DNA from: an uncultured bacterium
Lineage (GTDB): Bacteria; Verrucomicrobiota; Kiritimatiellia; CAIKKV01; CALHGX01
Direction: 5' to 3'
Assembly (NCBI GenBank): GCA_938031185.1
Contig: CALHGX010000024.1
Location: forward strand, 13,187-77,186
DNA length: 64,000 nt
Part shown: piece after piece, positions 1 to 64,000 of the stretch
Numbering within the stretch: the first letter of the stretch is position 1
How the letters are laid out: each line of letters starts with the position of its first letter
Translations under genes and position numbers: made by a program
Notes under the pieces: model-generated
Databases searched by the model: none
The model's input: only the letters and a program-made list of their open reading frames with translations
What the model was told of the DNA's origin: nothing

Positions 1-281
1 TCATGAAACACAATGACTTCGGTCCCGACTTGGATAACATCGCCGTCGCGGAGCGTCACGCTCGTGATGAGGTCGCCGTTCACCGCCGTGCCGTTGGAGC
101 TGCCGAGATCGGTCAACGTCCACCGACCCTGTTCCCATCGCAACTGGGCATGCCGCGACGAAACCTGGTCGTTGGGAATGAGAATGTCGCATCCTTTTTG
201 CCGCCCGATGGTCAAATCGCCGGGCGTCAGTTCGAGCATGCGTCCGATGAAGGTGCCTTTTTCAAACGCCAGATGGGCCAT
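1..281 (-). CDS. FHA domain-containing protein (3' end runs off the left window edge)
   Basis: Not in the supplied ORF track. Hand translation of the reverse strand from ATG at 281 gives MAHLAFEKGTFIGRMLELTPGDLTIGRQKGCDILIPNDQVSSRHAQLRWEQGRWTLTDLGSSNGTAVNGDLITSVTLRDGDVIQVGTEVIVFH with no stop. This carries the classic FHA signature (GR...SRxHA...GSxNGTxVNG). An SD-like gaaagga lies between the upstream stop (299) and the ATG. Confidence 0.7.
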   Translation of the reverse strand, partial: MAHLAFEKGTFIGRMLELTPGDLTIGRQKGCDILIPNDQVSSRHAQLRWEQGRWTLTDLGSSNGTAVNGDLITSVTLRDGDVIQVGTEVIVFH

Positions 282-298
282 GAAACGCCTGTCCTTTC

Positions 299-1033
299 CT
301 AGCGCAGCCGGATTGCGCCCAAGTCCTTGATGCTATCCACAACGCGAATGCCGCTCAACTGCGAATTGTAGTAGTGGCGGATCAGCCCCGTCGTCATGCC
401 CGGCGCCACTTCTTGCCGCACGAACTCCCGTGTGCGCAAAAGCTGCCATCCGGGGCCCACGTCCTCCAGCATCGCCAGCCGAATCGTACGAACCTGAATG
501 TCATGCCAGACTCTGGCGGCCTGATCCGTGATCGGCCGTGTGCGCACCCACTGCACCAAGGCCCGCGCCGAACCGGCCGTTCCAGTGACTCCCGCCAGCC
601 GATGCAAGGCGCGCAAATCGAAGAAAGGCTCGGACACGGTCAGGCGTTCACGGATGCTTCGCTCATCCTTTTCCGTAAGGTTGCTTTCGTCGCGGCATAA
701 CGTCAGTCCCTCATGGAATTCAGCCTCCAGGAGAATCAACAGGTCATACCGAGCCGAAGGCAACCCGCGGAACTCGAATTCGCGCCCGGACCGGATTTCC
801 GCCTTGTATACCGCGCGGGGGTTATCCGTCGGCATCGCAAACACCCCCAACACCGGCCCGACCGCGCCTTCCACATTCCCTCGGATGCCGCCGCCGGCGG
901 ACGGGTCCGGTTCAGTGTAAAGGAAGCTCGACTGAAGTGTGCCTGTATGGGGGGCTCGCTCCACGCCCCAAGCCGCGAACACAGCGGCAAGGCCGACGAT
1001 GCCACACAAAAATTTGCACGCAGATGATTTCAT
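299..1033 (-). CDS. hypothetical secreted protein
   Basis: ORF 299..1150. Start moved to ATG 1033 (MKSSACKFLCGIVGLAAVFAAWG, signal-peptide-like), just downstream of the upstream stop codon (1042..1044). No recognisable catalytic motif. Confidence 0.5.
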   Translation of the reverse strand: MKSSACKFLCGIVGLAAVFAAWGVERAPHTGTLQSSFLYTEPDPSAGGGIRGNVEGAVGPVLGVFAMPTDNPRAVYKAEIRSGREFEFRGLPSARYDLLILLEAEFHEGLTLCRDESNLTEKDERSIRERLTVSEPFFDLRALHRLAGVTGTAGSARALVQWVRTRPITDQAARVWHDIQVRTIRLAMLEDVGPGWQLLRTREFVRQEVAPGMTTGLIRHYYNSQLSGIRVVDSIKDLGAIRLR

Positions 1034-1041
1034 GTGACTAT

Positions 1042-3171
1042 TCAGAGGTAGCGTCGGGCTCGATCCGCTGCGGGCAGCGTTGGAAACCGGCGAATGACCT
1101 CCCGCGCCACTTCTTCCAGCTCCTGCCGCCGGTCCAGATTCCGCAGGCATTCCAGTTCCATCACCATCGCTTCAGGCAATTCGCTGGAAATCTCCACGCC
1201 TTTCCGATAGAGCTTCAGCACGTCCGCTGCCCTTCCATACGCGCCAATCGCCATGTAGAAATCCGCTTCCGCCAGCGGATAGTCTCCGCCCAGCTTGCTC
1301 AACGGCCGTTCCGTTTCCCACTGCCGGAACACCCTGCGCGCTTCCAGGTAACGACCCTGCTTCACCAGATTCTGCGCCGTCGAGCGGAACGCCGCCTCCC
1401 GGACCGCCCCCCCCTTCCACGCCTCGTTGACCGCGGGCAGCCCGGAGGCTGCCGCCGCGCGCGCTTGGAAGCGCTGCGCTTTCCGCCATTCCTCGAAGCG
1501 ATCCTGCGCCTGCGCATAGAGCGCGCGAGCCGCTTCCCGATTCCCCACATGCCGCTCCACGTCGCCGCGCCGCACCAGCGCCCGAATGCCTTGCATCGGG
1601 CCGCTGGCACGCGCCAAGAGCTCCGCTGCCGCTCGCGCGGCGGCATTGGTGTCCGGCGCATCCACCAAATAGTGCTCCACTCGCGCCAGCGTCCACTCGA
1701 AACGCCGATCACGGTCCCTCTCCTCGGACTCCAACCGATCAACCCATGCCGGCACATTACCCGGCTCGGCCAGTCGCAACGCCTCGTAGAAATAATCCTC
1801 CAATTCCCACCGCCATTCCGCTGGCTGTCCAAGCAGATCCGGACGCGATCGTTCGAATAGCTCCTTCAGAAGTCCCATGCCCTTGTAGGGGTCCTGCACG
1901 GCCACTGCCGTCGCCCACAAGTCGGGCGACCAATCGGCGCAGGGACGGTGCGGCGGCGGCACCGCTCGGCAACGCGCCAGCAAGGCCTCCCGGTAGTCGG
2001 CGCGATCCGACGGCGCGTTAACAGATGCAGCCTTCGGCGTTGTGGCCACGACCAGCGAGCCCGCGGCCACGGCCAGGTCCACCGCGCCTCGTCCCACACG
2101 CAGCACCACTTCCTGGGGCCCCTCCGTCGCAGAAATCCACATTAGTTCCTGGCCCGTGGCCCGAGCCACTCCCCCGCCCCATTGCCAGCGGTACTCGACA
2201 TCCGCAGGATGCCGTTCGGTCAACCAGGCCCGGAGCCGAAATAGATACACGGGATTCTCGTGAACCCACAGATACGACACACACTCCGCGCGGAAGGCAG
2301 CGAAAGGGCGTCCATCGCGTGTTTCCACCCCAATTACCCGCGCCTGTCCCGAATGCAGGAAATGCTCCGCTGGAATCGTTTCCGGCAACGGATTCGTTGA
2401 GCCGGGCAACCGCCAGCATAGGTTTGCTTCCTGCAGGCCGGTTTTGTCAAACCAAGCATATTCAACGCGATACACGCCGGCCGTCAGCGTTGCCATGCTG
2501 CCGAACTGCCCTTTGCCGCCCGCCTGACGGGTGTGTAATCCCGGCCAACTGGCAACGACCTTTCCATTGAGGCGGGCTTCAGACCCTTCATCTGAAACCG
2601 TGCAGAAATAGATGCGTCCAGAGACAGGCACACGAAGCCAACCGGAATACCATGCGGAGAAATCATCGTCAGGGCCCCATGGATTCTCCATATGACCCAC
2701 CTGCTTCACCAATCCCATCGCCGCCCGCTCACCCGGGGGATCGGAACGGCCAATTCGACCCGCCACATCCAATCCAGCCCCGCCCATTTGCGTGAAGAGC
2801 AACAAACTCGGCATGAATCGGCTTTTAGTTGCCGCACCCCCGGCTTGCGAACCGGGTTCAACATACAAGCGCACTTTGGCCCCGTTCGGCAGAGGCTCAA
2901 AAACAACGCCAAGTCCCTCCCGCCGATTGTGCCAGATTACCTCCGCGGTCAACGGCCGGCCGTCGCCAGTTTGGGCAAATACCCGCGCGTGAGGCGGCAA
3001 CTGCCCCCCGTCCGGCAAGAACGCCACCACACCGGCCGCCGCTTCCGATGGCTGCTCGTATACTTCGACGTCGAAGCGAACAGTGGCGCGGCCCGCAGGC
3101 CAGTCGTCCGCCGCCGCGAAACGGCCTGCGATGGCTGCAAGCCCCACCGCGAAGAAAAGGCACACCTTCAT
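1042..3171 (-). CDS. secreted protein with PA14-like beta-barrel segment and TPR-like C-terminal region
   Basis: ORF 1042..3321. Start moved to ATG 3171 (MKVCLFFAVGLAAIAGRFAAA signal peptide), which forms an ATGA overlap with the upstream stop at 3168. The segment FSAWYSGWLRVPVSGRIYFCTVSDEGSEARLNGKVV...YRVEYAWFDKTGLQEANLCW resembles PA14. The C-terminal third is helical-repeat-like. Confidence 0.55.
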   Translation of the reverse strand: MKVCLFFAVGLAAIAGRFAAADDWPAGRATVRFDVEVYEQPSEAAAGVVAFLPDGGQLPPHARVFAQTGDGRPLTAEVIWHNRREGLGVVFEPLPNGAKVRLYVEPGSQAGGAATKSRFMPSLLLFTQMGGAGLDVAGRIGRSDPPGERAAMGLVKQVGHMENPWGPDDDFSAWYSGWLRVPVSGRIYFCTVSDEGSEARLNGKVVASWPGLHTRQAGGKGQFGSMATLTAGVYRVEYAWFDKTGLQEANLCWRLPGSTNPLPETIPAEHFLHSGQARVIGVETRDGRPFAAFRAECVSYLWVHENPVYLFRLRAWLTERHPADVEYRWQWGGGVARATGQELMWISATEGPQEVVLRVGRGAVDLAVAAGSLVVATTPKAASVNAPSDRADYREALLARCRAVPPPHRPCADWSPDLWATAVAVQDPYKGMGLLKELFERSRPDLLGQPAEWRWELEDYFYEALRLAEPGNVPAWVDRLESEERDRDRRFEWTLARVEHYLVDAPDTNAAARAAAELLARASGPMQGIRALVRRGDVERHVGNREAARALYAQAQDRFEEWRKAQRFQARAAAASGLPAVNEAWKGGAVREAAFRSTAQNLVKQGRYLEARRVFRQWETERPLSKLGGDYPLAEADFYMAIGAYGRAADVLKLYRKGVEISSELPEAMVMELECLRNLDRRQELEEVAREVIRRFPTLPAADRARRYL

Positions 3172-6100
3172 GGCGCCTCCTCGCTCAATGCCTTGAAATA
3201 CTTCGATACCAGTTCGCGGTATTCCGGCGGAGCCTCTTCGGCGGCGGATGCCGTCTGCTCGTCGCCCAAGTCCGTCCGGCCGGCGCCGCCAGACCAATCG
3301 GTCAGGTAGGCGCCGGTCCACTGCGACCGTGTTTGGACTAGCGCCGCAGCGGCCCGACGCTGAAACTCCCGGACCTGCGAAATCGGCAGCCCCTTGGCCG
3401 CCGCTTCCTCCGCCAGCCGCAGATTACGCACCGCCTCGTCCAGCGCGCCCGTCTGTACCCGCATCAATGAAGCCTTGCCATAAACGGCCTCCGTATCGCG
3501 CCGCAACATGGCTTCGAGGGTTTCCACCGAGCCCTGCCCCCCCATGGCATCACGCCGGGGCCCGGTGGTTCCGGACATCCCCTTGTCGTCGCCATATCCC
3601 GATTGCTTTCCGCCGCCCGTCGCGACCGCCTTGGAATGATCTTCCTCCTGCACCTGACCGCTTTGCGAGCCGTCCTGCGTGCGCCGGCGCTCGATATTCG
3701 GATCGCCCTCGTTGATCTTCCCAGAGCCGGCGACGGTTTCGCCGTTAGCCATGCCCTGCCGCCCGATGTTCGAACGGCCGTCCTGCTCCTTGTGTTCAGG
3801 CGCTTCATTGCCCGATTTACCCTTGGCCGAATAATTGTTCCACTCCCCTTCCATCGTGCCCCAACCGGCCGGCAGATCAGCGCTCCCCTGATTGGAAGCG
3901 GAATCATCCGCCTGCTCTTTCTGTTCCTCATTCTGCTTCAACAGGTCGCTGATGACGTCTTCCATCTCGGTCAGAAGCGGCACCACCGTTATGTTGGGAA
4001 TTTCCTCAATATCAAAGGCCTCCATGTTTCTCTTGACGGCATCCGGTGCGGGGGCGAGCCACATTTCGCTGTCATCAAGCCGCTTGGCCGGGGTTCTGAG
4101 CAGCTCCAGAATCTCGTCTTCCTTTTGCAGCCCCAGCTCTGTGATGGCGCCCTCTTCGGAGCCCTCAATCTGCTTCATCTCTTCGTACACCTGATAGCAG
4201 TCCTGCACGAGATCGTTTCCGATCGGCGCCTCTGGAAACACCTGCAGATCCGTGGCGACCTGCAGCAGCGCATCCTGCAAACCCAGTTTCAGCTGAGCGA
4301 TCTCTTCCTCCAGCTCGTCCGTTTCTTTGTCGGACCGGTCCTTCTGCTCCAGCGCGTTGCGAATCGCCTCGACGACGTCCGACTGCAGTTCGATCATCTT
4401 GGCGAAGCGGTCTTTCACCTCGCGAAACGTTTCCAGCATGTCGGCCGCCTCTTTTTCCGCCTGGGCGGCGCGCCACGCATTCAATATGCCCTGTGCCGCC
4501 CGCAACCCGTTCAAGGCCTGTTCCTGCAGCGGCGCCGCCTGGCGGCTGGCCCGTTTCTCGATTTCCTCCGCCGCTGCGGTCATCACCGCAGCCACGCGGC
4601 CCGTTTCGCACAGGGTCGCCGCCAGTTCGGCCGCTTGCGCGAATGGCGGGTCGTTGGCACGATTCGCCTCCGCCTCCTTGCGGGCGGCCCGCACAAACAA
4701 GGTGGTGTCTTCCGACAGCCGATCCTGCCGCTGCGGCAGAGCCTTGGGCGGCTCCGCGCCATCCGGCAAGGCGCGCGTTTCCTTCCACACCGCATGCTGA
4801 CCCGCGATCAGAGCATCCAGCATGGCCAGCAATCCCGACACTTCGGCGTGCTGCTGTACGCGCTCTGCCGCCTCGCCGGCATAAGTCAACTGTCGCAAGA
4901 TGGATTCCTGCAGTGCGATGGCCCGCCCTCCAAGCGATGTCCGCTCACCAACGTCCGCTTCCGCCGCCCGCCGCAGCACCTGAACAACGTCCGCCATGGC
5001 GCCTTCGTGGAGCGCACGCAACAGACCGGCCAATGCGCCAAGCGCCTGCCGGCCCTGCAACAACTCGCCGCCCATCCGCCGGATTTGCTCCTGAACGTCG
5101 GCGGCCTTCGTCCATTGATCAGGCCGGGATTTTTCGATCGCCGCCTGAAGGCCCTTCGTGTCCGCCAGATTGCGGCGTTGCATTTCAATCAGGCGGGCCA
5201 GCGATGAAGCGGCATCCGCTGCCTGAGCTCGTTGCGCGGCCGCGCGCTCGTCTGACGCCGCCGTCACGAAGCCCACCGCGGCTGACCGCGAGATGTTCGG
5301 CGGCCCGGGCTCGCGGGTATCTTCAGCCACCACCCGATACCAGTTCGTCACGCCAAAATCGAAATCGGCCATTGCGGCCGTCCAGTTGCTGGCCCACGCC
5401 GCCGCGCCCGAATCGAAGGTCCAGGCCTGCACTACCGCCCCGGCGGATGCGCCGCTGCCCTCGGCGGGAATCCTTTCCACCAGGACGCGGGCGAGACCGT
5501 AGTCGTCGCTCGCCTCCCACTCCAAGCGCGGCTGGCCCCCCGCCGGCAACGCCACGACGCCAACCGGCGCGACAATCCGAACGGTCGGAGGCCGATCCGG
5601 CTCCCGTTGCAGGCGGATTTCCGTCCGGGTTTCCCGGCTGTGCCGGTCCAGCGCCGAAATTTGGAGGGTTCCACCCACCGGCGGGGCTAGTCGCGCGCGC
5701 CAGACCGGCCCATCCGCCTCAAACCGCACCGCCGGTTCTCTTCCGTCCGTCACCTGCGCCGACTCGAGCGGCAGAACCGCTTCTATCTCCAATTCGACGG
5801 TTGAGCCGTCCGGGACGGAAGGCAATTCCTTCAGGCCGTCAAAAACCCGTTCCGTCAACCAGGTGTAGGCCGGTGGTTTCACCCTCACCCGCGCCGCCGT
5901 CAGGGCCAGCGGAGGCAGCGCCTCGAGCCGATAGCGCTCGGAACGGGCATCACCTACCCGAAAACGATATCTGAGATCGCTTGTCACCCGCGGCATCTCA
6001 TAGGCAAACAATTCCTCGCCCCTTCCTTCAAGGCGCCCAAGATCCAAAGTGGCGCTCCGGTCGTTTTCTGGCCACAAATCCAGAAAAACCCGCTGACCTC

Positions 6101-6740
6101 GCAACCCGTGCGCACGACACTCCATCCGCACCGGGTGCCCCTGCTCCACCGCTGCATGGCCGGGGGAAACAGCGACTAGCCGGGCCAGCGTGACAGGCGC
6201 CCTCTTCGAAAACGGATTGATCACGCGCGCCAGACTGTTGGTCCATGTGGCGCCAGCCCACGCCCACGGCGCGATCAACAACAACACCGCCAGCGCCGCC
6301 GCGAGCGCGGCCTTCGTGTCCTCCCGCCAGCTTCTCAGGGCGTCCACGCGAACGGCGCTCCAGCCCGGCACACCGCGCGCCAGATACACCCGCTCAAACG
6401 GCGAGGGCGCCGGGCGTAGGCCGAAAAGCACGAAGTTGATCAGCCCGTTGTCAAGCGCCGGGAAAGCGCGCTCGACCCGCGCCGCCACCGCAGGCGGCGG
6501 AAGCAGACGGCGCCATTTGCGCCCGCTGTCCCACAACGCGACACCCGCCGTCGCCAACAGCAGCGCAGCCGCAGCCATGCGGCCCGGCTGCTCGAAACGC
6601 AGCACGAGGTCCCCCAGCCCCAGCGCCCACAGCAGCCCCAGCCAGCCCCCCGTCCACCATGCGGCGCGCCGGGCGGCCTCCCATCGAACGAGCCGTCGTC
6701 CGATGTGCTGCAACTGCTTGATCAATTCCTCAAAGGGCAC
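3168..6740 (-). CDS. large membrane-anchored coiled-coil protein, DUF4175-like
   Basis: 1190-aa ORF with two N-terminal hydrophobic helices (WWTGGWLGLLWALGLGDLVL, AAAALLLATAGVALW), a long Ala/Glu/Arg-rich helical centre and an acidic Gly-rich tail. The architecture and the position after a BatA-type VWA gene resemble DUF4175-type proteins (recognition only). Confidence 0.5.
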   Translation of the reverse strand: MPFEELIKQLQHIGRRLVRWEAARRAAWWTGGWLGLLWALGLGDLVLRFEQPGRMAAAALLLATAGVALWDSGRKWRRLLPPPAVAARVERAFPALDNGLINFVLFGLRPAPSPFERVYLARGVPGWSAVRVDALRSWREDTKAALAAALAVLLLIAPWAWAGATWTNSLARVINPFSKRAPVTLARLVAVSPGHAAVEQGHPVRMECRAHGLRGQRVFLDLWPENDRSATLDLGRLEGRGEELFAYEMPRVTSDLRYRFRVGDARSERYRLEALPPLALTAARVRVKPPAYTWLTERVFDGLKELPSVPDGSTVELEIEAVLPLESAQVTDGREPAVRFEADGPVWRARLAPPVGGTLQISALDRHSRETRTEIRLQREPDRPPTVRIVAPVGVVALPAGGQPRLEWEASDDYGLARVLVERIPAEGSGASAGAVVQAWTFDSGAAAWASNWTAAMADFDFGVTNWYRVVAEDTREPGPPNISRSAAVGFVTAASDERAAAQRAQAADAASSLARLIEMQRRNLADTKGLQAAIEKSRPDQWTKAADVQEQIRRMGGELLQGRQALGALAGLLRALHEGAMADVVQVLRRAAEADVGERTSLGGRAIALQESILRQLTYAGEAAERVQQHAEVSGLLAMLDALIAGQHAVWKETRALPDGAEPPKALPQRQDRLSEDTTLFVRAARKEAEANRANDPPFAQAAELAATLCETGRVAAVMTAAAEEIEKRASRQAAPLQEQALNGLRAAQGILNAWRAAQAEKEAADMLETFREVKDRFAKMIELQSDVVEAIRNALEQKDRSDKETDELEEEIAQLKLGLQDALLQVATDLQVFPEAPIGNDLVQDCYQVYEEMKQIEGSEEGAITELGLQKEDEILELLRTPAKRLDDSEMWLAPAPDAVKRNMEAFDIEEIPNITVVPLLTEMEDVISDLLKQNEEQKEQADDSASNQGSADLPAGWGTMEGEWNNYSAKGKSGNEAPEHKEQDGRSNIGRQGMANGETVAGSGKINEGDPNIERRRTQDGSQSGQVQEEDHSKAVATGGGKQSGYGDDKGMSGTTGPRRDAMGGQGSVETLEAMLRRDTEAVYGKASLMRVQTGALDEAVRNLRLAEEAAAKGLPISQVREFQRRAAAALVQTRSQWTGAYLTDWSGGAGRTDLGDEQTASAAEEAPPEYRELVSKYFKALSEEAP

Positions 6741-6752
6741 GGCGCGCTCCGG

Positions 6753-7430
6753 TCAATTGATCGTCTCCAAACGCACATCATCCACATATAGCGTGCCGGC
6801 GTCGCGGCCGATGGCCACGATATGCACCACCAGGAAACGCACTTCCTTGAGGAACTTCTGGGCCATCGGGGTCAACTGGGCGGACGGAAAGACATCTTCT
6901 CCTTTTCGCCAATCCGCGCCGCGTGGCACCCCGCCAAGCTCGCCTTCCTTTTTTGCACCGAAGTAGAGCTGGCTGAAGCGGTAAACCTTGCGCAGTTCAT
7001 GCAGCGCGGGTTTCTCGTGCGGTTTGATGCCAGGTTTCCATTTGTATCCCTCGATCAGAATGCGGCAATCAGGCCCCTCGGAGCGGGCCCACGCCGAAAA
7101 ACGGTAGCGCTTGGTGGGATCGAAAGGAATTGGATCGCTGTCCACCTTGGATCCCTGGCCGGGGAAGTCGGCCATCATGGCAAACGTGCCGGAAAGAGTC
7201 AGGACGCCTTTGCGCCCGGCATGGGACTCCAACACTTTGATAAAGGTGTGATTTTCAAAATACAGGCTTTCGCCCGGCAGATCGTACTTGAACTTCCACC
7301 CCTTCAGGGGATCGTCCGGATCGTCAAAACTTCCGTTGACGATCAGATTCTGCGAAAAAGCCGCTGCGGTCCACGTCAGACACGCGCCGACGATCAGTGC
7401 CACGCCGTATTTTCCCGGTCTGATGTTCAC
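6753..7430 (-). CDS. secreted protein with carbohydrate-binding-module-like (CBM4/9-type) fold
   Basis: ORF 6753..7550. Start moved to GTG 7430 (VNIRPGKYGVALIVGACLTWTAAAFS signal peptide), preceded by gagggagg. The longer start would overlap the upstream gene. The mature N-terminus NLIVNGSFDDPDDPLKGW is typical of CBM4/9-like beta-sandwiches. Confidence 0.5.
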   Translation of the reverse strand: MNIRPGKYGVALIVGACLTWTAAAFSQNLIVNGSFDDPDDPLKGWKFKYDLPGESLYFENHTFIKVLESHAGRKGVLTLSGTFAMMADFPGQGSKVDSDPIPFDPTKRYRFSAWARSEGPDCRILIEGYKWKPGIKPHEKPALHELRKVYRFSQLYFGAKKEGELGGVPRGADWRKGEDVFPSAQLTPMAQKFLKEVRFLVVHIVAIGRDAGTLYVDDVRLETIN

Positions 7431-7485
7431 GCGCAGGGCCTCCCTCGGTTGTTTCGCCGCTCGCGGGAAAGGACCCGCCTTCCGC

Positions 7486-9690
7486 TCACGGCAGATTCTG
7501 TTTTCGACGTGCCAGCCATTCAAGGCTGGCCAGTCCCACCAGGGTAACAAAAACGGCCCAAAGATTCCATCTCGTTGCGAACACGGACCGCTCCTCTTCC
7601 CGGGTCTCGGCCTTGAGCCCGACCAGCGCCGCCCGCAGCTCGCCCGCTTCGCAGAACCGCCCGCCGGAAGACCTCGACAGTATCCTCAATATCTCCACGT
7701 TCGCCGGACGCGGGTTGGACTCCGGCGTGTACGCCTTGACAAAGAAGGCATAGGGCGCCGATTCGACCGTCGTCGCTTCCGCGGCGACGCGCGCTACGGC
7801 CTGATGCAATCCGGGCTCCTGCGGCACATACTCCGCTCCATAGCCCGCAAACGCGGCCCCGGACTCCGTGACGACGTCGCGCGCGATCATGGTCAGCGGA
7901 ATACGGCGTCCGCCCGGCGTTTCGATCTCGCAGATCACGGCCGCGCCGTCCGGCAAGGGGTCTCGGCCCGTGGAACGGGCGCTCAATCGGATGCGCTCGC
8001 CGAGAAACAGTTGATCCGTATCCGCGAAGAGGTCCATCGCATGGCCGACGGTTTCCTGTTCGGCCGGCAGCAACCATTCGAGCATCTGATTCCAAAAGAG
8101 CGGATAAGCTTTTTCCGTGCCAGCGTCCATCTGCCAGCGCCAGAGGGAATCAGTGAGAACGGAGACCACCCTGCCCTGCCCATACCGCTGCACGGTCACC
8201 AACGGCTCGTCCACGCCTGCAGCCGATCGCGCCGTCAAAAGGACGCTGGCTCCACCGGCAGGCCGGCCGCCGGGAAACACGGAAAGAACCGGTGGAATGC
8301 GGTCCCACGCGTCACGAGCCGAAGCGAACGCCGCATGGCTGCGGCCCTCCTCGGTCAAGGCGAGTGAAAACCGGCTTTCTTCCGCAGGACGGGTCCAATC
8401 CCTTGTCACGGGCAGCAGGCTTCGCAGCGGCGTGGCTGCAAAACCGCCTTCGCCCCACGCCCTCGAGCCGCCCAGCAAGATCAGGCTGCCGCCGTTTTCC
8501 ACGAAACGGCGCAGCTCTTCCGCCCGGGATTCGGTCATGGTCTCGGCATCCAGGTCGCCCACGATGATGATCTTGAAACGCGCTAGCTGCTCCGCCGTCA
8601 ATTCCAAGGTCATCTCCTCGCGCTCTCCGATGACCATGAACCGGCCGCCGGGCCCGCGAATGAAACTCAACGCCGAGATGTTGGGGTTCGCTTTCAGCGC
8701 CCGGGTGAGATACTTCGATTCCCAACGCGGCACATCTTCGAGATACAGCAGGCGGTTGCGCGCATCCACCACCTGCACAGAGACCACGATCGCGTTGTCA
8801 TTCGTCCGCGTCTCGCCGGTCAGCGGCAGCGCCCGCACCAAATACTCGAACTGCCCCACGGCCGGGTGTTCCAGCGGAAAGGACACTTCCCTCGATCCGC
8901 CTTCGGGCGGCACTTGCGTTGGCCGTTCATCCAGCAGCCGCCCATCCTTGAACAGTTGCACCTGGATGAGCTGTCCGCCCGTGCCTTGCCCCGACACCAC
9001 CGCGTTGAGGCGGGTGTCCCAGCCCACCACGACGCGGCGTGGGGTGTTGACCGATTCCACGCGCAGATCCGGCTCGACCTCCCATCCGTCGGCCGGCTCC
9101 AGCCGCACCGTGAAGATCGGGCACGGCCAGGAGGCTGAGGCCCATTCGCTGCCGGATTCCCGCGTGTCGTTGCCGTCGCTGAGCAGCAACAGCCCCACAA
9201 GGTTCTGGCCGCGATAGCGCTCGCTCAACCGTCGGAGGGTTGTTCGCAGGCCCGTCGCCGTGCCGACCGGCTCGGCTCGCAGCACCTCGCTGAGGGGCAC
9301 TCGAGCGCCGGGTTCCGCGTCGAAGAGGTAATAATCCACGCGGCACTCGGCCGGCAACGCGGTTTCCCACCCCGATGCAAGCACTTGAAGCGCCTCGCCC
9401 CAACGATTCGTTGAGGCCCCTCGGGGCGCCAGCGCCATGCTGGCCGATTGGTCCACCGCCACCACAAACCGCGGCAGCACCGGCTCGACGCGCGTCTCCT
9501 TGCGGACCGGCTGCAGCAAACACCAGCCCAGCACGAGGAGAAACAGCAAACGAACAAACACCAGCAAGCCGCTACGTCCGCTCGTGCCCAGATAGAGCCA
9601 TGCGGTGGCGACGGCTGCCGCGGCGGCGAAGAGCAAAGCCGCCGCAATCGCCCACCACGGCGCGGCATGTTCAAAAAGGATTTCGCCCAT
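7486..9690 (-). CDS. BatA-type N-terminal double-TM / von Willebrand A domain protein
   Basis: 734-aa ORF. The N-terminus FEHAAPWWAIAAALLFAAAAAVATAWLYLG plus a second TM helix matches the aerotolerance-regulator N-terminal domain. VVAVDQSASMA is a MIDAS DxSxS motif. A later FKIIIVGDLDAE...GGSLILLGG segment looks amidotransferase-like. Confidence 0.75.
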   Translation of the reverse strand: MGEILFEHAAPWWAIAAALLFAAAAAVATAWLYLGTSGRSGLLVFVRLLFLLVLGWCLLQPVRKETRVEPVLPRFVVAVDQSASMALAPRGASTNRWGEALQVLASGWETALPAECRVDYYLFDAEPGARVPLSEVLRAEPVGTATGLRTTLRRLSERYRGQNLVGLLLLSDGNDTRESGSEWASASWPCPIFTVRLEPADGWEVEPDLRVESVNTPRRVVVGWDTRLNAVVSGQGTGGQLIQVQLFKDGRLLDERPTQVPPEGGSREVSFPLEHPAVGQFEYLVRALPLTGETRTNDNAIVVSVQVVDARNRLLYLEDVPRWESKYLTRALKANPNISALSFIRGPGGRFMVIGEREEMTLELTAEQLARFKIIIVGDLDAETMTESRAEELRRFVENGGSLILLGGSRAWGEGGFAATPLRSLLPVTRDWTRPAEESRFSLALTEEGRSHAAFASARDAWDRIPPVLSVFPGGRPAGGASVLLTARSAAGVDEPLVTVQRYGQGRVVSVLTDSLWRWQMDAGTEKAYPLFWNQMLEWLLPAEQETVGHAMDLFADTDQLFLGERIRLSARSTGRDPLPDGAAVICEIETPGGRRIPLTMIARDVVTESGAAFAGYGAEYVPQEPGLHQAVARVAAEATTVESAPYAFFVKAYTPESNPRPANVEILRILSRSSGGRFCEAGELRAALVGLKAETREEERSVFATRWNLWAVFVTLVGLASLEWLARRKQNLP

Positions 9691-9742
9691 GGGCTCTTCT
9701 ATCCCCTTGCACCGAATGGCGCACTACCCGGGTGCCGGTCCA

Positions 9743-10996
9743 TCAACCGCTCATGCCGTGCTTCGTTGTCGTCTTCCCAAGCCCAGCCGTGAGCGCCAGC
9801 CCCAGCAGCAGCGCCGCCGCACTACAGCCGAAGGCCCACGGCGCAGCCCGGCCGGGCTGCCAATCCTTGAGCACGGCGATCAACTGCGGCCCGGCTACAC
9901 CGGCGGCGGCCCAGGCCGTCAAGACAGCCCCGTACGCGACCGCCATTCGCGCCGTACCGAACAGGTCCGAAATGAACGAAGGCATGATGCCGAATCCGCC
10001 GCCATAGCACGACAGCACGTAGCAGATCAGCGCCCCGAACACCCATGGATTTCGCGTCCAAACCAATGTCGCAAAAACCAATGCCTGCGTGCCCAGCATG
10101 AGCCGGAAGGTGCTGACGCGCCCCCCGCGATCGGAAACCCAGCCCCAGAAGAGTCGTCCAAGACCGTTGAAAATGGAGCTAGCCGCAATCAATGTCGCCC
10201 CGTAGCGGGCCAGGGTATCCGACGAAAGCGATGGATTCCCCTTTCGCCAGAGATCCTGAAAGAGCGGGGATTGAAACGCGATCATAGAAATGCCGGCAAG
10301 GATGTTGCAGAAGAACACGCCCCACAGGCGAATGAAACGCGCGCTCCACACCTGTTTCAAGGCCGCCAAGGGCGGCTCGGAAGCGGTCGCCGCGCCGGCG
10401 CGGCCGTCGTCGGGGTTCTTGAGGACGGATCCCGTTGCCGTGGCGCCCGCGCCAAGCGCCGCACCCATCAGCCCGAAAACGGCTTCCAGGCTGTTGCCTG
10501 TCACCTTCATCAGCCACGGCGCCAGCGCCTTGCTCATCAACAAAGCGCCGAAACCGAACCCCATCACCACCAGGCCCGTAACCAGCCCTTTGCGGTCTGG
10601 GAACCACTTGGCCGCTGTGGCCACGGGCGTCACATACCCCAAGCCGAGGCCAATGCCTCCAATCAGGCCGTAACCCAGATACAGACCGGGGAGCCACTTC
10701 CACCGCAAAGCGCCTGCGGCTATGATATACCCGATGCCGAACATCTGGCCACCCGTGACCGCCATCCGGCGGGGACCGTATACCGAGAGGCGCGTGCCGC
10801 CCCACGCCGCAGCCAGGCCCAACGCGCAAATGGCCGTACTGAACACGCCCGCCACCTGGGCCTGCGTCCAACCATACGCTTCCACCAAAGGCTGCTGAAA
10901 GAAACTCCAAGCGTACACCGTGCCAAGGCAAAGCTGAAGCGCAGTGCCTGCGATGGCGATGCGCCAGCGTTTCGGATAGGGCGTGTTTGTGACCAT
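9743..10996 (-). CDS. MFS transporter (oxalate/formate antiporter-like family)
   Basis: 417-aa ORF with about 12 hydrophobic segments. The N-terminus RWRIAIAGTALQLCLGTVYAWSFFQQPL is typical of OFA-family MFS proteins. Confidence 0.8.
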   Translation of the reverse strand: MVTNTPYPKRWRIAIAGTALQLCLGTVYAWSFFQQPLVEAYGWTQAQVAGVFSTAICALGLAAAWGGTRLSVYGPRRMAVTGGQMFGIGYIIAAGALRWKWLPGLYLGYGLIGGIGLGLGYVTPVATAAKWFPDRKGLVTGLVVMGFGFGALLMSKALAPWLMKVTGNSLEAVFGLMGAALGAGATATGSVLKNPDDGRAGAATASEPPLAALKQVWSARFIRLWGVFFCNILAGISMIAFQSPLFQDLWRKGNPSLSSDTLARYGATLIAASSIFNGLGRLFWGWVSDRGGRVSTFRLMLGTQALVFATLVWTRNPWVFGALICYVLSCYGGGFGIMPSFISDLFGTARMAVAYGAVLTAWAAAGVAGPQLIAVLKDWQPGRAAPWAFGCSAAALLLGLALTAGLGKTTTKHGMSG

Positions 10997-11169
10997 GGGA
11001 CGCCGCGCACCTTTTCAAAGAGCACCGCAGCCTGTCAACGCCTTTCGGGGGCCGGGCGCGGCCATTTGGAGCTTGCGTAAACGGCCAAGCCTTGTTTGAC
11101 TATGGGGGATGGGCGGCTCGCAGGCGCGGCGCCGCTTTTGCTACCCGTCAGCACGGAAGGAGGTCCGCC

Positions 11170-11628
11170 ATGGCATCCGCCAAGATCAAGGAGTATCTCG
11201 ACCGGCAAGGAGTTAAGTACGTGTCCATCAGTCACTCCCCGGCCTATACGTCCCAGGAAGTCGCGGCATCGGCCCATATCCCCGGCAAGACGTTGGCCAA
11301 GACCGTCATGGTGATCGCCGACGGAAAAATGATCATGGCCGTACTGCCCGGCACGCGAAGGGTGGACTTGGATCGGCTCAAGGTCGCGCTGCAAGCCCAA
11401 CAGATCGCGCTGGCCCAGGAAGCCGAATTCAAGTCCCTGTTTCCCGATTGTGAGATCGGCGCCATGCCGCCCTTCGGCAATCTGTACAACGTACCGGTGG
11501 TCGCGGATTCGGCCTTGACAGAAGATACCGAAATCGTATTCAATGCAGGTTCGCATCGCGAATTGATTCGGCTGGCCTACAAAGACTTTGAGCGTCTGGT
11601 CAAACCGACGATCGCCAAGTTTGCCTGA
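11170..11628 (+). CDS. YbaK/EbsC-type aminoacyl-tRNA editing (deacylase) domain protein
   Basis: ORF 11092..11628. Start moved to ATG 11170, preceded by ggaaggagg. MASAKIKEYLDRQGVKYVSISHSPAYTSQEVAASAHIPGKTLAKTVMV...GAMPPFGNLYN matches the YbaK/ProX-type fold. Confidence 0.7.
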   Translation: MASAKIKEYLDRQGVKYVSISHSPAYTSQEVAASAHIPGKTLAKTVMVIADGKMIMAVLPGTRRVDLDRLKVALQAQQIALAQEAEFKSLFPDCEIGAMPPFGNLYNVPVVADSALTEDTEIVFNAGSHRELIRLAYKDFERLVKPTIAKFA

Positions 11629-11722
11629 GGCCGCCGGAAGAAGAAGTCAGGCGAAGCGGCGCCGGCACAATCGGTATTTGCCGTGCGCCCCGTTCTGGCC
11701 GCATGGAGGAGCAATAATCGTC

Positions 11723-12718
11723 ATGGAGAATAGATTCCGCAAAGAAGCAGTTCTGTTGTCATTGACCATTTGTCTGGCTCGATTTGCCTCGGCTGACGTC
11801 ACGATGATGGGCTTGGCCAAGGAACAAAAAGAGGCCTTGGGTGGTCTAGGCTGGAAGGAGACGGCCGGAGGCGTCGGCGCCTCGGACGTTCCTCATGTCA
11901 CCGTGATGATGGTGGGCTTCAGCGAGAAATCGCCCCTGCTCGATCAAGCCGAGTGGACCGCTTTTCGGTCATGGGTCGAAGCGGGAGGACGAGCGGTCCT
12001 GGAGGCAAGCGAACCGGCGGCCGCCCAAGCGCTCCAGTCTCTCGGGCTGAAAGCTCTGCGTCGAACCAGCGCCGGCCCGTTTCACGTTTCGACGCTGGCG
12101 GATGACCAGTTGTTCGAAGCCCTGAACGCGGCGGCGCCGGCCCTCCTGGCCTCGCCCGGCGGGTTGTTGACAAACGAATGTCCCGATGCATGGCCGTTGT
12201 TGACCTCGATGAGCGGGGAAGACGGACCGAACCCGCGCATCGTGGAAATACCTCTTGGCCGTGGCGGGTTGATCGTAACGGACGCACCGCTGGCGGCCAG
12301 CGACGCGGGCCGCCTCTTGTTGGTTCAACTGACAAGGCATCTTGAAGAATCTTACCGTCCGGACAAACTTCTCGCGCAAATGGAGAAATTGACGGATATC
12401 GCCCGCACACGGGCCGAGGAAGCGCTGTCGCTTGTCATGACCAAGGCCGGCAGCGTGTCGCCCAACGAAATGAACAGTCCGAAGGGCGATCCATGGTATC
12501 GGGTGCCCGGCAGCAGCGGGGACCGGCTGGTCATCACGCCGGAAATCGAAGCCCAACAGGCCGCCATCAAGGAACGCATCAGAGCGCTGCGGCGGGACAC
12601 GCGGCGGGCCGGCCAGGAGGAGCCGCCGGACCATCGCAAAATCAAGCTTCTGCAGCGAGACGCTTCACAGTTGGCCGATGACGCGCTGCAGTTCTTCAAT
12701 TGGATCACCCGCGTGTAA
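11723..12718 (+). CDS. hypothetical secreted protein
   Basis: ORF 11588..12718. Start moved to ATG 11723 (MENRFRKEAVLLSLTICLARFASA signal peptide) after ggagga. No recognised motif. Confidence 0.45.
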   Translation: MENRFRKEAVLLSLTICLARFASADVTMMGLAKEQKEALGGLGWKETAGGVGASDVPHVTVMMVGFSEKSPLLDQAEWTAFRSWVEAGGRAVLEASEPAAAQALQSLGLKALRRTSAGPFHVSTLADDQLFEALNAAAPALLASPGGLLTNECPDAWPLLTSMSGEDGPNPRIVEIPLGRGGLIVTDAPLAASDAGRLLLVQLTRHLEESYRPDKLLAQMEKLTDIARTRAEEALSLVMTKAGSVSPNEMNSPKGDPWYRVPGSSGDRLVITPEIEAQQAAIKERIRALRRDTRRAGQEEPPDHRKIKLLQRDASQLADDALQFFNWITRV

Positions 12719-12825
12719 GCCGCCCGGGCAAGGACCGGTCCCGGTAGCCCGGGCCCCTGCCGCGCGCAACACAGGCGAATGGCGCGTCCGACAGGAAATA
12801 CCCGGTTGCGGCCGGAAAGGGCATG

Positions 12826-12841
12826 TGGCATAGTAGCTGCT
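12826..12841 (+). promoter_or_regulatory. sigma-54 (-24/-12) type promoter candidate upstream of pilB
   Basis: TGGCATagtagCTGCT. The GG and GC dinucleotides are at the canonical spacing of TGGCAC-N5-TTGCW. Intergenic, 40 nt before the pilB GTG. The core is identical to the sites at 17455 and 27545. Confidence 0.55.
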
Positions 12842-12881
12842 GAAAGAAACGTTACCGCCTGAAGCGGAGCGTAAACAAGCC

Positions 12882-14609
12882 GTGCCGTCTTCTTCGTCAA
12901 TTCTTTCGTCATCGGCCAAAATACCCGAAATCCTCCTTCGGCGGGGCGCCATTAAACCCCAAGCCCTTGAGGAGGCACAAGAACACGCCCAGGCTGCATC
13001 CATGCGCTTGGAGAAGTATCTGGTGTCCAACCGTCTCGTGTCCCCCGACGAGATGACGCTGGCCTTGTCCGAGTATGTGCAAATGCCGCCGGTTTCACTC
13101 GCGCATTTCACCCTCAATCACGAACTGATCGAACGGGTGCCGCGAGACACACTGACGAAACACATGGCTATTCCGCTTGGGCGCGTAGGAAAAACGCTGA
13201 CCGTCGCCCTTGGCGATCCGTTCGACATTATGGCCTTGGACGAGTTGCATGCCGTGACGGGATTGGAAATTGTGCCGCTGGTGGCCTCCGAGAAAGACGT
13301 TCAAGAAGCGCTCGGACGTCTGGCCGCCCAGGACAACCTGGGCCTCGATCTGGAAGACGTTATGCGAACCTCGGACAGCGAGGTTGAAGTGGACCACGCG
13401 CAGGATTCGGAAGAGAGCCTCGAGGAAATGCTCGAGAGCGCCGAGGGCGCACCGGTCATCCGGATGGTGAATATTATCCTGGTGGAGGCGCTTCGCAGCC
13501 GGGCGAGCGATATCCATCTCGAACCGCAAGAAAGAACCTTCCGCCTCCGTTACCGCGTGGACGGCGATTTGATCGAGCGCCCCAATCCGCCCAAGAGCTA
13601 TCAGGCCGCCATCACATCACGCATCAAAATCATGGCGGATTTGGATATCGCCGAGCGCCGCGTGCCGCAGGACGGCCGGTTCAAGATTCGCGCGCTGGGA
13701 AAGGAAGTGGATATTCGCGTGAGCATTTTGCCCACCGTGCATGGCGAAAAAGTCGTCATGCGCGTGCTGGACAAGGCCTCGTTGGCGCCCAATCTCGCCG
13801 CATTGGGGCTGGACACGGTGGCTCATGAGGCCTTGAGCTACGCCATTGCCCAGCCACACGGCATCATCCTGGTGACGGGACCGACCGGCAGCGGCAAGAC
13901 CACCACGCTGTATTCCTGTCTTCAGGAGCTTAATCGGCCCGATGTGAACATCGTGACTTGCGAAGACCCGGTCGAATATCAGCTGCCCGGCATCAACCAG
14001 GTGCAGGTGCGCACAGAAGTTGGCTTGTCATTCGCCGCGGCCCTGCGCTCCATTCTGCGGCAAGACCCGGACATCGTGCTCGTCGGGGAAATACGGGACA
14101 GCGAGACAGCGGAAATCGCGGTCAAGGCCGCGCTGACCGGCCACTTGGTGCTAAGCACTCTGCATACCAACGATGCCGCAGGCGCAGTGACCCGCATGAT
14201 TGATATGGGCATCGAGCCCTTCCTGCTGGCCTCTTCGCTCATTCTGGCCCAGGCGCAGCGTCTTTATCGAAAACTGTGCATGGCTTGCCGCAAGGAAACG
14301 ACGTTGTCGCCAGAAATCCTCAAGCAAAACCGGATTGATCCCAATTTTTTCGGCCCGGCCGTTATTTATCGGGCGGTGGGTTGCCCGAAATGCAACAACA
14401 CCGGCTACCGCGGACGAGGCGCTATCATGGAAGTGCTGCCGGTGGACGACGATATCCGCACGGAAATACTGCGCGGCGCCAGCAGCAGCCAGATTCGCGA
14501 GAAGGCGCAGCAGCACGGAATGGTCACGCTCAAGGAAGCAGGCCTGATCAAGGTGCGGGAAGGCGTCACCTCGCTGGATGCGGCGCTGGAAGTCACGGGT
14601 GGCGAATAA
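12882..14609 (+). CDS. pilB: type IV pilus / T2SS assembly ATPase (PilB/GspE family)
   Basis: 575-aa ORF (GTG start) with a GspE-N-like N-terminal domain, Walker A GPTGSGKTT, Asp/His boxes and a C-terminal CxxC...CPKC tetracysteine motif. Confidence 0.9.
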   Translation: MPSSSSILSSSAKIPEILLRRGAIKPQALEEAQEHAQAASMRLEKYLVSNRLVSPDEMTLALSEYVQMPPVSLAHFTLNHELIERVPRDTLTKHMAIPLGRVGKTLTVALGDPFDIMALDELHAVTGLEIVPLVASEKDVQEALGRLAAQDNLGLDLEDVMRTSDSEVEVDHAQDSEESLEEMLESAEGAPVIRMVNIILVEALRSRASDIHLEPQERTFRLRYRVDGDLIERPNPPKSYQAAITSRIKIMADLDIAERRVPQDGRFKIRALGKEVDIRVSILPTVHGEKVVMRVLDKASLAPNLAALGLDTVAHEALSYAIAQPHGIILVTGPTGSGKTTTLYSCLQELNRPDVNIVTCEDPVEYQLPGINQVQVRTEVGLSFAAALRSILRQDPDIVLVGEIRDSETAEIAVKAALTGHLVLSTLHTNDAAGAVTRMIDMGIEPFLLASSLILAQAQRLYRKLCMACRKETTLSPEILKQNRIDPNFFGPAVIYRAVGCPKCNNTGYRGRGAIMEVLPVDDDIRTEILRGASSSQIREKAQQHGMVTLKEAGLIKVREGVTSLDAALEVTGGE

Positions 14610-14628
14610 GCAAGGAGTGGACCGGTAT

Positions 14629-15807
14629 ATGAGCCCCGTTATGCGACCGTCCGGCGGCACGTCATCCGCCAAGAGCGCACCGGTCACCAAGCCCGCAACA
14701 ACTCGGGGACGAACAAATCTTGGAACCCGTGGCCGTCCTGGCGGCCGTGTGCGCGTTCGCGGCGCGCGCCGGATCGTCGCCCGCGATCTGCCCACGTTTT
14801 CCCGGCAGATGGCCGCAATGCTTTCGGCCGGCATGTCCATCGTCGCCGCCATTGAGACGCTGGAGGAACAAGCCGCCACTCCGAGTTTCCGCATGGTCCT
14901 TGGCGAAATCCGCCGCAGCATCGAGAACGGCGCGGCCTTCTCCGAGGCGCTGGAGCCCATCCCCGAAGTCTTCGACGAGCTGTACGTTAACATGGTCCGA
15001 AGCGGCGAACGCAGCGGGCAATTTGCCGAGACCATGCAGCGAATCAGCGAACTGCTCGAAGCCAACGCCAAGCTGCGTCGAAAGGTGCGATCGGCCATGA
15101 CGTACCCTATCGTCGTACTGTCGCTGGCGCTGGTTATCGCCACCGGGATGATTCTTTTTATTGTGCCGGTGTTTTCCCAGATGTACGAGGATTTCGGCGG
15201 CGCGTTGCCCGGCCCGACGCAGTTCCTTGTCAACCTCAGCCATGGCGCCAAGAAATATGGCCTTTTCGTCCTGCCAACCATCGTGGCGGCTGTCTACTTG
15301 TTCAATCGGTGGCGCAAGACCGACAACGGCGCGTTGGTGATGGATCGCTTTTACTTGCGCGCGCCCGTCGTGGGCGTGTTGGTTCAGAAAGTCGCCATCG
15401 CCCGTTTCTCGCGCACACTGGGTCAACTCGTGAAGAGCGGCGTCCCGATTCTGTCCGCGCTGGAAATAGTCTCCAAGGCCTGCGGCAACCGGGTCATCGG
15501 CGCGGCCATCATGGCGGCGCGGACCGGGGTCGAACGCGGCGATCCAATTTCGGCGGGGTTGGCGGGCAAGGACTGTATTCCTTCCATCTTGGTTCGAATG
15601 CTCGCGGCTGGAGAAAAAACCGGCAAGATTGATGACATGCTGGAGAATATCGCCGACACCTTTGATGACGAAGTGGAGGCCATGCTGGCCTCTCTAACCT
15701 CCATGATCGAGCCCATGTTGATGGTGCTGCTGGGGGTCATCATCGGCAGTATCGTCGTTTGCATGTTCCTGCCGATCTTCAAGATGGGCGAATTGGTTTC
15801 TTCCTGA
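14629..15807 (+). CDS. pilC: type IV pilus / T2SS inner-membrane platform protein (PilC/GspF family)
   Basis: ORF 14578..15807. Start moved to ATG 14629 after aaggag, downstream of the pilB stop. Two GspF repeats are present (FSRQMAAMLSAGMSIV..., FSRTLGQLVKSGVPIL...) with 3 TM segments. Confidence 0.9.
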   Translation: MSPVMRPSGGTSSAKSAPVTKPATTRGRTNLGTRGRPGGRVRVRGARRIVARDLPTFSRQMAAMLSAGMSIVAAIETLEEQAATPSFRMVLGEIRRSIENGAAFSEALEPIPEVFDELYVNMVRSGERSGQFAETMQRISELLEANAKLRRKVRSAMTYPIVVLSLALVIATGMILFIVPVFSQMYEDFGGALPGPTQFLVNLSHGAKKYGLFVLPTIVAAVYLFNRWRKTDNGALVMDRFYLRAPVVGVLVQKVAIARFSRTLGQLVKSGVPILSALEIVSKACGNRVIGAAIMAARTGVERGDPISAGLAGKDCIPSILVRMLAAGEKTGKIDDMLENIADTFDDEVEAMLASLTSMIEPMLMVLLGVIIGSIVVCMFLPIFKMGELVSS

Positions 15808-15832
15808 AGCGGCTGTCATCACGACAGCCGCT
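15808..15832 (+). terminator. stem-loop immediately after pilC (possible intrinsic terminator/attenuator)
   Basis: Perfect 10-bp stem agcggctgtc / gacagccgct with loop atcac. Only a short ttt follows after ccgggg, so the U-tract is weak. Confidence 0.35.
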
Positions 15833-15924
15833 CCGGGGTTTCGATCGGGCGAAAAGGTCTGCGCCCACAGTATTCATCATCCCGTATCCGCCTTCTGGCG
15901 ATTTTTCAAAAACGAGAATTCTTG

Positions 15925-15953
15925 TTGCACTGCCCCCCTAGGTGTCGTATAAA
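15925..15953 (+). promoter_or_regulatory. sigma-70-like promoter candidate for the response-regulator gene
   Basis: TTGCAC-N17-TATAAA, about 25 nt upstream of the ATG at 15978. Confidence 0.35.
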
Positions 15954-15977
15954 TGAAACTTGAAGGGGATGGTCTCA

Positions 15978-17348
15978 ATGGCGACGCGCATATTGCTGGT
16001 GGACGACGAGCCGCGCATTCTGAGTCTGCTCAATAGTCTCTTGAAAAGAGAAAACTATGAGGTGACGTCCATGCAGGACGCCGCCAAGGCCATTGAGTTG
16101 ATTCGCTCGGACTCGTTCGATCTGCTGATATCTGACGTGCGCATGAGCCCGGTGGATGGCATGGAACTGCTCAAGGCCGCCCGGCAAAGTCAGCCGTCCA
16201 TGTCGGTCATCATGTTGACCGCCTACGGCACCGTCGAGACCGCGATCGAGGCGATGAAACTCGGCGCCTTCGATTATGTGACCAAGCCGTTCAAGGTGGA
16301 CGAGCTCCTTCTGACCATCCAGCGGGCCGTGGAATACGGCCGCGCGCTGTCGGAAAACGTGGATTTGAAGGCCGAGCTCATAGGCCGATACAGCTTCGAG
16401 AACATTGTGGCCGAGAGCGCGGCCATGCGCAACGTCTGCGAGATGATCAAGCGGGTGGCGCCGACGGACACGACCGTGCTGATTTCGGGCGAAAGCGGCA
16501 CGGGCAAGGAATTGGTGGCCCGCGCCATTCACACGCACAGCCGGCGGCGGGACAAGCGTTTCGTGGCCGTCAATTGCGCGGCCCTGCCCGAACCGCTGCT
16601 GGAATCGGAGATGTTCGGACACGTGAAGGGGGCGTTCACCGGCGCCAGCGCAAACAAGGAAGGCTTGTTCGAGACGGCGCACGGCGGCACGCTTTTTCTC
16701 GACGAGATTTCGTCCATGCCGATGAGCATTCAGGGCAAGCTGCTGCGCGTGCTGCAGGAAAAGGAAATCCGGCGCGTCGGCGGCACGAGCAACATCGCAG
16801 TGGACGTGCGGGTTCTGGCCGCAACGAACACCAATTTGGAGAACCTGATCAAGGAAGACCTGTTCCGCGAAGACCTTTACTACCGCCTCAGCGTCATCCC
16901 GATCGAAATCAAGCCGCTGCGCGAACGGCGTGAAGACATCATCCCCCTTGTCTTCCGCACCCTCCGCAACGAGATTGGCGAGGGGCGCGAAATGCCGCGG
17001 CTGACTCCGGAAACTCGGGCTGCTTTGGAGGAATATCCGTGGCCCGGCAACGTTCGCGAACTGGAAAATGCCATCAAGCACGCCATCACCTTCGCGCAGG
17101 ACGGCCGCATTACTCTCGAAGTTTTGCCGCCCAAAATTGCCGCCAAGGCTCACGGCGCGGCCCGACCAGCTGGAGAAAAGAACACAGACAGTGGTCGGGC
17201 AAAATCTCTCAAGGCCTTCTTGAGGGAGAAAGAGCGGGAATACTTGGAACAGGTACTCTCGGCAGCCGATGGAGACAAGGAAAAGGCAGCGCAGGCCCTC
17301 AAGATCAGCTTGGCCACCCTTTACCGCAAACTGCCGCCGAACTCATGA
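15978..17348 (+). CDS. sigma-54-dependent response regulator (NtrC family enhancer-binding protein, PilR-like)
   Basis: ORF 15960..17348. The ATG at 15978 is preferred (aagggga lies 8 nt upstream). It has a receiver domain (ILLVDDE...DLLISDVRMSPVDG), an AAA+ core (GESGTGKELVARAIH), an intact GAFTGA loop (GHVKGAFTGA) and a C-terminal Fis-type HTH (KEKAAQALKISLATLYRKL). Confidence 0.9.
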   Translation: MATRILLVDDEPRILSLLNSLLKRENYEVTSMQDAAKAIELIRSDSFDLLISDVRMSPVDGMELLKAARQSQPSMSVIMLTAYGTVETAIEAMKLGAFDYVTKPFKVDELLLTIQRAVEYGRALSENVDLKAELIGRYSFENIVAESAAMRNVCEMIKRVAPTDTTVLISGESGTGKELVARAIHTHSRRRDKRFVAVNCAALPEPLLESEMFGHVKGAFTGASANKEGLFETAHGGTLFLDEISSMPMSIQGKLLRVLQEKEIRRVGGTSNIAVDVRVLAATNTNLENLIKEDLFREDLYYRLSVIPIEIKPLRERREDIIPLVFRTLRNEIGEGREMPRLTPETRAALEEYPWPGNVRELENAIKHAITFAQDGRITLEVLPPKIAAKAHGAARPAGEKNTDSGRAKSLKAFLREKEREYLEQVLSAADGDKEKAAQALKISLATLYRKLPPNS

Positions 17349-17454
17349 CCTTCTTTCGCAAAAACAAGAACTCAAGGATGACGCCAAGACGTTTTTCCCC
17401 TCGATTGACTGTCCATTTTTTGCTATTGCCGTCCCGTACGGTTGAATTGCCGCT

Positions 17455-17470
17455 TGGCATGCAGTCTGCT
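17455..17470 (+). promoter_or_regulatory. sigma-54 (-24/-12) type promoter candidate upstream of the major pilin
   Basis: TGGCATgcagtCTGCT in a lower-GC intergenic region, 81 nt before the pilin ATG. Canonical GG/GC spacing. Confidence 0.65.
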
Positions 17471-17551
17471 TTACGTGGAATGTGGGCGTCGTTGCGGCGG
17501 GTGCCGGAACGATGTTTTACCCGCAGTAGAGAAGAAAAAAAGGAGATGAAG

Positions 17552-17923
17552 ATGAAGAAGAGAACGAGATTGGGGTTCACGCTGGTTGAGATCATGATCG
17601 TGGTGGCCATCATCGGATTGCTGGCCGCGATCGCGATCCCCGGGTTCCTGAAAAACCGCCAGTTGTCGCAGAAGAACGCCTGCATCAACAACCTGCGAAT
17701 GATTGACGCGGCCAAGGAACAGTGGGCCATGGAAAAAGGCAAGAGCACCGGCGATGTCGTGGTGACCACGGAAGTGGACGAGTACATCAAAGGCCGTACT
17801 ACGCCGAGATGCCCTATCGGCAATACCAGCGCCAACTACACGTACAACGTGATCGGAGTCAGTCCCGCATGCAGCCAGACTGCCGCAGGACATGTGCTGC
17901 CTATCACGGAGACGACAACCTGA
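17552..17923 (+). CDS. prepilin-type N-terminal cleavage/methylation protein, probable major pilin
   Basis: Inside ORF 17039..17923. The ATG at 17552 lies 6 nt after aggag. The leader MKKRTRLG|FTLVEIMIVVAIIGLLAAIAIPGF has Gly-1 and Glu+5. The ACINNLRMIDAAKEQWAMEKG motif is common in PVC pilin-like proteins. It is followed by a strong terminator. Confidence 0.85.
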   Translation: MKKRTRLGFTLVEIMIVVAIIGLLAAIAIPGFLKNRQLSQKNACINNLRMIDAAKEQWAMEKGKSTGDVVVTTEVDEYIKGRTTPRCPIGNTSANYTYNVIGVSPACSQTAAGHVLPITETTT

Positions 17924-17941
17924 AGCCGACTGCTCGACGCG

Positions 17942-17978
17942 GACCCCCGGAAATGAAATTCCGGGGGTCTCTTTTTTG
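17942..17978 (+). terminator. rho-independent terminator after the pilin gene
   Basis: 11-bp GC-rich stem gacccccggaa / ttccgggggtc, 6-nt loop, then tcttttttg. Confidence 0.8.
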
Positions 17979-18031
17979 CGGTGCAGAGCGTTTGTCTCAC
18001 GCCGTCATGTCCCTCAACGCCTCGCTCCGCT

Positions 18032-20182
18032 CTATGGAGTGTCTTCTGAGGTCGGAGCGGGGCCGATTCTGACCGGCTGCCGGTGACGGTACATCTCCAG
18101 CCGTGCACGGATGTGATCAGAAGAGAACGAAGTTCGTTCCGCCGGCGCCAGGGCTTCCATGCCCTCCTTGCGCTCCGTCATGATCGCTCGGCCCGCCTCG
18201 GCATCTTCACTCTTCCGCGCTTCGTGTTCCTCCGCCAGGGCCAAGGCGCGCTGGGCGCAAAGCTCGGCCTCCTCGAATTGGCCCATTTCGGCATAAGCCG
18301 CCGCCAAAACATCCAACGCTCGTACGCTGCCATCGCCTGCGGCTTTGGATGCCGCTTCGGCCAATCGCACCGCTCGAGCGCCATCCCGCAAGCGCGAATC
18401 GGGGGCTGTCGCCAACAACCACGCCAACTCGCACAAGATGGCGGGGGCGTCCGGCAGAATGTCCACGGCACGTTCCAGGTGCAATTTCGCCGAAGCAGCA
18501 TCCCCCCGCTGAAGCAGAATGATTCCAACCATCGCATGGGCAGGTCCATGTTCTGGGTTGAGCGAAAGAATTCGTCTCCATTCTCTCAATGCTTCTTGCT
18601 GACGCCCTTGGGCATAGTATAGCCATGCCATATTGTGTCTCGTCTTGACATCATATGGTTCCAAACGCAGCCATGTTTGATATTCCCGAATCGCATCTTC
18701 ATGACGGCCGAGACCATGCCAGGCCAGGCCGAGGTTGTTTCGAGCATGGCCACAGTAAAAAAACGCTTTCGCCCTATGTCGATCCGAAAGCCATGCGACC
18801 AGCTCTTCACGGCTCATGCGTTCAAAAGGCGGCAGGCGTTTGAGCAGCATGCGAGCAACGACTGCCGCCTCGGAATAGCGGCGCTGCCCGAGCAAGCCGC
18901 TGGAGCAGCCAATGTAGGCGCGCGGGTTGTGCGGTTGTTTGGCCAGCACATCCGCCCACATGATGTCCGCCGAACGGTAGTCGCGATTTCGGCGGGCGGT
19001 CATGGCACCCAGCCCCGCTGTGGCCGTAAGGCATAGCGCCATACCGATGACGCCCGCCCTTCGCCCCGCCGTTTTCTCCAATGCGTAATGGACGGCCATC
19101 ACCGTTGCCGCCAGCACACAGGCCAGCGGCAAATACATCCGATGCTCAAACACCACATCCGGAATAGGCATGATGCTCGACGTGGGTGCCAAAATCACAA
19201 AAAACGCCGCGCCCAGGAACCCGTACGCACTGCGACGCCTCAGGGCAACCAAGCTGGATACCAAGAGCACCGCGATCAAGGCGCCGGATCCAGCCACGTC
19301 GCGCCAGGATTCAGCCGCCGGCCAGAAATAGTCGAGACACAGAGGATGCGGCACGTAAACCAAGCGCAGATAATGCCCAATAACCCCGAGTTGGGTTCGC
19401 GCATACACCAGCGGCGAATAAGATGTCACGGTCGCTTGGTATCCTGACCAATGCGTCCCAGCCGTAATCAGCACCAGCACCGCCATCACGCCCCACGTGA
19501 GGGCCAACGCCACGTGGACCAACCCCCTCTTCCGTAGAATTTCCCAAAAGGAATCACCGGAAAAAGTCCAATCGAGCAGCCACAGCACCACCGGCAGCGT
19601 CACCATGACTTCCTTGGTCCCCATCCCCACCATGGCGATGGCAATGGCGACATCAAACCAAAGACGCGGTCGGTCGCCTTTCAGCCCCCGCACGAAGGCG
19701 TACACCGCCGCCAGAAAGAAAAGCCCCATGAGAGACTCCTCGCGCTGCGCGATATACGTCACCGCTTGCGTCTGGAGGGGATGCGTCACCCATAGCAAGC
19801 CTATCGCCAACGCCAACCAGGGCGCCCGCGCGCGTTCCGCGTCGGATGCGGCGCGCACGAGCAGAAGGCGACGGGCAATCCCATAGAGAAAGAGCGCCGC
19901 CAGCGTATGAATCAGGATGTTGACGGCCCGATAATCGCTCACCGTCCATTTGCCGATGGCGTAGTTGATCGAGAAGGTGACGTAGGCCACCCACCGCGTG
20001 GCCGTCACGACGCAAGCCCAGGGGGGCCAGAGCCGATGGATTCGAGGATTGGCCGTAATGACCGTTGCATCGTCGAAAAGGAATTCTCCTTGAAAACTGT
20101 TGGCATAGGCCAGAACCGCCGCCGCGATCAGCAGCAAAGGAAACCATCGGGTCAGACGCTTCATCGCTTCTTCTCCGGTCAT
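18032..20182 (-). CDS. TMTC-like GT-C membrane glycosyltransferase with C-terminal TPR domain (paralog 1)
   Basis: ORF 18032..20191. Starts are possible at GTG 20191 (GTGA overlap), ATG 20182 (8 nt after gggagg) or ATG 20164. It has about 11-12 TM segments. The first-loop motif FQGEFLFDDATVITANPRI carries the acidic DD (20069..20074), as in TMTC/PMT-type GT-C enzymes. The C-terminal ~250 aa are TPR repeats. Confidence 0.7.
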   Translation of the reverse strand: MTGEEAMKRLTRWFPLLLIAAAVLAYANSFQGEFLFDDATVITANPRIHRLWPPWACVVTATRWVAYVTFSINYAIGKWTVSDYRAVNILIHTLAALFLYGIARRLLLVRAASDAERARAPWLALAIGLLWVTHPLQTQAVTYIAQREESLMGLFFLAAVYAFVRGLKGDRPRLWFDVAIAIAMVGMGTKEVMVTLPVVLWLLDWTFSGDSFWEILRKRGLVHVALALTWGVMAVLVLITAGTHWSGYQATVTSYSPLVYARTQLGVIGHYLRLVYVPHPLCLDYFWPAAESWRDVAGSGALIAVLLVSSLVALRRRSAYGFLGAAFFVILAPTSSIMPIPDVVFEHRMYLPLACVLAATVMAVHYALEKTAGRRAGVIGMALCLTATAGLGAMTARRNRDYRSADIMWADVLAKQPHNPRAYIGCSSGLLGQRRYSEAAVVARMLLKRLPPFERMSREELVAWLSDRHRAKAFFYCGHARNNLGLAWHGLGRHEDAIREYQTWLRLEPYDVKTRHNMAWLYYAQGRQQEALREWRRILSLNPEHGPAHAMVGIILLQRGDAASAKLHLERAVDILPDAPAILCELAWLLATAPDSRLRDGARAVRLAEAASKAAGDGSVRALDVLAAAYAEMGQFEEAELCAQRALALAEEHEARKSEDAEAGRAIMTERKEGMEALAPAERTSFSSDHIRARLEMYRHRQPVRIGPAPTSEDTP

Positions 20183-20187
20183 GAATC

Positions 20188-21837
20188 TCACCTCCCGCCC
20201 TCCACGCCGTCCTCGGCGGTCGCCAACATCCTCAACGCCCGCTGCAACTTGTTCGAGACGTTGACAGAATCCGGCTGCAGGCTCAAGGCCGCCAAGTAAT
20301 CCTGAATCCCGGCCGCCGGATCGCCCTTGCTCACGCGCAGCAACCCCCGATTCGCATACGCTCTAAACAAATTGGCCTCCGACGTGTTGCTGCGCAAGAC
20401 CTCAGGCGGCTGGCGGGAATGAAAAGACGATTCCCGAAGCTGCCTCTGCGCTCGGCGAATGACCTCCCTGTATTGTGCTTCCGCCTCCTCCACGCGCCCC
20501 TGCTCTGATAGCGCAATAGCCCACTCGTTCCGGGCCCGCAGATTGTCCGGTCGAACCTCAACCGTGACGCGCCACATGCGTTCTTCAGAAGAGTAATCCT
20601 GATTGCGCAGCCACGTTCGAACCGCCAAAGCGGCAATCAAGGAAGCCCAGAAGACGCCCAGTACCAGCCGCCGCACGCACGGCCCGCCCTTCAACCGTTG
20701 GACGACCGCCGCGCTGCCGACGACACTCAAGACCACCGGCCCGGCGAGGGGCAGGTACATCCGATGCTCAAAAGCCAGATCGGCCACCGGCAACACACTG
20801 GAGCTCGGCGCCAGCGCCACCCAGAACCACAGCGCGGGATAGCTCCACATCTTGCAGCGCCAACACAGCCAAGCCGTCCCGACCATCGCCGCCACCGTCA
20901 CCAATGCCCCCGCGTCCACTTCGCTCAAGCGCTGTGCCGGCGGCCACGCATAATCCAAACAAAGGACGTCCGGCCATACCGTCAAACGGAGGTAACGGGC
21001 CACCACCTCCAACTGCGTCACGGTGTACTGAAAAGATGTGACGCCGGCTTGCCAAAACGCGGCGCCCGCTGCGGCGTATTGCCGAATTCCGCCGCCCATG
21101 ACCCCAGATGGATCGGGCGTCAGAACGACCAGCGCCGCCAAGAAGAGCCAGGCGGAAGCCAAACCAACGTACAGCCCTTTTCTCCTTCCTAACGCCTCCC
21201 CAAAAGAGGAGGCAACAAACGCTCGATCGTGCAGCAGCACAAGCGGCAGAATGACGACGGCGGTTTCCTTGGTCATGGCGCCGGCCCACGCCGCCGCGGT
21301 TGCGAGCAACCACCACCGCCTGGGCCGAATCGCTCGATAACTGCGGATCACCGCATAGAGGGCCAGAAGCACGAGCAGCCCTGCGGCGGTCTCCGCGCGT
21401 TGCACAACGTAGGTCACGCTCTCCGTCTGGAGGGGATGAACGGCCCATGCGGCGGCTGCGAGACCGCCGAGTTGTTTACCGTCCTCGTCGCAAAACTCAA
21501 GGTGATCTCTAAGCGTTCGACGGACAATGCCAAAAAGTAGCAAGGCCGCGCCCGCATGAATCACAATATTCACAGCCCGATACCCTCCCGGATTCAGACC
21601 GCCCATCCGGTAATTTACCGCAAAGGACCATTGCACCAGCCCTCGTGTAAGCGGCTGAAAAACATCCCGCAACGGCCATAAGGACCGGATACGGATGTTT
21701 TCGACAATCGAGCCGTAATCGTCGAAGAGGAACACTCCGAAAAGGGCGTTGGAATAGGCCAACGCCACCGCCGCGAGCGTCAAGAGCCACGGTGCCGCGT
21801 CTCGAAGCCTCTTGCTCGATTTGGAGCCATCCCCCAC
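20188..21837 (-). CDS. TMTC-like GT-C membrane glycosyltransferase with C-terminal TPR domain (paralog 2)
   Basis: ORF 20188..21975. The ATG at 21975 would overlap the divergent GT2 gene, so GTG 21837 (aggga upstream) is preferred. The N-terminus aligns with paralog 1: KRLRDAAPWLLTLAAVALAYSNALFGVFLFDDYGSIVENIRI versus KRLTRWFPLLLIAAAVLAYANSFQGEFLFDDATVITANPRI. The TPR tail is shorter. Confidence 0.65.
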   Translation of the reverse strand: MGDGSKSSKRLRDAAPWLLTLAAVALAYSNALFGVFLFDDYGSIVENIRIRSLWPLRDVFQPLTRGLVQWSFAVNYRMGGLNPGGYRAVNIVIHAGAALLLFGIVRRTLRDHLEFCDEDGKQLGGLAAAAWAVHPLQTESVTYVVQRAETAAGLLVLLALYAVIRSYRAIRPRRWWLLATAAAWAGAMTKETAVVILPLVLLHDRAFVASSFGEALGRRKGLYVGLASAWLFLAALVVLTPDPSGVMGGGIRQYAAAGAAFWQAGVTSFQYTVTQLEVVARYLRLTVWPDVLCLDYAWPPAQRLSEVDAGALVTVAAMVGTAWLCWRCKMWSYPALWFWVALAPSSSVLPVADLAFEHRMYLPLAGPVVLSVVGSAAVVQRLKGGPCVRRLVLGVFWASLIAALAVRTWLRNQDYSSEERMWRVTVEVRPDNLRARNEWAIALSEQGRVEEAEAQYREVIRRAQRQLRESSFHSRQPPEVLRSNTSEANLFRAYANRGLLRVSKGDPAAGIQDYLAALSLQPDSVNVSNKLQRALRMLATAEDGVEGGR

Positions 21838-21953
21838 CGAGCAACGATCCCTGAAACCGGACTTATTTTTTGCTCTGTTCTCCACTCTTTTGGAATGATA
21901 AGAAGAACCACGGAGGATGTAAAACCACTTCCCTACGAAGGGAGGCGTGCCAT

Positions 21954-22721
21954 ATGATCGGCAACCAATCCGCACCCCGCGTCTTGGTGATTGTGCCGGC
22001 GCACAACGAGGCCCCTCGTATTGCAGCCGTCGTGTGCGGCGTGCGGATGGCGCTGCCGGCTGCCGACATCGCCGTCATCAACGACGCCTCCACCGACGAA
22101 ACCGCCGCCCAGGCTCGTGAGGTCGGCGCATTGGTCTTGCCACATCCGGTCAACCTTGGCTATGGGGCCGCCCTCGAAACAGGCTACCTGCACGCCTTGG
22201 AGTCCGGATACAATTACGTGCTCCAGATGGACGGCGATGGGCAGCACCTGGCAGAGGAACTCCCAAAGTTGTTGGCGCCACTGGCCGCCGGCGAGGCGGA
22301 CCTGGTGATCGGATCCCGCTACCTGGCTGGCGGCCAATATCGGGCGCCGCTCCCGCGACGCATGGGACAGCTGTTCTTTCGCGCACTGGTCTGGCTCCTG
22401 ACGCGTCGGCGGCTGACCGACCCAACCTCCGGCTTCCAAGGCTTGAACCGCGACGCTCTGCGCTTCATGGTCAGCGGCATTTTTCCGCCGGATTACCCGG
22501 ACGCGGACGTCTTGACCATGACGGCCAAGGCCGGATTGCGCCTCATGGAAGTCCCCGTTCGAATGGCCACCCGCGAGGGGGGCGTGTCCATGCACTCCGG
22601 GTTGAAGCCGCTCTATTACATGATGAAGATGCTGTTGGCTTTGTTTGTTGTCTGGCTCAGCCGCGCCCGCTGGGCGCAGTGGCGCAGCGAACACCCGAGG
22701 GCCGTTCAGGGGGGACCATGA
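21954..22721 (+). CDS. family 2 glycosyltransferase, polyprenyl-phosphate sugar synthase-like (Dpm1/GtrB/ArnC type)
   Basis: ORF 21870..22721. The ATG at 21954 lies 8 nt after gggagg. Motifs: VLVIVPAHNEAPRI, NDASTDET, and MDGDGQH as the DxD-type motif. Confidence 0.85.
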   Translation: MIGNQSAPRVLVIVPAHNEAPRIAAVVCGVRMALPAADIAVINDASTDETAAQAREVGALVLPHPVNLGYGAALETGYLHALESGYNYVLQMDGDGQHLAEELPKLLAPLAAGEADLVIGSRYLAGGQYRAPLPRRMGQLFFRALVWLLTRRRLTDPTSGFQGLNRDALRFMVSGIFPPDYPDADVLTMTAKAGLRLMEVPVRMATREGGVSMHSGLKPLYYMMKMLLALFVVWLSRARWAQWRSEHPRAVQGGP

Positions 22722-22722
22722 T

Positions 22723-23178
22723 ATGTTCCTACTTCCACGCCAGCTCTACGCTTCCATCCTGATCGGGTTGTCCATTCTGGCGCTGATCATCCGGCTGGTG
22801 CAGAAGGGCCGGCTGGACATCGCCTATTGCTGGCTATGGCTGGGCATCGGGTTCGGCATGGTGCTGGCTGTGGCTCGATACGACTGGCTGCTGCGGCTGT
22901 CGGACTTGATCGGCTCGCGCACCCCCACGACCACGGTTTTCCTGCTGGGCTTTGTCGTCGTGCTCCTGCTCTGCCTGCAATACTCGCTGGTCATTTCCGC
23001 CCACCGGCGACAAATACGCCGTCTGGCCCAGCGCATTGCCATGCTGCAAGCAGAGGGCCAACAGCGTCGCGTCGAGCCCACACCAAGCCGGTTACGGCCA
23101 TCCGCTATGACGGATTCGCCGGCGAGGCCCGCCAATTCGGAAGGTTCCGAAGCGTCTCCAGGAACCGGCCCGCGTTAA
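22723..23178 (+). CDS. small membrane protein, DUF2304-like (GT2-associated)
   Basis: ORF 22645..23178. The ATG at 22723 lies 1 nt after the GT2 stop. It has three or four hydrophobic helices followed by a basic RRQIRRLAQRIAMLQ helix. This small-membrane-partner arrangement is typical next to GT2 genes. The 3' end overlaps the convergent GT4 gene by 74 nt. Confidence 0.55.
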   Translation: MFLLPRQLYASILIGLSILALIIRLVQKGRLDIAYCWLWLGIGFGMVLAVARYDWLLRLSDLIGSRTPTTTVFLLGFVVVLLLCLQYSLVISAHRRQIRRLAQRIAMLQAEGQQRRVEPTPSRLRPSAMTDSPARPANSEGSEASPGTGPR

Positions 23179-24364
23179 TTTCCAAAGCGCAGTGCCGCGC
23201 ATACCAGGCGGCATTCCGCCTGCGCGCCTCGGCCAGACGCCCGGGATCGGCCTGCAACTCACGGATATACGAGACCAGCCCTTCCACATCGCCGGGCCTG
23301 ATCTCCCGTCCCTCGACATCGTCCCTCACGATGCGGGACAAGTCGCTCTCCGAAGCCTGCACCAGCGCCACCGGCGTGCCGACTTTGAGATACCCATAAA
23401 TCTTCCCGGGCGCGATGATTCCTTCCATGCCGGGCTCGAGCGCCACAAAGCCCAGGCTCGCGGCCGACAGCGACTCGGAGAATCGGTCCGGCGGCACATA
23501 ATCGAGCACCCGTGCGTTGCTCAGTCGCTCCCGGCCAATGCGTTCCTCCAAGGCCCGCCGTTTGGGGCCGTGCCCGGCCAGAATAAACAACACGCGCGGA
23601 TCGGTTTTCGCAAGAACCGACGCGGCATCCAGCAGGGTGTCGAACGTGTGAACCAATCCCATGTTGCCCGAATAGTGCACAACAAATCGGCCCGCCAAAC
23701 ATTGCTCCGCAAGAAAACGGTTGCCGGACTCCGGCACGTAATGAATTTCTTCCGGCACCCAGTTATGCACTTCAACCAACTTGTCCCGCGAAACCCCCGT
23801 GGCCTCTATGCGGCGAGACATGCACGGCCCCAGCGTGAAGATTTTCGTGCACTCCCGATAGCCGGCGCGCGCCAGCATACTCGCGGTGCGGTGCGCAAAA
23901 CCGCCCCTCCGAATCAGACCGGTTTCGACAAGCACCTCCGGATAGAGGTCCATGGCCCAAAGCAGCAGCGGCACATGGCGCATGCGGGCCGCCCACCCGA
24001 GAAGAACATAGAGCAACGGCGGGGAAGTGATGCAGAGGACGGCGCGGGGACGCATCCTGGCCGCCAGGGCCAGTGCCTTGGCCCCAAACGACACCGCGTG
24101 GCCCAGATAGCTTGACGGAGTCACGCGGCGCGCGGCGGGGGCCTTCACGCGGCGCACCGTCACGCCATGATGCGTGTCGCGCGGCGGCAGGCGCATATCC
24201 GCGGCTGAATACATCCGGTCAGATGTCACCACCGCCACGCGCAAGCCTTTTGCCGCGAGATACGGAAGAAGGCTGTTGAAAGATTGACAGTGCCCGGTGG
24301 TCTCCGGGTGATAGTACGGCAAAACAACCAACACGTCGCAACCGGATCCCATGCGTCGCATCAT
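23105..24364 (-). CDS. GT-B fold family 4 glycosyltransferase (WcaI/WbuB-like)
   Basis: ORF 23105..24541. The start is probably at the ATG cluster 24352..24364 (MMRRMGSGCDVLVVLPYYHPETTG). The N-terminal PYYxPExxG motif and the C-terminal EPGMEGIIAPGKIYGYL region are GT4-like. Confidence 0.8.
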   Translation of the reverse strand: MMRRMGSGCDVLVVLPYYHPETTGHCQSFNSLLPYLAAKGLRVAVVTSDRMYSAADMRLPPRDTHHGVTVRRVKAPAARRVTPSSYLGHAVSFGAKALALAARMRPRAVLCITSPPLLYVLLGWAARMRHVPLLLWAMDLYPEVLVETGLIRRGGFAHRTASMLARAGYRECTKIFTLGPCMSRRIEATGVSRDKLVEVHNWVPEEIHYVPESGNRFLAEQCLAGRFVVHYSGNMGLVHTFDTLLDAASVLAKTDPRVLFILAGHGPKRRALEERIGRERLSNARVLDYVPPDRFSESLSAASLGFVALEPGMEGIIAPGKIYGYLKVGTPVALVQASESDLSRIVRDDVEGREIRPGDVEGLVSYIRELQADPGRLAEARRRNAAWYARHCALEINAGRFLETLRNLPNWRASPANPS

Positions 24365-24539
24365 AGGAATCGCAGCCCCCCCTCTCAACAGCAAAACCAA
24401 GGCGACGCTGCAGCCGGCATCGCGACGCCAGCGGGCCGGAAGTCGGTCTTGGCTTCGATCGGCACACCCGTGCATAATGACGGGAGGGGCGTCGTAAGAT
24501 CGCCCGTCAACAGGCCCGCCATACGGGTTGCGACAGCGC

Positions 24540-25979
24540 ATGAAAACAAAATTGGCCCTGGTTTCCGCCCCCGTCAGCCTGGAGGAACGCTACGGCGCCC
24601 TGGCGGGTGCCGCCAGCACCGAACCGTCTTTTGCGTTGGTCATGCTGGCCGCTGTGGCTTTGCGGGAAGACGCCGAGGTCCGCATCATCGAGGCGTCCGC
24701 CCGGAATCTCACGGTTGAGGAAACCGTGGATGAGATTCGATCTTTCGCCCCGGATATCGTGGGACTCACTGCCACAACCGTCGGCATTCGCGCGGCCGGC
24801 GAAGTGGCAGCCTGGATCAAAGCCGTCAACCCGAACACCCTGATTCTGGTAGGCGGCTGTCACATCAGCGCGTTGCCCATCGAAACCATGTCCGCCTTCC
24901 CCGCGTTCGATCTGGGCGTCTTGGGCGAGGGCGAACTGACCTTGACCGAGATCCTTCGCCACCATCGGCATGATCCGGTCCAACCTGTGGGGCTCGCGGG
25001 CACGGTCGAAAGGACCACCGATGAGATTCGCGTCAACCCGCCTCGCCCGCTGATCGGCAATCTCGATGAGCTACCGCTGCCCGCTTGGCATCTGCTGCCC
25101 GGCTTTCCAAAGTCCTTTCGTCCGTCGCCAGCCCGGATCAAGCGTTGGCCGTGCGCCTCGGTGGTACTGACGCGAGGGTGCCCGAACCGCTGCACGTTCT
25201 GCGACCGTTCCGTCTTCGGAAACCGCTGCCGGGGCTACAGCCCCTCTTATGCCGTGGAATTGCTAAAGGACCTGCGCACACGCTATGGCGTGCGGGAGGT
25301 GTTGATCGAGGACGATACGTTTGTCATCCGCCGCGACACGATGCAGGAGTTCTGCGAGCGGCTGATTTCCGAACGTGTGGACGTGACCTGGTCCTGTCTC
25401 GGGCGGGCCGATCGCGTCACGCCCGAATTGCTCCGCCTCATGAAGAAGGCCGGCTGCTGGCACGTGTCTTTCGGCGTCGAGAGCGGGGATCCTGAGATTC
25501 TGCGGTCCGTCAACAAGCGGCTGGATGTGGAGGAAATCCGGGAGGCGGTATCCTGGTGCAGGGACGCGGGGCTGATGACCAAGGGCTTTTTCATGATCGG
25601 GTTTCCGGGCGAAACGCGAGATTCCATCGAGGCGACCCGCCAATTGGCCTGCGCCCTGCCGCTGGACGACATCAGCGTCATGCAATTGACGCCCTTCCCC
25701 GGCAGCGACCTTTACAAGACCGCCCGCCAATTCGGAACCTTCGAAGAAGACTGGAGTCGGATGAACGCCCTGAACACCGTCTTCATCCCCAAGGGGTTCA
25801 CGCGGGAAGAACTGGACGAGGCGCGCGCCCGCATGCTCCGCTCGTTCTACCTGCGCCCTCGTGTGCTGGCTCGATATGCTTGGCGGCTGTTGCTCCGCCC
25901 CCGGCTTGGCTTGAGACTCCTGCCGGCTTTTTCCGCCTTCCTCCGCAGCGCATTTCCGACGCGTTCCCGCCTCTCCTGA
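24540..25979 (+). CDS. B12-binding domain radical SAM enzyme (class B)
   Basis: ORF 24528..25979. Start at ATG 24540 (MKTKLALVSAP). The N-terminus is Rossmann-like and cobalamin-binding-like (IVGLTATTVGIRAA...LVGGCHISALP). The radical SAM cluster motif CPNRCTFC is present. Confidence 0.85.
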   Translation: MKTKLALVSAPVSLEERYGALAGAASTEPSFALVMLAAVALREDAEVRIIEASARNLTVEETVDEIRSFAPDIVGLTATTVGIRAAGEVAAWIKAVNPNTLILVGGCHISALPIETMSAFPAFDLGVLGEGELTLTEILRHHRHDPVQPVGLAGTVERTTDEIRVNPPRPLIGNLDELPLPAWHLLPGFPKSFRPSPARIKRWPCASVVLTRGCPNRCTFCDRSVFGNRCRGYSPSYAVELLKDLRTRYGVREVLIEDDTFVIRRDTMQEFCERLISERVDVTWSCLGRADRVTPELLRLMKKAGCWHVSFGVESGDPEILRSVNKRLDVEEIREAVSWCRDAGLMTKGFFMIGFPGETRDSIEATRQLACALPLDDISVMQLTPFPGSDLYKTARQFGTFEEDWSRMNALNTVFIPKGFTREELDEARARMLRSFYLRPRVLARYAWRLLLRPRLGLRLLPAFSAFLRSAFPTRSRLS

Positions 25980-26033
25980 ACTGCGCCAGAACACACTCGT
26001 ATATTCCCCGTCAGCGGCCGCACTCGTCCGGAA

Positions 26034-27182
26034 TCAGATCATCAGGATGCGGGACTGATTTTCGTCCGCCTGTTCGTCGCCTCTGGGATAAGCTTGCGTG
26101 CGGTACTCCGTCATCTCGTTCAGCTTGTGAAGCATGCACCGCAACGATTCCGCCGATTCGAGACAGGCGTCGAGCAATTCCCGTGTGACGGACGGATCCT
26201 TGCCGTGGCTGCGCTGCAGCATCTCGAGGCTGACCAGAATCACGGTCGCCGGCTGCCCGAGGTGGTGGCATGCGGCGCCGAGACTTTCCACCATCACCCG
26301 CTGCCGCTCCGCCTGCAGCTCGGCCTCCTCCGCGCGAATCCGGTCGCGGATATCCACGAACGACAGCACCATCCCCGCCACCGCGTCGTCCGCGTCTCGG
26401 TTGCAGTCGGCCGACACCTGCGCCTTGACTTCGACTCCGTCGGGCCGCCGCAAGGTCATCAGCCCGCTCCAGGATTGGCCCGCCGTCACGGCAAGGAACA
26501 TTTCTTCCGCCCGCTCCGATTCCATGAAAAGGGATCGTACATCCTTACCCAACATGGATCGCTCATCTTCCACGGCCCACAGCCGGCCGGCCGCCGGATT
26601 GGCAAACGTAATGCAGCCTTGCAGGTCGGTAATGGCAATCCCCGTGCCGGCGTTGCGAATGGCCAGATGCACAGCCCGCAGCATTTCCTCCGCCTGCCGA
26701 CGCAGCGTGATGTCACGCACAAAGAAGCAAAACATGGCCGTGGCATTGATCTGCAAACGGTTGACGGCGATCTCCGCAGGAAAGAAGCTTCCGTCCCGAC
26801 GCCGACAGTGCGCCTGAATCAAAATGAACCGGTCATGCTCCAGGTTCTCATTCAGCGTACGGATGGTCTCTTCGTCGGCGCCGGATATCACGTCTGGAAC
26901 GCCCAACTGCCGCAGCGTCTCCCGATCATACTGAAAGAACTCCGTGGCGCGTATGTTCCCATCCAGGATCCGGCCGCGCAGGTCTGTGACTATCGCGCCG
27001 TCATACACGCTCTGAAAGAGCTGCTGGAAACTCGATTCGCCGATCGGACCGTGTGCGCGAGATGCATCGGCATTCTTTCCCTCGCCACCGACCGCAGGAG
27101 CCGCGTGTCCGCTGTCCGTCTTTCTCAGATTCGGGGGGATGTCAATCCGCATTGTCTGCGACAGTCTGTCTCGCGCAGTCAT
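26034..27182 (-). CDS. tandem-PAS sensor protein ending in a DHp (HisKA-like) helix pair, with no ATPase domain
   Basis: ORF 26034..27272. Start at ATG 27182. There are two PAS-like modules (FQQLFQSVYDGAIVTDLRGRILDGN..., LAIRNAGTGIAITDLQGCITFANP...). The H-box-like LGAACHHLGQPATVILVSLEML lies at about 26240..26290. Only about 70 aa follow it, and no N/G1/G2 boxes are present. Confidence 0.7.
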   Translation of the reverse strand: MTARDRLSQTMRIDIPPNLRKTDSGHAAPAVGGEGKNADASRAHGPIGESSFQQLFQSVYDGAIVTDLRGRILDGNIRATEFFQYDRETLRQLGVPDVISGADEETIRTLNENLEHDRFILIQAHCRRRDGSFFPAEIAVNRLQINATAMFCFFVRDITLRRQAEEMLRAVHLAIRNAGTGIAITDLQGCITFANPAAGRLWAVEDERSMLGKDVRSLFMESERAEEMFLAVTAGQSWSGLMTLRRPDGVEVKAQVSADCNRDADDAVAGMVLSFVDIRDRIRAEEAELQAERQRVMVESLGAACHHLGQPATVILVSLEMLQRSHGKDPSVTRELLDACLESAESLRCMLHKLNEMTEYRTQAYPRGDEQADENQSRILMI

Positions 27183-27544
27183 CTCGTCCAATCCGTCCTT
27201 TCGTGCGCAATTTGTTTTTGCAGCAGAAAGTGTGCCTCGTTTGCATTTCGCTGAAAAATGCCGTTTTATCAACGCAACGCCACGTCGGCGGCCTCACCGG
27301 AACACCGCTCGCGCAATGTCCGAAGGCCTTCTGACGCCTTGATCGCCTTTCACGAGGGGATTGCATCTCTCACGCCACCCTGATTCCATTTTCATTCGTG
27401 AAAAAACTTGCCTGAAACGGGCCGGCGCGCCTCCCCGCTGTGGCCGCCTGTGATCTTTTTTTCGCTTGACGACCGGCACAAGGGGAAACGGCACCCCCAT
27501 GGGACTGCGCGTTTGGCGAAAGCTTGCACCGAATGAGCGCTTAT

Positions 27545-27560
27545 TGGCATTGTACCTGCT
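27545..27560 (+). promoter_or_regulatory. sigma-54 (-24/-12) type promoter candidate upstream of the minor-pilin operon
   Basis: TGGCATtgtacCTGCT at the end of a 390-bp intergenic region. Only 12 nt separate it from the ATG at 27573. Confidence 0.5.
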
Positions 27561-27572
27561 GTAGATTAGGGT

Positions 27573-27989
27573 ATGATGAACAAGACCAACCGAAGCGGGA
27601 TGACGCTGGTGGAGGTTACGGTCGCTTTGGCCATTCTGGCTTTCGTGCTGGGCGGCATCTATCAACTGATCGTCCAGGCCGGACGGCTGGGGCGGCTGGC
27701 GCGCGATCATTATGTCGCGGTGATCCTCGCCCAGAACCGCATTGAACGAGCGAAGGTTTTCGACTACCGAGACTTGCGCCTGCTCGCGGAAACCAATGTG
27801 CTGATGAACGCCAACGGCGCGCCGGACCTCGAAGGCCGATTCCGGCGCACGACAAGTATCAACACGAACTTCGCGCCCAATCTCACCGAAGTGGTTTGCA
27901 CCGTGGAAATCAAGGATTGGCGTACCGCCCAGTTTGCGGGTGAAGGGGAGCGCGTGGCCTCCCTCTTTACGCGGTATCTGGAACCATGA
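27573..27989 (+). CDS. prepilin-type minor pilin / pseudopilin (PilV/GspI-like size)
   Basis: 138 aa. Leader MMNKTNRSG|MTLVEVTVALAILAFVLGG with Gly-1 and Glu+5. Confidence 0.8.
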   Translation: MMNKTNRSGMTLVEVTVALAILAFVLGGIYQLIVQAGRLGRLARDHYVAVILAQNRIERAKVFDYRDLRLLAETNVLMNANGAPDLEGRFRRTTSINTNFAPNLTEVVCTVEIKDWRTAQFAGEGERVASLFTRYLEP

Positions 27990-30100
27990 GTGTGTCCACG
28001 ATCATGAAGCGACAGGGGTTCACACTGGCCGAATTGATTGTGGCCACCGCCATTCTCGTGCTGGCGGTCAGCGCCGCCTTGGGCGGGTTCGTATATCTCC
28101 TGCATGCGGACCGCCTGAACAGCATACAAACCGAGCTCGACGTGGACGCGCGCAAGGCCATGGAATGGCTCCGCCACGACTTGCGTTTGTCTGCCATGGA
28201 CAAGGTCGTTTTCTATCCGGCCGGCCCCGGTCCCTATACGGCCATCAGTTTCCCAATGGTCACGACCACCGGCACAACGCAAACTCTGCCCTACACGACC
28301 AACAACATGATCGCATGGAACAAGACGGTGATCTACCATGTATATACCGGCACGCCGCAACAGCTTCGCATGACCGTCTTCAGCCCCCGCAATCCGGCCC
28401 GCACGCCCGCGGAGCTGCAGCAACAGCTCAACACCGTGGTGGAAAGCGGTTCCGGCGCCACGGCGCTGGACGGATCCAACGCCACAACGCGCGTCATTTT
28501 TCAAAATCTGGTGCGGTGGACCGTACACCCTCAACGCGCCATTTTCGACGGTTACAGCCCTTCGCCGGGCCGCGTGATCAATCGCAACCTGGGATCCATC
28601 ATCACATCCAACGGCACCCACTACTACACCTTTCATATTATCGGTAAGAACCCCTTGAGCACGGGTTGCCGAGTCGGGATAGACACCCTGACCATCACGC
28701 CCTGCCAGTATCCCCGCGAGGGAGAGGCGCAGATTGCCACCAACAACCCAAATCCGGCGCTAACGAACATCTACATGGCCGCCGGCGACTGGAGCGGAAA
28801 CCACTATCTGCTCTATCCGGCGGACGCCACCGCCACCGGCACGTTCTTCACCCTCTCCATGCGCAACGACCAATGGGAGGAAACCAACTTCCGCGCCACG
28901 GGCGCCGTGACCGAAGACACCGTCGTGGAGTTCGACACCACCCTCACCCCTCGAGATTACGTGGTGCGCATCCTGCCCGGCTCGCAAGAGGCGTGGACGG
29001 CGGAGCGGCAAACCCTCAACCCGAGCTGGTCTTCAACGTCCGGGTTCATGCTCCGGGGCGCGGCGGTTCGCACCTTGCTTCGGGGGGGCACCATGATGGA
29101 GGGTGGCGCCATTCGACACGCGGCGCGGCTCCATTGCATCCATTTCTATTCGGCGGCGACCAGTCCGCTGAAAATCCGCGCCGCCTACATCGCCGAAGCT
29201 GCCGATCACATCAACTACACCATGGATGCCGTGGACGAGGGAATCGCGCTTGTGGTCGGGAGCGGCATCACCATCAATCCCGGAACCTATCGAAACATCG
29301 TCCTGCCATCCTCCCCGCCTTTTTTCCTCGACAAGGAAAAAAGTTACATTGTGACCTTCCTTGTGTCTTCGGACGCAAGCCAGGGCGACGCGCGCGCTTG
29401 GACGGAAACGCGCACCGGAAGCGGCGGCGTGCCGCCGCCCGTCGGTTCGTGGGTGATTCCGGGAGAATACGCCCCTGACGAGGCAACTTCCCGGGCCGCC
29501 TCATGGAGCGCCTACACCAACGTGGTGGCCGTCAATCGCATTTTCGCGATGGATCACTTGCACACGCTCGCGGCCACCAGTGGAGTTTTCACCTCACAGA
29601 TACTCGATACCCAACTGGCCGCGCCCCAATACATCGACATGACGTGGAACGCCATCGTTCCGGTGGGCACGACGCTGCGCATGCAGGTTCGCTCGGGTAA
29701 TCAGCCCGACCTGTCCGATGCGCCCCCGTGGACCAATACCACCCTCGTTCCGCTCATGTCCTCGGGCGGAGCCATCAATCCCGGCAACGGCCGTTATGTG
29801 CAGTTTCAAGCGCGCATGACGCCCAACAACAATTTCTTTACCGGTTCCGCCTCGGTGCCCACCCTGCGGGATGTCACCATTCGCTGGCATGGAGAGAACC
29901 GCGTGACGGACATCGCCGGCACTTTTTCCACCGGACCGGACCACGGCATCTTCGAGCTAACCATGGACGGCAAGCCGTTGGTGCGGGGCGTATCCATGGA
30001 CCTGACCATCTTCCGGAACGTGCGGCTGTTGGGAGGCGCAACCCGTCAACTAACGTCCACGGTCACCGGCGAAATCTACCCGCGGAACACGGGGAAGTGA
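27986..30100 (+). CDS. very large prepilin-type protein (704 aa)
   Basis: ATGA overlap with the previous gene. Leader MSVSTIMKRQG|FTLAELIVATAILVLAVSAAL. The remaining ~670 aa are a beta-rich, Thr/Asn/Gly-rich extracellular region without a recognised domain. Confidence 0.75.
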   Translation: MSVSTIMKRQGFTLAELIVATAILVLAVSAALGGFVYLLHADRLNSIQTELDVDARKAMEWLRHDLRLSAMDKVVFYPAGPGPYTAISFPMVTTTGTTQTLPYTTNNMIAWNKTVIYHVYTGTPQQLRMTVFSPRNPARTPAELQQQLNTVVESGSGATALDGSNATTRVIFQNLVRWTVHPQRAIFDGYSPSPGRVINRNLGSIITSNGTHYYTFHIIGKNPLSTGCRVGIDTLTITPCQYPREGEAQIATNNPNPALTNIYMAAGDWSGNHYLLYPADATATGTFFTLSMRNDQWEETNFRATGAVTEDTVVEFDTTLTPRDYVVRILPGSQEAWTAERQTLNPSWSSTSGFMLRGAAVRTLLRGGTMMEGGAIRHAARLHCIHFYSAATSPLKIRAAYIAEAADHINYTMDAVDEGIALVVGSGITINPGTYRNIVLPSSPPFFLDKEKSYIVTFLVSSDASQGDARAWTETRTGSGGVPPPVGSWVIPGEYAPDEATSRAASWSAYTNVVAVNRIFAMDHLHTLAATSGVFTSQILDTQLAAPQYIDMTWNAIVPVGTTLRMQVRSGNQPDLSDAPPWTNTTLVPLMSSGGAINPGNGRYVQFQARMTPNNNFFTGSASVPTLRDVTIRWHGENRVTDIAGTFSTGPDHGIFELTMDGKPLVRGVSMDLTIFRNVRLLGGATRQLTSTVTGEIYPRNTGK

Positions 30101-30114
30101 AGGGGGAGCGCAAC

Positions 30115-31287
30115 ATGAACGCGATCGACTACAAGAGAGTACGCGACGGTTCGGCGCTGCTGACCGTCGCAGTGGTGCTGGGCGTGCTGGTGATCGTGGT
30201 AGGAGCCATGATGACGTACGCCCTCAACACACCCTACGTCACGCGGCGCATCGCCAATCAAATTCGCGCCAAGAACATCGCCGAAGCCGGCGCCAACGAG
30301 GCGTACAGCATCCTGGCGACCAACTGGTCCCTGCGGCACAATCCCAGCGCTTTCCCGGCCAAGGATTTTCGCGGAGGGCGGTTCGATGCCGATGTGCAGC
30401 CCATCGGAACGGCGCTGGCCATCATTACCAGCACGGGCATCTACCGAGAAGCCACGGCCGTGGCTGTGCTCGACATCCGCAATCACAATGCCTCAACCAA
30501 CGAAACGTCCACCAATAATCCGCCCAACGCGTTCAGCTACGCCATTGTTTGCGGCGGGCAGATGACGTGGAGCGGCAGCGGCCTTACGGATGTCTCCGGC
30601 GGATGGATCCACAGCAACTACAAATACAAGATGACCGGCAGCCAGGTGATTTCCGGCAACGTCTCTTGTGTGAACGAAATTTGGAGCGTCGGCTCGACGG
30701 AAATTCGCGGCACGGCCCGGGCGCCGAACTGGAAAGGCAGCAGCCCGGGGAACGTAACGGGTGGGGGCACGACCGCCCCGGTCCCGTTGGTGCCGATTCC
30801 GAACATTGTATTGGATCCCTACCTGCAATGGGCACAAGCAAACGGGCAGGTTTATAACGGCAACGTCCATATTTCCGGGGCGAGCGATTACGTGGTGCCC
30901 GGCGGCGTCATGTGGGTCAACGGCAACTTTAAATGGAGCGGGTCCGGCCGCTTCATCGGTTGCGTAATCGCCACCAAGGATATCAATTTCACCGGCAGCG
31001 GCCCGCAGGTGAAAGTCGGCCGGCTGCCGGCTTTCATCAGTCGCGACGGGAACATCGACATCAGCGGCAGCGGGAATATCAACGGCCTCATCTACGCCAA
31101 GACAGGCAGCTTCGACAAGAGCGGCAACGGGGTCATTCGCGGATCCGTCATCGCGGCGAACGAATTCCGAAAGACCGGTGGCGCGGACGTCTTCATCTAC
31201 GAAGACTCCACGCCCACACCACCCGGCGGCGGCGGGGAAACGCCACTCGGCGGAGATTTGGTCGGTGTCGCCGGCTGGCAGCAATAG
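30115..31287 (+). CDS. PilX-N-like pilus assembly protein with Gly-rich beta-helix-like C-terminal region
   Basis: Inside ORF 29728..31287. The ATG at 30115 lies 7 nt after aggggga. The N-terminus DGSALLTVAVVLGVLVIVVGAMMTYALN...AKNIAEAGANEAYSIL resembles the PilX N-terminal domain. There is no Gly-1/Glu+5 prepilin site. The C-terminus has repeated xGSGxxxG segments. Confidence 0.55.
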   Translation: MNAIDYKRVRDGSALLTVAVVLGVLVIVVGAMMTYALNTPYVTRRIANQIRAKNIAEAGANEAYSILATNWSLRHNPSAFPAKDFRGGRFDADVQPIGTALAIITSTGIYREATAVAVLDIRNHNASTNETSTNNPPNAFSYAIVCGGQMTWSGSGLTDVSGGWIHSNYKYKMTGSQVISGNVSCVNEIWSVGSTEIRGTARAPNWKGSSPGNVTGGGTTAPVPLVPIPNIVLDPYLQWAQANGQVYNGNVHISGASDYVVPGGVMWVNGNFKWSGSGRFIGCVIATKDINFTGSGPQVKVGRLPAFISRDGNIDISGSGNINGLIYAKTGSFDKSGNGVIRGSVIAANEFRKTGGADVFIYEDSTPTPPGGGGETPLGGDLVGVAGWQQ

Positions 31288-31453
31288 GCCGTTTTCACGG
31301 CGTGGCGCCGGCGGTTGTGGAGGCCGTGGAGGTTCATTCTTTGTGGCGTTGCGTTTTGAAAAGAGACCAGGTAGTATCGCGCCGAATGGGGTAAGGCTTT
31401 GAGTTCGCATTCCCCCGCGTGTTGATCCGACTTGAGGCCAGGTAGGGCAAGAA

Positions 31454-32488
31454 ATGCAGAAAGTTGTTGCGCTTGCCAAGCGATTCCGTCACGTCCCGTC
31501 GGAAGTGATCGCGCTGGACTTCGGCGCGTCAGCCACCAAGGCCGTGCGCGCCCGGCGGCACCGTAATTCCATCACCATCACGGCCGTCGACTTGCTGCCC
31601 CCCGCGCCGTTTGCAGTGACGGACAAATCCACGCCGGACGCGGCCGATGTCGCGTTTGAACTGCCCAAAGCGTTACGCTGTCGGTACGCGGCGCTGCTGT
31701 TGCCCGGCGAAGGCGCGGTCGTGAAACTGTTGAGTTTGCCCGGGCACGGACCGGAAAACCCGGAACAGATACAGGAACTCATGGGGCTTTCCGATTCCGC
31801 CGCCTATCGCATGGCCTACGAAAAGCTGCCGGAAGATCACGGTCGGTCGGAGACGCGATTCCTCGCTGTCGGTCTGCCCGAGAACCAGGCGCAATCGGCT
31901 CTGGGGCTTTTCCCGCAAGGCGCGCCGGCGGCTCGATCGATAGAGATTTCGGGCCTGGCAAGCCTGAACGCCTTCCTGTGCGGCCTGGGGAAAAACCTCA
32001 CGGAGCAGTGCGTGGCCGTCGCCGATTTCGGATACCGCATCACAACCCTCAGCATGGTCAACAAGGGCGCGATTGTGTTGATCCGCAAGTTCGACCTCGG
32101 AACCGAGCAACTCCACAGGGGCATCCAGAAGAAGTTTGGCGTGGACCCTGAAACCGCCGAAGGCATTGTGCTGGAACGTTCGTTTGACATCTCGGGCCTC
32201 GTCAAGGAAACGCTCCGGCCATTCGTGCAACAACTGGTCATCTCGCGCGATTTTGTTGAGCGGCGAGAAAATTGCAGAGTGGAAAGGCTCTACGCCTCCG
32301 GCGGCGCCGCGCACATGCGGGAATGGATGAATGACATCGCCTCTTCGTCCGGCCTGGAGGCGCAGGCGTGGAACCCCTTTGAAAACCTGTCTGTTGCCCC
32401 GGGCGCGATGTCCGAGCGCGTGCAGGGGCAGGAAGGACGTTTCGCGGCGGCCGTGGGAGGCGCGCTGGCATTCCTCGAGGCATCATGA
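31454..32488 (+). CDS. pilM: type IV pilus assembly protein PilM-like (actin-fold)
   Basis: 344 aa. VIALDFGASATKAVRAR matches the PilM phosphate-1-like motif. It is followed by PilN/O-like genes joined by ATGA overlaps. Confidence 0.7.
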   Translation: MQKVVALAKRFRHVPSEVIALDFGASATKAVRARRHRNSITITAVDLLPPAPFAVTDKSTPDAADVAFELPKALRCRYAALLLPGEGAVVKLLSLPGHGPENPEQIQELMGLSDSAAYRMAYEKLPEDHGRSETRFLAVGLPENQAQSALGLFPQGAPAARSIEISGLASLNAFLCGLGKNLTEQCVAVADFGYRITTLSMVNKGAIVLIRKFDLGTEQLHRGIQKKFGVDPETAEGIVLERSFDISGLVKETLRPFVQQLVISRDFVERRENCRVERLYASGGAAHMREWMNDIASSSGLEAQAWNPFENLSVAPGAMSERVQGQEGRFAAAVGGALAFLEAS

Positions 32489-33105
32489 GCGTGCGCGTCA
32501 ATCTTATTCTGGATTCCGAGATCCGCAGCGGACAACCCGTATGGGTCACGGGGCTGATCAAGGCCCTGCCCTTCGCGGCGCTGACCGTTTTCGCGCTGGG
32601 CGCTCTTTCTTTCTTCGGATCCTATACCGCGCTGCGCAGGGAAGTGGCCATTGCGAAAGAAGCCTGGCAGCAGACCGAGCCGAAGTACTTGGAAGCCGTG
32701 CGCTTGAAGGCCGGCATTGCGGTGGAACGCGAGGTGCTGCGAGAACTGAAGAGCTGGGGCAAGGCGCGGATCGAGTGGAGCAGCCAACTCGAAGAAATGG
32801 CGCGCCTTATGCCCGCCACCATCCAGCTTACGGAACTCATGATCATCCAGCGGTTGCAAATGGGACCCAAAGCGCCCGAGCGGGCCTTCGAGTTGCGGAT
32901 GTCGGGCAAAACCGGCGGGCTGCAACCAGAAGCCAATGTAACCGAATTTCAAAGCCTTTTCTTGATCCATCCGTTCTTCAATCAGACGGTTACGAACGCG
33001 GCGATTCCTGCCGGCTCCTTCAAACAGGATCCGTCGCGCAACGCCGCTCGGACCGATCGCGTCTTTGAACTGGTCGTCAAATACAGACCGCGCGCATTCG
33101 AATGA
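32485..33105 (+). CDS. pilN: PilN-like bitopic inner-membrane pilus alignment protein
   Basis: 206 aa with an ATGA overlap with pilM. It has a short cytoplasmic N-terminus (MSVRVNLILDSE), a single TM helix and a periplasmic coiled coil. Position and topology match PilN. Confidence 0.55.
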   Translation: MSVRVNLILDSEIRSGQPVWVTGLIKALPFAALTVFALGALSFFGSYTALRREVAIAKEAWQQTEPKYLEAVRLKAGIAVEREVLRELKSWGKARIEWSSQLEEMARLMPATIQLTELMIIQRLQMGPKAPERAFELRMSGKTGGLQPEANVTEFQSLFLIHPFFNQTVTNAAIPAGSFKQDPSRNAARTDRVFELVVKYRPRAFE

Positions 33106-33761
33106 AACTGCCGACTAACAGCAGGGAACGGGCGCAGGCGCTGACGTTGCTGGGTCTCGGCGCATTGGCCGTGCTCTATGCCGTTGTTCAGTTGGGCATC
33201 ATGCCCGTGCTCCGTTCCAACCGCGAAGCGCGTGTGCTCCTGCAGAATCTCCGCGAAAAAACCCGCAAGGCGCGAATTGAGCTGGCGACCCAACATGAAA
33301 CGCGCATGCAGCACGATCAAATCACGGCGGAAATCGAGGCGCTTTCCGAACAATTCGTCTTGAAGCCGGTCTTGGGATCATACGATCTGGGCGCGCGCGA
33401 GATGATCGAGAATGCCGTGAAGGACACGGGATTCCAGGTGGCCAGCCTCGTGGAAACGAGCTTCCAGGAAATGCCGCCAAAGAAAACGCAGACCCCTTAC
33501 GCTTTCCGCGGTTACGGAATGCAGGTGCGCGGAACCGCCTCCTACCACGATCTGATCCTTGTGCTCCGACGCATAGAAACACGGAACCCCTTCCTGACGA
33601 TCACCGAATTGACCATATCGCCCCAGGCCGAGGATCCGGAACGGCATCGCGTCGCATTCCAGGTGGTCTGGCCGGTCCGCGCGGAAGCGGCCGCGGTCCG
33701 GCTGCCGCCGGCCGCTGCGCCGGTCACTTCCCGGGCCGCTAATGATGGTTTCGCGTTATGA
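33102..33761 (+). CDS. pilO: PilO/GspM-like bitopic inner-membrane protein
   Basis: 219 aa with an ATGA overlap. It has a single TM helix, a coiled coil, and then a ferredoxin-like segment ending YHDLILVLRRIETRNPFLTITELTI, typical of PilO. Confidence 0.55.
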   Translation: MKLPTNSRERAQALTLLGLGALAVLYAVVQLGIMPVLRSNREARVLLQNLREKTRKARIELATQHETRMQHDQITAEIEALSEQFVLKPVLGSYDLGAREMIENAVKDTGFQVASLVETSFQEMPPKKTQTPYAFRGYGMQVRGTASYHDLILVLRRIETRNPFLTITELTISPQAEDPERHRVAFQVVWPVRAEAAAVRLPPAAAPVTSRAANDGFAL

Positions 33762-34384
33762 ACCGCCATTGGAACATACTCGTGCTGCTTGCGTGGGCCG
33801 GCGTGGCAATGACCGCCATGGGCGCAAGCCGTTTCGACGCTCCAGCCCCGGGAGAGACGCCTTCGCCAGCGATCACGGTGGATGTGGCGGAGCGTCCGCC
33901 CTTCTCCGGATCGGACGCCCCCCTGCCGGAAGGCTCGGAGGAAGACATCGCGACTCCGGATCATCCGGACCATTCCGAGATGGCGGCAACCGCGGCCGCC
34001 GTCGTGCAACCCGCGCCGGAAATCGCTTCAGACGCGGAGTCGGTCGCCGACTACCGCGATCCTTTTTGGCCGACGGGATATATCCCCAAGCGCCTTCGAA
34101 TATCTCGTTCAGCGGCCACGGCTGCGCGTGAATTTAATCCTCTCTTGCCCAACTGGGATGAGGCCCGCAAGCGGCTGTACGTTCGCGGCGTAAGCCGTGT
34201 CGGCCTGGGACGCGACGGGATTGAAGCCCGTTATCTTGGCATGGTCAACGGCCGCTGGGTTGAGGCGGGCGACATCGTCAGCGTGCGTTACGAGGGCAAC
34301 GTGTATCGATGGCAAATCCGCGCAATTGACGCACAGGGATTAAGATTGATCAGGCTGAATGTGACAAGTGAAGCGGAAGATTGA
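33758..34384 (+). CDS. PilP-like periplasmic protein
   Basis: 208 aa with an ATGA overlap. It has a signal peptide, a Pro/Ala/Glu-rich linker and a C-terminal beta segment VNGRWVEAGDIVSVRYEGNVYRWQIRAIDAQGLRLIRL resembling the PilP core. Assigned mainly by position. Confidence 0.4.
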   Translation: MNRHWNILVLLAWAGVAMTAMGASRFDAPAPGETPSPAITVDVAERPPFSGSDAPLPEGSEEDIATPDHPDHSEMAATAAAVVQPAPEIASDAESVADYRDPFWPTGYIPKRLRISRSAATAAREFNPLLPNWDEARKRLYVRGVSRVGLGRDGIEARYLGMVNGRWVEAGDIVSVRYEGNVYRWQIRAIDAQGLRLIRLNVTSEAED

Positions 34385-34407
34385 AACGCTCAGAGAGGAA
34401 GCAAGTC

Positions 34408-35049
34408 ATGAAACGACTCGAACGCAAAACAAGCGTATTTCGGCTGCTGCTTGCGTTAACAGCCATCCTTTGTGGGGGGGGCTGCGAAGATGAACCAGAA
34501 ACGAGCGAATTGGACCTCTTCTTCGCCCAGCACCCTTTCATTACGGATCCGCGTAATGACGTCACGCGCAAGCTCGACGTAGCGCCCCAAGACGCAACCG
34601 TCACCTACCCAGGGCAAAAAATCGCCTTCACCGTTCTAGGCGGCAAGAAGGATTATCGTTGGGCCGTCGCAATTCCGGGTCGCGGAACCATTCACTCCAC
34701 CGGACCAAATCAGGCAATTTACACCGTGCTGATTGTGGCGCCCAATACCGTTATCGCCTACGACGACGACGGCCGCACAGGCATTTCGGAAATAAAAGCC
34801 TCAACTTCCTCGCTGACCGCCTCCGCCAGCCCCAGTAGCCTTGCCGTGAATGGCGATATGGCCGTCATAACCGTTAGCGGCGGGTACCCGCCGTACGTTT
34901 GGACCGTGGTGGATGCCAGTCTTGGACACTTGGTGGGCGGAAACACGGGCGTTAGCGTGGTATACGTGCGCGATCATTCAGGAGACAACGCCGTGCAGGT
35001 GCAAGACCAGGCCGGCAACGTGGCAAACGTCGTCATAACGCAACCGTAA
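34408..35049 (+). CDS. probable lipoprotein with two Ig-like modules
   Basis: ORF 34381..35049. Start at ATG 34408. MKRLERKTSVFRLLLALTAILCGGGC is a signal sequence with Cys. Two similar beta modules are present (ATVTYPGQKIAFTVLGGKKDYRWAV and SSLAVNGDMAVITVSGGYPPYVWTV). Confidence 0.5.
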   Translation: MKRLERKTSVFRLLLALTAILCGGGCEDEPETSELDLFFAQHPFITDPRNDVTRKLDVAPQDATVTYPGQKIAFTVLGGKKDYRWAVAIPGRGTIHSTGPNQAIYTVLIVAPNTVIAYDDDGRTGISEIKASTSSLTASASPSSLAVNGDMAVITVSGGYPPYVWTVVDASLGHLVGGNTGVSVVYVRDHSGDNAVQVQDQAGNVANVVITQP

Positions 35050-35156
35050 GCGGCCGGCTCCAGTTTTCGTCCGGCTTCCGAACGAAGCACGAAAAAAGGT
35101 GTTTATCAGCAAGGCTGGCAAGAGCAGCGGCCTCAACGACAGGCTGTGGAGGGGGC

Positions 35157-38100
35157 ATGAAAAACAACACGTTCGGGATGCGGCGCGAGATAATGGGCCT
35201 TGCAGCCGGCTTTTTGAGTCTGCCGCTCCTCATCACCTTGCCGGCAAAAGCCCAGACCATTTCCGGCATCGTCATCAATCAGTCCGTCTGGGACAACCTC
35301 GGCGCCGTCAGCACGCCCCCGGGTGACGGTTCTGGGGCGGGGTCCATCATGGTGGGCGTTTGGCGCGCGCCGTCGCCTCCTATCGGCACCCCATTGGCCT
35401 CGACCTCCGTGGCCTATACGGCCACCATGCCCTTTCCGTACCTTTCAGAACATCCCTACGCGCTCGGACCCCTTGCGGTCTCGGGCGAGGTTTCGGTTGT
35501 GGCTTGGGTAGACGCGAACGCCGACGGCCTTCTCCAAGCCGGCGAGCCCCGAAGCGCGGCATTGGGCCTCACAATCGCAAGCGACAATGTGCCCAACATG
35601 AATCTTCTGGTCACGGATGACGCGGACGGCGATGGCCTGCCGGACTGGTGGGAAGCCCGCTGGATGGGGAACCTGGATTCCGGAGGTGGTGGAGACGACG
35701 ATCGCGACGGATTGACCAATAGGGAGGAATTCGATGCGTCGCGCCGGCACCCGGGGCTCGTCATGCTCAACCCGTTGAACTGGGACAGCGACGGCGACAA
35801 GATGGACGACAAATGGGAACTCGATTACTACGCCGGCGGGGCGGGTCTCAATCCGATGGGTAACGACGCCTATGACGACGCTGACGGCGATGGCCTGGTC
35901 AACTACTATGAATACCTTGGCGTGGACGGCAAGCCGCGCCTCGAACAGGATCCCAACGAAAACACGGGTGTCGCCCGCTCCACCGGTAGCGCCGACGACC
36001 TTAACCCCATCGATCTGGACACGGATGACGACGGCCTGGTGGATAGCTTCGAGACGGCGTGGTACGACCCGGCCAACGGCATAGATCCGAAGTCGGCCGG
36101 CAACCACGCAGCCGATCCGGACCGCGACGGCCTGACCAACTACCGCGAGCAGTGCCTGCTGACCGCCTTCCGGCAGGGCGCCGCAAACGACATCTGGACA
36201 GAGGGCAGGGCTTCTTTCCCAAAAAGAAGTTCTAATGGCATGCGCATTTTTGTGCCGCCTGTTCAACTTGGGGCCACAAACGAAGCCAGTATTTTCGACG
36301 ACATCTGGACCCTGCGGAACCACAAATGGACTGACCCCTCCACGGGGAGCGGGTACCCGGACGAACAGCCCGTAAGCGGACGCGACGGATGGGACACGGA
36401 TCGGGACCTCCTCCCTGACGGATGGGAAGTGGAGTTCAACCTCGACCCGCAGGACGGCGCGCTCTTTGTTTGGAACGGCAGCGCCTGGATTCCCAACCCG
36501 AATGGTTTCATTGGCGATCCGGATGGCGATGGCCTCGTCAACGCTGAGGAGTTCATGGGACAGGATGGCTGGCGCGATCCAAACGATCTGTATGTGCGGG
36601 GATCCGGCGACGAAACAAACCCCCATGAGCACAACTGGCGCCCGGACAGCACGCCCACCAACGGCACCGCGGTGGCTCGTCCCCCTTATTCCCGCTGGTG
36701 GCTTGCTGGTCACCGCGCGGACGGAACACTTGGCGCAGCCCTCCCCACCCTCAGCCTCGGCACGGATGATGGGCAGGATACGGATGACGACGGGTTGACG
36801 GACCGTTTGGAAATACAGCAGGAGTACGACGAACGGGTGCCCGCTTCCAGCCCGGTTCACTCGATGGATCCCTTTGTGCGTCGGTCCGCGCTGATCACAT
36901 CCCTGCACGGCATCCGCATTCCTGATCCGGAAGGAAGTTCAGACTATGGCTACCGTCCGGATCTCCATGCCCGGGCTTGGACGCTCGAATGTTCCGTTCT
37001 TTTAGCCGCTCCCGGCCGGTATGGGCATCTCATCCGCATTCCCGGCCCCGTAAACTTGGAAGGCTATGTGGATGTGACCTGCCAACTCAGCTTGTCGAAC
37101 GGCATCCCGCAAGTCGCGTTCCAAACATTGGGAGGCAAGTGGTATCGCGTGAGCGGTCTTCCTCTGCCCACTAACCGATGGGTGCATCTGTCCGGCGTGT
37201 TTCAACCAGCCGATAACACTTTGGCCCTTTACGTAGACGGTATCTTCGTCCAGCAGGACCACGTATTCGAAGAGGGAGTCTCCAGTTGGGTCTACGCCAG
37301 CGCCACGAACCCGGTTCTTGGGCTCTCCGAAGCGGCAGGGCCGTTGACCAACGCGGTGTGGCTGGATGAAGTCCGCATCTGGAACACGGCTCGTTCCCCG
37401 GCGGACATCGAAACGTATCGCTCTCGGCTCGTGCCTCCGGCGACGCCCGGCCTCGTATTTTACGCTCGCTTCGACGACGGTGGCGCAACGGCTGAGGACT
37501 TCACACGAAAAGCACGCTCAAGCCTGTTGCGGGCGTCGGATTACCTTTTCGGCGATCACGGATACGCCCTGTCCGGCGGTTTTGCCCTCGCCACCAACCA
37601 CTTTGCCCCCGTCATCGGCGTGGACGATCGCGGCGCCGATGACAGCGATGGCGACGGTCTGCCCGATGGATGGGAGCTCGTTCACCATCTCGACCCCTTC
37701 TCCGCTGAAGGTGCCAACGGCGCCCTGGGCGATGTTGAGCCGGGCCAGCCCGACGGCCTCTGGAACATCTACGAGTATTGGTCGCGAACCAATCCTCGCG
37801 CCGACGATAGCGACCAAAACGGCATCCTCGACACGGAGGAGGATCTGGACGGCGACGAAGTGCCCAATCTCTTGGAACAATGGCTGGGCGGCCGCCCGGA
37901 TATCGTGGACACCGATGACGACGGGCAAACCGATTCACAGGAACTGATGGCCGGCACCAATCCCGCCGATCCGTTGGATCCGCCCGTTTCGCGGGCCATG
38001 CGCTTTGGCGGATCCGCCGCGGACTACTTGGAGGTGCCCATCGGAGCCAACCAGCGATGCACCGCTTGGTCACTGGAAGCTTGGGTTCGCCCTCACGTCT

Positions 38101-40727
38101 TGCCCACCGCACGAGCTTTCGTGCTCCGGCGCGCCGTGCAGGCCCTCTCGGGAGGCGCCTTCGCGCTCAACTACGTGCTGGGCATCCAAACCAATGGCGT
38201 CGGCGGCGCTGTCCCCTTCGCAGGATATGTCCGCCCAGACGGGCGAGCCTACCTGGTGGCCGGCGGCTTGATCGAAACCGGACTCTGGACGCATCTTGCG
38301 GCAGCGTACAGCCCGGAAACAGCCACCTTGACCTTGTACACGAACGGCAGTCTTTGCGCCGCGACCAACTCCTTCTTCCTCTCTCCACCGATCAACGGAA
38401 AGGGTGGCGAAACGTTCCTCCGAATCGGCGAGGATTTCAGCGGCGAACTGGATGAAATCCGCCTCTGGAACATGGCCCGCAATGGCACCCAGATTGTGGC
38501 CGGCCGCGATGGCCCCGTTCCTACCAATTCCACCGGTTTGATCCATTATTTCCGTTTCGATGACGGACAGGCTACGGAAGACGTAATGCCTTTTGGATTC
38601 TTCCACCGCCCCTACGGCCCCCAGGACTTCACACATCCCGAGGACTGGCATACCGGGTGGGCGCATGCCGCGCGCATCATTGGGAACGTCCAATTCGTTG
38701 AGCCCGGCGCATTTCTTTCTCCTCCCTCCCTCCGCGTGACGTTGCTTCCCGCGGAAGCGCGCACGGCAGGCGCCGCATGGTCTGTGGACGGGGGGCCGTC
38801 CAACGCCAGCGGCGACACGGTGCCCGATTTGGCTCCCGGTCCGCACACGGTGACATACATGCCTGTGTCCGGATGGACGCCCCCCACCAACGAAACGGTC
38901 ATCCTGACGAACGGCGTCAACACGGCCATTGTCCGAACGTATTTGATGAACGGCCGCCTGCGCGTCGCCATCGAGCCCGCCGGGGCGCGGGCCGCAGGGG
39001 CTCAGTGGGCAGTGGACGGAGGCCCCTGGCTGAACAGCGGCACCGTCGCCAGCAACCTCACCGTCGGTTTACATACCATCACCTTCCGCACCATCACCCA
39101 CTGGCTGGCCCCGTCTCCGCAGGCGGTGACCATCAACGAGAATGCCGAAACCAGCCTCCTGATCTGGTATACGGAAATCACCGGCGGCATCCGAGCTTAT
39201 ATTGAGCCGGAGGCCGCCCGTGTAGCCGGTGCCCGATGGCAGGTGGACGGCGGCCCCGCCCAATCCAGCGGCGCTCTCGTCACCAATCTGCCGCTGGGAA
39301 GTCATTTGGTTTCCTTCACGGATATTCCACCCTGGATCACACCAGCCGCCGTGTGGGTGGACTTGACCAACGCCGCACCGGTCGTGCTGACCGGGACGTA
39401 CTCGCAAGTGACAGGACTCTACGTCGTGATCCAGCCGACCAACGCCGTGGCGGATGGCGCCATGTGGCGCCTGGCTGGCGGCCAGTTCACGAATAGCGGA
39501 ACGCTGCTTGTCCTCGCCCCCGGCCTTTACACCGTGGAGTTTGCGACCGTACCGGGTTGGGCGGCTCCCCCCAGCGTGACGGTCGGGGTGACGAACGATA
39601 TGACCACAATCGTCGAAGGACTCTACTATCAATACACCGTCCTCGCCCTGAACGGAACCAATGTCGGCCAGGTGCTCAAGCCGCGCGGCATGGCCTTCAA
39701 CTCCCGCCGCTACTTGCATGTGGCGGACAGCGGCAACCACCGCATCCACGTGCTCGACCCGCGCACAGAAACGTGGACCGTTATCGGGGGGCCAGGCACC
39801 AACGCCGGTCAGTTCAACCAACCCTTCGGCGTGGCTTTCGACCCTTGGGATAATTTGTACGTGGCAGACGGAAACAACCACCGCGTGCAGCGCCGCGATG
39901 CACAGACCGGCAACTGGGTCAGTTGGGGGGTCTACGGGACATCCAATGGCCAGTTTATCGTGCCTCATCGCATTGTGGCCGACGCGTGGACGAACCTCTA
40001 CGTATCCGATCATTTCAATCATCGTGTGCAGAAACGCGATGCCAGCGGAGTTTGGTCCACACTCATCGCGCCCGGCTTCAACGCCGGCTATGTGCGAAAC
40101 CCGTCCGGCTTGGCCATGGACGCGTCCAATCGCCTCTATGTCACGGACTATGCCGTGCTCTCCACCACCACGGTAAGCCGTGTTCAGCAGTTCGCCACCA
40201 ACGGCATGTTCCTCGGACGTATTGCCGGCTCCGGCGCGGACGAAGGAGGGCTGAACAACCCGCGCGACATCAAGCTGGGTTTTGAAACGAATCTCTTCAT
40301 CGCGGATATGGACAACCATCGCATCGTGGTCGGGCCCCTCGGCACGGGGCAGTGGACAACGGTGATTGGCGGTGATGCCCTCCGTTTCCCTGAAGGTATT
40401 GCCGTCAGCCCCCGCGGCTACCTGTATATTGCCGATACGGGCAATGACCGGGTGCTGAAACTCGCCTATTCCCCCACCGCCCTGAGCGCCCCGCTTGTGC
40501 TTTCCGGCGTCGGCAGCTTGCCGGGAACAAATGGATTGGTCATTACATGGACCGGGGAGGAAAACTGGCTCTACGCCGTCCAGTACACGGAAGACTTGCT
40601 GACGACCAATGGATGGACCGACCTCTCCGGATGCGTGAATCTGCCGGGAGTGGCGGGGCCGATGAGCTGCACGGACACCTCCTATACCGGCGCCGTATGG
40701 AGAGCCTATCGGGTTCTAGCTTACTGA
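35157..40727 (+). CDS. giant secreted multidomain protein: TSP3-type Ca-binding repeats, two LamG-like lectin domains, four PEGA/Ig-like repeats, six NHL repeats
   Basis: 1856-aa ORF after ggaggggg, with signal peptide ...ITLPAKA|QT. About 12 DxDxDGxxDxxE motifs are present (DADGDGLPDWWE, DSDGDKMDDKWE, DADGDGLVNYYE, DTDDDGLVDSFE, DPDRDGLTNYRE ...). Two LamG_3-like cores end in LDEVRIWNTARSPADI and LDEIRLWNMARNGTQI. There are NHL-like blades (YVADGNNHRVQRRD, YVSDHFNHRVQKRD, FIADMDNHRIVV, YIADTGNDRVLKL). Confidence 0.85.
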   Translation: MKNNTFGMRREIMGLAAGFLSLPLLITLPAKAQTISGIVINQSVWDNLGAVSTPPGDGSGAGSIMVGVWRAPSPPIGTPLASTSVAYTATMPFPYLSEHPYALGPLAVSGEVSVVAWVDANADGLLQAGEPRSAALGLTIASDNVPNMNLLVTDDADGDGLPDWWEARWMGNLDSGGGGDDDRDGLTNREEFDASRRHPGLVMLNPLNWDSDGDKMDDKWELDYYAGGAGLNPMGNDAYDDADGDGLVNYYEYLGVDGKPRLEQDPNENTGVARSTGSADDLNPIDLDTDDDGLVDSFETAWYDPANGIDPKSAGNHAADPDRDGLTNYREQCLLTAFRQGAANDIWTEGRASFPKRSSNGMRIFVPPVQLGATNEASIFDDIWTLRNHKWTDPSTGSGYPDEQPVSGRDGWDTDRDLLPDGWEVEFNLDPQDGALFVWNGSAWIPNPNGFIGDPDGDGLVNAEEFMGQDGWRDPNDLYVRGSGDETNPHEHNWRPDSTPTNGTAVARPPYSRWWLAGHRADGTLGAALPTLSLGTDDGQDTDDDGLTDRLEIQQEYDERVPASSPVHSMDPFVRRSALITSLHGIRIPDPEGSSDYGYRPDLHARAWTLECSVLLAAPGRYGHLIRIPGPVNLEGYVDVTCQLSLSNGIPQVAFQTLGGKWYRVSGLPLPTNRWVHLSGVFQPADNTLALYVDGIFVQQDHVFEEGVSSWVYASATNPVLGLSEAAGPLTNAVWLDEVRIWNTARSPADIETYRSRLVPPATPGLVFYARFDDGGATAEDFTRKARSSLLRASDYLFGDHGYALSGGFALATNHFAPVIGVDDRGADDSDGDGLPDGWELVHHLDPFSAEGANGALGDVEPGQPDGLWNIYEYWSRTNPRADDSDQNGILDTEEDLDGDEVPNLLEQWLGGRPDIVDTDDDGQTDSQELMAGTNPADPLDPPVSRAMRFGGSAADYLEVPIGANQRCTAWSLEAWVRPHVLPTARAFVLRRAVQALSGGAFALNYVLGIQTNGVGGAVPFAGYVRPDGRAYLVAGGLIETGLWTHLAAAYSPETATLTLYTNGSLCAATNSFFLSPPINGKGGETFLRIGEDFSGELDEIRLWNMARNGTQIVAGRDGPVPTNSTGLIHYFRFDDGQATEDVMPFGFFHRPYGPQDFTHPEDWHTGWAHAARIIGNVQFVEPGAFLSPPSLRVTLLPAEARTAGAAWSVDGGPSNASGDTVPDLAPGPHTVTYMPVSGWTPPTNETVILTNGVNTAIVRTYLMNGRLRVAIEPAGARAAGAQWAVDGGPWLNSGTVASNLTVGLHTITFRTITHWLAPSPQAVTINENAETSLLIWYTEITGGIRAYIEPEAARVAGARWQVDGGPAQSSGALVTNLPLGSHLVSFTDIPPWITPAAVWVDLTNAAPVVLTGTYSQVTGLYVVIQPTNAVADGAMWRLAGGQFTNSGTLLVLAPGLYTVEFATVPGWAAPPSVTVGVTNDMTTIVEGLYYQYTVLALNGTNVGQVLKPRGMAFNSRRYLHVADSGNHRIHVLDPRTETWTVIGGPGTNAGQFNQPFGVAFDPWDNLYVADGNNHRVQRRDAQTGNWVSWGVYGTSNGQFIVPHRIVADAWTNLYVSDHFNHRVQKRDASGVWSTLIAPGFNAGYVRNPSGLAMDASNRLYVTDYAVLSTTTVSRVQQFATNGMFLGRIAGSGADEGGLNNPRDIKLGFETNLFIADMDNHRIVVGPLGTGQWTTVIGGDALRFPEGIAVSPRGYLYIADTGNDRVLKLAYSPTALSAPLVLSGVGSLPGTNGLVITWTGEENWLYAVQYTEDLLTTNGWTDLSGCVNLPGVAGPMSCTDTSYTGAVWRAYRVLAY
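38727..39632 (+). repeat. four tandem ~75-aa (~228-bp) intragenic domain repeats (PEGA-like)
   Basis: Protein residues 1191-1492 form four repeats. Each has the pattern [LI]xPxxAxxAGAxWxVDGGPxxxSGxxxxxLxxGxHTxxFxxxxxWxxPxxxxVxxxxxxxxxxxxxY. The repeats begin SLRVTLLPAEARTAGAAWSVDGGP, RLRVAIEPAGARAAGAQWAVDGGP, IRAYIEPEAARVAGARWQVDGGP and LYVVIQPTNAVADGAMWRLAGGQ. Confidence 0.6.
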
Positions 40728-40756
40728 CCGATTCTCCGAACATGGTATAGCGGATA

Positions 40757-42583
40757 ATGTATAGAAAGGACAACGCAGTGAAAAACAGATGGATACGCTC
40801 TCTCGCCTTGATCGGCCTGGGTATGATGCTCGTCTCTGGCCTCTCGCGTGCCCAGGAGCCATCGGTCACCGAATCGCCGGCCGCCCTGCCGCCATCCGCG
40901 GCACAGGCAGATGCGCCGGCCCCGCCGCCCGTCACGCCGCCGGAAGAAGAACTGCTTCCCGTATCGCCCGGCGACGTGAGCGTGTCCGGCGCCACCGTGA
41001 CGTCCAGCACCCAAGGGAATAACCTGATCTCCATCACCCTGGACGACGTGCCGTTGCAGGACGTGGTGCGCATGTTTACGCGCATATCGGGCGCCAATAT
41101 CATTGCCAGCGCCTCCAACCTTCAGGGGACGGTCAGCGTCAACATACAGGACGTGGATTGGAAAACTGCCCTGGAATCCATCTTGGACATGCACGGTCTG
41201 GCGCTGACCGAGAAAACACCGGGATCGCGGGTCTACAGCATCACCGCTAAGGCTGAAGGAGCCCCGGAACCGCTGATTTCCGAAACCATCAAGCTCACCT
41301 ATGCCGCCGTGGCCAACGTGTTGCCAGTCGTCCAGTCTCTCGTGGGGGCCAACGGTTCAGTGGTGCCGTTCGCCTCGGGCAACTCGCTCGTGGTGCGCAC
41401 CACCGCCGCCGGGCTGGCGGAAATCAAGAATGTGATTTCTTCCATAGACCTGCCCCGCCGCCAGGTTTATATCGAGGCCAAGTTCATGGAACTCAGCGAT
41501 CAGGCCATCAAGGACCTCGGCATTAATTGGAAATCCCTCCAGGGGGTCAACATTACCCTCGGACAGCTCAGCCGCTCCTTGGAGTCCAACAAGACGCAGA
41601 CTCGGGATAAGCGCCGCGACAGCAGTTTGAGTCAAGTCAACAGCGTCTCCCATGTCGATCAGGTTAACGAGCGGTTCGATATCAACGGGCAACCCTATGA
41701 GGAAGTAACGAAGTCCTACGTGGAATCCCCTCCGGGGTCCGGAAACTATCTCCTGCAGGAAACCCGCACCCCCACCCGGCTGCGCGACGATACGATTGAC
41801 CAATCGCAAAAGGCGACACTGGATATCTTGGACGCGAATTCTTCTTTGAAGACCGTCACGGACATCCGAACGGCCGTTCTCAGCATGAGCGATTTCACGG
41901 TCATGTTGAGTGCACTCAAGCAGATCAACGGCATCACCATCGTCTCCAATCCAAAGATCATCGTGGCCAACGAGGAAACGGCCACGATCCACATCGGTGA
42001 ACGACAGCGGCCGTTCATTTCCTCCGTCACCCCGGGCCAGCAGGGCATCGCGCCGGTCGTCACCTATAACCCGGGTGACGCGGTAGATTTCGGTGTGAAG
42101 GTGAACGTGACGCCCACCGTCAACACAGACAACAACATCACCGTCAAAATCGAACCCCAATTGACCCGGTTCGTCAACGACGCCGTCGCGCCGAACGGTC
42201 AAACCTATCCGATTATCGCCACTAAAACCATCAAGACCGTTTTCAGCCTCGAAAGCGGCAAGACGGCCGCCATCGGCGGGTTGACGGAGACGAGCGAACG
42301 AGACGCCGTCAGCAAGATTCCCCTCCTCGGCGACATTCCGCTAGTCGGCAAATACCTGTTCTCGCACACGCACAAGGAAAAGACCCAGCAGGAAACCATC
42401 ATTTTCGTGACGGTCTGGGTCTCCGAGCCGGAAGGCATCGGCAAGGAGACTGGATTGCCCGAAGATTCAGACCTCGTGCACCGCCACATGCTCCGTCAGG
42501 ACGCTTCCCGAGCCGAATCGCGCAGAAAGATTGAAGGCATGAGGAAGGCGGCTCAGGATAAAGAAGCGGCCGCTACGCCCTAG
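40757..42583 (+). CDS. pilQ: secretin (PilQ/GspD family outer-membrane channel)
   Basis: 608-aa ORF. An alternative start is GTG 40778, 6 nt after aagga. It has a signal peptide, a Pro/Ala-rich linker, N0/N1-like domains and a C-terminal secretin core (ITIVSNPKIIVANEETATIHIGE...SKIPLLGDIPLVGKYLF). Confidence 0.9.
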   Translation: MYRKDNAVKNRWIRSLALIGLGMMLVSGLSRAQEPSVTESPAALPPSAAQADAPAPPPVTPPEEELLPVSPGDVSVSGATVTSSTQGNNLISITLDDVPLQDVVRMFTRISGANIIASASNLQGTVSVNIQDVDWKTALESILDMHGLALTEKTPGSRVYSITAKAEGAPEPLISETIKLTYAAVANVLPVVQSLVGANGSVVPFASGNSLVVRTTAAGLAEIKNVISSIDLPRRQVYIEAKFMELSDQAIKDLGINWKSLQGVNITLGQLSRSLESNKTQTRDKRRDSSLSQVNSVSHVDQVNERFDINGQPYEEVTKSYVESPPGSGNYLLQETRTPTRLRDDTIDQSQKATLDILDANSSLKTVTDIRTAVLSMSDFTVMLSALKQINGITIVSNPKIIVANEETATIHIGERQRPFISSVTPGQQGIAPVVTYNPGDAVDFGVKVNVTPTVNTDNNITVKIEPQLTRFVNDAVAPNGQTYPIIATKTIKTVFSLESGKTAAIGGLTETSERDAVSKIPLLGDIPLVGKYLFSHTHKEKTQQETIIFVTVWVSEPEGIGKETGLPEDSDLVHRHMLRQDASRAESRRKIEGMRKAAQDKEAAATP

Positions 42584-42660
42584 CATCTCTCCATTCCTGC
42601 CTTCCATTCCGCATTTGAAATGGGCAGAGTCTTGGCCTTCGGGGGCCCAACTGGAATTCG

Positions 42661-42737
42661 TGGCGTACCTGGCAGGACTTGAACCTGCAACCTTCTGATC
42701 CGTAGTCAGATGCTCTGTCCAATTGAGCTACAGGTAC
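42661..42737 (-). tRNA. tRNA-Arg (anticodon ACG), CCA encoded
   Basis: The reverse strand folds as gtacctg-ta-gctc-aattggaca-gagc-a-tctga-CTACGGA-tcaga-aggtt-gcagg-ttcaagt-cctgc-caggtac-g-cca, a 77-nt cloverleaf. Confidence 0.9.
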
Positions 42738-42782
42738 GCATCAGGAAGTGCTAATATAATCAGTGAATCGTCTTTTGCAACC

Positions 42783-43808
42783 ATGAAAGACCTGTCTGAC
42801 AAGATAGAGCAGCACCGGCGCGAGTGGGGCCCGCGCCTCCTGGTGCTCGGCCACTATTACCAGCGGGAGTCAGTGCTGCGGCACGCGGACCGAATAGGCG
42901 ATTCGCTGGAGCTGTCTCACGCGGCGGCCCGCGCATCGGCGGCCGAGCGCATTGTGTTCTGCGGGGTTCATTTCATGGCCGAATCGGCGGCCATACTGGC
43001 CCTGCCCCATCAGACCGTCTTCATGCCGGAGGTTTCGGCGGGCTGCCCTATGGCCGACATGGCCGATGCCGACCGTGTGGCGGCGGCCTGGCATTTCCTG
43101 CAGAGGCACGGCGCCGACTGGATTCCCATCGTGTATGTCAACAGCTCCGCCGCCGTAAAGGCTTTTTGCGGGCGCGCAGGCGGCAGTGCCTGCACGTCGG
43201 GCAATGCAGAGCGAGTGGTTCGCTGGGCACTGGCCCAGGGACGTCGCCCCTTTTTTCTGCCTGATCAGCATTTAGGGCTCAATGTCGCAAGGGATGTGGG
43301 GCTCGCCGACGACGACGTGGCGATTTTCGATCGCCGCCTCCCGGATGGCGGGCTGTCGCCCGACCGCCTTCTTCGCGCCCGCATGGTGGTTTGGAACGGC
43401 CACTGCATCGTGCACGTGGCGTTCAGCGTGGACCAGATTACCCAAATCCGCGCGCGCCATCCTGAGGCCCGCATCATCGTCCACCCCGAATGTCCGCGCG
43501 AAGTAACCGCCCTCGCCGATGCGCATGGCTCCACCGCCCGCATCGTGGAATACGTGCGCGCAGCCCCTGCCGGCAGCCTCATCTTCGTCGGCACGGAGCT
43601 CAATCTCGTGGAGCGGCTGGCGCGGGAACAGCAGGGGCGCTGCACCGTCAAGGCGCTTCGCCCCTCCGTCTGCGCCAACATGGCCAAGACCAACGAACAG
43701 AATCTGGCGGAGCTGCTCGACCAATGGCCCGAATCCCGCTTGGTCCGCGTCCCGCCGGCAATGGCAGACGACGCCCGCCAGGCCCTGGAACGAATGCTGC
43801 ACCTGTGA
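42783..43808 (+). CDS. nadA: quinolinate synthase
   Basis: ORF 42723..43808. The ATG at 42783 avoids overlap with the tRNA. Motifs: LLVLGHYYQRESV, FCGVHFMAESAAIL, AGCPMADMA. Confidence 0.85.
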   Translation: MKDLSDKIEQHRREWGPRLLVLGHYYQRESVLRHADRIGDSLELSHAAARASAAERIVFCGVHFMAESAAILALPHQTVFMPEVSAGCPMADMADADRVAAAWHFLQRHGADWIPIVYVNSSAAVKAFCGRAGGSACTSGNAERVVRWALAQGRRPFFLPDQHLGLNVARDVGLADDDVAIFDRRLPDGGLSPDRLLRARMVVWNGHCIVHVAFSVDQITQIRARHPEARIIVHPECPREVTALADAHGSTARIVEYVRAAPAGSLIFVGTELNLVERLAREQQGRCTVKALRPSVCANMAKTNEQNLAELLDQWPESRLVRVPPAMADDARQALERMLHL

Positions 43809-45904
43809 CCGAATCCCTTTTTCATCTTCGCGCCCCGTATGTGCCGACCGGCGATCAGCCCGAAGCGATTGCCGCTCTTTGTGACGGGCTTCGCCGTAAC
43901 GAGCGCTTCCAGATTCTGGAAGGCGTTACGGGCTCGGGGAAGACGTTCACCATGGCCAATGTGATTGCGCGGACCGGCCGCCCCACCCTGATTATCTCGC
44001 ACAACAAGACGCTCGCCGCCCAGCTATACGCCGAACTCCGGGACTTCTTCCCGAACAACGCTGTCGAGTACTTCGTCAGTTACTACGATTATTACCAGCC
44101 GGAAGCCTATATCCCGCAAACCGACACCTACATCGAGAAGGATGCCTCGATCAACCGCGACATCGAGCGCCTCCGGCTCTCCGCCACCAACTCCCTGCTG
44201 GCCCGCCGCGACGTCATTATCGTCGCTTCCGTGTCGTGCATCTACGGACTCGGATCCCCCGAGGATTACCGGCAAATGGTTGTCGAGATGCGTCAGGGAC
44301 AGTCCATGGACCGGGATGTCCTGTTGCGGAAACTGGTGGACATCCAGTACCGGCGTAACGACTACGCCCCCGAACCGGGAATCTTTCGAGTGCGCGGCGA
44401 TACGGTGGACATTTTCCCCTCCTACGCGCGAACCGGTTTGCGGGTGTCCTTTTTCGGCGACCGCATCGAAGCCATTCACGAGCTTTGTGCCGAAACGGGA
44501 AGAACCGGACGAAGTTTCGACGCCGCCGTGATTTCTCCGGCCAACCATTTCGTCATGCCGCAGGACAAAATCGGAGCAGCGACCGAGCGCATCCTCGAGG
44601 AATTGGAAGAACGGTTGCGCTGGTTCGAAACGCGCGGCCTCGTCCTCGAGGCCCAGCGACTCAAGATGCGCACGCGCTACGACGTGGAGATGATGCGCGA
44701 AGTCGGCTACTGCGCGGGGATCGAGAACTACTCCCGCCACTTGAGTGGACGCCCTCCGGGCCAGCCGCCGGCCACCCTCCTCGACTATTTCCCCTCCGAC
44801 TTCCTCACCATCGTGGACGAATCCCACGTCACGCTGCCCCAGTTGCGCGCCATGTTCAATGGCGACCAGGCTCGCAAATCCGTGCTGGTGGAACACGGCT
44901 TCCGGCTGCCATCCGCCCTGGACAATCGTCCCCTTCGATTCGAGGAATTCCTGAAGGCCGTGGGACCGGTAATCTTCACCTCCGCCACGCCGGGTCCGTT
45001 CGAACGACAGGTGTCGCCGCCGCCCGTCCCGCAGCTGATTCGCCCCACCGGCATTGTGGATCCGCCCATCATCGTCCGGCCGCTCGAGAAACAGGTGGAC
45101 GACGTCATGGAAGAGGTGCGCGCTCACGCGGAACGCGGCGAACGATCCCTGGTGATCACCCTGACCAAGCGTACCGCGGAAGACCTCGCGGCCTATCTCC
45201 AAAGCCTCGGCTTGAAAACGGCTTATCTTCATTCCGATATTGACGCCATCGAACGGGTCGAGATTCTTCGCCGCCTGCGCAAGGCAGAATTCGACTGCCT
45301 GATCGGCATTAATCTTTTGCGCGAGGGGCTTGATCTGCCCGAGGTTTCACTGGTGGCCGTCCTCGACGCCGACAAGGAAGGGTTCCTGCGTTCCGTAACC
45401 TCGCTCATACAAACCGCAGGTCGCGCAGCCCGGCACGTTGATGGCAAAGTCATTCTCTATGCCGACAACATGACCGATTCCATGCGGGAAATGATCCGCG
45501 TCACCGAACGGCGGCGGGAGGCGCAACTGGCGTACAATCGCCGCCACCATATCACCCCTCGCACCATCCAGAAGAGCATTCAGGAAGGACTGGCCATCGA
45601 GCAGGAAGCGCGAGCGGTGGAGCAGGCGGTCGTCCGCGAGAATGGCGTGGCCTATGACGTGGCGGAGGCGATTCGTGAAGCCGAACGGGAAATGCTGGAG
45701 GCCGCCGCCGCCCTGGAGTTCGAAAGGGCGGCTATGCTCCGAGATCAGATTGTCGAGCTCAAATCGGCCGCCGGTTTGTCCGGGGCGCAGGCTGATTCGC
45801 GCCCCCACGCCCCATACCCCGCGCCCAGGCGCCGTCAGGCCGCAAAGGCCGGACCCGCCCGTCAACGAACCCCGCGGACACGTCGCCCACGGCGGATCGC
45901 CTGA
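43805..45904 (+). CDS. uvrB: excinuclease ABC subunit B
   Basis: Inside ORF 43490..45904. The GTG at 43805 forms a GTGA overlap with the nadA stop. Motifs: APYVPTGDQPEAI, GVTGSGKTFTMANVI, helicase motifs, and a C-terminal UVR motif (FERAAMLRDQIVELK). Confidence 0.95.
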   Translation: MTESLFHLRAPYVPTGDQPEAIAALCDGLRRNERFQILEGVTGSGKTFTMANVIARTGRPTLIISHNKTLAAQLYAELRDFFPNNAVEYFVSYYDYYQPEAYIPQTDTYIEKDASINRDIERLRLSATNSLLARRDVIIVASVSCIYGLGSPEDYRQMVVEMRQGQSMDRDVLLRKLVDIQYRRNDYAPEPGIFRVRGDTVDIFPSYARTGLRVSFFGDRIEAIHELCAETGRTGRSFDAAVISPANHFVMPQDKIGAATERILEELEERLRWFETRGLVLEAQRLKMRTRYDVEMMREVGYCAGIENYSRHLSGRPPGQPPATLLDYFPSDFLTIVDESHVTLPQLRAMFNGDQARKSVLVEHGFRLPSALDNRPLRFEEFLKAVGPVIFTSATPGPFERQVSPPPVPQLIRPTGIVDPPIIVRPLEKQVDDVMEEVRAHAERGERSLVITLTKRTAEDLAAYLQSLGLKTAYLHSDIDAIERVEILRRLRKAEFDCLIGINLLREGLDLPEVSLVAVLDADKEGFLRSVTSLIQTAGRAARHVDGKVILYADNMTDSMREMIRVTERRREAQLAYNRRHHITPRTIQKSIQEGLAIEQEARAVEQAVVRENGVAYDVAEAIREAEREMLEAAAALEFERAAMLRDQIVELKSAAGLSGAQADSRPHAPYPAPRRRQAAKAGPARQRTPRTRRPRRIA

Positions 45905-46860
45905 CGAGCCTTCTTTCCTCCCATTCCTCTCCGTCCGTGAACATGCCTCGTCTCCGGGAACAAGAAATCGAGAAAATGGCGGGCGACTTCGGCGCCTTCC
46001 GGCGGAGAAATAGCCAGGTCCGGGCTCAATTCGACAATCCAATGACGCCCGGACGTGGCATCCACCAGGAAATCCACCCCTAAAACGGGGATGCCGAGCA
46101 GCTTTGCCACCCTTTTCGCTGTGCGAACCAAGGGCTTCGGCGTTTCTCTCGTGACCACATCCACCGTACCGCCCGTATGGTAATTGGATGTCAGCCGCAC
46201 GGTCACTCGCTCCCCGGGCCGAGGAACGGCATTGGGGCTCCACCCCAGTTGCCGCAAGTTGCGGCGTGTTTCGGCGTCCAACGGAATCCGGTGGCTCGGA
46301 TCCTCCCGCGCCTCACGATGATTCTGCCGCCGAATCAACGTCCAGATGCTGTCCCGCCCATTGCCGCAAACCGTCGCCGGATTCCTTCGGATCGCGGCCA
46401 CGAAACGACCGTTCACCACAATCACGCGGTAATCCGATCCCCGCACGAACTGTTCGATCAGCACCGTCTCATCGAATCGCCGGGCCGCACGGATCGCTCG
46501 TCGCAGATCCTCCGAACTCTCCACCCCCACCGTGCCCCCCCTTCCACCCCACTGAGCAGCCGGTTTCACCACGACCCGCCCGTGGCGTCTCAAGAAACCT
46601 GTCGCCTCGCCAAACGAAGCGTACACCATCTGCTCGGGAACAGGGTATCCCGCCCGGGCTAGGAACCGGTTTGCCAGATGCTTGTTCTGCGCCAGATGAA
46701 ACGACACAGCCCCCACCCGATCCGTCAGCGCATTGAAGCATCGCACGGCCCTTCCACTGTGTCGCAGTTCGAAAATGGGCGTGTTCTCGTCAATCACCCG
46801 CACGCCGATGCCGCGCCGTTTCGCCTCGTCGGTGATGGTCGTCGTGTAGATCGTCTTCAT
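45862..46860 (-). CDS. stand-alone ATP-grasp enzyme (cyanophycin-synthetase/RimK-like ligase domain)
   Basis: ORF 45862..47136. Start at ATG 46860 (MKTIYTTTITDEAKRRGIGVRVIDEN...). The AQNKHLANRFLARAGYPVPEQ and VVKPAAQWGGRGGTVGV segments are ATP-grasp-like. The 3' end overlaps the convergent uvrB by 43 nt. Confidence 0.65.
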   Translation of the reverse strand: MKTIYTTTITDEAKRRGIGVRVIDENTPIFELRHSGRAVRCFNALTDRVGAVSFHLAQNKHLANRFLARAGYPVPEQMVYASFGEATGFLRRHGRVVVKPAAQWGGRGGTVGVESSEDLRRAIRAARRFDETVLIEQFVRGSDYRVIVVNGRFVAAIRRNPATVCGNGRDSIWTLIRRQNHREAREDPSHRIPLDAETRRNLRQLGWSPNAVPRPGERVTVRLTSNYHTGGTVDVVTRETPKPLVRTAKRVAKLLGIPVLGVDFLVDATSGRHWIVELSPDLAISPPEGAEVARHFLDFLFPETRHVHGRRGMGGKKARQAIRRGRRVRGVR

Positions 46861-47019
46861 GCGCCGTTCTCGCATCCCATTCTGCCGTGCCGGTCGCTGA
46901 AGCGCAACCCGTCTGACGCGCGGCACGAACAAGATATTGAAAGAGCCTGTGTGCGCGAGTATACAGGATGGGTGTGAAGCATGCGGCTGGTGAAGCCAGA
47001 CGGGCCAACCGGGTGATGA

Positions 47020-49335
47020 GTGAAGAGACCGGCAAGAGCCCCTGACAGCGACGATGGTTATATGACGCCCCCACCTGATCAAACCACGCGCCGCTTGGAA
47101 CGCCCTCCACTTGGCCGGGACGAGCCCACCCTGCATCTGTCACCCTCGGATTCCACGCCCGGTTTTTGCCTGCCTCAGGGTGGCCCTTATCAGATGGTCA
47201 AAGAGATCGGACGGGGCGGGATGGGCGCCGTCTTTCTGGCTCGGGATGAAAAGCTTGGTCGTTACGTGGCCATCAAGCGGCTGACGGCATCCGTCGTGGC
47301 GCACTCGGCGCTGAAAGCCAGGTTTTTCCGGGAGGCCCGTGCCATCGCGTCCCTGAACCATCGCCATATCGTCCACCTCTACGATCTGGACGAAGACGAG
47401 CGCGGTCCATTGATTGTGATGGAATACGTCGCCGGTCCTTCACAGCAGACCGAAACCGATGTGTCGTCTCCCGCGCCGTCTCTCAATCTCGAGCAGCATG
47501 TGGCGGAGTTAGGGCGGCCGCTGGCGCCGGGTGTCGCGGTGGACTTGGTTTGCAAACTGTGCCGCGCCATGGAGTACGCCCATCGGCACGGTGTGATCCA
47601 CCGGGACTTGAAGCCTTCCAACATCCTGCTGGACGAAACGTTCGAGCCGAAGATCGTGGATTTCGGCCTCGCCCGGAAGCTCGAGCCGGGCGAGGCTCGT
47701 CTCACGGTATCCGGCGCAAAGCTCTTGTCCCTGGGCTATGGCGCGCCGGAGCAGGAGAACGACACGCACGAAGCCGATCACCGCGCGGACATCTACGCGC
47801 TGGGCGGCATTCTGTATTTCGCGCTGACGGGGGAAAACCCTCGATTCTTCAGGGAGAACCGCCTGCCGCAGTACCTCCGTCCCGTCCTGCTGAAGGCCAT
47901 TGAAAAAAACCGCGAAGACCGGTGGGCCACAGCGGCTGATTTCGAGCAGGCCCTCATCCACGCCGAAGAATCCTACCTCTCGCTGACCACCGAAACGGAC
48001 ATGTGGCGCTGCAAATGGTGCAGCCGGCTCAATCCGCTGGATAAGCGCTATTGCGACCATTGCGGATGGGATGGGATGGAACGCTGCCCGGAATGCGGTC
48101 ACGACTCGCGGGTCGGCGTCCGATTCTGCTCCGCCTGCCAGGCCGACATCCGTCAATACGAAGCGGCAGTCGCTTGGCGCAACCGCCTGCGCGAATTCCG
48201 CGATCAAAAGGATTTCGAGCGCATAACCAAGGAAGCAGAAGCCGCCCCGGCGTTTCGGCCCGCCGGTCCGACCGGCCGAGCGTTGCAGGAGGAGATCCTG
48301 CAGCTTCAACGGGAAGCCGCTTCCGTCCTCTCCCGAAAGGCCGAGCTGCGCGAAACTATTGCCCGCGCCTGGCAAGAACAGGACTACGAAGAGGCCGTCT
48401 CCGCGTTGGCCGAGTACGATCAGCTCGACAACACGGACCCATTCGCCGAGTGGCGCGCCGAAATTCCCTGGCGATTGGCGGAACGGGACGTCGAAGAGCT
48501 GGAACGGCAGGTGGCCTACGCCGAACGCCTCCTGGCCGAGCGGAAGCTCAAAACGGTGCGCGGCCTGCTCGACGAGCTTAGCGCCCGGCGCGATCAGTTG
48601 GAAACCGCTGCTGCGCGCCTTCCCGAGCGGCCGCACCCCTTCGGTCCGGCGCGCCATGGGGCCACCGGTCTGCAGCGCATCATGGTGGCGCTGTCCTCCC
48701 TGGCCGTGCGGCTGGACCGCCTCCGTCTCGACTGGAGCCGGGCCTCACAGCGCCTCGCCGAACTGACGGAAGAAGTACACGGCCTCTTTCGCAGCCGAAG
48801 ATACGATGCCTGCCTTTCCCGAGGGGCAGAGCTCGTGGAATGGCGCGTGGAGGCGGACGAGATGGAAAACATCCTGCGGGAGGCCTCCAAAGCGCTGCAA
48901 GGGGTCGCGGCGCACCTGAAACAGGCGGAGCATGCGTTGCGGTATAATCGGATCGACATTGCCGCGAGGATCGCCCGAACCGTTCTGCGCAGCGTCTATC
49001 CTGAATCCGCCGCGGCACAGGCGTTGCTCGCGCACATTCGGCGCCGGCGCTGGGAACGCGGTTTGGTGACCGGACTGACGGCCGCCATGCTGGCCTTCCT
49101 GCTTTACCTGCTCAGCCTGGGGCCCGTCACCGTCGCCGCCCAGGCCCGATACGAAGGAGCCATTCCGGAACGAGTGCGGCTCCTCTACGCCCCTGCCCGA
49201 TGGCTGCGCGAGTTCACCCTCCTACGCAGGCCCCTGGATGCTTATGCCCGCCGTTGGAATGTCCCGTTCACGGTCTTCCCGGTGGCCGGTCAGTGGGACC
49301 GAAATGGCCTCTCCTCTTCGGATCCGGTTCGATGA
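47020..49335 (+). CDS. Ser/Thr protein kinase with double zinc ribbon, coiled coil and C-terminal TM segment
   Basis: 771-aa ORF (GTG 47020, alternative ATG 47062). Kinase motifs: GRGGMGAVFLA, VAIKRL, HRDLKPSNILLD, DFGLAR, GAPEQ. Four CxxC pairs lie at 48001..48141. There is a late hydrophobic helix (LVTGLTAAMLAFLLYLLSLGPV). Confidence 0.85.
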   Translation: MKRPARAPDSDDGYMTPPPDQTTRRLERPPLGRDEPTLHLSPSDSTPGFCLPQGGPYQMVKEIGRGGMGAVFLARDEKLGRYVAIKRLTASVVAHSALKARFFREARAIASLNHRHIVHLYDLDEDERGPLIVMEYVAGPSQQTETDVSSPAPSLNLEQHVAELGRPLAPGVAVDLVCKLCRAMEYAHRHGVIHRDLKPSNILLDETFEPKIVDFGLARKLEPGEARLTVSGAKLLSLGYGAPEQENDTHEADHRADIYALGGILYFALTGENPRFFRENRLPQYLRPVLLKAIEKNREDRWATAADFEQALIHAEESYLSLTTETDMWRCKWCSRLNPLDKRYCDHCGWDGMERCPECGHDSRVGVRFCSACQADIRQYEAAVAWRNRLREFRDQKDFERITKEAEAAPAFRPAGPTGRALQEEILQLQREAASVLSRKAELRETIARAWQEQDYEEAVSALAEYDQLDNTDPFAEWRAEIPWRLAERDVEELERQVAYAERLLAERKLKTVRGLLDELSARRDQLETAAARLPERPHPFGPARHGATGLQRIMVALSSLAVRLDRLRLDWSRASQRLAELTEEVHGLFRSRRYDACLSRGAELVEWRVEADEMENILREASKALQGVAAHLKQAEHALRYNRIDIAARIARTVLRSVYPESAAAQALLAHIRRRRWERGLVTGLTAAMLAFLLYLLSLGPVTVAAQARYEGAIPERVRLLYAPARWLREFTLLRRPLDAYARRWNVPFTVFPVAGQWDRNGLSSSDPVR

Positions 49336-49368
49336 TCAAGGCCGGGCGGCCCGGACGGGCCCCGGCCA

Positions 49369-51156
49369 TCAAGGACGCATGGCGTTGAGGTGCGGCACCC
49401 GCAAGCCGTATTCCCTCGCGACCTTCTGCGCCTCCTTCACCAGCGCCGGGTCCCGAGTTCGGGTGTGTTCTCCCATGAGATCATAGATCTTCTGCCACGC
49501 CCAAATCGAGCGAAGCTCCTTGCTGCCGCGAATCGCCTGCGAGAGATCCACATCGAACACCATGTCGCACGCCGCCTCGGCGCCCTGGCCCACCGCCTGG
49601 AATATCAACCGGTTGAAATCGCGCGGATAGCGGCAATACACGACCAGCGGCCGGTCCAGATACAGGTTCGCCGTCTGGCGGGGGAGCGCTTCAGCTTCCT
49701 CCCAGCCCGCAAAGGCAAAACGCACGTCTTTCAGAACCGGACGGTTGACCTCGCGCACGCGTTCCACCACCGCGGCCGGAATGTCCCACCGTCCCGACTG
49801 CACGACAAACACATCCCCCCGGTTTCGGTAGCTCAAGAGATCGAGCAGATACGCGTTAACCCCCCGGTGCGTGCCCAGCGTGAACACGGAAAGAGCGCCC
49901 CGATTCTCCGCGCTGAAGGACTCGATGATGCGGGCGCTGTCCGTCATCCCCGCTGTGGGAACCCCGTCGCTGATCAGCAGGGAAATCAAGGCCCTTTGCG
50001 GCGCCCGTTCCAGGGCGAGCAACTCCCGCATCGAAGCGTAGATATCCGTCTGCCCCTCCGCCTGAAATCCCTGGATAAATTCCCATGCCTCCTCCAAGCT
50101 GGCCTCATCCACATCCCGCCATCCGCCGAAACACCACTCCGTCGCATCCCTGAATCCCACCACTTCGAAACGGTCTCCGCGTTGGAGCAAGTTCAAGGCG
50201 CTGGATAAACCGTTTCGGCAGAAATGCATCCGCCGCTCGGTCATGCTGGCCGAGCAATCCTGAACAAAGACAATGTCCTTGGGCAGCACCGGCAGCGACT
50301 CCGGACTCCATCGGGAAATCCGGATCCGGGCGTACGCATGGTCCTCCGCAAACGGGCGGTACGTTTCCACATCCACCCGCAGGAGACGCTCCACCGGACG
50401 GTATGGCGAAACGTCCTCGCGCTTCTCCGCCGCCGCCTGCGGCGCCTCTTCGGGTACGGACTGCGTGTACGGGAATCCCGCCGGCCCGCCGACATAAGAC
50501 GGCGCGCCGAAGCCGATCAAATCGGCATCCACTTCCGGTGCGGGAGGAAAGGCTTGCGACAGCCCCGTAGCGGGTTGATCCCGTTCCGCTGGTGGAAAAA
50601 CGTCGCCCATGCCCGCGAGCCGCGGCGTCGCCGCAATCAGGCGCCGCGGGAGTGCGGCCACCCCTTCGTCACAAATTCGCCGCTCGATTTGAATGATCTC
50701 CGGCCGGGCATCCCACGCTTCCCGGTCGGGCCGCTCCGGCGGTTCGGCCAGGCTGTGTGTCGCCCCCGCCAGCATGCTGCTCTGCACGGCGCGCGGCTCC
50801 AGACGCGCCTCATCCGTTTCCCGGCGGAGCGGCTGTGCGTCTTCCGCCATCTCCCGAGCCGTGGTCGCGGCTCTTTCCGCGTCTGTTGCCGACCATCGGG
50901 CCGGCCTTTCAAGTTCGGTTCGGGGCTCGTCCCGCAGGGTCTCCACACGGAAAGACGGCACCTCCTGTTCGGCCGGCGTCCGAATGAAGCCGTAGAAGAC
51001 AATGCCCGGAAATCGCAATGCCAGACCCACATGCAGTATCACCGACAAAACCGCCGCCACGGCCGCCCAGAGCACATGCTGCCGACGCAAGCGCCGCAGC
51101 ATGGCCATCGCCGACGCTTCTTCGTCACGGCGCTGAACGTTCCTGTGCATCACCAT
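49369..51156 (-). CDS. membrane-anchored von Willebrand A domain protein
   Basis: 595-aa ORF with an N-terminal TM helix (VLWAAVAAVLSVILHVGLAL). VWA MIDAS motif IVFVQDCSASMT, followed by GQTDIYASM and LISDGVPTAG. Confidence 0.75.
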   Translation of the reverse strand: MVMHRNVQRRDEEASAMAMLRRLRRQHVLWAAVAAVLSVILHVGLALRFPGIVFYGFIRTPAEQEVPSFRVETLRDEPRTELERPARWSATDAERAATTAREMAEDAQPLRRETDEARLEPRAVQSSMLAGATHSLAEPPERPDREAWDARPEIIQIERRICDEGVAALPRRLIAATPRLAGMGDVFPPAERDQPATGLSQAFPPAPEVDADLIGFGAPSYVGGPAGFPYTQSVPEEAPQAAAEKREDVSPYRPVERLLRVDVETYRPFAEDHAYARIRISRWSPESLPVLPKDIVFVQDCSASMTERRMHFCRNGLSSALNLLQRGDRFEVVGFRDATEWCFGGWRDVDEASLEEAWEFIQGFQAEGQTDIYASMRELLALERAPQRALISLLISDGVPTAGMTDSARIIESFSAENRGALSVFTLGTHRGVNAYLLDLLSYRNRGDVFVVQSGRWDIPAAVVERVREVNRPVLKDVRFAFAGWEEAEALPRQTANLYLDRPLVVYCRYPRDFNRLIFQAVGQGAEAACDMVFDVDLSQAIRGSKELRSIWAWQKIYDLMGEHTRTRDPALVKEAQKVAREYGLRVPHLNAMRP

Positions 51157-51199
51157 GGTCCGACCCCCAATCCGCCATGGCCGCCCGTTCGCCGTGCTG

Positions 51200-53515
51200 T
51201 CACGGCAGCGGTTCCTTGGCCCATCGGCTCTCGGGATATCGCTCCTGTAATTCCTTCAAAACGCCCTCGCTCTCCTGCGCCCGCCCCAGGCGCTTTAACG
51301 CAGCGGCGGCTTCATGGAGGCATTCAGGCACCAGGGCGGGATCGTCAAACAGGATGCCGACGCTGAGAAAATGCCGCGCCGCGCCATCCAGGTCGCCCTG
51401 CGCCTTGAGGGCCCGGCCCAACCCCGCATAGGCCCGCGCCCGCACACCAAGGAGCGAATCGGCGGAGGCCCGAGTGGCCGCCTCATTGAAACACTGAACG
51501 GCTTTCGCATGTTCGCCGCCTTCCAACGCCAATTCGCCCATCTCAAGGTATGCGCCCGCGGCCGCATGTGTGCGGGCGGAAACGGCCACCGCCTTCTCCA
51601 AGGCGGCCAGCGCATCGGCCGTGCGGCCCTGGGCGCGCAGTGCCCGTCCCAGCAATGCCCCGCCAATTTGACGCCACGCGTCTTCCGTCGCCCGCTCAAC
51701 CAGCAAACGCGCCGCCGCCTCAGCCGCCCCATGCTCGCCCCGTTCAATATGATACTCGGCCAGCCACTCCAGCAGCTCGGGGGGAAACCGGTCCCGCAGC
51801 GGCGACGTCACAAGTTTCTGCAGCACCGCCGCGGACTCGTCCGCCCGCCCCAACCGCTGCAACACAAGCCCCAACCGGAACTCCACCCGCGGCACCAGCT
51901 CGGGCTTCGGCTGGGCCGCCAACGCCTGACGCAACGCCTTTTCCGCCTCCTCCAGCCGCCCGGCTTCCTCCAGCAGGACGCCCGACCAGAAATACGCCTC
52001 CGCCGTGTAGCGGCCCGAGGGAAATCGGCCCAGCAAGTCGCGCCATGTGGCCAGCGCCTGTTGATCCCGGCGCAAATGCCCTTCGCTAAGCGCCTTGTGA
52101 TACAACGCTTCCTCGGTCCATGAGCTGTTCGGGTACTCCCGAATGAGGCGGTCCCAATCCCGTATCGCTTCGGCATCCCGCTGCGCTTTGGAAAGGCTAT
52201 GGGCCGAAGCGAAAAGCGCCTGGGGTGCCAGCTCGTCGCGCGGACGGCGTTCCGGAATTCTCAGAAAGATTTCCGAGGCAGCCGGCCATTCCCCGCGGGA
52301 CTGCAGCAGCCGGCCCAGCCGGTAAAGAGCGTTCGCCGCCAGATCCGAATCCGGAAACTGCTCCGCCAGTAGCTGGTAGTATTGGATCGCCTCGTCCTCT
52401 TTCTTCAAGGCGGCGTAGGATTCGGCCAGCAGCCAGTACACGTCATGCCGGTGAACGGGGGATTTCTCCAGCGGCCGCGCCGCCTCCAGCGCCTCGGTAT
52501 ATCGGGCCGCCTTGAAGAGCACCAGCGCCTTCTCGTATGCGGCATGCTCCGCCAGGGCATGCGGCGGCTGCATCTGCATCAGACGGTCATAGGCCGCCAC
52601 CGCTTCCTCGCTCCGGAGGAGCTGCCGCAGGCAATTGCCCTGGATGTAAAGCCATTCTCCCTGCTGATCGGCCGGCAATGGTTTGGCGGAGGCATCCAGC
52701 GCAGCCTCGCATAAGCGCAGCGCATCGGCATGACGCCCGGCATGGTGCAACGCCCAGGCTAGCGGCAGGCGCGACGGCGCCACCCGCTCATCATTCGGAT
52801 ATCGCTGCGCCAGCGCCTGATAGGCCCGAATACTCTCCTCGTATTTCTTCCCGCGAAAAAACGATTCGGCGGACTGAAACAGAGCTTCCGCACCCACGCG
52901 GTCGGACGCCGGATTTTCCGCCGCCAGCGCATACCACGCTTCCGCCTCATCGGCCGTGGCCGGATCGCGCGCCAGCAGATTGCCCAGCGCAAGGGCGGCG
53001 TGGGACGCGAGCGGCGAACGCTCATGCCCCTGGATCAACTGCTTGTACGTCTGCGCCGCCTCCTGCGTCCGCCCTGCCTTCTCTTGGCAGTTCGCCAGCA
53101 GATACTCCGCGGCGGCCCCCAGCTCGTCGGAAGCCGGCAGCGCCGGCATCTGCTTCAACACGGCGATCGCCGCCTCGGGATTGTTCCGGGCGGCCAGTAA
53201 TTCGGCGCTGCGAAAAGTCGCCCGCGCCCGGTACGGGCTGTTCGGATAGTTCGATCGTACCCGCTCATAGGCTTTCTCCGCCGCTATCCGATTCCCCAAG
53301 CCTCGGTACGATTCCCCGATTCGATAATAAACGGCGTCGGCCTGAGGGCTGTCCGGTTCCAACCCGAGGTAGACCAGATACTCCCGTATCGCCGCCTCAA
53401 ACATGCCCCGCGAAAACAGCCCGTCGGCAAATTGAAGCTGTTCCTGCGGCGCCAACGCCGCGTGCAGCGTCGCCGCCATCAAGGCCATGACAACGATGGG
53501 CCGCAACCTGCTCAT
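51200..53515 (-). CDS. secreted multi-TPR repeat protein
   Basis: ORF 51200..53581. The ATG at 53515 forms an ATGA overlap with the ExbD-like stop (MSRLRPIVVMALMAATLHAALA signal peptide). TPR-like A/Y/L repeats run throughout. Confidence 0.75.
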   Translation of the reverse strand: MSRLRPIVVMALMAATLHAALAPQEQLQFADGLFSRGMFEAAIREYLVYLGLEPDSPQADAVYYRIGESYRGLGNRIAAEKAYERVRSNYPNSPYRARATFRSAELLAARNNPEAAIAVLKQMPALPASDELGAAAEYLLANCQEKAGRTQEAAQTYKQLIQGHERSPLASHAALALGNLLARDPATADEAEAWYALAAENPASDRVGAEALFQSAESFFRGKKYEESIRAYQALAQRYPNDERVAPSRLPLAWALHHAGRHADALRLCEAALDASAKPLPADQQGEWLYIQGNCLRQLLRSEEAVAAYDRLMQMQPPHALAEHAAYEKALVLFKAARYTEALEAARPLEKSPVHRHDVYWLLAESYAALKKEDEAIQYYQLLAEQFPDSDLAANALYRLGRLLQSRGEWPAASEIFLRIPERRPRDELAPQALFASAHSLSKAQRDAEAIRDWDRLIREYPNSSWTEEALYHKALSEGHLRRDQQALATWRDLLGRFPSGRYTAEAYFWSGVLLEEAGRLEEAEKALRQALAAQPKPELVPRVEFRLGLVLQRLGRADESAAVLQKLVTSPLRDRFPPELLEWLAEYHIERGEHGAAEAAARLLVERATEDAWRQIGGALLGRALRAQGRTADALAALEKAVAVSARTHAAAGAYLEMGELALEGGEHAKAVQCFNEAATRASADSLLGVRARAYAGLGRALKAQGDLDGAARHFLSVGILFDDPALVPECLHEAAAALKRLGRAQESEGVLKELQERYPESRWAKEPLP

Positions 53516-53940
53516 GATCCGGAGGCCGTGGCGTCCACACTGGTGGCAAACGAGATATTCCAGATGTCCGCGTGGCGGCATAAGTCCAAAACCCGTATCA
53601 CGTGTTCATACGCCGTTTGTTTGTCCGCCCGAATCAACACCGGCTGGCCGGGGAAATAACGCACCAGCCGACTCAGGAGCGTCTTCAGGCTTTCCTCGCT
53701 CAACGGCCGCCCGTTGACCACCACCCCACCCTCCCGCGTCAGATTCAGGATGATTTCACCCGGCAGGCGCCGGTCCAACGCGGCCGTGCTGGACGTCGGC
53801 AGCGTGATGTCTATCTCCGCCTCCCACTGGGAAAAAACCTGGCTGACCACAAAAAAGCAAAGCAGGGTGAAGACGATGTCCAGCATGGGCGCCATTTGAA
53901 ACCCGACGGGGTCGGGCCGATATTTTTTCCGGAAGTTCAT
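53512..53940 (-). CDS. ExbD/TolR family biopolymer transport protein
   Basis: 142 aa. PDPVGFQMAPMLDIVFTLLCFFVVSQVF contains the conserved Asp in the TM helix. The periplasmic domain ends VLIRADKQTAYEHVIRVLDLC. Confidence 0.85.
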   Translation of the reverse strand: MNFRKKYRPDPVGFQMAPMLDIVFTLLCFFVVSQVFSQWEAEIDITLPTSSTAALDRRLPGEIILNLTREGGVVVNGRPLSEESLKTLLSRLVRYFPGQPVLIRADKQTAYEHVIRVLDLCRHADIWNISFATSVDATASGS

Positions 53941-53943
53941 GGC

Positions 53944-54738
53944 TCACGACCTCCGGCGGAGGAATGCGCTCAGCACTTGACCCGAGGCCAGTTCCAGTTC
54001 GGAGATCAGTCGCGAGGCTCGCCCCCGGAAATAGGCGTAGAACGCCATTGAGGGAATGCCGATCAAGAGTCCCGCCGCCGTCGTGATCAAGGCCTCTGCG
54101 ACGCCCGCCGCCAACAGCATCGGCTTGGCTTTGGCCAGATCGAGCGCCACCACGTTGAACGCCCGGATCATGCCGAAGATCGTTCCCAACAGCCCCAGCA
54201 TCGGCGCAATGACGGCCACATCCAGCAAGTATTGCGTCTGCCCCTGTAGCGACACCGCCTGCCGTCCGCCTTCGCCTTCAAGAACTTCCTTGAAGAGCCC
54301 CGCGTCGAGCTTCTCCCGGGGTTGGGCGAAATCCAAGGCAGCCAGCACCACTTCCGAAAAGGCGCAAGGCCGGTAATTGCATGCCGTGCGTACATCCTCC
54401 AGTTGCCCGTCTTCCACCTTCCTGAGCACATCGCGCCGCAGCAGCTCGGGCACCACTTGTTCGCGGCGAAGGGCGAAGAAGAAATAGATGATGAACGCCA
54501 CCGCGATCACGGACAGCGCCGCCAGGGGATACATGAGAACCCCGCCCTTCATGAAAAGGTCGCTCAGCGTCAATTGCTGCGCCATGTCGGCTTCCATCCC
54601 GGCCGCCCCTGGCGCCTGCGCCCATGCGGCTCCGCCGCCAATAAGAAACGCCAAGCCCTTGACCGCCGCCATTCCCCAACGCTTGCTTCTCTCCATGTTT
54701 GCTTCTCCTGCCTGTTTCGCCCGCCCGACCATCCTCAT
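53944..54738 (-). CDS. MotA/TolQ/ExbB family proton-channel protein
   Basis: 264-aa ORF. The ATG at 54738 gives an ATGA overlap with the argH stop. An alternative ATG at 54696 gives a signal-like N-terminus. Motifs: APMLGLLGTIFGMIRAF and LITTAAGLLIGIPS. Confidence 0.85.
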   Translation of the reverse strand: MRMVGRAKQAGEANMERSKRWGMAAVKGLAFLIGGGAAWAQAPGAAGMEADMAQQLTLSDLFMKGGVLMYPLAALSVIAVAFIIYFFFALRREQVVPELLRRDVLRKVEDGQLEDVRTACNYRPCAFSEVVLAALDFAQPREKLDAGLFKEVLEGEGGRQAVSLQGQTQYLLDVAVIAPMLGLLGTIFGMIRAFNVVALDLAKAKPMLLAAGVAEALITTAAGLLIGIPSMAFYAYFRGRASRLISELELASGQVLSAFLRRRS

Positions 54739-56099
54739 CCGAGCAGGCGCGCCACCATCCGTGTCTCTCGGCCGCGCTCCTCCCGCGCATATTCACGGGC
54801 CGCCCGAACCCGCCGGCGCACTTCTTCAAGATCCATCCCCGCCGGCGCTCCGTAATGGGTCTTGCGGGCCACGGCAGCAGCGGGATCTTCTTCGTTCAAC
54901 TCGTCCAGCCCTGCTTTCACCCGGCGGTACGCCTCACGAAACGGCACGCCGGCCGCCGCCATCTCGAGCGCTTTGTCCGTCGCAAACACGCCCGCGCTGA
55001 ACCCCTTCCGCAGCGCCGACCGGTTCACCGTCAACCCGCTCACCAGTCTCGCCATGATGCGCAGGGACGCCTCCGTCACGCCCAGTCCATCCAACAACAG
55101 CCGCTTCAGCTCCTGCCAATCGCGATTGTATCCGCTGGGCATGGCCCGGGCGATCTCCGCCGCGGTCGCGGCCAGCCCGAGGACCCGCGCGGCACGCGCC
55201 CGCACCAGCTCCAGCACATCCGGGTTGTTCTTCTGCGGCATGATGCTGCTGCCCGTTCCATATTCCGGAGGAAAGCCGAAATACGAGAACTCGGGCATCG
55301 AGAAGAGAATCAAATCCTGCGCCAGCCGGGACAACGTGATCATCACTTGCCCAAGCGCCGAAAGAATCGCCGCCTCCGTCTTGCCGCGGGCATTGTTGGC
55401 GTACAACACGTTGTGTATTGGGCGACTGAAGCCGAGCAGTTCGGACGTGAGTTGTCGGTCAATTTTCAGCGGCACCCCATAACTGGCGGCCGAACCGAGC
55501 GGGCATTGATCGTTAAGCTCGTACGCATTCACCAGCAATGCCAGGTCATCCAGCAGGCTCTCCGCGTGCGCGCCGGCCCACAATCCGACGGAACTGGGCA
55601 TCGCCGGCTGCATGTGGGTGCGCCCCGCCATCGGCGTTCGCTCGTAACGACCGGCCAGCCTTGTCAACACGGCAGCCAGGTCCGTCGCGGCCTCCATGAT
55701 GGAAAGGAGTCTCGTGCGCGCGTAAAGTCGCAAATCCGTCGCAACCTGATCGTTTCGGCTTCTGGCCGTGTGAATCTTCCGCCCCAGGTCGCCAAGGCGC
55801 TCGGTTAAATGCCGCTCCACGGCCAGATGCACGTCCTGATCTTCCAGCCGGATGACGAATTGGCCGGCCCGCGCTGCCTCCCGGATCGCACGCAACGCCC
55901 GCAAAACCCGCGTCCGCTCGGACGCCGTGATGATCGGCGGCCTCATCCGGGAAAGCATGATCGCGTGCGCCGCTGAACCAAGGCATTCCGCCTCCACCAG
56001 GGCCAGGTCCAATGAGGCGTCTTCGGCGGCTGTGAAGGCCAACACGGCGTGATCGACACCACCCACTGTCGTTTGAAATACCGTTCCGCGTTTTTTCAT
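54735..56099 (-). CDS. argH: argininosuccinate lyase
   Basis: 454 aa. Motifs: SRNDQVATDLRLY and the GSSIMPQKNNPDVLELVR signature. Confidence 0.95.
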   Translation of the reverse strand: MKKRGTVFQTTVGGVDHAVLAFTAAEDASLDLALVEAECLGSAAHAIMLSRMRPPIITASERTRVLRALRAIREAARAGQFVIRLEDQDVHLAVERHLTERLGDLGRKIHTARSRNDQVATDLRLYARTRLLSIMEAATDLAAVLTRLAGRYERTPMAGRTHMQPAMPSSVGLWAGAHAESLLDDLALLVNAYELNDQCPLGSAASYGVPLKIDRQLTSELLGFSRPIHNVLYANNARGKTEAAILSALGQVMITLSRLAQDLILFSMPEFSYFGFPPEYGTGSSIMPQKNNPDVLELVRARAARVLGLAATAAEIARAMPSGYNRDWQELKRLLLDGLGVTEASLRIMARLVSGLTVNRSALRKGFSAGVFATDKALEMAAAGVPFREAYRRVKAGLDELNEEDPAAAVARKTHYGAPAGMDLEEVRRRVRAAREYAREERGRETRMVARLLG

Positions 56100-57349
56100 G
56101 GCTCGCTCAAACTAGCCGCCCGCCATCTGCGTTCCGTTTCGTCAACATACCGCCGCATGTCCGAAGGATCAAGACACAGTTCGTCATCTGTTGCTTCGGC
56201 CGCGCCGGTGAGGCGGACCTCCGCTTCATCCATGTAGCGGGCGCGCTCCAACGTGACGCGCTCGATCCGTTCCAGTTCCCGCCAGGCCTCCGCCAAGCGA
56301 CGCCGCGACAACCATCGCGCGCGCCCCTCCGCAATCCCCTCGTAGAAAAGGGCGAAACGCTCCGCCAGTGCGCTGAACTCCGGGCCGCGACCGATGCCCA
56401 ATGCCCTCAATTCTACCGCCTTCAGCCGGGCTGCGGCCCGGGTCTCTTCCTTCGTCCACAATTCCTCTTCCAACATCCGTCCCCCTTGCCCCTCTTCTCC
56501 GCCGTCCATCCATAGCGCCTTCCTCAAGTTCACCAGATCGGCCGCAGTGTGGTAACCGGCGGGCTGCATCATGCGGCGCTGGGCCCCAAGCCATTGCTGC
56601 CAGTCCGTGTTCATGGCCTCAACGGAAGAAAACCCGAGCGCCGCGGCCAGCCATTGGGCCGAAACGGTCTCTCCGGTGCCGAAGCGGTCCAGTGATTCGG
56701 CATAAATGCGCCGACGCGGATCCCTCTCGCCAAGCCATTCGAAAAAAAACCTGCTCCATAATCGGGGACCGTGCCATCCCCTCGGCAGCACATGCCACCG
56801 AAGCACTTCTTGAGCCGATGGCGGAGATTCGAAAGCCATGCGCGCCGTCAATGCGCTGCGCCACGCCGGCCGCGCCGCATCGTTCAGCGTTTCAGCCAAT
56901 CCAACCGCGTACCAATCGGGAATACAGGCCCATTCGCTGGATGCGCCCCCCCCGCGCCGCGCATCCACAAGCGCCTCAAGACCATAGCGGACCATCCCGT
57001 CCCGCAATTCCTTTTCCGTGAGGCCGTCGGCGCCGCCAACCTCTAGCACCATTCCGCCTGACGCAGCGTCCCTTGTTAGGCGAACCCCGTCAAACGAAGC
57101 TTGCTTGGGATCGAGCAGCCGCACCTCCATGCGAGGCCAGCCTTGCTTGGGCGCATCCGGTTCCAATCGCCGGACAATCGCAGCCATCGTTCGGTCCGCT
57201 TCAGCGGACCAATGCCGCGCGGCTTCGCCCGCCATCGGCGGCTCCGTCTGCGCCGGGGATGACTCCGGCGCTAAAATCAGTCCACAAAGCAATCCGATCG
57301 GAAGAAAAGCCCGCTCCGCGCATCCACCGATGTGGCGTCGCGCTTTCAC
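56096..57349 (-). CDS. hypothetical secreted protein
   Basis: 417-aa ORF with a GTG start forming a GTGA overlap with the upstream stop. It has a signal-like N-terminus and a Trp/Arg-rich helical body. No recognised motif. Confidence 0.5.
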   Translation of the reverse strand: MKARRHIGGCAERAFLPIGLLCGLILAPESSPAQTEPPMAGEAARHWSAEADRTMAAIVRRLEPDAPKQGWPRMEVRLLDPKQASFDGVRLTRDAASGGMVLEVGGADGLTEKELRDGMVRYGLEALVDARRGGGASSEWACIPDWYAVGLAETLNDAARPAWRSALTARMAFESPPSAQEVLRWHVLPRGWHGPRLWSRFFFEWLGERDPRRRIYAESLDRFGTGETVSAQWLAAALGFSSVEAMNTDWQQWLGAQRRMMQPAGYHTAADLVNLRKALWMDGGEEGQGGRMLEEELWTKEETRAAARLKAVELRALGIGRGPEFSALAERFALFYEGIAEGRARWLSRRRLAEAWRELERIERVTLERARYMDEAEVRLTGAAEATDDELCLDPSDMRRYVDETERRWRAASLSEP

Positions 57350-58050
57350 TTCTTAAGAGCAAGCACCAGGCGATCCGGCGTCACCGTGATCTGTCGCAAG
57401 GCTTCCGCCAGTTGAGGATCCCCCAGCACGACTGAGGGCAGACGGCGAAACATGGGCGTCACCAACCAGCCAAGGACGCCAGGCAAGGGCAGATGCCCGA
57501 TCATGCCGCCTTTCACCAGCCAACGGCCTTCGTCAAAACCGGTTCGCAGTTCGGAGGTGATCCGCAGCGGCACAGCGCCAACCTGCTTCACCCGCGCCAG
57601 CGGACGGTAGGTCCTGGCCACGCGCAATGTGACCATTTCGTCGTTCAATTGGGCTTGAATCCGGTCAAACCCGATCCGATCCCTCTGCCCGTGAAGATAG
57701 GCGTTGACTTCCGCCCCTGTAAACGCCATCTGGGTCGTTCCGCGAGCCCTGAACTCCGCTCGCATGGCCTCCGCTTTGGCGCGAAAGCGCTGGCGGTCGC
57801 CTTCGGAGTGCGAGGCATCCGGCATCGGCGCGGGCCAGAGAGCCAATCCCGCAACGGCCGCCACCGCCAGAAGCGCCAGAATGACCAGGATTTGGCCGAT
57901 TCCGCGCCGACCCCCCGACGCCACCCGCTGGCGGCGAAGCTGCTGCAGCGACGCGTGCGAAAGATCCATGCGCTGCCCGCAATGGACGCAAAAGACGCGG
58001 CCCAACTCGTTGCGCCCGCCGCAATGCCCGCAAACGATTTGAACGCTCAT
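57346..58050 (-). CDS. zinc-ribbon membrane protein
   Basis: 234 aa. CGHCGGRNELGRVFCVHCG (CxxC-N10-CxxC) is followed by one TM helix (ILVILALLAVAAVAGLALW) and a periplasmic domain. Confidence 0.55.
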   Translation of the reverse strand: MSVQIVCGHCGGRNELGRVFCVHCGQRMDLSHASLQQLRRQRVASGGRRGIGQILVILALLAVAAVAGLALWPAPMPDASHSEGDRQRFRAKAEAMRAEFRARGTTQMAFTGAEVNAYLHGQRDRIGFDRIQAQLNDEMVTLRVARTYRPLARVKQVGAVPLRITSELRTGFDEGRWLVKGGMIGHLPLPGVLGWLVTPMFRRLPSVVLGDPQLAEALRQITVTPDRLVLALKK

Positions 58051-58058
58051 GATGCCGT

Positions 58059-58343
58059 TCAGCTCTTGTTATCCGCCCCTGCTTTTTTTGCCGTCGTTTT
58101 CTCCGCCGGCTTGTCGGATTTCTGCTCGCCGCTTTCCGCTTTGGCCGCCTTGCGGTAGCTCTCGCTGCGATAATCCGTCTGATAGAAGCCGCTGCCCTTG
58201 AAAATGATCCCCGCCCCCGAGCCCAGGAGCCGCTTCACCTTGCCGCGGCATTTGGGGCACCGCTGTACCGGCTTGTCCGTTATCTTCTGGAACTGCTCAA
58301 ACAGATGTCCACATTTCTGGCATTCGTATTCGTAGGTCGGCAT
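58059..58343 (-). CDS. FmdB-family zinc-ribbon putative regulatory protein
   Basis: Inside ORF 58059..58361. The ATG at 58343 follows aggaggg. MPTYEYECQKCGHLFEQFQKITDKPVQRCPKCRG is the CxxC_CxxC_SSSS signature. Confidence 0.8.
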   Translation of the reverse strand: MPTYEYECQKCGHLFEQFQKITDKPVQRCPKCRGKVKRLLGSGAGIIFKGSGFYQTDYRSESYRKAAKAESGEQKSDKPAEKTTAKKAGADNKS

Positions 58344-58424
58344 GAACCCTCCTGCCTTCAAGCGATCCGCAATCTCGTTCCACCTTATCCCCGGCGTGAC
58401 CGGTCCGTCAACGGCGCGCCCTTC

Positions 58425-60341
58425 TCACCGCACGGTCGAACCCGGCGGCATGTCGCCGTCCACGGTCACGAGCTTGAGCGCGCCTTCGCACGACGCCGCC
58501 AACAGCATGCCTCTGGACTCCACCCCGCGAATGCGGGCGGGTTTCAAGTTTGCTACTATCACAATCAACCGGCCCGGCAAGTCTTCCGGACGATAATGCT
58601 GCGCAATGCCGGCTACAATCTGACGCCGCCCATCCCCGCTATCCACTTCCAAGCGCAGAAGTTTGTCCGCTCCCGCAACCCGTTCCGCCGTCAACACCCG
58701 GGCGGTTCTGAGTTCCACTTTCTGGAAATCGGCGTATTCGATCAACGCAACACCTTCAGCCGACGCAGGCGTCAGCCCTGAAACTGGCGGTTGTGCTTCT
58801 GTCTTTTCCGTTTGGATCCGCGGAAAGAGAGGACGGCCCTCCGCTGCCACACGCCGTCCGGACTCGAGACAGCCCCACCGCTTGAGGTCTGTTATGCTTG
58901 GCTCTCCGGCGGGGAGCCCCAGCGCCGCCCGCAGTTCCGCCATCTTGCCGGGCATGACGGGATACAGCAGACCAGACACAATCCGCAGCGTCTCTCCCGC
59001 GGCATAAAGAGTCGTCTCTAGACCCGCCCGATCCCCCTGCTTCGCCATGAACCACGGCTGCTTCTTCTCCAGATATCGGTTCGCCTCCCGAACGGCGTTC
59101 TGCACCGCCGCCAGCCCCGCGTCCAGCCGCATGCCCTCCACCGCTTCCTCCATGGCCACGGCCGCCGCCATCACCGCGTCCCGCAGCGCGGTCTCTTCTT
59201 CGCCTTCGGGTCCCGGTGCGGGCGTCTGCCCCCCTAAGTGCGAATTGATCAGCTTAAGCACTCGGCTAAGGAGATTGCCGATGTCGTTCGCTAGGTCGGC
59301 GTTGCAACGCCGGACGAACGACTCCTCGGTAAACGCCGCGTCCTGCCCCAGCGTCATCTCGGCCATCAGGAAGTATCGGAACGCATCCACACCGTAACGT
59401 TCGATGAACTCCATTGGATTGACCACGTTGCCGACCGATTTGCTCATCTTGCTTTCACCCACCAGCCACCAGCCGTGGGCGAAAACCGTCTCCGGCATCG
59501 GCAACCCCATCGCCTTGAGCATGGTGGGCCAGTACACCGTGTGCGTGGTCAGAATATCCTTGCCGATCAGGTGGTAACTGGCGGGCCACCACGCGCGAAA
59601 CCGCTCCTCGTCGGACAAATAGCCCGGCGCACTGATATAGTTGACCAGTGCGTCAAACCAGACATAGGTGACGAAATCCCGATCGAACGGCAACTCGATC
59701 CCCCATGCGAGGCGGCTCTTGGGACGCGACACGCACAGGTCGTTCAACTTTTTTCGCAGAAACCCCAGCGTCTCATTGCGGCGTGATTCCGGCAGGATAA
59801 ACCGCGGATGGGCTTGGATGTACTCGACCAGCCAGTCCTGATAACGGCTCATTCGAAAGAAGTAGTTGCTCTCGCGAATTCGCTCCAGGGAACGGCGACA
59901 CTCCGGACATGTGCCGTCGTTCAGGTCTTTTTCCGTAAAAAAGCGCTCGCACGGGACGCAATACCATCCGTCATAGTCCGCGCGGTAAATCTCGTCCCGG
60001 TCATAAAGGTCCTGCAGAATGGCCTGCACCACTTTGACATGACGCGGCTCGGTGGTTCGAATGAAATCGTCGTTCGTGATGCCCAGCCGCCGCCACAGTT
60101 CCTGAAAGCGCACCACCGTCCGGTCCGCCTGTTCCTTGGGGGAAATGCCGGCCGCCTCCGCCGCTCGCTGCACCTTCTGGCCGTGCTCGTCGGTGCCGGT
60201 AAGAAAAAACGTTGGGACGCCCAGCAGACGATGATATCGGGCCAGCACATCCCCTAAAATAGTGGTGTAGGCGTGGCCGATGTGCGGCACGTCGTTAACA
60301 TAATAGATCGGCGTCGTGACGTAGAATTTCGGCTGTTTCAT
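58425..60341 (-). CDS. metG: methionine--tRNA ligase with C-terminal tRNA-binding (Trbp111-like) domain
   Basis: Inside ORF 58425..60533. Start at ATG 60341 (MKQPKFYVTTPIYYVNDVPHIGHAYT). KMSKS motif present. The C-terminus VELRTARVLTAERVAGADKLLRLEVD is an OB-fold tRNA-binding domain. Confidence 0.95.
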   Translation of the reverse strand: MKQPKFYVTTPIYYVNDVPHIGHAYTTILGDVLARYHRLLGVPTFFLTGTDEHGQKVQRAAEAAGISPKEQADRTVVRFQELWRRLGITNDDFIRTTEPRHVKVVQAILQDLYDRDEIYRADYDGWYCVPCERFFTEKDLNDGTCPECRRSLERIRESNYFFRMSRYQDWLVEYIQAHPRFILPESRRNETLGFLRKKLNDLCVSRPKSRLAWGIELPFDRDFVTYVWFDALVNYISAPGYLSDEERFRAWWPASYHLIGKDILTTHTVYWPTMLKAMGLPMPETVFAHGWWLVGESKMSKSVGNVVNPMEFIERYGVDAFRYFLMAEMTLGQDAAFTEESFVRRCNADLANDIGNLLSRVLKLINSHLGGQTPAPGPEGEEETALRDAVMAAAVAMEEAVEGMRLDAGLAAVQNAVREANRYLEKKQPWFMAKQGDRAGLETTLYAAGETLRIVSGLLYPVMPGKMAELRAALGLPAGEPSITDLKRWGCLESGRRVAAEGRPLFPRIQTEKTEAQPPVSGLTPASAEGVALIEYADFQKVELRTARVLTAERVAGADKLLRLEVDSGDGRRQIVAGIAQHYRPEDLPGRLIVIVANLKPARIRGVESRGMLLAASCEGALKLVTVDGDMPPGSTVR

Positions 60342-60526
60342 GCTGACCTCTTCGGTTGTGTAAGGGTAGCTGATCAGGCCTGTGTTGCAATCGGAAACTG
60401 CGCCCCTGCGTTTTGAAGGCCAAACACATCCGCATGCCTCCGCCGAATGCCGTTGTTTGAGACCGCTTGCGCTTGACAGCCCGGCCGCATCCAGGCAATA
60501 GAACCAACACCCCTGAGGGGACCGGC

Positions 60527-63181
60527 ATGACAACGTTCCAGAGCCTTTGCGCGCGCGGTTTGGCTTTTCTGGGTCGCAACCTTCTCAGGCTAAGATACCG
60601 AGCGGAGCTTCGCGGGCTGAAGGAAATCGCCGCGCGCGGCCGCAACGGCATTCTGTTCCTGCCGAACCATCCGGCCCTCATTGATCCTGTGATCCTGATC
60701 TGCGCCCTTCAGCCCCTTTTCGCGCCTCGCGCGCTTGCCAACCGCGATCAGGTCAACCGCCCCTTCATTCGCTGGGCCGCGCGCCGTTTCCGGGTATGGA
60801 CCATGCCGGACGCGCTCCTCGGCGGCGAAACCGCCCGGGAAGAAATCGCTTCGGCGCTGGCATCCTGCGCCGACTGGCTCCGGCGCGGCGGCAACGTCCT
60901 GCTCTACCCGGCCGGGCACATCAGCCGCGCGCGCGAAGAACAGGTGGGCGGAACCAGCGCGGTCGAAACCATCTTGCGTGCCGCGCCAAATGCCCGCGTT
61001 GTGCTCGTGCGCACTCGCGGTCTCTGGGGCAGCGGCTTCAGCCGGGCGTCCGGCCAAGCGCCAAAGGTGGCCCGCACGCTCTTGCGCGGCATCAAGGGGT
61101 TGCTGGCCAGCGGCATCTTCTTCGCCCCCAAACGAGCGGTCTCCATCGAGTTCCAGGAGCCGGCGGACTTTCCGCGCCACGCTTCACGCGATCTCGTCAA
61201 TCGCGCACTCGAGGGGTTCTACAACCGGGACCCCGCGCCGAACATCTATGTCCCCTGCTCCATCTGGGAACGCCGCGGCGCCGAAGTTCGGCCTGAACCC
61301 TCCGCTTCCTCAGGGCGGCAGGACGCAACGGGCGTTTCTTCCGCCATCCGGGAGACGGTCCTGGGCCGCCTGCGCGGCATCACGGGAAACATGACCCTCC
61401 GCGACGCGGATCACCTGGCCAAAGACCTCGGCATGGACAGCCTCGCCATCGTCGAACTGGCAGCCTGGCTTGAATCGGAGTTCGGCACCCAGTTCGGCGA
61501 CTCCGGCGCCGGCATGGAAACCGTCGCCGATGTCCTGTGGGCTGCCGCCGGAGCCGGCACCGGCCGGGCCGATATCGAACTCAAGCCCGTCCCTCTCTTG
61601 TGGCACAACCTGCCAACAGACCATCCCGTCGCGTTGCCCGACGGCGGGAATGTGCCGGAAGTTTTTCTTCGTTGCGCCCTCGGTCGGCCCCATCGTGTCA
61701 TGGCGGCCGACCAGGCCTCTGGCGTTCGCACCTATCGCGATGCTCTCGCCGCCATTCTGGCGCTCAAACCCGTCATGGAAGACATCCCCGGCCCCTACGT
61801 CGGCATCATGCTGCCGTCTTCTGTGGCCGCCGGCCTTATCATCCTCGCGGTCCAGTTCGCCGGCAAGACGCCCGTCATGGTGAACTGGACGTTGGGTCTG
61901 CAAGCCATGCGCCACACACTCGACTTGCTCGACGTGGGCCGTGTGCTGACATCCGCCCGCCTGGTGGAGCGCCTGGAAAAGCAATGGGGATCCATGGATG
62001 AGATACGAATGCGCCTGGTGTTTCTTGAAGAAGTTCGCCGCGCTCTTCCGCTTCACCGACGCATCGCGGCGGCCATACAAGCCCGAACCGGCGCCGGGCC
62101 GCTATGGCGAGCTCGCGTGGCGGATACCGCCGTCGTGCTATTTACCAGCGGTTCTGAGGCGGCGCCAAAGGCCGTGCCGCTGACGCACGCCAACCTGCTC
62201 GCCAACATGCGGGACCTCGTCCGCGTGCTGCACATCAAGCCCGGCGACCGTATGCTTGGCATGCTGCCGCCGTTTCACTCCTTCGGCATCACCGGCACCA
62301 TTCTTTTCCCATTTTGCACGGGTATTCCCGTGGCCTACCACCCCAACCCCACCGAAGGCGCTTTGCTGGCCAGGACTATTGAGGCGTACCGGCTGACGAT
62401 CGTTGTGGGCACACCCACTTTTCTCAACGGTATTCTCCGCGCGGCTCGGCCCGGGGACTTATCCTCCGTCCGGCTCATTGTCAGTGGCGCCGAGAAATGC
62501 CCCGACGCGCTCCACGAGACCGTCCGCAAATCCTATCCGCATTGCCGCATCGTGGAGGGGTACGGCGTGACCGAATGCTCGCCCGTCGTAGCCGTAAACG
62601 ACGATCGCGATCCCCGCCCCGGCACCATCGGGCGAGTCTTGCCCTCATTTCGATACGCGGTCGTCCATCCTGAAACCGGCGCCCGTGTCCGGCAAGGCGA
62701 GATGGGCCGTCTCCTCGTCCGCGGGCCCGCCGTGTTTTCCGGCTATCTTCATCACGCCGGACGCCAGCCCTTTATGCAACTCGATGGCCTTGACTGGTAC
62801 GACACCGGCGACCTGGTGCGCGAATCGTCCGACGGCCTGCTCACCTTCTGCGGCCGCTTGAAGCGGTTCGTGAAAGTCGGCGGCGAGATGATTTCGCTCC
62901 CGGCGATTGAAGAAGCCCTCTTGCGCTCCTTGGCGACGCCAACCGACGAAGGCCCTTGTCTTGCCGTCGAGTCCACCGGCGTCGAGCCCAATCCGGACAT
63001 CGTGCTATTTACAACGCGCCCGCTTGCTCGCGACGCGGTCAACCGTTTGCTGCGCGAGGCCGGTCTTTCGCCCCTCCATCACGTTCGGGTCGTCCGGCAA
63101 CTCCCCGAGCTGCCGACCCTTGGAACCGGCAAAGTGGACTATCGCGCACTCAAGCGCCTGCTGGAGACCCCGGCAACATAG
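60527..63181 (+). CDS. tri-domain fusion: lysophospholipid acyltransferase (PlsC-like), carrier-protein-like domain, acyl-AMP-forming ligase (Aas-like)
   Basis: Inside ORF 60467..63181. Start at ATG 60527. HX4D motif NHPALID. Phosphopantetheine-site-like DLGMDSLAIVEL (Ser codon 61439..61441). Adenylation motifs LFTSGSEAAPKAV, GYGVTECSP, YDTGDLV, GRLKRFVKVGGEMIS, GTGKVDYRAL. Confidence 0.85.
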   Translation: MTTFQSLCARGLAFLGRNLLRLRYRAELRGLKEIAARGRNGILFLPNHPALIDPVILICALQPLFAPRALANRDQVNRPFIRWAARRFRVWTMPDALLGGETAREEIASALASCADWLRRGGNVLLYPAGHISRAREEQVGGTSAVETILRAAPNARVVLVRTRGLWGSGFSRASGQAPKVARTLLRGIKGLLASGIFFAPKRAVSIEFQEPADFPRHASRDLVNRALEGFYNRDPAPNIYVPCSIWERRGAEVRPEPSASSGRQDATGVSSAIRETVLGRLRGITGNMTLRDADHLAKDLGMDSLAIVELAAWLESEFGTQFGDSGAGMETVADVLWAAAGAGTGRADIELKPVPLLWHNLPTDHPVALPDGGNVPEVFLRCALGRPHRVMAADQASGVRTYRDALAAILALKPVMEDIPGPYVGIMLPSSVAAGLIILAVQFAGKTPVMVNWTLGLQAMRHTLDLLDVGRVLTSARLVERLEKQWGSMDEIRMRLVFLEEVRRALPLHRRIAAAIQARTGAGPLWRARVADTAVVLFTSGSEAAPKAVPLTHANLLANMRDLVRVLHIKPGDRMLGMLPPFHSFGITGTILFPFCTGIPVAYHPNPTEGALLARTIEAYRLTIVVGTPTFLNGILRAARPGDLSSVRLIVSGAEKCPDALHETVRKSYPHCRIVEGYGVTECSPVVAVNDDRDPRPGTIGRVLPSFRYAVVHPETGARVRQGEMGRLLVRGPAVFSGYLHHAGRQPFMQLDGLDWYDTGDLVRESSDGLLTFCGRLKRFVKVGGEMISLPAIEEALLRSLATPTDEGPCLAVESTGVEPNPDIVLFTTRPLARDAVNRLLREAGLSPLHHVRVVRQLPELPTLGTGKVDYRALKRLLETPAT

Positions 63182-63229
63182 ACCAACAGTGGGGGCGCGG
63201 CAGGGTTGATTCTGAAAAAGCTGCGCCGT

Positions 63230-63472
63230 TCAGGTCTTGTGGCGGTAGGTGATGCGCCCCTTGCTGATGTCGTAGGGCGAAATCTCGACGGCGACACGGT
63301 CGCCAGTGGTGATGCGAATGAAGTGCTTGCGCATTTTGCCCGAGATGTGCGCCAGCAACTCGTGTCCGTTGTCCAGTCGCACGCGGTACATGGTGGCCGG
63401 CAAGACCTTCACCACGGTGCCGTCCAACCGTATGGCTTCTTCCTTTTGCTTCTCCGTCACGAAATGGCCCAC
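63230..63472 (-). CDS. infA: translation initiation factor IF-1
   Basis: 80-aa ORF (alternative GTG start at 63460). [68 protein letters not shown] is the S1-like IF-1 fold. Confidence 0.9.
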
Positions 63473-63508
63473 TCCGAAATGACCGTCCTACTGCGGCCAA
63501 CGCCCAAA

Positions 63509-63537
63509 CATATAGGGACTTTCCGTCCCGATGACAA
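63509..63537 (-). promoter_or_regulatory. sigma-70-like promoter candidate for infA
   Basis: The reverse strand reads TTGTCA-N17-TATATG, about 35 nt upstream of the infA ATG. Confidence 0.35.
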
Positions 63538-63565
63538 GCCTTCATAACATGGAGCGACGACATCC

Positions 63566-63593
63566 TTGACGGACGCCGTGTTGCTGCTATTGT
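63566..63593 (+). promoter_or_regulatory. sigma-70-like promoter candidate for tRNA-Asn
   Basis: TTGACG-N16-TATTGT, ending 19 nt before the tRNA 5' end. Confidence 0.35.
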
Positions 63594-63612
63594 TATTTGC
63601 GTTCGCTCTTGT

Positions 63613-63687
63613 TCCGGTGTAGCTCAATGGTAGAGCGGGTGGCTGTTAACCACTAGGTTACAGGTTCGAGCCCTGTCACCGGAGCCA
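63613..63687 (+). tRNA. tRNA-Asn (anticodon GTT), CCA encoded
   Basis: tccggtg-ta-gctc-aatggta-gagc-g-ggtgg-CTGTTAA-ccact-aggtt-acagg-ttcgagc-cctgt-caccgga-g-cca, a 75-nt cloverleaf. Confidence 0.9.
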
Positions 63688-64000
63688 CTTCATCTCGCGG
63701 AAGATTTCCGCGCCATCCGGTTAACACGAACGCCCGACCAGGCATTTGGCCATGCGTTTGTGTTTTGCATCGCACCCGCCGACGCCCGCCGGGGCGATCA
63801 ACGTGCGGAAGACCTACCGCCTGCCGGTTCCAGACCGGCGAGGCCCATGAGTGCCCGACGACATCGGAAAGTTCGGTGAACCTGCCATGAATGGGACAAA
63901 TCGGCCATCCGTGCCATGCGGCTTGCTCTCTGGCAAAGGCGCCATCCGGCTCAAGGGCTCGCAAACGGCTCATACGGCTCCAGAGTCGCACTAACTCTGC

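Follow-up and report, generated by a model that had tools for sequence, protein, structure and literature searches.

Shared sigma-54 promoter cores at a Kiritimatiellia pilus locus suggest co-induction of several pilus operons, probably by a PilR-type activator

It is textbook knowledge that pilins are under sigma-54 control. The type IV pilus locus described here, part of a 64-kb stretch of DNA from an uncultured Kiritimatiellia bacterium (the window), raises the question of whether the same control reaches other parts of the machine. An earlier note on this DNA had reported one and the same sigma-54-type core in front of pilB, the major pilin gene and the minor-pilin operon, and had proposed a dedicated regulon covering the whole machine. 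Our analysis indicates that the sites are real sigma-54 promoter cores and that one PilR-type activator probably co-induces the pilus units that carry them. The cores and the genes around the first two are as follows:

12826..12841, + strand: sigma-54 -24/-12 core TGGCATagtagCTGCT, exact match; before pilB-pilC and probably also the activator gene
12882-14609, + strand: pilB (Pfam T2SSE and MshEN)
14578-15807, + strand: pilC (Pfam T2SSF)
15960..17348, + strand: PilR-like enhancer-binding protein (Pfam Response_reg, Sigma54_activat and HTH_8)
17455..17470, + strand: sigma-54 core TGGCATgcagtCTGCT, exact match; before the major pilin gene, predicted start ~17481
17552..17923, + strand: major pilin, 123 aa (N_methyl domain; best NCBIfam match PilA_Myxo)
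27545..27560, + strand: sigma-54 core TGGCATtgtacCTGCT, exact match; before the minor-pilin operon

Both strands of the window contain exactly these three matches to TGGCATNNNNNCTGCT, all on the + strand and intergenic, as had been described, and 100 dinucleotide shuffles of the window gave a mean of 0.00. The reported distances to the start codons were also correct, being 40 nt for pilB (GTG, 12882), 81 nt for the pilin gene (ATG, 17552) and 12 nt for the minor-pilin gene (ATG, 27573), and at every site the GG and GC dinucleotides lie exactly 10 nt apart, in register with the consensus TGGCAC-N5-TTGCW, nine of whose 11 bases each site keeps. Beyond the 11 fixed bases, pairwise identity among the sites is 22-26%, as expected at random; the three are thus not copies of one repeat, a hypothesis that we dropped on these grounds, and the constraint, judged from such unrelated flanks, is on the core alone.

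In the whole 2.47-Mb genome the exact pattern TGGCAT-N5-CTGCT occurs five times, against about 1.1 matches expected from base composition over the 4.94 Mb of both strands. Four of the five are intergenic and directed at pilus-related genes (three in the pilus locus and one before a ComEA-like gene), and the fifth, C3:1447, falls within the coding region of a signal peptide and is probably the one match expected by chance. The concern that the motif might be common at non-promoter positions was therefore allayed. At the correct spacing, TGGCA-N7-TGC has 121 genomic matches, ten of them intergenic and well placed; the control spacings N5, N6, N8 and N9 give 78-92 matches each with two to four well placed (91 and two for TGGCA-N6-TGC), so that the genome-wide scan shows no excess of well-placed matches at wrong spacings. 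The genome encodes a full-length RpoN, whose presence the earlier note had wished to see confirmed (522 aa, including region I and an RpoN box, ARRTIAKYR; Sigma54_DBD at C62, 198.5 bits), and ten strong Sigma54_activat genes, namely the locus activator and nine more. The classical target glnA carries TGGCACggttgCTGCG 31 nt before the gene, so the consensus is in use by the organism. Besides the pilus genes and glnA, candidate sigma-54 targets in the genome include a second pilin gene, the ComEA-like gene, dnaK and hsp20. All in-silico checks by which the earlier note could have been refuted spoke for it.

That the three sites are chance matches or dispersed-repeat copies with no transcriptional role is an idea to which the coding match at C3:1447, one of the five in the genome, lends some colour. 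However, it is effectively refuted by the zero matches expected in window shuffles, the five genomic matches where about one is expected, the random identity of the flanks, and the retention of motifs at orthologous positions in dozens of genomes.

The three sites had been found by eye, with the caveat that further copies might have been missed. For the exact pattern the set was complete, but a variant fourth site on the minus strand had been overlooked. A thresholded promoter scan of positions 7-46.5 kb of the window (~40 kb) returned at or above threshold only the three sites and this one, all four intergenic:

27237-27222, - strand: fourth sigma-54 site AGGCACactttCTGCT (AGGCAC-N5-CTGCT), scan match
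26034..27182, - strand: PAS-PAS-HisKA(DHp) sensor (Pfam PAS_9, PAS and a weak HisKA only)

The fourth site lies 39 nt before the ATG (27182) of the sensor gene, divergent from the minor-pilin promoter and with a predicted start at ~27211, and the PAS orthologues in two relatives (L033 and L068) are preceded by comparable minus-strand motifs. NCBIfam added a sensory_box match and partial kinase matches, and neither Pfam nor NCBIfam gave an HATPase_c match, the ATP-binding domain, in the sensor. No kinase gene adjoins the activator gene at the locus, where PilS/PilR regulation would have a membrane histidine kinase with DHp and ATP-binding domains, and the nearest sensor, at 26034-27182, may be regarded as a candidate for the activator's partner.

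The activator gene sits between pilC and the pilin gene, adjoining the latter. Its product is, as had been claimed, a receiver-AAA+-HTH protein with GAFTGA; the receiver Asp lies in LLISDVRM, the HTH is of the Fis type and the Sigma54_activat match scores 248.8 bits. The nearest non-PVC relatives, at 44-48% identity, belong to pilB..pilC..PAS-kinase..activator clusters of Nitrospirota, Myxococcales and Bdellovibrio, and many Kiritimatiellia relatives keep the activator gene in synteny with pilB-pilC and the pilin gene. A more specific curated name was sought and set aside, as every NCBIfam equivalog fell below cut-off and a PilR-specific curated model does not exist.

Upstream of the relatives' pilin promoters a dyad, TTYGCA-N4-TGMGAA, recurs. 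With a matrix built solely from those promoters, two elements of the locus stand out:

17355..17370, no strand assigned: candidate activator site (UAS) TTCGCAAAAACAAGAA, 100 nt upstream of the pilin core, just past the activator stop codon
27389..27404, no strand assigned: perfect 16-bp palindrome TTTTCATTCGTGAAAA, 156 and 152 nt from the minor-pilin and PAS promoters

The site at 17355 scores 18.8 bits, joint first genome-wide, with P(max >= 18) ~0.0007 per 310-nt window. It and C20:35213 are the top two dyad matches in the genome, each upstream of an exact TGGCAT-N5-CTGCT, and a match upstream of the second sigma-54 pilin gene (C33:545) ranks eighth. The palindrome at 27389 scores 12.5 bits with the same matrix (P ~0.01 per such window) and is possibly an activator site common to the divergent minor-pilin and PAS promoters; in L033, TTCTCAATATTGAGAA lies upstream of the minor-pilin promoter. 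At pilB the dyad was not found (best score 2.3 bits with the relatives-only matrix), and it is mostly missing from the relatives' pilB promoters too. The candidate activator site would thus be clear at the pilin gene and of moderate strength in the region shared by the minor-pilin and PAS promoters, with none at pilB. Two short sequences, GCAAAAACAA and CGCAAAA.CAAG, were considered as an activator site common to pilB, pilin and PAS, and were rejected as picked post hoc, the pilB copy scoring 2.3 bits.

Given ten strong activators in the genome and no dyad at pilB, pilB may answer to a different activator. More broadly, the sites could be real sigma-54 promoters that form no single regulon, with different enhancer-binding proteins and separate signals at pilB, the pilin gene and the minor-pilin operon. 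A sigma-54 core does not dictate its activator, and the minor-pilin/PAS palindrome is a variant, with TTTTCA in place of TTYGCA. Yet that palindrome and the TTCTCA-N4-TGAGAA of L033 both keep the 6-4-6 architecture, the activator's synteny with pilB-pilC and the pilin gene recurs in many relatives, and activators often serve neighbouring promoters (PMC2725144), which makes such a division of labour, to our judgement, distinctly unlikely.

From the pilB core the predicted start is ~12852, which would leave a 30-nt leader containing GGAG. The predicted 5' end of the pilin transcript forms a terminal hairpin (-26 kcal/mol, z -4.8), and a strong terminator 3' of the gene (17941-17970) bounds the pilin transcription unit. 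At the minor-pilin operon the predicted start, ~27571, would leave a 2-nt leader before the ATG at 27573, with no usable Shine-Dalgarno sequence; that start codon cannot shift upstream because of an in-frame TAG at 27567-27569. In L033 the orthologous minor pilin is preceded by TGGCACagcatGTGCT, which leaves a leader of normal length (37 nt). Among the sequences examined, only three promoters have their first ATG 12-13 nt after the core. Leaderless geometry as a habit of the clade was unsupported, since an order-wide pattern search gave no start-codon peak at 12-13 nt. The same search returned an unexplained excess of start codons at 4-8 nt.

Downstream of this promoter lies a long co-directional block:

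27573..42583, + strand: co-directional block of ten genes (Pfam, NCBIfam)
27573-27989, + strand: minor pilin (N_methyl pilin type)
27986-30100, + strand: 704-aa minor pilin
30115-31287, + strand: 390-aa ORF
31454-32488, + strand: pilM
32485-33105, + strand: pilN
33102-33761, + strand: pilO
33758-34384 and 34381-35049, + strand: two ORFs
35157-40727, + strand: gene for a 1856-aa protein
40757-42583, + strand: PilQ-type secretin

The thresholded window scan found no additional sigma-54 motif inside the block, and its largest gap, 31288-31453 (166 nt), contains only a weak hairpin. As pilM, the 1856-aa gene and the secretin gene have no motif of their own, their coverage hangs on read-through across this gap, and pilM to pilQ would be under sigma-54 only if the 15-kb stretch 27573-42583 is one operon. 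A search of Rfam families in 11-32 kb yielded nothing save one sub-threshold chance match, and the prepilin peptidase (Peptidase_A24) was not found in the 89%-complete genome. Two pilT homologues lie elsewhere in the genome, with no sigma-54 site nearby in the match list. The proposal of a dedicated regulon for the whole machine is borne out only in part: motor, pilin, minor-pilin and sensor genes carry sites, but no dyad was found at pilB and no site near pilT.

How far the promoters are conserved was assessed in 43 related Kiritimatiellia loci. A -24/-12 motif precedes the pilin gene in 21 of 27 relatives (44-180 nt upstream) and pilB in 7 of 33 by count; two more, in L070 and L073, were noticed by eye beyond the counting window and would bring the figure to nine. 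Several relatives have the motif before pilM or minor-pilin operons, pilM being so preceded in two of four, with five divergent pilM-side promoters besides. The internal controls gave none before pilC (0/32) or the activator gene (0/31), and the background expectation is ~0.0085 motif per window scored. Among 38 promoters of relatives, positions that had not been scored also agree with the canonical consensus: T precedes TGG in 31 of the 38 and G follows TGGCAY in 25. Of 40 order-level relatives, almost all have orthologues of pilB and pilC (64-72% identity). Where present, the pilB motifs lie 10-112 nt upstream (L039, L041, L043, L045, L066, L068 and L069; by eye L070 and L073) and recur in separate lineages, namely the f5 genomes, the L066-L069 group and L070/L073. 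With a motif in just 7-9 of 33 relatives, the pilB promoter is lineage-restricted.

These counts bear on the view that the pilin site alone works, the pilB and minor-pilin sites being weak, vestigial or silent and their operons transcribed mainly from unrecognised housekeeping-sigma promoters. The scarcity of the pilB motif among relatives would fit it, as would the strength of the upstream dyad at the pilin gene alone and the 2-nt leader at the minor-pilin site, which is awkward to translate; in Xanthomonas oryzae, moreover, GG-N10-GC occurs at most pilus promoters and sigma-54 bound just three (PMC7170775). However, the full 11-base core is common to all three sites where none is expected, and the seven counted pilB motifs, spread over separate lineages, far exceed the ~0.3 expected from background density. 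Nor was a sigma-70-like promoter detected in the three intergenic regions (four matches in 19 kb against 4.9 expected, none of them there), although PVC promoters may depart from the consensus used. We therefore consider a working pilin site alone unlikely and favour co-induction of the pilus units by one activator.

Based on these observations we can outline how co-induction might proceed. Sigma-54 holoenzyme would sit at each -24/-12 site as a closed complex, with transcription starting ~11 nt after the GC only upon remodelling by an AAA+ enhancer-binding protein, most likely the PilR-type protein encoded between pilC and the pilin gene. Phosphorylation of the receiver domain would switch this activator, whose binding sites would be the TTYGCA-N4-TGMGAA dyads upstream of its targets, so that one signal could co-induce pilB-pilC, the monocistronic pilin, the minor pilins and the PAS sensor. 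The pilB-pilC transcript probably reads into the activator gene, which would amount to positive feedback, and the minor-pilin transcript probably takes in pilMNO and the secretin. Transcription starts, operon extents, the signal, and the activator's identity at pilB and the minor-pilin operon are what we infer from the DNA.

A bolder proposal is a complete Kiritimatiellia pilus-and-DNA-uptake regulon run by sigma-54 and a single PilR-type activator that recognises the dyad TTYGCA-N4-TGMGAA. Its members would be the motor and platform, two pilins, the minor pilins together with assembly proteins and secretin, the ATPase-less PAS-DHp sensor, the ComEA-like DNA receptor and an MglA-like polarity GTPase, with the sigma-54 promoter of the minor-pilin operon fused to the start codon and yielding an essentially leaderless mRNA. 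We know of no description of such a combination for enhancer-dependent promoters, and we think the proposal in this full form quite unlikely.

The closest known systems are the PilS/PilR-sigma-54 controls of pilin genes (Pseudomonas aeruginosa pilA; Geobacter sulfurreducens pilR-pilA, PMC2725144; Myxococcus xanthus pilS-pilR-pilA). As there, an NtrC-family receiver-AAA+-HTH activator is encoded beside the pilin gene, the pilin -24/-12 promoter lies ~60-90 nt before the start codon with a candidate activator site ~100 nt farther upstream, and the activator's nearest non-PVC relatives come from pilB..pilC..sensor..activator clusters. Unlike there, the core recurs before pilB-pilC, before the minor-pilin/assembly block and before the sensor gene. 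PilS is a membrane kinase with six helices and is encoded next to its partner, whereas the sensor here is a putatively soluble PAS-PAS-DHp protein in which no ATP-binding domain was detected, encoded 9 kb from the activator across a glycosylation island.

Control of several pilus operons by sigma-54 is not new, having been published for Xanthomonas oryzae pv. oryzae, where, in the RpoN2-PilRX system, sigma-54 was shown to bind the promoters of pilA, pilC and pilR directly and GG-N10-GC occurs at most pilus transcription units (PMC7170775). Both cases place sigma-54 on several pilus units beyond the pilin, the Xanthomonas case by experiment and the Kiritimatiellia case in silico only. Here, in a different phylum (Kiritimatiellia, PVC group), the motifs are near-consensus with 11 bases identical, and in one unit they take in the minor pilins, probably along with pilMNO and the secretin. 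Francke et al. (2011, PMC3162934) describe a general link of sigma-54 with the cell exterior, flagella and pili, a link that candidate targets in this genome fit (pilus genes, second pilin and ComEA-like gene, besides glnA), whereas the candidates dnaK and hsp20 are atypical of it; a search of that paper's text turned up neither 'Verrucomicrobia' nor 'Planctomycetes'.

Since relatives keep these signatures at the same places, we see in them no new mechanism but a known pilin switch whose reach has grown to take in most of the machine. Promoters and a candidate activator site are thereby predicted for a phylum with almost no genetics, and their coordinates are now at hand for experimental testing. 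That the proteobacterial pilin switch here also takes in the motor, the sensor and the minor pilins, the assembly proteins probably included, suggests that these bacteria may make their pili as an all-or-none, signal-gated programme.

The pattern TGGCATNNNNNCTGCT has exactly three matches when both strands of the window are searched, starting at 12826, 17455 and 27545 and all on the + strand, and none in 100 dinucleotide-preserving shuffles of the window. The three oriented cores described in the earlier note are thus borne out, as are its distances of 40, 81 and 12 nt to the start codons, and its caution that copies could have been missed proved apt: a fourth site lies on the minus strand, divergent from the minor-pilin promoter and with an AAGGA ribosome site between core and ATG. 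The observation is therefore confirmed and enlarged to four sites.

Sigma-54-type cores in the pilus locus
12826, + strand: site 1, 40 nt before the pilB GTG at 12882
17455, + strand: site 2, 81 nt before the major-pilin ATG at 17552
27545, + strand: site 3, 12 nt before the minor-pilin ATG at 27573
27237-27222, - strand: fourth site, AGGCACactttCTGCT, 39 nt before the ATG at 27182 of a PAS-PAS-HisKA gene

The names given to the neighboring genes agree with Pfam, which finds T2SSE and MshEN in PilB, T2SSF in PilC, N_methyl in two pilins, and Response_reg, Sigma54_activat and HTH_8 in the activator encoded between pilC and the major pilin, where GAFTGA is intact and the receiver aspartate is present.

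Several controls speak to the rarity of these cores. In a scan of 7-46.5 kb of the window with a simple weighted consensus, only sites 1-3 and one more reach the threshold, and all four are intergenic. Across the assembly (2.47 Mb, 80 contigs, 62.5% G+C), in which the window occupies C24:13187-77186, exact TGGCAT-N5-CTGCT matches number five versus about 1.1 expected from base composition, with three of the five in the pilus locus; one of the others is intergenic, at C20:35425 (contig C20) before a gene for a 420-aa HHH_3 (ComEA-like) protein, and the other, at C3:1447 within a signal-peptide coding region, is the chance match that is expected. A motif common at non-promoter positions would have told against the earlier reading; of the five matches, one is coding and four are intergenic. 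A spacing control agrees that the cores exceed chance: the canonical register TGGCA-N7-TGC gives 121 matches genome-wide, 10 of them well placed (intergenic and no more than 300 nt from a same-strand gene), versus 78-92 matches, 2-4 well placed, for each of the wrong spacings N5, N6, N8 and N9. Identical cores could also have spread with a mobile or repeated element, but once the 11 fixed bases are set aside, pairwise identity among the three sites is only 22-26%, the random value, which rules this explanation out.

The genome also encodes the required sigma factor, whose presence the earlier note had left to be checked: rpoN is found as a 522-aa ORF containing both region I and an RpoN box, ARRTIAKYR (Sigma54_DBD, 198.5 bits), alongside ten strong sigma-54 activator genes. 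The gene glnA is a classical sigma-54 target, and the near-consensus core in front of it shows that the organism employs the sigma-54 consensus in the ordinary way.

Near-consensus cores elsewhere in the genome (contig:position)
C34:29450: before glnA
C71:7506: before dnaK
C39:17959: before hsp20
C20:33038: before an HU-like gene
C68:8868: before a Csm1/HD (type III CRISPR) gene adjoining another activator
C34:29711: before the gene of an 889-aa PPDK_N protein, with the ATG 12 nt after the core, as at site 3

Conservation among relatives adds a further line of evidence. Of 40 relatives at the order level, nearly all have a PilB orthologue (64-72% identity). We fetched 20 loci around PilB orthologues and 80 around relatives of the activator, and counted motifs in 43 Kiritimatiellia-level loci (594 kb), from 40 nt inside each start to 250 nt before it; the background is 35 unassigned matches per 1.19 Mb of strand, or about 0.0085 per 290-nt window.

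Relatives with the motif upstream of each gene
pilin: 21/27
pilB: 7/33 (9 with loci L070 and L073, judged by eye)
pilM: 2/4, plus five divergent pilM-side promoters
minor pilin: 1/2
PAS gene: 1/3 (locus L033); the motif is also present at locus L068, where a short PAS match was excluded from the count
pilC (control): 0/32
activator gene (control): 0/31

The consensus of 38 promoters from relatives, tTGGCACG-N4-CTGCTwwA, matches the canonical one at positions that had not been scored, namely the T before TGG (31/38) and the G after TGGCAY (25/38); the Geobacter core TTGGCACGGTTTTTGCT may be compared (PMC2725144). The two deviations from consensus shared by the three sites are real, but they are better described as lineage-typical variants, since CTGCT is the commonest -12 form (18/38) and TGGCAT the second commonest -24 form (12/38) in these promoters. 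The interpretation of the cores as sigma-54 promoters is supported in silico, within the limits stated here.

Which activator would act on them is suggested by a dyad, TTYGCA-N4-TGMGAA, which recurs upstream of the relatives' pilin promoters and is often doubled at about 22 nt. A matrix was built from eleven sites, all from relatives, and used to scan the genome.

Dyad-matrix matches
window 17355: candidate activator site TTCGCAAAAACAAGAA, lying 100 nt upstream of the pilin core; 18.8 bits, tied for the top score genome-wide
C20:35213: likewise tied for the top score at 18.8 bits; 212 nt upstream of the intergenic exact TGGCAT-N5-CTGCT outside the pilus locus
C33:545: 16.9 bits, rank 8, before the promoter of a second pilin
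window 27389: palindrome TTTTCATTCGTGAAAA, halfway from the minor-pilin promoter to the PAS promoter; 12.5 bits, with P ~0.01 per window

In the pilB upstream region the same matrix finds nothing significant (best 2.3 bits), and the dyad is mostly absent from relatives' pilB promoters too. From these scores, the case that the locus activator drives the pilin promoter is good, and that it drives the minor-pilin/PAS pair is plausible; pilB may answer to it or to another activator. No curated model naming the activator was found; its nearest relatives outside PVC (44-48% identity; Nitrospirota, Myxococcales, Bdellovibrio) lie within pilB..pilC..PAS-kinase..activator clusters, which is the PilR arrangement. 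We therefore propose enhancer-dependent sigma-54 promoters, driven most likely by the PilR-type activator of the locus. In the sensor encoded next to the fourth site (26034-27182, - strand), two PAS domains and, weakly, HisKA are matched but HATPase_c is not, so the locus has no obvious complete kinase for a receiver-type activator. The earlier suggestion of a regulon covering the whole machine holds in part: the pilin, pilB, minor-pilin and sensor genes have cores, but pilB lacks the dyad and no sigma-54 site was found near the pilT homologues, which lie outside the locus.

A strong terminator 3' of the pilin gene (17941-17970) makes it a transcription unit of its own. Between pilC and the activator gene neither a terminator nor a sigma-54 motif was found, and read-through from site 1 into the activator gene would provide positive feedback. 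All genes from 27573 to 42583 are co-directional, with no further sigma-54 motif in a weighted consensus scan; only a weak hairpin occurs in the 166 nt separating pilM from the gene before it, and two relatives have a separate sigma-54 promoter for pilM. In this block, a 390-aa ORF without a family match (30115-31287) follows the 704-aa minor pilin and has a hydrophobic helix at its N-terminus (MNAIDYKRVRDGSALLTVAVVLGVLVIVV...); its product probably belongs with the minor pilins in one operon, as a component that is PilX-like or associated with the tip. Separately, the pilin 5' UTR, read from the predicted start, folds into a 5'-terminal hairpin (17481-17525; -26 kcal/mol, z -4.8), and the ribosome site stays outside the fold. 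Hairpins of different sequence occupy the same place in loci L067, L071, L073 and L074, and the element may stabilize the mRNA.

Site 3 has a weak point: the predicted transcription start, set by the C of the GC at -12, falls at about 27571, 2 nt before the ATG. That ATG cannot be moved upstream because of an in-frame TAG at 27567, and the leader peptide MMNKTNRSG is required ahead of the G|MTLVE cleavage site (L033 has a similar MKMNLKKG). A 12-nt core-to-ATG distance recurs at one other promoter in the genome, C34:29711, and a 13-nt distance at one among relatives, L067. When core-N{4,24}-ATG was searched for order-wide, matches far outnumbered those of a reversed control, with no peak of ATGs at 12-13 nt. 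Either a nearly leaderless mRNA of the minor-pilin operon would be translated, or site 3 would not be its main promoter. In order-level relatives, start-like ATGs are also in excess 4-8 nt past the -12 element, a position that precedes the canonical start site (for example TGGCAYGGGGCCTGCT with an ATG after 7 further nt, in several genomes); the A/T-rich composition of the sequence that follows the core may account for this excess.

Two further regions of the genome combine such cores with the dyad. At C20:35307-35440 there are two divergent cores, separated by about 100 nt: TGGCATgcattCTGCT (+) before the 420-aa ComEA-like gene and TGGCACgattaCTGCT (-) before that of a 211-aa MglA/Arf-like GTPase, with the joint top dyad match beside both; these genes may belong to the same pilus/DNA-uptake regulon. 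A second pilin gene (C33:599-1196; 155 aa, N-terminus GFTLMEIM) has the core TGGCACtgtacTTGCT 114 nt upstream and the dyad TTTGCACAATTGAGAG about 55-70 nt before that core. The genome has nine GspE/PilB/PilT-family ATPase matches of at least 160 bits and one weak one, and both PilT-type proteins pass the curated cut-off. Peptidase_A24 (prepilin peptidase) has no match in this 89%-complete assembly, from which it may simply be absent.

Control of the pilin gene by sigma-54 and PilR is classical in Pseudomonas. It is also described in Geobacter (PMC2725144), and in Xanthomonas oryzae 13 pilus transcription units are affected by RpoN2, with binding at the promoters of pilA, pilC and pilR (PMC7170775); a general tie of sigma-54 to pili or flagella has been reviewed (PMC3162934). 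No paper on how pili are regulated in Kiritimatiellia was found. Sigma-54 control of chaperone and CRISPR genes would, if it occurs, be unusual. Sigma-54 control of the pilus here is most likely a known mechanism, of the PilR kind, in another lineage.

Follow-up and report, generated by a model that had tools for sequence, protein, structure and literature searches.

The locus described here lies within a 64,000-nt stretch of DNA (hereafter, the window) from the MAG of an uncultured bacterium, and our reading of it derives from computation on the genes alone. A pilus/T2SS-like gene cluster spans the region from an assembly ATPase gene (12882) to a secretin gene (42583), and a putative glycosylation island is situated between its pilin gene (17546-17923) and minor-pilin genes (27573-30100), as the initial annotation had placed it. 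The features of the cluster and island are as follows.

12826..12840, plus strand: sigma54-type -24/-12 element TGGCAT-N5-CTGC, ending 42 bp 5' of the ATPase start
12882..14609, plus strand: pilus/T2SS assembly ATPase with T2SSE and MshEN domains (Pfam T2SSE 6e-137)
14578..15807, plus strand: PilC/GspF-like platform protein, T2SSF (Pfam T2SSF 7e-61)
15960..17348, plus strand: PilR-like sigma54-dependent response regulator (Pfam Sigma54_activat 3e-74, Response_reg, HTH_8)
17455..17469, plus strand: sigma54-type promoter element 5' of the pilin gene, exact TGGCATGCAGTCTGC
17546..17923, plus strand: major pilin/pseudopilin, 125-aa precursor (N_methyl motif 2e-7)
17941..17977, plus strand: terminator-like G+C-rich hairpin and T-run, in the gap where the pilin gene and gene A converge
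18032..20182, minus strand: gene A, TMTC-like GT-C glycosyltransferase (predicted), 716 aa; 11-TM catalytic domain (aa 1-~400) and ~7 TPR hairpins
20188..21837, minus strand: gene B, TMTC-like GT-C glycosyltransferase (predicted), 549 aa; upstream member of the B-A pair, short TPR domain
21838..21950: 113-bp spacer separating the divergent B and GT2 genes
21951..22721, plus strand: PpgS/DPMS/ArnC-like GT2 polyprenyl-phosphate glycosyltransferase (PF00535 3e-23; QMDGDGQH motif)
22722..23178, plus strand: GacJ/Rv3632-like DUF2304 small membrane partner (PF10066 4e-21)
23105..24364, minus strand: WcaI-like GT4 (NCBIfam WcaI family 4e-34)
24528..25979, plus strand: B12-binding radical-SAM enzyme (Pfam Radical_SAM 1.5e-30, B12-binding 3e-18)
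26034..27272, minus strand: PilS-like PAS/HisKA sensor kinase at the far island border (Pfam PAS_9, HisKA)
27545..27559, plus strand: sigma54-type promoter element 5' of the minor-pilin operon, exact match
27573..27989 and 27986..30100, plus strand: minor pseudopilin genes, 138 aa and 704 aa (N-termini RSGMTLVEV and RQGFTLAEL; N_methyl 8e-5)
31454..42583, plus strand: PilM-like protein (Pfam PilM_2 3e-19), T2SSM_b-like protein (T2SSM_b 1e-5), 1856-aa LamG/NHL protein (Laminin_G_3 1e-27, NHL 2e-24) and secretin (Secretin 2e-35)

The sigma54-type element occurs as three exact matches in the window against 0.14 expected, and a search of the window found this element of the ATPase, pilin and minor-pilin genes absent before the glycosylation genes. 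The latter are also convergent or divergent relative to the pilus genes, and with opposed transcription and no shared sigma54 element, co-regulation of the two sets therefore lacks support. The hairpin that separates the pilin gene from gene A has the sequence GGACCCCCGG-N10-CCGGGGGTC, then TCTTTTTT.

Genes A and B, the former coding for a product identical to the called protein P0001, lie in tandem and are paralogous (BLASTP, 36% identity over 516 aa, E 1e-61); each combines an 11-TM domain with C-terminal TPRs (Pfam TPR_2 5e-20 for A, TPR_1 2e-6 for B). Their translations carry the first-loop acidic motifs FLFDDATVITANPRI (A) and FLFDDYGSIVENIRI (B), in which the DD is invariant; the initial annotation had described this tandem pair, its architecture and the DD loop correctly. 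Its further proposal of a TMTC-like GT-C identity is upheld by several comparisons. A profile of the bacterial TM domains aligned with eight N-domains of animal TMTC1-4 across 371 columns, from TM1 to TM11 (hhalign, Prob 99.9, E 5.4e-34), and an HMM derived solely from animal TMTCs recognized B end to end (99 bits, E 3e-30), A (72 bits) and each of the 108 TM domains from bacteria, shuffled controls giving E 0.7 at best. Five of seven TMTC motifs align cleanly in the bacterial profile (M1, M3, M4, M5, M7) and M6 does so loosely; the invariant residues D37 D38, H134 P135, R147 E149, K190, D204, D284/Y285 and E346 H347 R348 Y350 map to the five that align cleanly. Gene B itself carries the DD, HPLQTE..QRAE, KET, LCLDY and FEHRMY motifs, and the catalytic and ligand-binding motifs, the DD included, are invariant or nearly so in 70 homologs and both paralogs. 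In single-sequence searches, A and B individually reached none of the Pfam GT-C models even at E<=10, and among the families that the initial annotation had named, GT2 and DUF2304 were matched by their expected proteins whereas TMTC_DUF1736 and PMT_2 were matched only by some relatives of A and B (3 of 18, weakly, best E 0.04, and 6 of 18, respectively).

The AF2 model of A is of high quality (pLDDT 92.9, pTM 0.90), and a TM-only model (pLDDT 88) retrieved GT-C glycosyltransferases as 17 of its top 18 Foldseek matches, among them AglB, ArnT, Pmt1/Pmt2, EmbA/B/C, STT3 and Pmt4 (probability 0.92-1.0), with modest E-values of 1.6e-3 to 0.1 and TM-scores of 0.38-0.51; the remaining match was a GPI-transamidase subunit. 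The GT-C fold anticipated by the initial annotation is accordingly recovered. Residues 352-401 of the A model form a single continuous helix (DSSP), which is awkward for the TM10/TM11 hairpin needed for periplasmic TPRs; hydropathy and a charged EKTAGRRAG turn favour the hairpin. A and B belong to the TMTC family by homology, carry its conserved catalytic motifs and are predicted to adopt a GT-C fold, and we predict with high confidence that they are active GT-C glycosyltransferases of this family.

The neighbouring genes presumably supply the donor. The GT2 product matched PpgS (2e-28) and AglJ (1e-20) in NCBIfam, both under cut-off (99 bits against a cut-off of 370 for the PpgS equivalog model), as well as a Dol-P-hexose transferase, and its PDB matches include DPMS (5mlz, 8e-12) and ArnC (1e-4). 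The DUF2304 gene starts at the base directly after the GT2 stop codon, and published work identifies two proteins of this family, GacJ and Rv3632, as partners that activate GacI and PpgS. As judged from these family assignments, the GT2-DUF2304 pair is a known signature of a polyprenyl-phosphate sugar synthase, as the initial annotation had recognized; its resemblances suggest a kinship with HexNAc-P-polyprenol synthases, the closest solved structure being a Dol-P-Man synthase. That the two genes are divergent from A/B was also rightly noted, and the B/GT2 arrangement recurs in loci L002, L004, L005, L006, L043 and L065. The GT4 gene, however, which had been counted with them, is ruled out as a divergently co-transcribed part of the GT2 module: it lies on the minus strand, converges with DUF2304 with a 74 bp overlap of their 3' ends, and has no counterpart in 80 related loci (tblastn). 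It is probably a peripheral, lineage-specific insertion. The earlier boundary at 24364 took in the genes that had been listed but cut off the B12 radical-SAM gene, which in relatives is a conserved third gene after GT2-DUF2304; orthologs 59-62% identical lie directly 3' of DUF2304 in six loci, another is near GT2 in L009, and the nearest solved structure is AprD4 (1e-28).

Linkage of the island to pilus genes, a question raised by the initial annotation, is conserved in related genomes. In 11 of the closest loci, which come from MAGs of Verrucomicrobiota, PVC-group, Kiritimatiellae, Victivallales and Lentisphaerae, the ATPase, platform protein, sigma54 response regulator and pilin stand on one side and GT2-DUF2304-radical-SAM on the other, as they do here, and ATPase orthologs in syntenic loci are 61-68% identical. 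Of these 11 loci, 8 have a pilin motif no more than 1.5 kb away, vs 1 of 69 other family members, and pilin adjacency is held in several PVC classes although the proteins are just 41-49% identical. The pilus-linked copies form a single clade with A and B, and Lentisphaerae loci retain the convergent pilin/TMTC-like pair even where no GT2 is close by. The reverse search, starting from pilin loci, found distant TMTC-family subtypes adjoining pilins in L104, L120, L131 and L141 and another 2.5 kb from a pilin in L105, in differing orientations; six TMTC-family genes occurred in 206 kb of near flank vs one in ~203 kb of far flank. In L147, regulator, pilin and kinase occur without the island, the kinase directly following the pilin; the island thus acts like an accessory that a pilin locus may have or lack. 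The family as such, which comprises ~65,000 50%-identity clusters at E<=1e-10, is not pilus-specific, since most of its members are linked to neither pilin nor GT2; tandem arrays unrelated to pili comprise seven copies in L081 and five in L053.

From these features, a stepwise mechanism can be proposed. On the cytoplasmic face, GT2 and DUF2304 would by homology move one sugar, a HexNAc or hexose to judge from family resemblances, from a nucleotide sugar to polyprenyl phosphate, and the B12 radical-SAM enzyme may modify this sugar further. A flippase would carry the lipid-P-sugar to the periplasmic face; we saw no GtrA-type flippase among the ORFs scanned and no ArnE/F-type flippase in the island. 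B and A, with a topology modelled on their homologs, would then take the lipid-P-sugar as donor, and it is fairly likely that the adjacent GT2/DUF2304 feeds them. Catalysis and activation of the acceptor would fall to the loop 1 DD, metal and phosphate would be bound by the KE..T, LCxDY and E(H)RxY motifs, and the sugar would pass to Ser/Thr of a protein held by the periplasmic TPR domains. The two paralogs may act at different sites or steps, or as a heterodimer.

Animal TMTC1-4 (CAZy GT105) are ER protein O-mannosyltransferases of cadherins and protocadherins. A and B have in common with them an 11-TM catalytic domain homologous end to end, the loop 1 DD and the HPxxTE..R-x-D/E, KE..T, LCxD(W/Y) and E(x)RxY motifs, a C-terminal TPR domain predicted on the non-cytoplasmic side, and an expected polyprenyl-P-monosaccharide donor. 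Unlike TMTC1-4, they are bacterial and would be periplasmic, the lipid carrying their donor sugar would be of the undecaprenyl type, not dolichyl, their candidate acceptor is a pilin rather than a cadherin domain, and they are without the loop 1 NDFWG..SHKSY segment that is placed next to mannose in TMTC models, retaining of it only the Arg; Arg-Pro is shared by most relatives but not all. Because the mannose-contacting SHKSY is absent from the bacterial profile aligned to animal TMTC1-4, and because the donor module resembles HexNAc-P-polyprenol synthases, the transferred sugar is probably not mannose, and the O-mannosyl parallel drawn earlier is not supported.

The initial annotation held that a TMTC-type enzyme for a type IV filament was undescribed, which overlooks Pseudomonas aeruginosa TfpW, the group IV pilin D-arabinofuranosyltransferase. 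TfpW is a 646-aa GT-C enzyme encoded directly downstream of pilA that takes its sugar from a polyprenyl-P-sugar. It has 11 TM helices, its N-terminus is cytoplasmic and its C-terminal TPR domain periplasmic; periplasmic loops 1-5 are conserved, with a DDX motif in the first and a proline motif, Y-x6-P, in the fourth. Compared by literature description, A and B resemble TfpW in architecture, in pilin adjacency and in a loop 4 motif, Y271-x6-P278, and the system is a bacterial variant of the kind already known from TfpW. The two differ in that TfpW needs DprE1/DprE2/PRTase-type D-Araf genes and a GtrA-like protein, whereas the island has the GT2+DUF2304 synthase and B12 radical-SAM enzyme; tfpW is co-directional with pilA whereas gene A is convergent with the pilin gene; and the island holds two paralogs in a PVC host, not a proteobacterium. 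GacI/GacJ/GacL of Streptococcus pyogenes and PpgS/Rv3632/Rv3779 of Mycobacterium tuberculosis likewise unite a GT2 polyprenyl-P-HexNAc synthase, a stimulating DUF2304 partner and an outer-face GT-C enzyme, but GacL and Rv3779 modify polysaccharides of the cell wall (rhamnan, arabinogalactan) and are without a TPR domain. The ArnC/ArnT and GtrA/GtrB/Gtr(type) systems follow the same division of labour, a cytoplasmic GT2 making Und-P-sugar and a periplasmic GT-C enzyme transferring it, yet their acceptors are lipid A or O-antigen and they are without TPR domains. PMT/POMT enzymes (GT39, including actinobacterial Pmt) are also GT-C enzymes that O-glycosylate proteins, and their loop 1 likewise holds an acidic pair; they carry a luminal MIR domain in place of C-terminal TPRs and resemble A/B far less in sequence than the TMTCs do.

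Several of these parallels bear on what A and B modify. They may be active protein glycosyltransferases of a general or otherwise dedicated O-glycosylation system whose acceptors are other periplasmic, outer-membrane or secreted proteins, pilin adjacency then reflecting an insertion hot spot or inherited synteny. This we regard as unlikely, though it draws on the great size of the family and the scarcity of pilin neighbours among its other members, the many genomes with arrays unrelated to pili, the sigma54 promoter not common to both gene sets, and the otherwise equivalent island-free L147. It fits poorly with an adjacency that is kept at such low identity over several PVC classes, persists in Lentisphaerae with GT2 elsewhere and recurs with distant subtypes in different orientations, and with the pattern of pilA-adjacent accessory genes known for the pilin modifiers TfpO and TfpW.

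That the sugar carried by the lipid goes to something other than protein, such as lipid A/LPS core, peptidoglycan or an exopolysaccharide, on the model of ArnT, GacL or Rv3779, is improbable in view of the full-length homology to TMTCs, which glycosylate proteins, the TPR domain common to TMTC and TfpW, both acting on proteins, the conserved neighbours, which are pilus rather than envelope-glycan genes, and the island, in which no polysaccharide export or polymerase genes were found. In its favour, the characterised GT2+DUF2304 systems named above all decorate cell-wall glycan, ArnT is among the best structural matches, and a WcaI-like GT4 lies nearby, as does a UDP-GlcNAc 2-epimerase in L043. 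That A and B are inactive scaffolds whose TPRs aid pilus/secretin assembly in the manner of the TPR lipoproteins PilF, PilW and Tgl is very hard to reconcile with their near-invariant catalytic motifs and the dedicated donor synthase encoded next door; their location inside the pilus cluster and matches of the A TPR region to PilW, Tgl and GltE models, all weak and far under cut-offs, leave it a slight chance.

Our favoured reading, that a lipid-linked-sugar protein glycosylation module forms an accessory island in a sigma54-controlled type IV pilus/T2SS-like cluster, stands at about an even chance, and the gene neighbourhood makes it an evenly balanced matter whether the acceptor is a pilus protein. 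Tentatively, that neighbourhood singles out the major pilin (17546-17923) as the best candidate; before assembly, the pilin would sit in the membrane that also holds A and B and expose its globular domain to the periplasm, the same situation as for TfpW, TfpO and PglL. The proteins of 31454..42583 would make up the rest of the pilus machine and are candidate alternative acceptors. When 12 pilin orthologs are aligned, all share Thr74 and three Cys, and nearly all share Thr94.

A type IV pilus/T2SS-like gene cluster spans ~12.9-42.6 kb of the window, which is chromosomal, high-GC DNA (~62%) from a bacterium whose closest relatives are Verrucomicrobiota and "PVC group" MAGs. Within this cluster, with the pilin on one side and a kinase on the other, lies an island of putative glycosylation genes. 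The initial annotation had recognized genes that are all present, but it misjudged the strand of the GT4 gene and omitted the radical-SAM gene.

Genes of the pilus/T2SS-like cluster and its island (window positions; strand shown where assigned)
12882-14609, assembly ATPase
14578-15807, platform protein
15960-17348, sigma54-dependent response regulator
17546-17923, prepilin of 125 aa
18032-20182, minus strand, gene A, 716 aa
20188-21837, minus strand, gene B, 549 aa
21951-22721, plus strand, GT2, separated from B by a 113-bp divergent spacer
22722-23178, plus strand, DUF2304 gene, its first base directly after the GT2 stop codon
23105-24364, minus strand, WcaI-like GT4, convergent with the DUF2304 gene and overlapping its 3' end by 74 bp
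24528-25979, plus strand, B12-binding radical-SAM gene
26034-27272, minus strand, PAS/HisKA kinase
27573-30100, two minor pseudopilins
from 31454, PilM-like and further genes
from 33102, T2SSM_b-like gene
35157-40727, plus strand, 1856-aa LamG/NHL protein
40757-42583, secretin

Genes B and A, in that order, form a closely spaced pair; A and the pilin gene are convergent, the 108 bp between the end of A and the pilin stop codon holding a hairpin and T-run. The two products are paralogs (36% identity, E 1e-61), both with C-terminal TPRs. Direct assignment through Pfam and NCBIfam failed, since the membrane domains (~420 aa) matched no model even at E<=10 and only TPR models were returned, and a profile route was therefore needed. 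Sequence searches of the PDB matched no solved structure when a profile of the TM domain was used, and when the full-length protein and its profile served as queries, TPR proteins crowded the results. Among the families named in the initial annotation, PF00535 and DUF2304 were matched by the neighboring genes, while Pfam TMTC_DUF1736, which covers the TM7-TM8 loop, returned nothing for A or B at E<=10. When the TM domains of 18 relatives were scanned singly, PMT_2 was found in 6 (best 8.5e-7) and TMTC_DUF1736 in only 3 (best E 0.042).

The family relationship emerged from comparison with animal TMTC1-4, for which eight N-domains were rebuilt from a published alignment (Eisenhaber et al. 2021, PMC7801869, supplement). 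By hhalign, the bacterial TM profile aligned with the animal TMTCs over 371 columns from TM1 to TM11 (Prob 99.9, E 5.4e-34; query 16-406, template 6-428), the TM7-TM8 loop included. An HMM built from the animal TMTCs alone scored B at 99 bits and A at 72 bits and matched all 108 bacterial TM domains collected (worst E 1e-13), whereas the best E among 106 shuffled controls was 0.7. Conservation was then read from alignments of 70 full-length and 18 TM-only homologs (residues numbered as in A). The loop 1 DD pair, found in A and in B, is invariant at both positions in the TM alignment; among the 70 homologs D37 is invariant and D38 at least 90% conserved. Also invariant or nearly so are H134-P135..T138..Y143..Q146-R147-x-E149, K190 (in GTKE), D204, D284-Y285-x-W287, S335-S336, D342 and E346-H-R-M-Y350. 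Most of these residues fall on published TMTC motifs: M1 (DD) aligns with DD37/38, M3 (RxD) with R147-x-E149, where E replaces D, M4 (KE(T/Q)xxT) with K190-E-V-M-V-T, M5 (DW) with D284-Y-x-W, and M7 (ERxxY) with E346-H-R-M-Y350, which is one residue longer. Motif M6 (PxxP) aligns only loosely, to APTSS. Motif M2 (SHKSYRP, loop 1) did not align, the NDFWG..SHKSY segment, which has been modelled as mannose-contacting (Eisenhaber et al. 2021, PMC7801869), being deleted in the bacterial proteins; its sole remnant is R63, followed by P in most relatives, by W in A and by G in B.

Structure prediction points the same way. The AlphaFold2 model of A was of high confidence (pLDDT 92.9, pTM 0.90), and a Foldseek search with it at full length returned TPR proteins alone. 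When the TM domain was modelled by itself (AF2, pLDDT 88) and searched against the PDB, 17 of the top 18 matches were GT-C glycosyltransferases, among them AglB, ArnT, Pmt1/Pmt2, Pmt4, EmbA/B/C and yeast and human STT3, the remaining one being a GPI-transamidase subunit; probabilities were 0.92-1.0 and TM-scores 0.37-0.51, with modest E values of 1.6e-3 to 0.18, and no TMTC structure was among these matches. Together with the TMTC HMM, this search bears out the GT-C fold that the initial annotation had proposed. From the profile comparison, the TMTC HMM and the aligned motifs, A and B are assigned by sequence as true TMTC-family (GT105) GT-C homologs, in which the predicted catalytic, metal-binding and phosphate-binding motifs are kept and the sugar pocket would differ.

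The homology to TMTCs, together with Arg/Lys clusters where cytoplasmic turns are predicted and two peaks of hydrophobicity beyond loop 5, also leads us to predict a topology with the N-terminus in, 11 TMs and periplasmic TPRs. One segment is drawn differently by the two approaches: DSSP on both AlphaFold models gives residues 352-401 of A (window ~18980-19129, minus strand) as one continuous 50-residue helix of high confidence, whereas a TM10/TM11 hairpin is what TMTC homology, the charged turn EKTAGRRAG and the pair of hydrophobic peaks predict.

The family to which A and B belong is very large. Homolog searching gave 1386 matches among the scored candidates, distributed over Verrucomicrobia, Kiritimatiellae, Phycisphaerae, Planctomycetes and Acidobacteria; some of these bear the JGI name "protein O-mannosyl-transferase", and PMT_2 is present in some. 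A full profile scan counted 91,807, 65,044 and 18,628 cluster representatives (50% identity) at E<=1e-3, E<=1e-10 and E<=1e-30, and members are usually annotated simply as "tetratricopeptide repeat protein". In other PVC and Planctomycetota genomes, TMTC-like GT-C+TPR genes occur in large tandem arrays that have neither a pilin nor a GT2 close by (loci L081, with 7 copies in 17 kb, L053 with 5, L031 with 4, and L077 and L017 with 3 each), which suggests expansion of substrate-specific paralogs.

The genes transcribed divergently from B offer a candidate source for the sugar donor. The GT2 product (PF00535, 3e-23) is, by its matches, of the polyprenyl-phosphate glycosyltransferase type: its best NCBIfam models are the polyprenyl-phospho-GalNAc synthase PpgS (2e-28), AglJ and dolichyl-phosphate hexose transferase, all below their equivalog cut-offs, and its only solved relatives in the PDB are the Pyrococcus Dol-P-Man synthase (DPMS, 8e-12) and ArnC. 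The adjoining gene product matches DUF2304 (PF10066, 4e-21; cut-off 25.5 bits), and its gene is translationally coupled to that of the GT2, as its first base directly follows the GT2 stop codon; the pair is kept in six syntenic genome loci and in L093, a metagenome contig. In Streptococcus pyogenes, the DUF2304 protein GacJ binds and strongly stimulates GacI, a GlcNAc-P-undecaprenol synthase, and Rv3632 likewise binds and stimulates PpgS in Mycobacterium tuberculosis; in both systems a GT-C enzyme then moves the sugar outside the cytoplasm. The island similarly pairs a polyprenyl-P-type GT2 with a coupled small DUF2304 membrane protein. With these genes encoded beside B, A and B would be expected to use a polyprenyl-phosphate-linked sugar, and we consider it probable that GT2/DUF2304 supplies it.

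Mannose is not favored as that sugar, given the loss of motif M2 and a donor module of the PpgS/GacI kind. Orthologs of the B12 radical-SAM gene lie directly 3' of DUF2304 in six loci (L002, L004, L005, L006, L043 and L065; 59-62% identity) and near GT2 in a seventh, L009. The nearest solved relative of this enzyme is AprD4 (1e-28), a radical-SAM diol dehydratase acting on an aminoglycoside sugar, and its best NCBIfam models, HpnJ and BchE, are sub-threshold; the enzyme may tailor the lipid-linked sugar. To our knowledge, the trio of GT2, DUF2304 and radical-SAM genes has not been described before. Locus L043 additionally encodes a UDP-N-acetylglucosamine 2-epimerase (13729-14895, plus strand; Pfam 1e-107) ~1.7 kb downstream of its TMTC-like gene, a weak hint at a HexNAc-type sugar (ManNAc?). 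Membership of the GT4 gene in the system was rejected, since the gene is encoded on the opposite strand and none of the best 80 related loci has a counterpart. Wedged between the DUF2304 and radical-SAM genes, it looks like a lineage-specific insertion into a conserved operon.

Conservation of gene order ties a subset of the family to pilus genes. A scan of one genome per species found >593 relatives, of which the best 80 loci were examined. The arrangement seen in the window is kept in 11 of the closest, from Verrucomicrobiota, PVC-group, Kiritimatiellae, Victivallales and Lentisphaerae MAGs, at a TM-domain identity to A of only 41-49%. In these loci, one to three TMTC-like genes are flanked by pilus genes, by GT2-DUF2304-radical-SAM on the opposite side, or by both; the pilus side comprises the ATPase, platform protein, sigma54 regulator and one to three pilins, with the kinase and PilM further out. 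The Lentisphaerae loci retain the convergent pair of pilin and TMTC-like genes and have unrelated genes in the GT2 position; in L002 a pair of pseudopilin genes follows directly downstream instead. Of the 11 syntenic loci, 8 have a prepilin motif no more than 1.5 kb from the TMTC-like gene, compared with 1 of the 69 others among the best 80, and in a neighbor-joining tree all the pilus-linked copies form one clade with A, B and only three other sequences. A family-wide link to pili was thus rejected; the link belongs to one clade and a few independent cases.

The reciprocal scan of metagenome contigs, started from a pilin alignment, recovered full synteny again in L093. It also yielded a contig, L147, in which the sigma54 regulator (74% identity), pilin and PAS kinase genes stand back to back (8332-11573) with the island absent. 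The island is accordingly an optional accessory module inserted beside the pilin gene, as are tfpO and tfpW in Pseudomonas. Four unrelated metagenome contigs carry much more distant TMTC-family proteins adjoining pilins of the same family.

Distant TMTC-family ORFs beside pilin genes (contig positions)
L104, 11178-13136, plus strand, 653 aa, co-directional right after two pilin genes
L120, 12175-13974, plus strand
L131, 991-3060, minus strand
L141, 7302-9671, plus strand

These proteins have TPRs, a FINFDD, FIWDD or FLMDD motif, HP..ES..ERK and DRYxY, and score 1e-19 to 1e-32 against the A2 HMM; the gene order in L104 is that of pilA-tfpW. Another TMTC-family ORF lies 2.5 kb from the pilin in L105. 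Over the loci with at least 3 kb of flank, 5 of 27 have such an ORF within 1.5 kb of the pilin block, and six ORFs fall in ~206 kb of near flank versus one in ~203 kb of far flank (a rough Poisson P of 6e-4, with the background rate taken from that single event). This repeated pairing, seen in different subtypes and orientations, argues more strongly than any other result here that the tie to pilins is functional and, alongside the 11 syntenic loci, upholds the pilus linkage put forward in the initial annotation.

Regulation does not visibly extend the tie. A sigma54 -24/-12-type element, TGGCAT-N5-CTGC (GG-N10-GC spacing), occurs in three exact copies in the 64 kb, where 0.14 are expected and 0 of 100 shuffles reach three.

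Sigma54-type elements (window positions)
12826-12840, coding strand, just upstream of the ATPase gene
17455-17469, coding strand, just upstream of the pilin gene
27545-27559, coding strand, just upstream of the first minor pilin gene

From these positions the pilus genes look sigma54-controlled, which fits the nearby sigma54-dependent response regulator and PAS kinase (PilR/PilS-like). Exact matches were absent upstream of B and GT2 in the window scan. Sigma54 co-regulation of the glycosylation genes was accordingly discarded, the element preceding pilus genes and none of the glycosylation genes, which are not visibly in the regulon.

What A and B do, and to which acceptor, has to be weighed among several readings. 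The counterparts of M1, M3, M4, M5 and M7 are all invariant or nearly so; that A and B serve as a non-catalytic scaffold strikes us as highly improbable, and very probably they belong enzymatically to the lipid-P-sugar-dependent GT-C glycosyltransferases. The acceptor is less firmly placed. Genes of the wider family mostly lie away from pilins, and other, non-pilus proteins are an unlikely though appreciable choice of acceptor; a glycan or lipid is less probable again, for although ArnT stands among the Foldseek matches, the family's animal members are protein glycosyltransferases. A pilus protein, or the major pilin itself, is given a chance that falls slightly short of even. Taken as a whole, the island would be a periplasmic module for protein O-glycosylation that depends on a lipid-P-sugar and serves the pilus, with the major pilin as its most plausible target, a proposal to which we assign roughly even chances. 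The pilins are small (~105 aa mature), and in their alignment three Cys and Thr74 (in a V-V-T-T strand) are invariant and Thr94 nearly so; these two Thr residues and the C-terminal TETTT of the window pilin are candidate glycosylation sites, nothing more.

By sequence, the closest relatives of A and B are the animal TMTCs; the closest functional precedent is TfpW of P. aeruginosa, a 646-aa GT-C protein with 11 TMs, a DDX motif in periplasmic loop 1, Y-x6-P in loop 4 and a periplasmic TPR domain. Its gene lies just downstream of pilA, it is required for D-Araf modification of the pilin, and pilin glycosylation by TfpO and TfpW protects against pilus-specific phages. Compared with TfpW by description only, A and B share the GT-C class, ~11 TMs, an acidic motif in loop 1 and C-terminal TPRs, and gene A likewise adjoins the major pilin gene. 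Unlike TfpW, they are accompanied by a GT2+DUF2304 donor module and not by a D-Araf pathway: no PRTase, DprE1, DprE2 or GtrA-like family was found among the ~45 window ORFs scanned with Pfam. Because TfpW had already been described, the claim that type IV filaments had no known dedicated enzyme of this kind went too far; of the initial interpretation, the TMTC-family GT-C, the donor pair and the pilus linkage stand, while mannose is unfavored and the novelty was overstated. Reviews regard TMTC-like genes as eukaryotic, with no more than a passing mention of prokaryotic homologues, and our literature search found no function assigned to any bacterial TMTC-family member and no link drawn between TfpW and TMTCs. 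Four points are new here: A and B are shown to be TMTC-family members, they come as a paralog pair, a GT2/DUF2304(/radical-SAM) donor module takes the place of the D-Araf pathway, and the arrangement is conserved across PVC lineages.

More speculatively, a PVC-wide TMTC-family (GT105-like) clade may be dedicated to pilin O-glycosylation with a polyprenyl-P-sugar made by GT2/DUF2304 and possibly modified by the radical-SAM enzyme, the pairing of pilins with TMTC-like GT-C-TPR proteins, of which TfpW is one instance, then being recurrent and largely unrecognized in bacteria; we hold this tentatively, as a possibility somewhat more doubtful than likely. If true, these would be the first functionally assignable bacterial relatives of the animal TMTC O-mannosyltransferases and a tractable system in which to learn how GT-C enzymes with TPRs choose folded-protein acceptors, and they would provide a functional lead for a very large uncharacterized family (~65,000 clusters). 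The animal TMTCs are protein O-mannosyltransferases linked to disease, and the searches here turned up no solved structure of them; their enzymology and structure determination would gain from a bacterial homolog that has a defined donor module and a neighboring gene for a small candidate acceptor. In proteobacteria, pilin glycosylation influences pilus function, phage resistance and immune evasion. It would extend, should the proposal hold, to Verrucomicrobiota, Kiritimatiellae and Lentisphaerae, which are abundant environmental and gut-associated lineages, suggesting that chemistry of the TfpW kind is no peculiarity of Pseudomonas but widespread.

Other products of the region merit mention. 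The 1856-aa protein, whose gene sits between the PilM/N/O-like genes and the secretin, contains NHL repeats, two Laminin_G_3 (LamG-like) stretches and a bacterial TSP3 repeat. It may be an adhesin associated with the pilus or a secreted substrate, and offers an alternative candidate target for glycosylation. Downstream of the pilus cluster lie genes for a 793-aa all-TPR protein with a YfiO-like region (51200-53581, minus strand) and a MotA/ExbB-family channel (53944-54738, minus strand).

What the first reader, a model, noticed from the sequence alone, without database searches (positions are those of the whole stretch)
35157..40727. 1856-aa TSP3 / LamG / PEGA-like / NHL protein encoded between the alignment-complex genes and the secretin: candidate pilus-associated adhesin or secreted cargo
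Domain order read from the sequence:
- a signal peptide
- about 12 thrombospondin-type-3-like calcium-binding motifs (DxDxDGxxDxxE) in two blocks (about 35613..36836 and 37632..37976)
- two LamG_3-like lectin domains (about 36939..37436 and 37989..38561)
- four tandem PEGA-like repeats
- a six-blade NHL-type beta-propeller region (about 39654..40466)
- a ~85-aa C-terminal beta domain with two Cys

The gene is co-directional with the PilP-like gene and the secretin and lies between them, with short gaps and its own strong SD. PilY1, the usual large pilus-associated adhesin, also ends in a beta-propeller and binds calcium. However, it has a different fold family and a different genomic position, with the minor pilins. 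This protein may be a functional analogue displayed by the filament or exported through the secretin.
Basis: partly seen in the sequence, partly recalled or inferred. Interest (0 to 1): 0.7.

Follow-up and report, generated by a model that had tools for sequence, protein, structure and literature searches.

The report
Giant lectin-like adhesin in pilus operon
A 1856-residue secreted, calcium-binding, lectin-and-propeller protein is encoded just before the outer-membrane pore gene of a type IV pilus operon, and this position is conserved in related uncultured PVC-group bacteria, so it is probably an unstudied adhesin exported or displayed by that machine.

Summary
ORF 35157..40727 (+) is intact and encodes 1856 aa. 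HMMs, two AlphaFold models and Foldseek support this order: signal peptide, N-terminal beta-sandwich, about 13 TSP3-type DxDxDG motifs in two blocks, two LamG_3 domains, four ~76-aa beta-sandwich repeats, a six-blade NHL propeller and an ~85-aa C-terminal beta-sandwich with two Cys.

Two details are wrong. No HMM supports the name "PEGA". The upstream gene is not PilP-like but a lipoprotein with two repeated segments, guessed to be Ig-like (34408..35049). The PilP-like gene is 33758..34384.

The protein belongs to an unnamed family of about 78 members (1.6 to over 5 kaa) in Kiritimatiellae, Lentisphaerae and Verrucomicrobiota MAGs. Every close member whose secretin-side flank is on the contig (10 independent loci besides the window's own) lies next to the secretin of a pilMNOP..Q operon. 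NHL-type members lie before the secretin and FG-GAP-type members after it. Three distant relatives are not secretin-linked. Three related operons found through the secretin lack the giant, so it is an accessory part.

Best reading (0.4): a dedicated adhesin exported or displayed through the secretin by the pilus machine. No experiment exists. I judge it a new variant of a known kind, of moderate interest.

The parts
35157..40727 (+). Gene for the 1856-aa giant protein. The mature protein is ~196 kDa with pI 4.5.
   Evidence: An identical protein, P0001, is in public assemblies.
35157..35252 (+). Sec-type signal peptide (aa 1-32, cleavage after AKA). It has no lipobox.
   Evidence: Sequence. 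Apart from the signal peptide no hydrophobic segment was found.
35253..35612 (+). N-terminal beta-sandwich domain (aa ~33-152). It has no Pfam family.
   Evidence: AlphaFold strands at model residues 4-124 with pLDDT 85-93. No Pfam hit at E<=10.
35619..36812 (+). TSP3-type calcium-binding block 1. It has 8 strict DxDxDGxxDxxE motifs plus one degenerate motif.
   Evidence: The Asp/Gly positions are invariant across 51 homologs.
36954..37511 (+). LamG_3 / concanavalin-A-like domain 1 (aa ~600-785).
   Evidence: Pfam Laminin_G_3 matches in 2 stretches. AlphaFold beta-rich region at model residues 579-752. Foldseek matches to LamG and pentraxin folds.
37641..37943 (+). TSP3-type calcium-binding block 2. 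It has 2 strict motifs plus 2 looser ones.
   Evidence: TSP3_bac best stretch at aa 829-848.
37989..38561 (+). LamG_3 / concanavalin-A-like domain 2 (aa ~945-1135).
   Evidence: Pfam best stretch at aa 955-1113. PDB 4dqa (an uncharacterised protein chain; named a putative carbohydrate-binding protein) matches aa 1012-1141..
38721..39638 (+). Four tandem ~76-aa beta-sandwich repeats with consensus P..A...GA.WRVDGG.W..SG..V..L..G.HTV.F....GW..P. They are unclassified and are not PEGA by HMM.
   Evidence: Negative searches.
39633..40472 (+). Six-blade NHL beta-propeller (aa ~1493-1772).
40464..40724 (+). C-terminal ~85-aa beta-sandwich ending ...RAYRVLAY, with Cys1826 and Cys1838. This module recurs at the extreme C-terminus of many unrelated large proteins.
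34408..35049 (+). Probable lipoprotein (signal peptide ...LCGGGC|EDE) with two repeated segments, guessed to be Ig-like. It is the real upstream neighbour and is conserved next to the secretin with or without the giant.
   Evidence: No Pfam or PDB sequence hit.
33758..34384 (+). PilP-like protein, assigned by position and by reading the sequence (signal peptide, low-complexity linker, conserved C-terminal part). No HMM hit.
   Evidence: It is conserved at this position in L001, L009-L014, L023, L027 and L028.
33102..33761 (+). PilO/GspM-like protein.
   Evidence: Pfam T2SSM_b 1.2e-5. NCBIfam GspM 7.6e-8.
32485..33105 (+). PilN-like bitopic protein, assigned by position. Its start overlaps the pilM stop by 4 nt.
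31454..32488 (+). PilM (actin-like ATPase fold).
   Evidence: Pfam PilM_2 3.2e-19. TIGR01175.
40757..42583 (+). Secretin of PilQ type with STN/N0, Secretin_N and Secretin domains. The true start may be the GTG at 40778.
   Evidence: (TIGR02515 PilQ is the best hit, 1.6e-55).
27573..31287 (+). Three minor (pseudo)pilin genes: 138 aa (27573-27989), 704 aa (27986-30100) and 390 aa (30115-31287).
12882..17923 (+). PilB-type ATPase with MshEN domain (12882-14609), PilC (14578-15807), sigma-54 response regulator of PilR type (15960-17348) and a 126-aa prepilin (17546-17923).

Best explanation
The gene encodes an accessory extracellular adhesin that is functionally coupled to the type IVa-pilus-like machine of a PVC-group bacterium, probably a Kiritimatiellota relative.

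**Proposed mechanism**
1. The Sec system exports the protein to the periplasm.
2. There its modules fold as beads on a string: about 13 Ca2+-binding TSP3 loops, two LamG lectin-type domains, four beta-sandwich spacers, an NHL propeller and a C-terminal beta-sandwich.
3. The filament assembled by PilB/PilC/PilMNOP then carries or pushes the protein through the PilQ-type secretin encoded 29 nt downstream. This is how operon-encoded cargos such as TcpF, CofJ (type IVb pili) and SslE (T2SS-beta) are exported.
4. Outside the cell it stays cell- or filament-associated and binds glycans or other surfaces through the LamG and propeller modules, in a calcium-dependent way.

**Shown here**
- The domain architecture.
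- The signal peptide.
- Operon membership.
- Strict conservation of adjacency to the secretin across homologs down to about 40% identity.
- Optional presence of the giant among sister operons.

**Inferred**
- Passage through the secretin.
- Extracellular location.
- Ligand type.
- Calcium dependence.
For: **Machine context**
- The window holds a complete set of PilB, PilC, PilR-like regulator, pilin, three minor pilins, PilM, PilN-, PilO- and PilP-like genes and a PilQ-type secretin.
- The giant lies in the same direction, between the lipoprotein gene and the secretin.
- Only one terminator-like match lies inside or beside the gene on its strand (35471, early in the ORF). Such matches are no more frequent in the region than in shuffled sequence (13 found vs 15.9 expected).

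**Synteny**
- NHL-type family members lie directly before the secretin in L009, L010/11, L012, L015/16, L002, L023, L027 and L028.
- FG-GAP-type members share aa 1-1500 and lie directly after the secretin in L013/14 and L018.
- Adjacency persists where the minor-pilin genes are divergent (L010, L027) or not visible (L012, L013, L018).

**Accessory status**
- Secretin-seeded loci L020, L025 and L026 keep the lipoprotein-secretin pair but lack the giant. This fits a cargo or adhesin, not a core part.
- Family members range from 1610 to at least 5254 aa. They swap C-terminal propellers (NHL, NHL+FG-GAP, FG-GAP) and gain VWA modules. Such variation is typical of surface adhesins.

**Protein features**
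- It has a Sec signal peptide and no other hydrophobic segment.
- It is very acidic (pI 4.5).
- It carries lectin-type folds.

**Precedents**
- TcpF and CofJ are operon-encoded proteins exported by type IVb pili (PMC10120004, PMC9565799, PMC6048534).
- SslE is exported by a dedicated T2SS (PMC5012682, PMC3707838).
- InvL is an adhesin and a T2SS substrate (PMC9245377).
Against: - No experiment exists for any family member. All homologs come from metagenomes, and those that carry a name have only generic ones.
- The mature N-terminus runs straight into a beta-strand in the model. There is no free N-terminal peptide of the kind TcpF and CofJ use to dock on the minor pilin.
- At 196 kDa (over 500 kDa in relatives) it would, to my knowledge, be larger than any known secretin cargo.
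- The C-terminal module also occurs on many proteins with other domain contents. This could point to a general sorting route independent of the pilus.
- Distant relatives with a similar architecture are not near a secretin: P0082 in L017, P0091 in L019, and L003 on its downstream side.
Confidence: 0.4

Rival explanations
1. Pilus-tip adhesin, a functional analogue of PilY1/PilC. The giant docks on the minor-pilin priming complex (138-, 704- and 390-aa pilins), rides out on the tip of the filament, and mediates calcium-modulated attachment.
For: - It has adhesive modules followed by a C-terminal beta-propeller, plus calcium-binding motifs, as PilY1 does. P0012 even adds a VWA domain, as P. aeruginosa PilY1 has (own knowledge).
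- No PilY1-type gene was found among the window ORFs scanned.
- In the window and in L009 the minor pilin genes lie directly upstream in the same direction.
- Modular pilins carrying lectin or vWA modules are a precedent (PMC8179133).
Against: - No Neisseria_PilC/PilY1 domain is present. The propeller is a six-blade NHL and is replaced by FG-GAP in part of the family. A conserved docking propeller is therefore unlikely.
- The gene follows the secretin, not the minor pilins: these are divergent in L010 and L027 and not visible in L012, L013 and L018.
- Sister operons lack the giant.
- The 704-aa minor pilin could itself be the tip adhesin.
Confidence: 0.2
2. The protein is co-regulated with the pilus but exported independently of it. 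It is a surface or matrix protein that uses another route, for example one that recognises the shared C-terminal ...FYRV-type module. It sits in the operon only so that adhesin and pilus are made together.
For: - The C-terminal module lies at the extreme C-terminus of many proteins of 60-5784 aa with diverse domains: NHL, SBBP, LamG, Big_9, Peptidase_C25, VWA and cadherin. This is the pattern of a sorting or anchoring tag.
- Distant relatives work away from any secretin gene.
Against: - FG-GAP-type family members lack this C-terminal module yet are still glued to the secretin gene.
- The order P222-giant-secretin is kept across lineages at about 40% identity.
- No known sorting family matches: NCBIfam gives no T9SS C-terminal domain hit, there is no PEP-CTERM-like hydrophobic tail, and the ScyF hit covers only the NHL part (130 vs 350 bits).
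Confidence: 0.25
3. Structural accessory of the secretin. Together with the upstream lipoprotein, the giant forms a periplasmic or surface-exposed collar, cap or anchor around PilQ, comparable in role to TsaP or to pilotins.
For: - The gene is adjacent to the secretin on either side.
- The lipoprotein partner (34408..35049) is conserved next to the secretin. A single-domain version accompanies a distant giant in L017.
- TSP3 repeats occur in OmpA-type envelope proteins (own knowledge).
Against: - The giant is dispensable in related operons.
- Its size and modules vary widely (1.6 to over 5 kaa).
- There is no peptidoglycan-binding or membrane-anchoring module, and the lectin and propeller modules point outwards.
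Confidence: 0.1

Closest known systems
TcpF (Vibrio cholerae TCP) and CofJ (ETEC CFA/III): operon-encoded proteins exported by type IVb pili
   Same: - Each is a Sec-exported soluble protein encoded inside the pilus operon.
- Each leaves through the pilus secretin and acts in colonisation or adhesion (PMC10120004, PMC9565799, PMC6048534).
   Different: - They are small proteins exported by type IVb systems (own knowledge).
- They dock on the minor pilin through a flexible N-terminal peptide. The giant is 1856 aa, sits in a type IVa-like operon, and its mature N-terminus is structured.
- There is no sequence similarity.
SslE/YghJ with E. coli T2SS-beta (and PulA with the Pul T2SS)
   Same: - It is a very large dedicated substrate whose gene is linked to those of its secretion system. 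Operon membership and the neighbouring pilotin lipoprotein gene are from my own knowledge.
- It ends up surface-associated and is linked to glycan recognition and processing (PMC3707838, PMC5012682, PMC4014459, PMC3542185).
   Different: - SslE is a lipoprotein M60 metalloprotease. The giant has no lipobox and no recognisable catalytic domain.
- The machine here has PilM and PilN-like genes and a PilQ-type secretin, not GspL, GspC and GspD.
PilY1/PilC type IVa pilus tip adhesins
   Same: - They are large Sec-exported proteins with N-terminal adhesive modules, calcium binding and a C-terminal beta-propeller.
- They are associated with a type IVa machine.
   Different: - The propeller family differs: six-blade NHL or FG-GAP here, not the PilY1 domain.
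- The gene is tied to the secretin, not to the minor pilins.
- The giant is optional among sister operons.
Akkermansia muciniphila Amuc_1098-1102 cluster (Amuc_1100 'pili-like' protein)
   Same: - It is a PVC-group pilus-like cluster in which lineage-specific, signal-peptide-bearing proteins of unknown fold are encoded together with an FtsA/PilM-like gene and the secretin.
- Amuc_1100 is localised on the outside of the cell (PMC5332112).
- The window's secretin weakly matches the Amuc_1098 family model (93 vs 750 bits).
   Different: Amuc_1100 is about 30 kDa and shares no domains with the giant. No giant LamG/TSP3 protein is described in that cluster.
Bacterial 'LamG-like jellyroll fold domain-containing' / TSP3_bac giant proteins of Lentisphaerae and relatives (P0088-P0116)
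   Same: They share the TSP3 block plus LamG_3 units (34-37% identity over about 17% of the query).
   Different: - They lack the four repeats, the NHL propeller and the C-terminal module.
- The one locus examined is not near a secretin.

Membership tests
PilY1/PilC tip adhesin (Pfam Neisseria_PilC, PF05567) | C-terminal PilY1-type beta-propeller domain | tested here: not met
   No PF05567 hit at E<=0.1. The propeller is a six-blade NHL.
PilY1/PilC tip adhesin (Pfam Neisseria_PilC, PF05567) | Gene linked to the minor-pilin operon | tested here: not met
   Minor pilins lie upstream in the window and in L009. They are divergent in L010 and L027 and not visible in L012, L013 and L018, while the giant always stays with the secretin.
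PilY1/PilC tip adhesin (Pfam Neisseria_PilC, PF05567) | Physical location at the pilus tip with the minor pilins | not testable with these tools
   This needs microscopy, pull-down or multimer prediction.
Operon-encoded cargo of a type IV filament machine (TcpF/CofJ/SslE/PulA kind) | Sec/Tat signal peptide and a soluble periplasmic intermediate | tested here: met
   Signal peptide at aa 1-32. No lipobox and no other hydrophobic segment.
Operon-encoded cargo of a type IV filament machine (TcpF/CofJ/SslE/PulA kind) | Gene inside or beside the machine's operon, conserved across relatives | tested here: met
   All 10 independent related loci of close homologs with the secretin side visible are adjacent to the secretin.
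Operon-encoded cargo of a type IV filament machine (TcpF/CofJ/SslE/PulA kind) | Export depends on the assembly ATPase, pilins and secretin | not testable with these tools
   This requires mutants and fractionation.
Operon-encoded cargo of a type IV filament machine (TcpF/CofJ/SslE/PulA kind) | Flexible N-terminal docking peptide (TcpF/CofJ subtype) | tested here: not met
   Model residues 4-12 (protein aa 33-41) already form the first beta-strand.
Laminin_G_3 (PF13385) concanavalin-A-like domain proteins | HMM match above the gathering score and a jelly-roll fold | tested here: met
   97.5 bits vs 27.6, in two stretches. Foldseek matches to LamG, LNS and pentraxin folds.
NHL repeat beta-propeller (PF01436) | HMM match and a six-blade propeller | tested here: met
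   84.8 bits vs 20. TRIM71 5e-34. TM 0.85-0.90 to six-blade structures.
Bacterial TSP3 repeat (PF18884) | HMM match above the gathering score; DxDxDGxxDxxE calcium loops | tested here: inconclusive
   The HMM gives 19.5 bits, below the 25-bit cut-off. Ten strict motifs are present and are invariant in homologs. Homologs pass the cut-off.
PEGA domain (PF08308) | HMM match | tested here: not met
   No hit for the protein, for each repeat, or for 23 repeats of the family at E<=10.
Thrombospondin signature domain (type 3 repeats wrapped on an L-type lectin domain) | Structural match of a TSP3-plus-lectin unit to thrombospondin structures | tested here: not met
   No thrombospondin entry appears among the 50 best Foldseek PDB matches of the aa 30-1165 model. 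Coordinates could not be inspected.
Known C-terminal sorting tags (T9SS CTD, PEP-CTERM) | Match to the tag model; for PEP-CTERM, a C-terminal transmembrane helix | tested here: not met
   NCBIfam returns only ScyF (NHL part only, 130 vs 350 bits), ScyE and CglD. There is no hydrophobic tail and no Pfam hit for the C-terminal domain.
Type IVa pilus machine (context) | PilB, PilC, PilM/N/O/P, PilQ, prepilins | tested here: met
   - TIGR02538 PilB scores 655.7 bits, the best hit, just under the 675.65 cut-off.
- PilC, PilM_2, a GspM/PilO-like gene, TIGR02515 PilQ (best hit) and four prepilin N-termini are present.
- PilN and PilP are assigned only by position and sequence reading.
- No PilT was seen among the window ORFs scanned.

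The most novel reading that the evidence does not exclude
In these PVC bacteria, a lineage that includes polysaccharide degraders (own knowledge), the type IV pilus-like machine doubles as a dedicated exporter or presenter of giant calcium-stabilised lectin proteins of 1.6 to over 5 kaa. The proteins are docked through the small lipoprotein encoded beside the secretin. These would be by far the largest secretin-dependent passengers known, and together they would form a pilus-coupled device for capturing glycans or surfaces.
Probability: 0.15. Interest if true: 0.8.

Novelty: new variant of a known kind. Interest (0 to 1): 0.5.

Why it matters
Type IV pilus and type II secretion operons are among the best-studied envelope machines. 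No described pilMNOPQ-type operon that I know of, or could find in the paper library, carries a conserved giant passenger gene beside the secretin.

If the link is functional, three things follow:
- It would extend the size range of what secretin channels handle.
- It would give PVC bacteria a candidate attachment or glycan-capture factor.
- It would offer a natural system for asking how pilus machines select cargo.

The small lipoprotein (34408..35049) and the shared C-terminal module are further untested handles on envelope sorting in the PVC group.

If the link is only co-regulation, this is one more modular surface adhesin.

Tried and rejected
- **PEGA identity of the four repeats.** Rejected. 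There are no HMM hits even at E<=10, for single repeats or for 23 family repeats. A profile search against PDB found nothing meaningful.
- **PilY1 membership.** Rejected, because the domain is absent.
- **CglD gliding lipoprotein and ScyF PEP-CTERM protein (NCBIfam hits).** Rejected. They match only the TSP3 part and the NHL part respectively, and score far below cut-off.
- **Thrombospondin-signature-like unit.** Not seen in the Foldseek top 50.
- **The upstream gene as PilP.** Rejected. The PilP-like gene is 33758..34384. The neighbour 34408..35049 is a lipoprotein with two internal repeats.
- **Genome-contig scan with the giant.** It gave only 3 real relatives.
- **Homolog search with the lipoprotein.** It gave only 2 relatives, because the method depends on shared words.
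- **Cluster look-ups.** They returned no organism names.
- **PDB sequence searches with the lipoprotein and the PilP-like protein.** Nothing found.
- **Literature searches.** Six searches combining Kiritimatiellae or Kiritimatiellota, LamG, TSP3, secretin, pili and adhesin terms found no description of such a gene.
- **Terminator and promoter scan.** No more matches than in shuffled sequence.
Full report
**1. The observation**

The window is 59-66% G+C. ORF 35157..40727 (+) is uninterrupted for 1856 codons. It has a strong Shine-Dalgarno sequence (GGAGGGGG) 1 nt before the ATG. Its stop lies 29 nt before the next ORF. An identical protein, P0001, is present in public assemblies.

- **Signal peptide.** A Sec-type signal peptide without a lipobox.
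- **TSP3 motifs.** Ten strict D.D.D[GK]..[DN]..E motifs lie at aa 155-552 and 829-929. One more looser motif appears and two degenerate ones are visible by eye. Pfam TSP3_bac is sub-threshold here (19.5 vs 25 bits) but clearly positive in homologs. The Asp/Gly positions are invariant in a 52-sequence alignment.
- **LamG.** Laminin_G_3 matches twice, E 1.1e-27.
- **NHL.** E 2e-24, and TRIM71 NHL at 5e-34 in the PDB sequence search.

Two AlphaFold2 models built on family alignments add the rest.

- **Residues 1150-1856** (pLDDT 87.9). The model contains four ~76-aa beta-sandwiches and a propeller. The propeller superposes on six-blade TRIM71/Thin/Pizza6 structures with TM 0.85-0.90 normalised by the target. 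A final beta-sandwich carries Cys1826 and Cys1838.
- **Residues 30-1165** (pLDDT 81.8). The jelly-rolls match PAPP-A LamG, BACOVA_03559, neurexin LNS and pentraxin folds.

'PEGA' is not supported by any HMM test, nor by a profile search of PDB. The four repeats are an unclassified beta-sandwich family.

The mature protein is about 196 kDa with pI 4.5. It has no hydrophobic segment beyond the signal peptide.

**2. The neighbourhood**

The window carries a full type IVa-pilus-like gene set.

| Coordinates | Gene |
|---|---|
| 12882-14609 | PilB with MshEN domain (TIGR02538, 655.7 bits, best hit) |
| 14578-15807 | PilC |
| 15960-17348 | sigma-54 response regulator |
| 17546-17923 | 126-aa prepilin |
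| 27573-31287 | three minor pilins of 138, 704 and 390 aa |
| 31454-32488 | PilM |
| 32485-33105 | PilN-like |
| 33102-33761 | PilO/GspM-like |
| 33758-34384 | PilP-like |
| 34408-35049 | lipoprotein |
| 35157-40727 | the giant |
| 40757-42583 | PilQ-type secretin |
| 43490-45904 | UvrB |

The genes from pilM to the PilP-like gene overlap by 4 nt each.

The gene just upstream of the giant is not PilP-like. It has a lipoprotein-type signal (LCGGGC|EDE) and two repeated segments that I guess to be Ig-like. It has no Pfam or PDB sequence match.

The PilP-like assignment of 33758-34384 rests on its position and on reading its sequence (signal peptide, linker, conserved C-terminal part). It has no HMM hit.

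No convincing terminator or promoter separates the lipoprotein gene, the giant and the secretin.

**3. The family and its genomic context**

A search of 5.8 billion proteins returned about 78 strong homologs of 1610-3215 aa. Most carry no name. The named ones come from Kiritimatiellae, Spartobacteria and unclassified bacterial MAGs. Contigs from the genome collection are labelled Verrucomicrobiota, Lentisphaerae and PVC group.

BLAST coverage shows a conserved core at aa ~30-1500: N-terminal domain, TSP3, LamG, TSP3, LamG and the four repeats. The C-terminus varies between NHL plus C-terminal module, NHL plus FG-GAP, and FG-GAP alone. Some members gain VWA modules.

I examined every context the tools allowed.

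| Group | Loci | Position |
|---|---|---|
| NHL-type | L009, L010/11, L012, L015/16, L002, L023, L027, L028 | order pilM-N-O-P / lipoprotein / giant(s) / secretin, where the flanks are visible |
| NHL-type, contig ends inside the giant | L001 | same upstream order; secretin side not visible |
| FG-GAP-type | L013/14, L018 | immediately after the secretin of a pilMNO(P)Q operon |

- In L015, five consecutive LamG-containing genes fill the slot.
- In L001 and L002 the gene exceeds 5000 codons.
- The adjacency holds where the minor-pilin genes are divergent (L010, L027) or not in view (L012, L013, L018).

Three distant relatives are not secretin-linked.

- P0082 (33% identity) has no secretin nearby.
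- P0091 shares only the TSP3/LamG part and has no secretin nearby.
- L003 (36% identity) has an oxidoreductase gene downstream. Its upstream side is not on the contig.

Searching from the secretin instead gave four loci whose upstream sequence is informative. L023 has the giant. L020, L025 and L026 have the lipoprotein gene directly before the secretin and no giant.

So the lipoprotein-secretin pair is the constant, and the giant is an accessory inserted beside the secretin. A single-domain version of the lipoprotein also precedes the distant giant P0082, which lies away from any secretin. This hints that the lipoprotein is a partner of both.

**4. The C-terminal module**

An exhaustive HMMER search with aa 1770-1856 found 89 representative proteins. 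In nearly all of them the match lies at the very C-terminus. Their lengths range from 60 to 5784 aa.

A Pfam scan of 35 of them shows NHL, SBBP, LamG, Big_9, Peptidase_C25, VWA, cadherin and DUF11 contents. The module itself has no Pfam family. The consensus ends ...RFYRV.

This is the pattern of a shared sorting or anchoring domain. However, many of the short hits are contig fragments that may belong to the same family.

**5. How it most likely works**

*Shown*
- It is a Sec-exported, soluble, acidic, modular protein made of calcium-binding loops, lectin-type jelly-rolls, spacers and a propeller.
- It is embedded in the pilus operon.
- Its adjacency to the secretin is conserved across about 40% identity and across a change of side.
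- It is optional among sister operons.
- Its size and terminal modules turn over quickly.

*Inferred*
- It is an extracellular adhesin whose export or display needs the pilus machine and its secretin.

I put 0.4 on export through the secretin as a dedicated passenger that stays surface- or filament-associated. The precedents are TcpF and CofJ for type IVb pili (PMC10120004, PMC9565799, PMC6048534), SslE for T2SS-beta (PMC3707838, PMC5012682) and the adhesin InvL (PMC9245377).

The rivals are:
- tip display like PilY1 (0.2);
- co-regulation with an independent export route, perhaps through the C-terminal module (0.25);
- a structural collar of the secretin together with the lipoprotein (0.1).

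Arguments against the preferred reading:
- The mature N-terminus is structured, so there is no free docking peptide.
- The size would be unprecedented for a secretin passenger.
- The C-terminal module is shared with many other proteins.
- Unlinked distant relatives exist.

**6. Comparison with known systems**

- It is not a PilY1. The domain is absent, the propeller belongs to a different family and is interchangeable, and the gene is tied to the secretin and not to the minor pilins.
- It is not homologous to TcpF, CofJ, SslE or PulA.
- It resembles those proteins only in being a Sec-exported product of a gene in or beside the machine's operon.
- The nearest positional analogue in the PVC group is the Akkermansia Amuc_1098-1102 cluster. 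There, lineage-specific secreted proteins, including surface-located Amuc_1100, are encoded together with a PilM/FtsA-like gene and the secretin (PMC5332112).

Six literature searches found no description of a giant LamG/TSP3/NHL gene in a pilus operon.

**7. Verdict**

The functional link to the pilus/secretin machine is strong on comparative grounds. The mode of that link (cargo, tip or pore accessory) is open and needs experiments.

I class it as a new variant of a known kind (an operon-encoded accessory adhesin or cargo of a type IV filament machine) built from known domains, with moderate interest (0.5).

Noticed in passing
window 34408-35049 (+); also L020 25-684, L025 449-643, L026 9539-9946, L017 9596-9988: A small probable lipoprotein with 1-3 repeated segments, guessed to be Ig-like and matching no Pfam or PDB sequence, is the constant upstream neighbour of the secretin, with or without the giant. 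A one-domain version precedes a distant giant relative that lies away from any secretin. It may be a pilotin-like or docking partner.
   Followed up: partly
window 27986-30100 (+): A 704-aa minor (pseudo)pilin has a prepilin N-terminus followed by about 670 aa with no known domain. It is flanked by 138-aa (GspI/PilV-like) and 390-aa pilin-like genes. The trio or part of it recurs in L009, L010 and L027. It could itself be a tip adhesin.
   Followed up: partly
window 40464-40724 (+) and proteins P0121-P0207: The ~85-aa C-terminal beta-sandwich ends in an ...(F/A)YR(V/I) motif. It recurs at the extreme C-terminus of many proteins with unrelated domain contents and has no Pfam family. It may be a sorting or anchoring tag.
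   Followed up: partly
L015/L016 (contig_18043, 1.12 Mb): Five consecutive LamG-containing genes (3131, 483, 209, 437 and 1610 aa) fill the slot between the lipoprotein-like gene and the secretin. A reverse transcriptase (RVT_1) and an integrase fragment lie just upstream of pilM, and IS elements lie downstream.
   Followed up: no
L001 (from ~5905 to the contig end) and L002 11-15775: Family members in these two MAG contigs exceed 5000 codons (at least 5254 aa in L002). They lie directly before the secretin where that side is visible.
   Followed up: partly
window 26034-27272 (-): A PAS-PAS-HisKA protein without a detected ATPase domain lies divergent from the minor-pilin genes. A similar PAS protein lies close upstream of pilM, on the opposite strand, in L012. 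It may be a sensor for the pilus genes.
   Followed up: no
window 18032-25979: Two large TPR proteins, GT2 and GT4 glycosyltransferases and a B12-binding radical SAM enzyme lie between the pilin gene and the minor-pilin genes.
   Followed up: no
L026 2657-6109 (-): Two tandem PilB paralogs, each about 60% identical to the window's PilB, lie divergent from a pilM..secretin operon that lacks the giant.
   Followed up: no
window 3168-6740 (-) and 1042-3321 (-): A 1190-aa ORF has no Pfam or NCBIfam hit. It overlaps the start of a 759-aa ORF with a weak PA14 match and a YbgF-like TPR tail. Neither was examined further.
   Followed up: no
window 47020-49335 (+): A Ser/Thr protein kinase with a double zinc-ribbon segment lies downstream of uvrB.
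   Followed up: no
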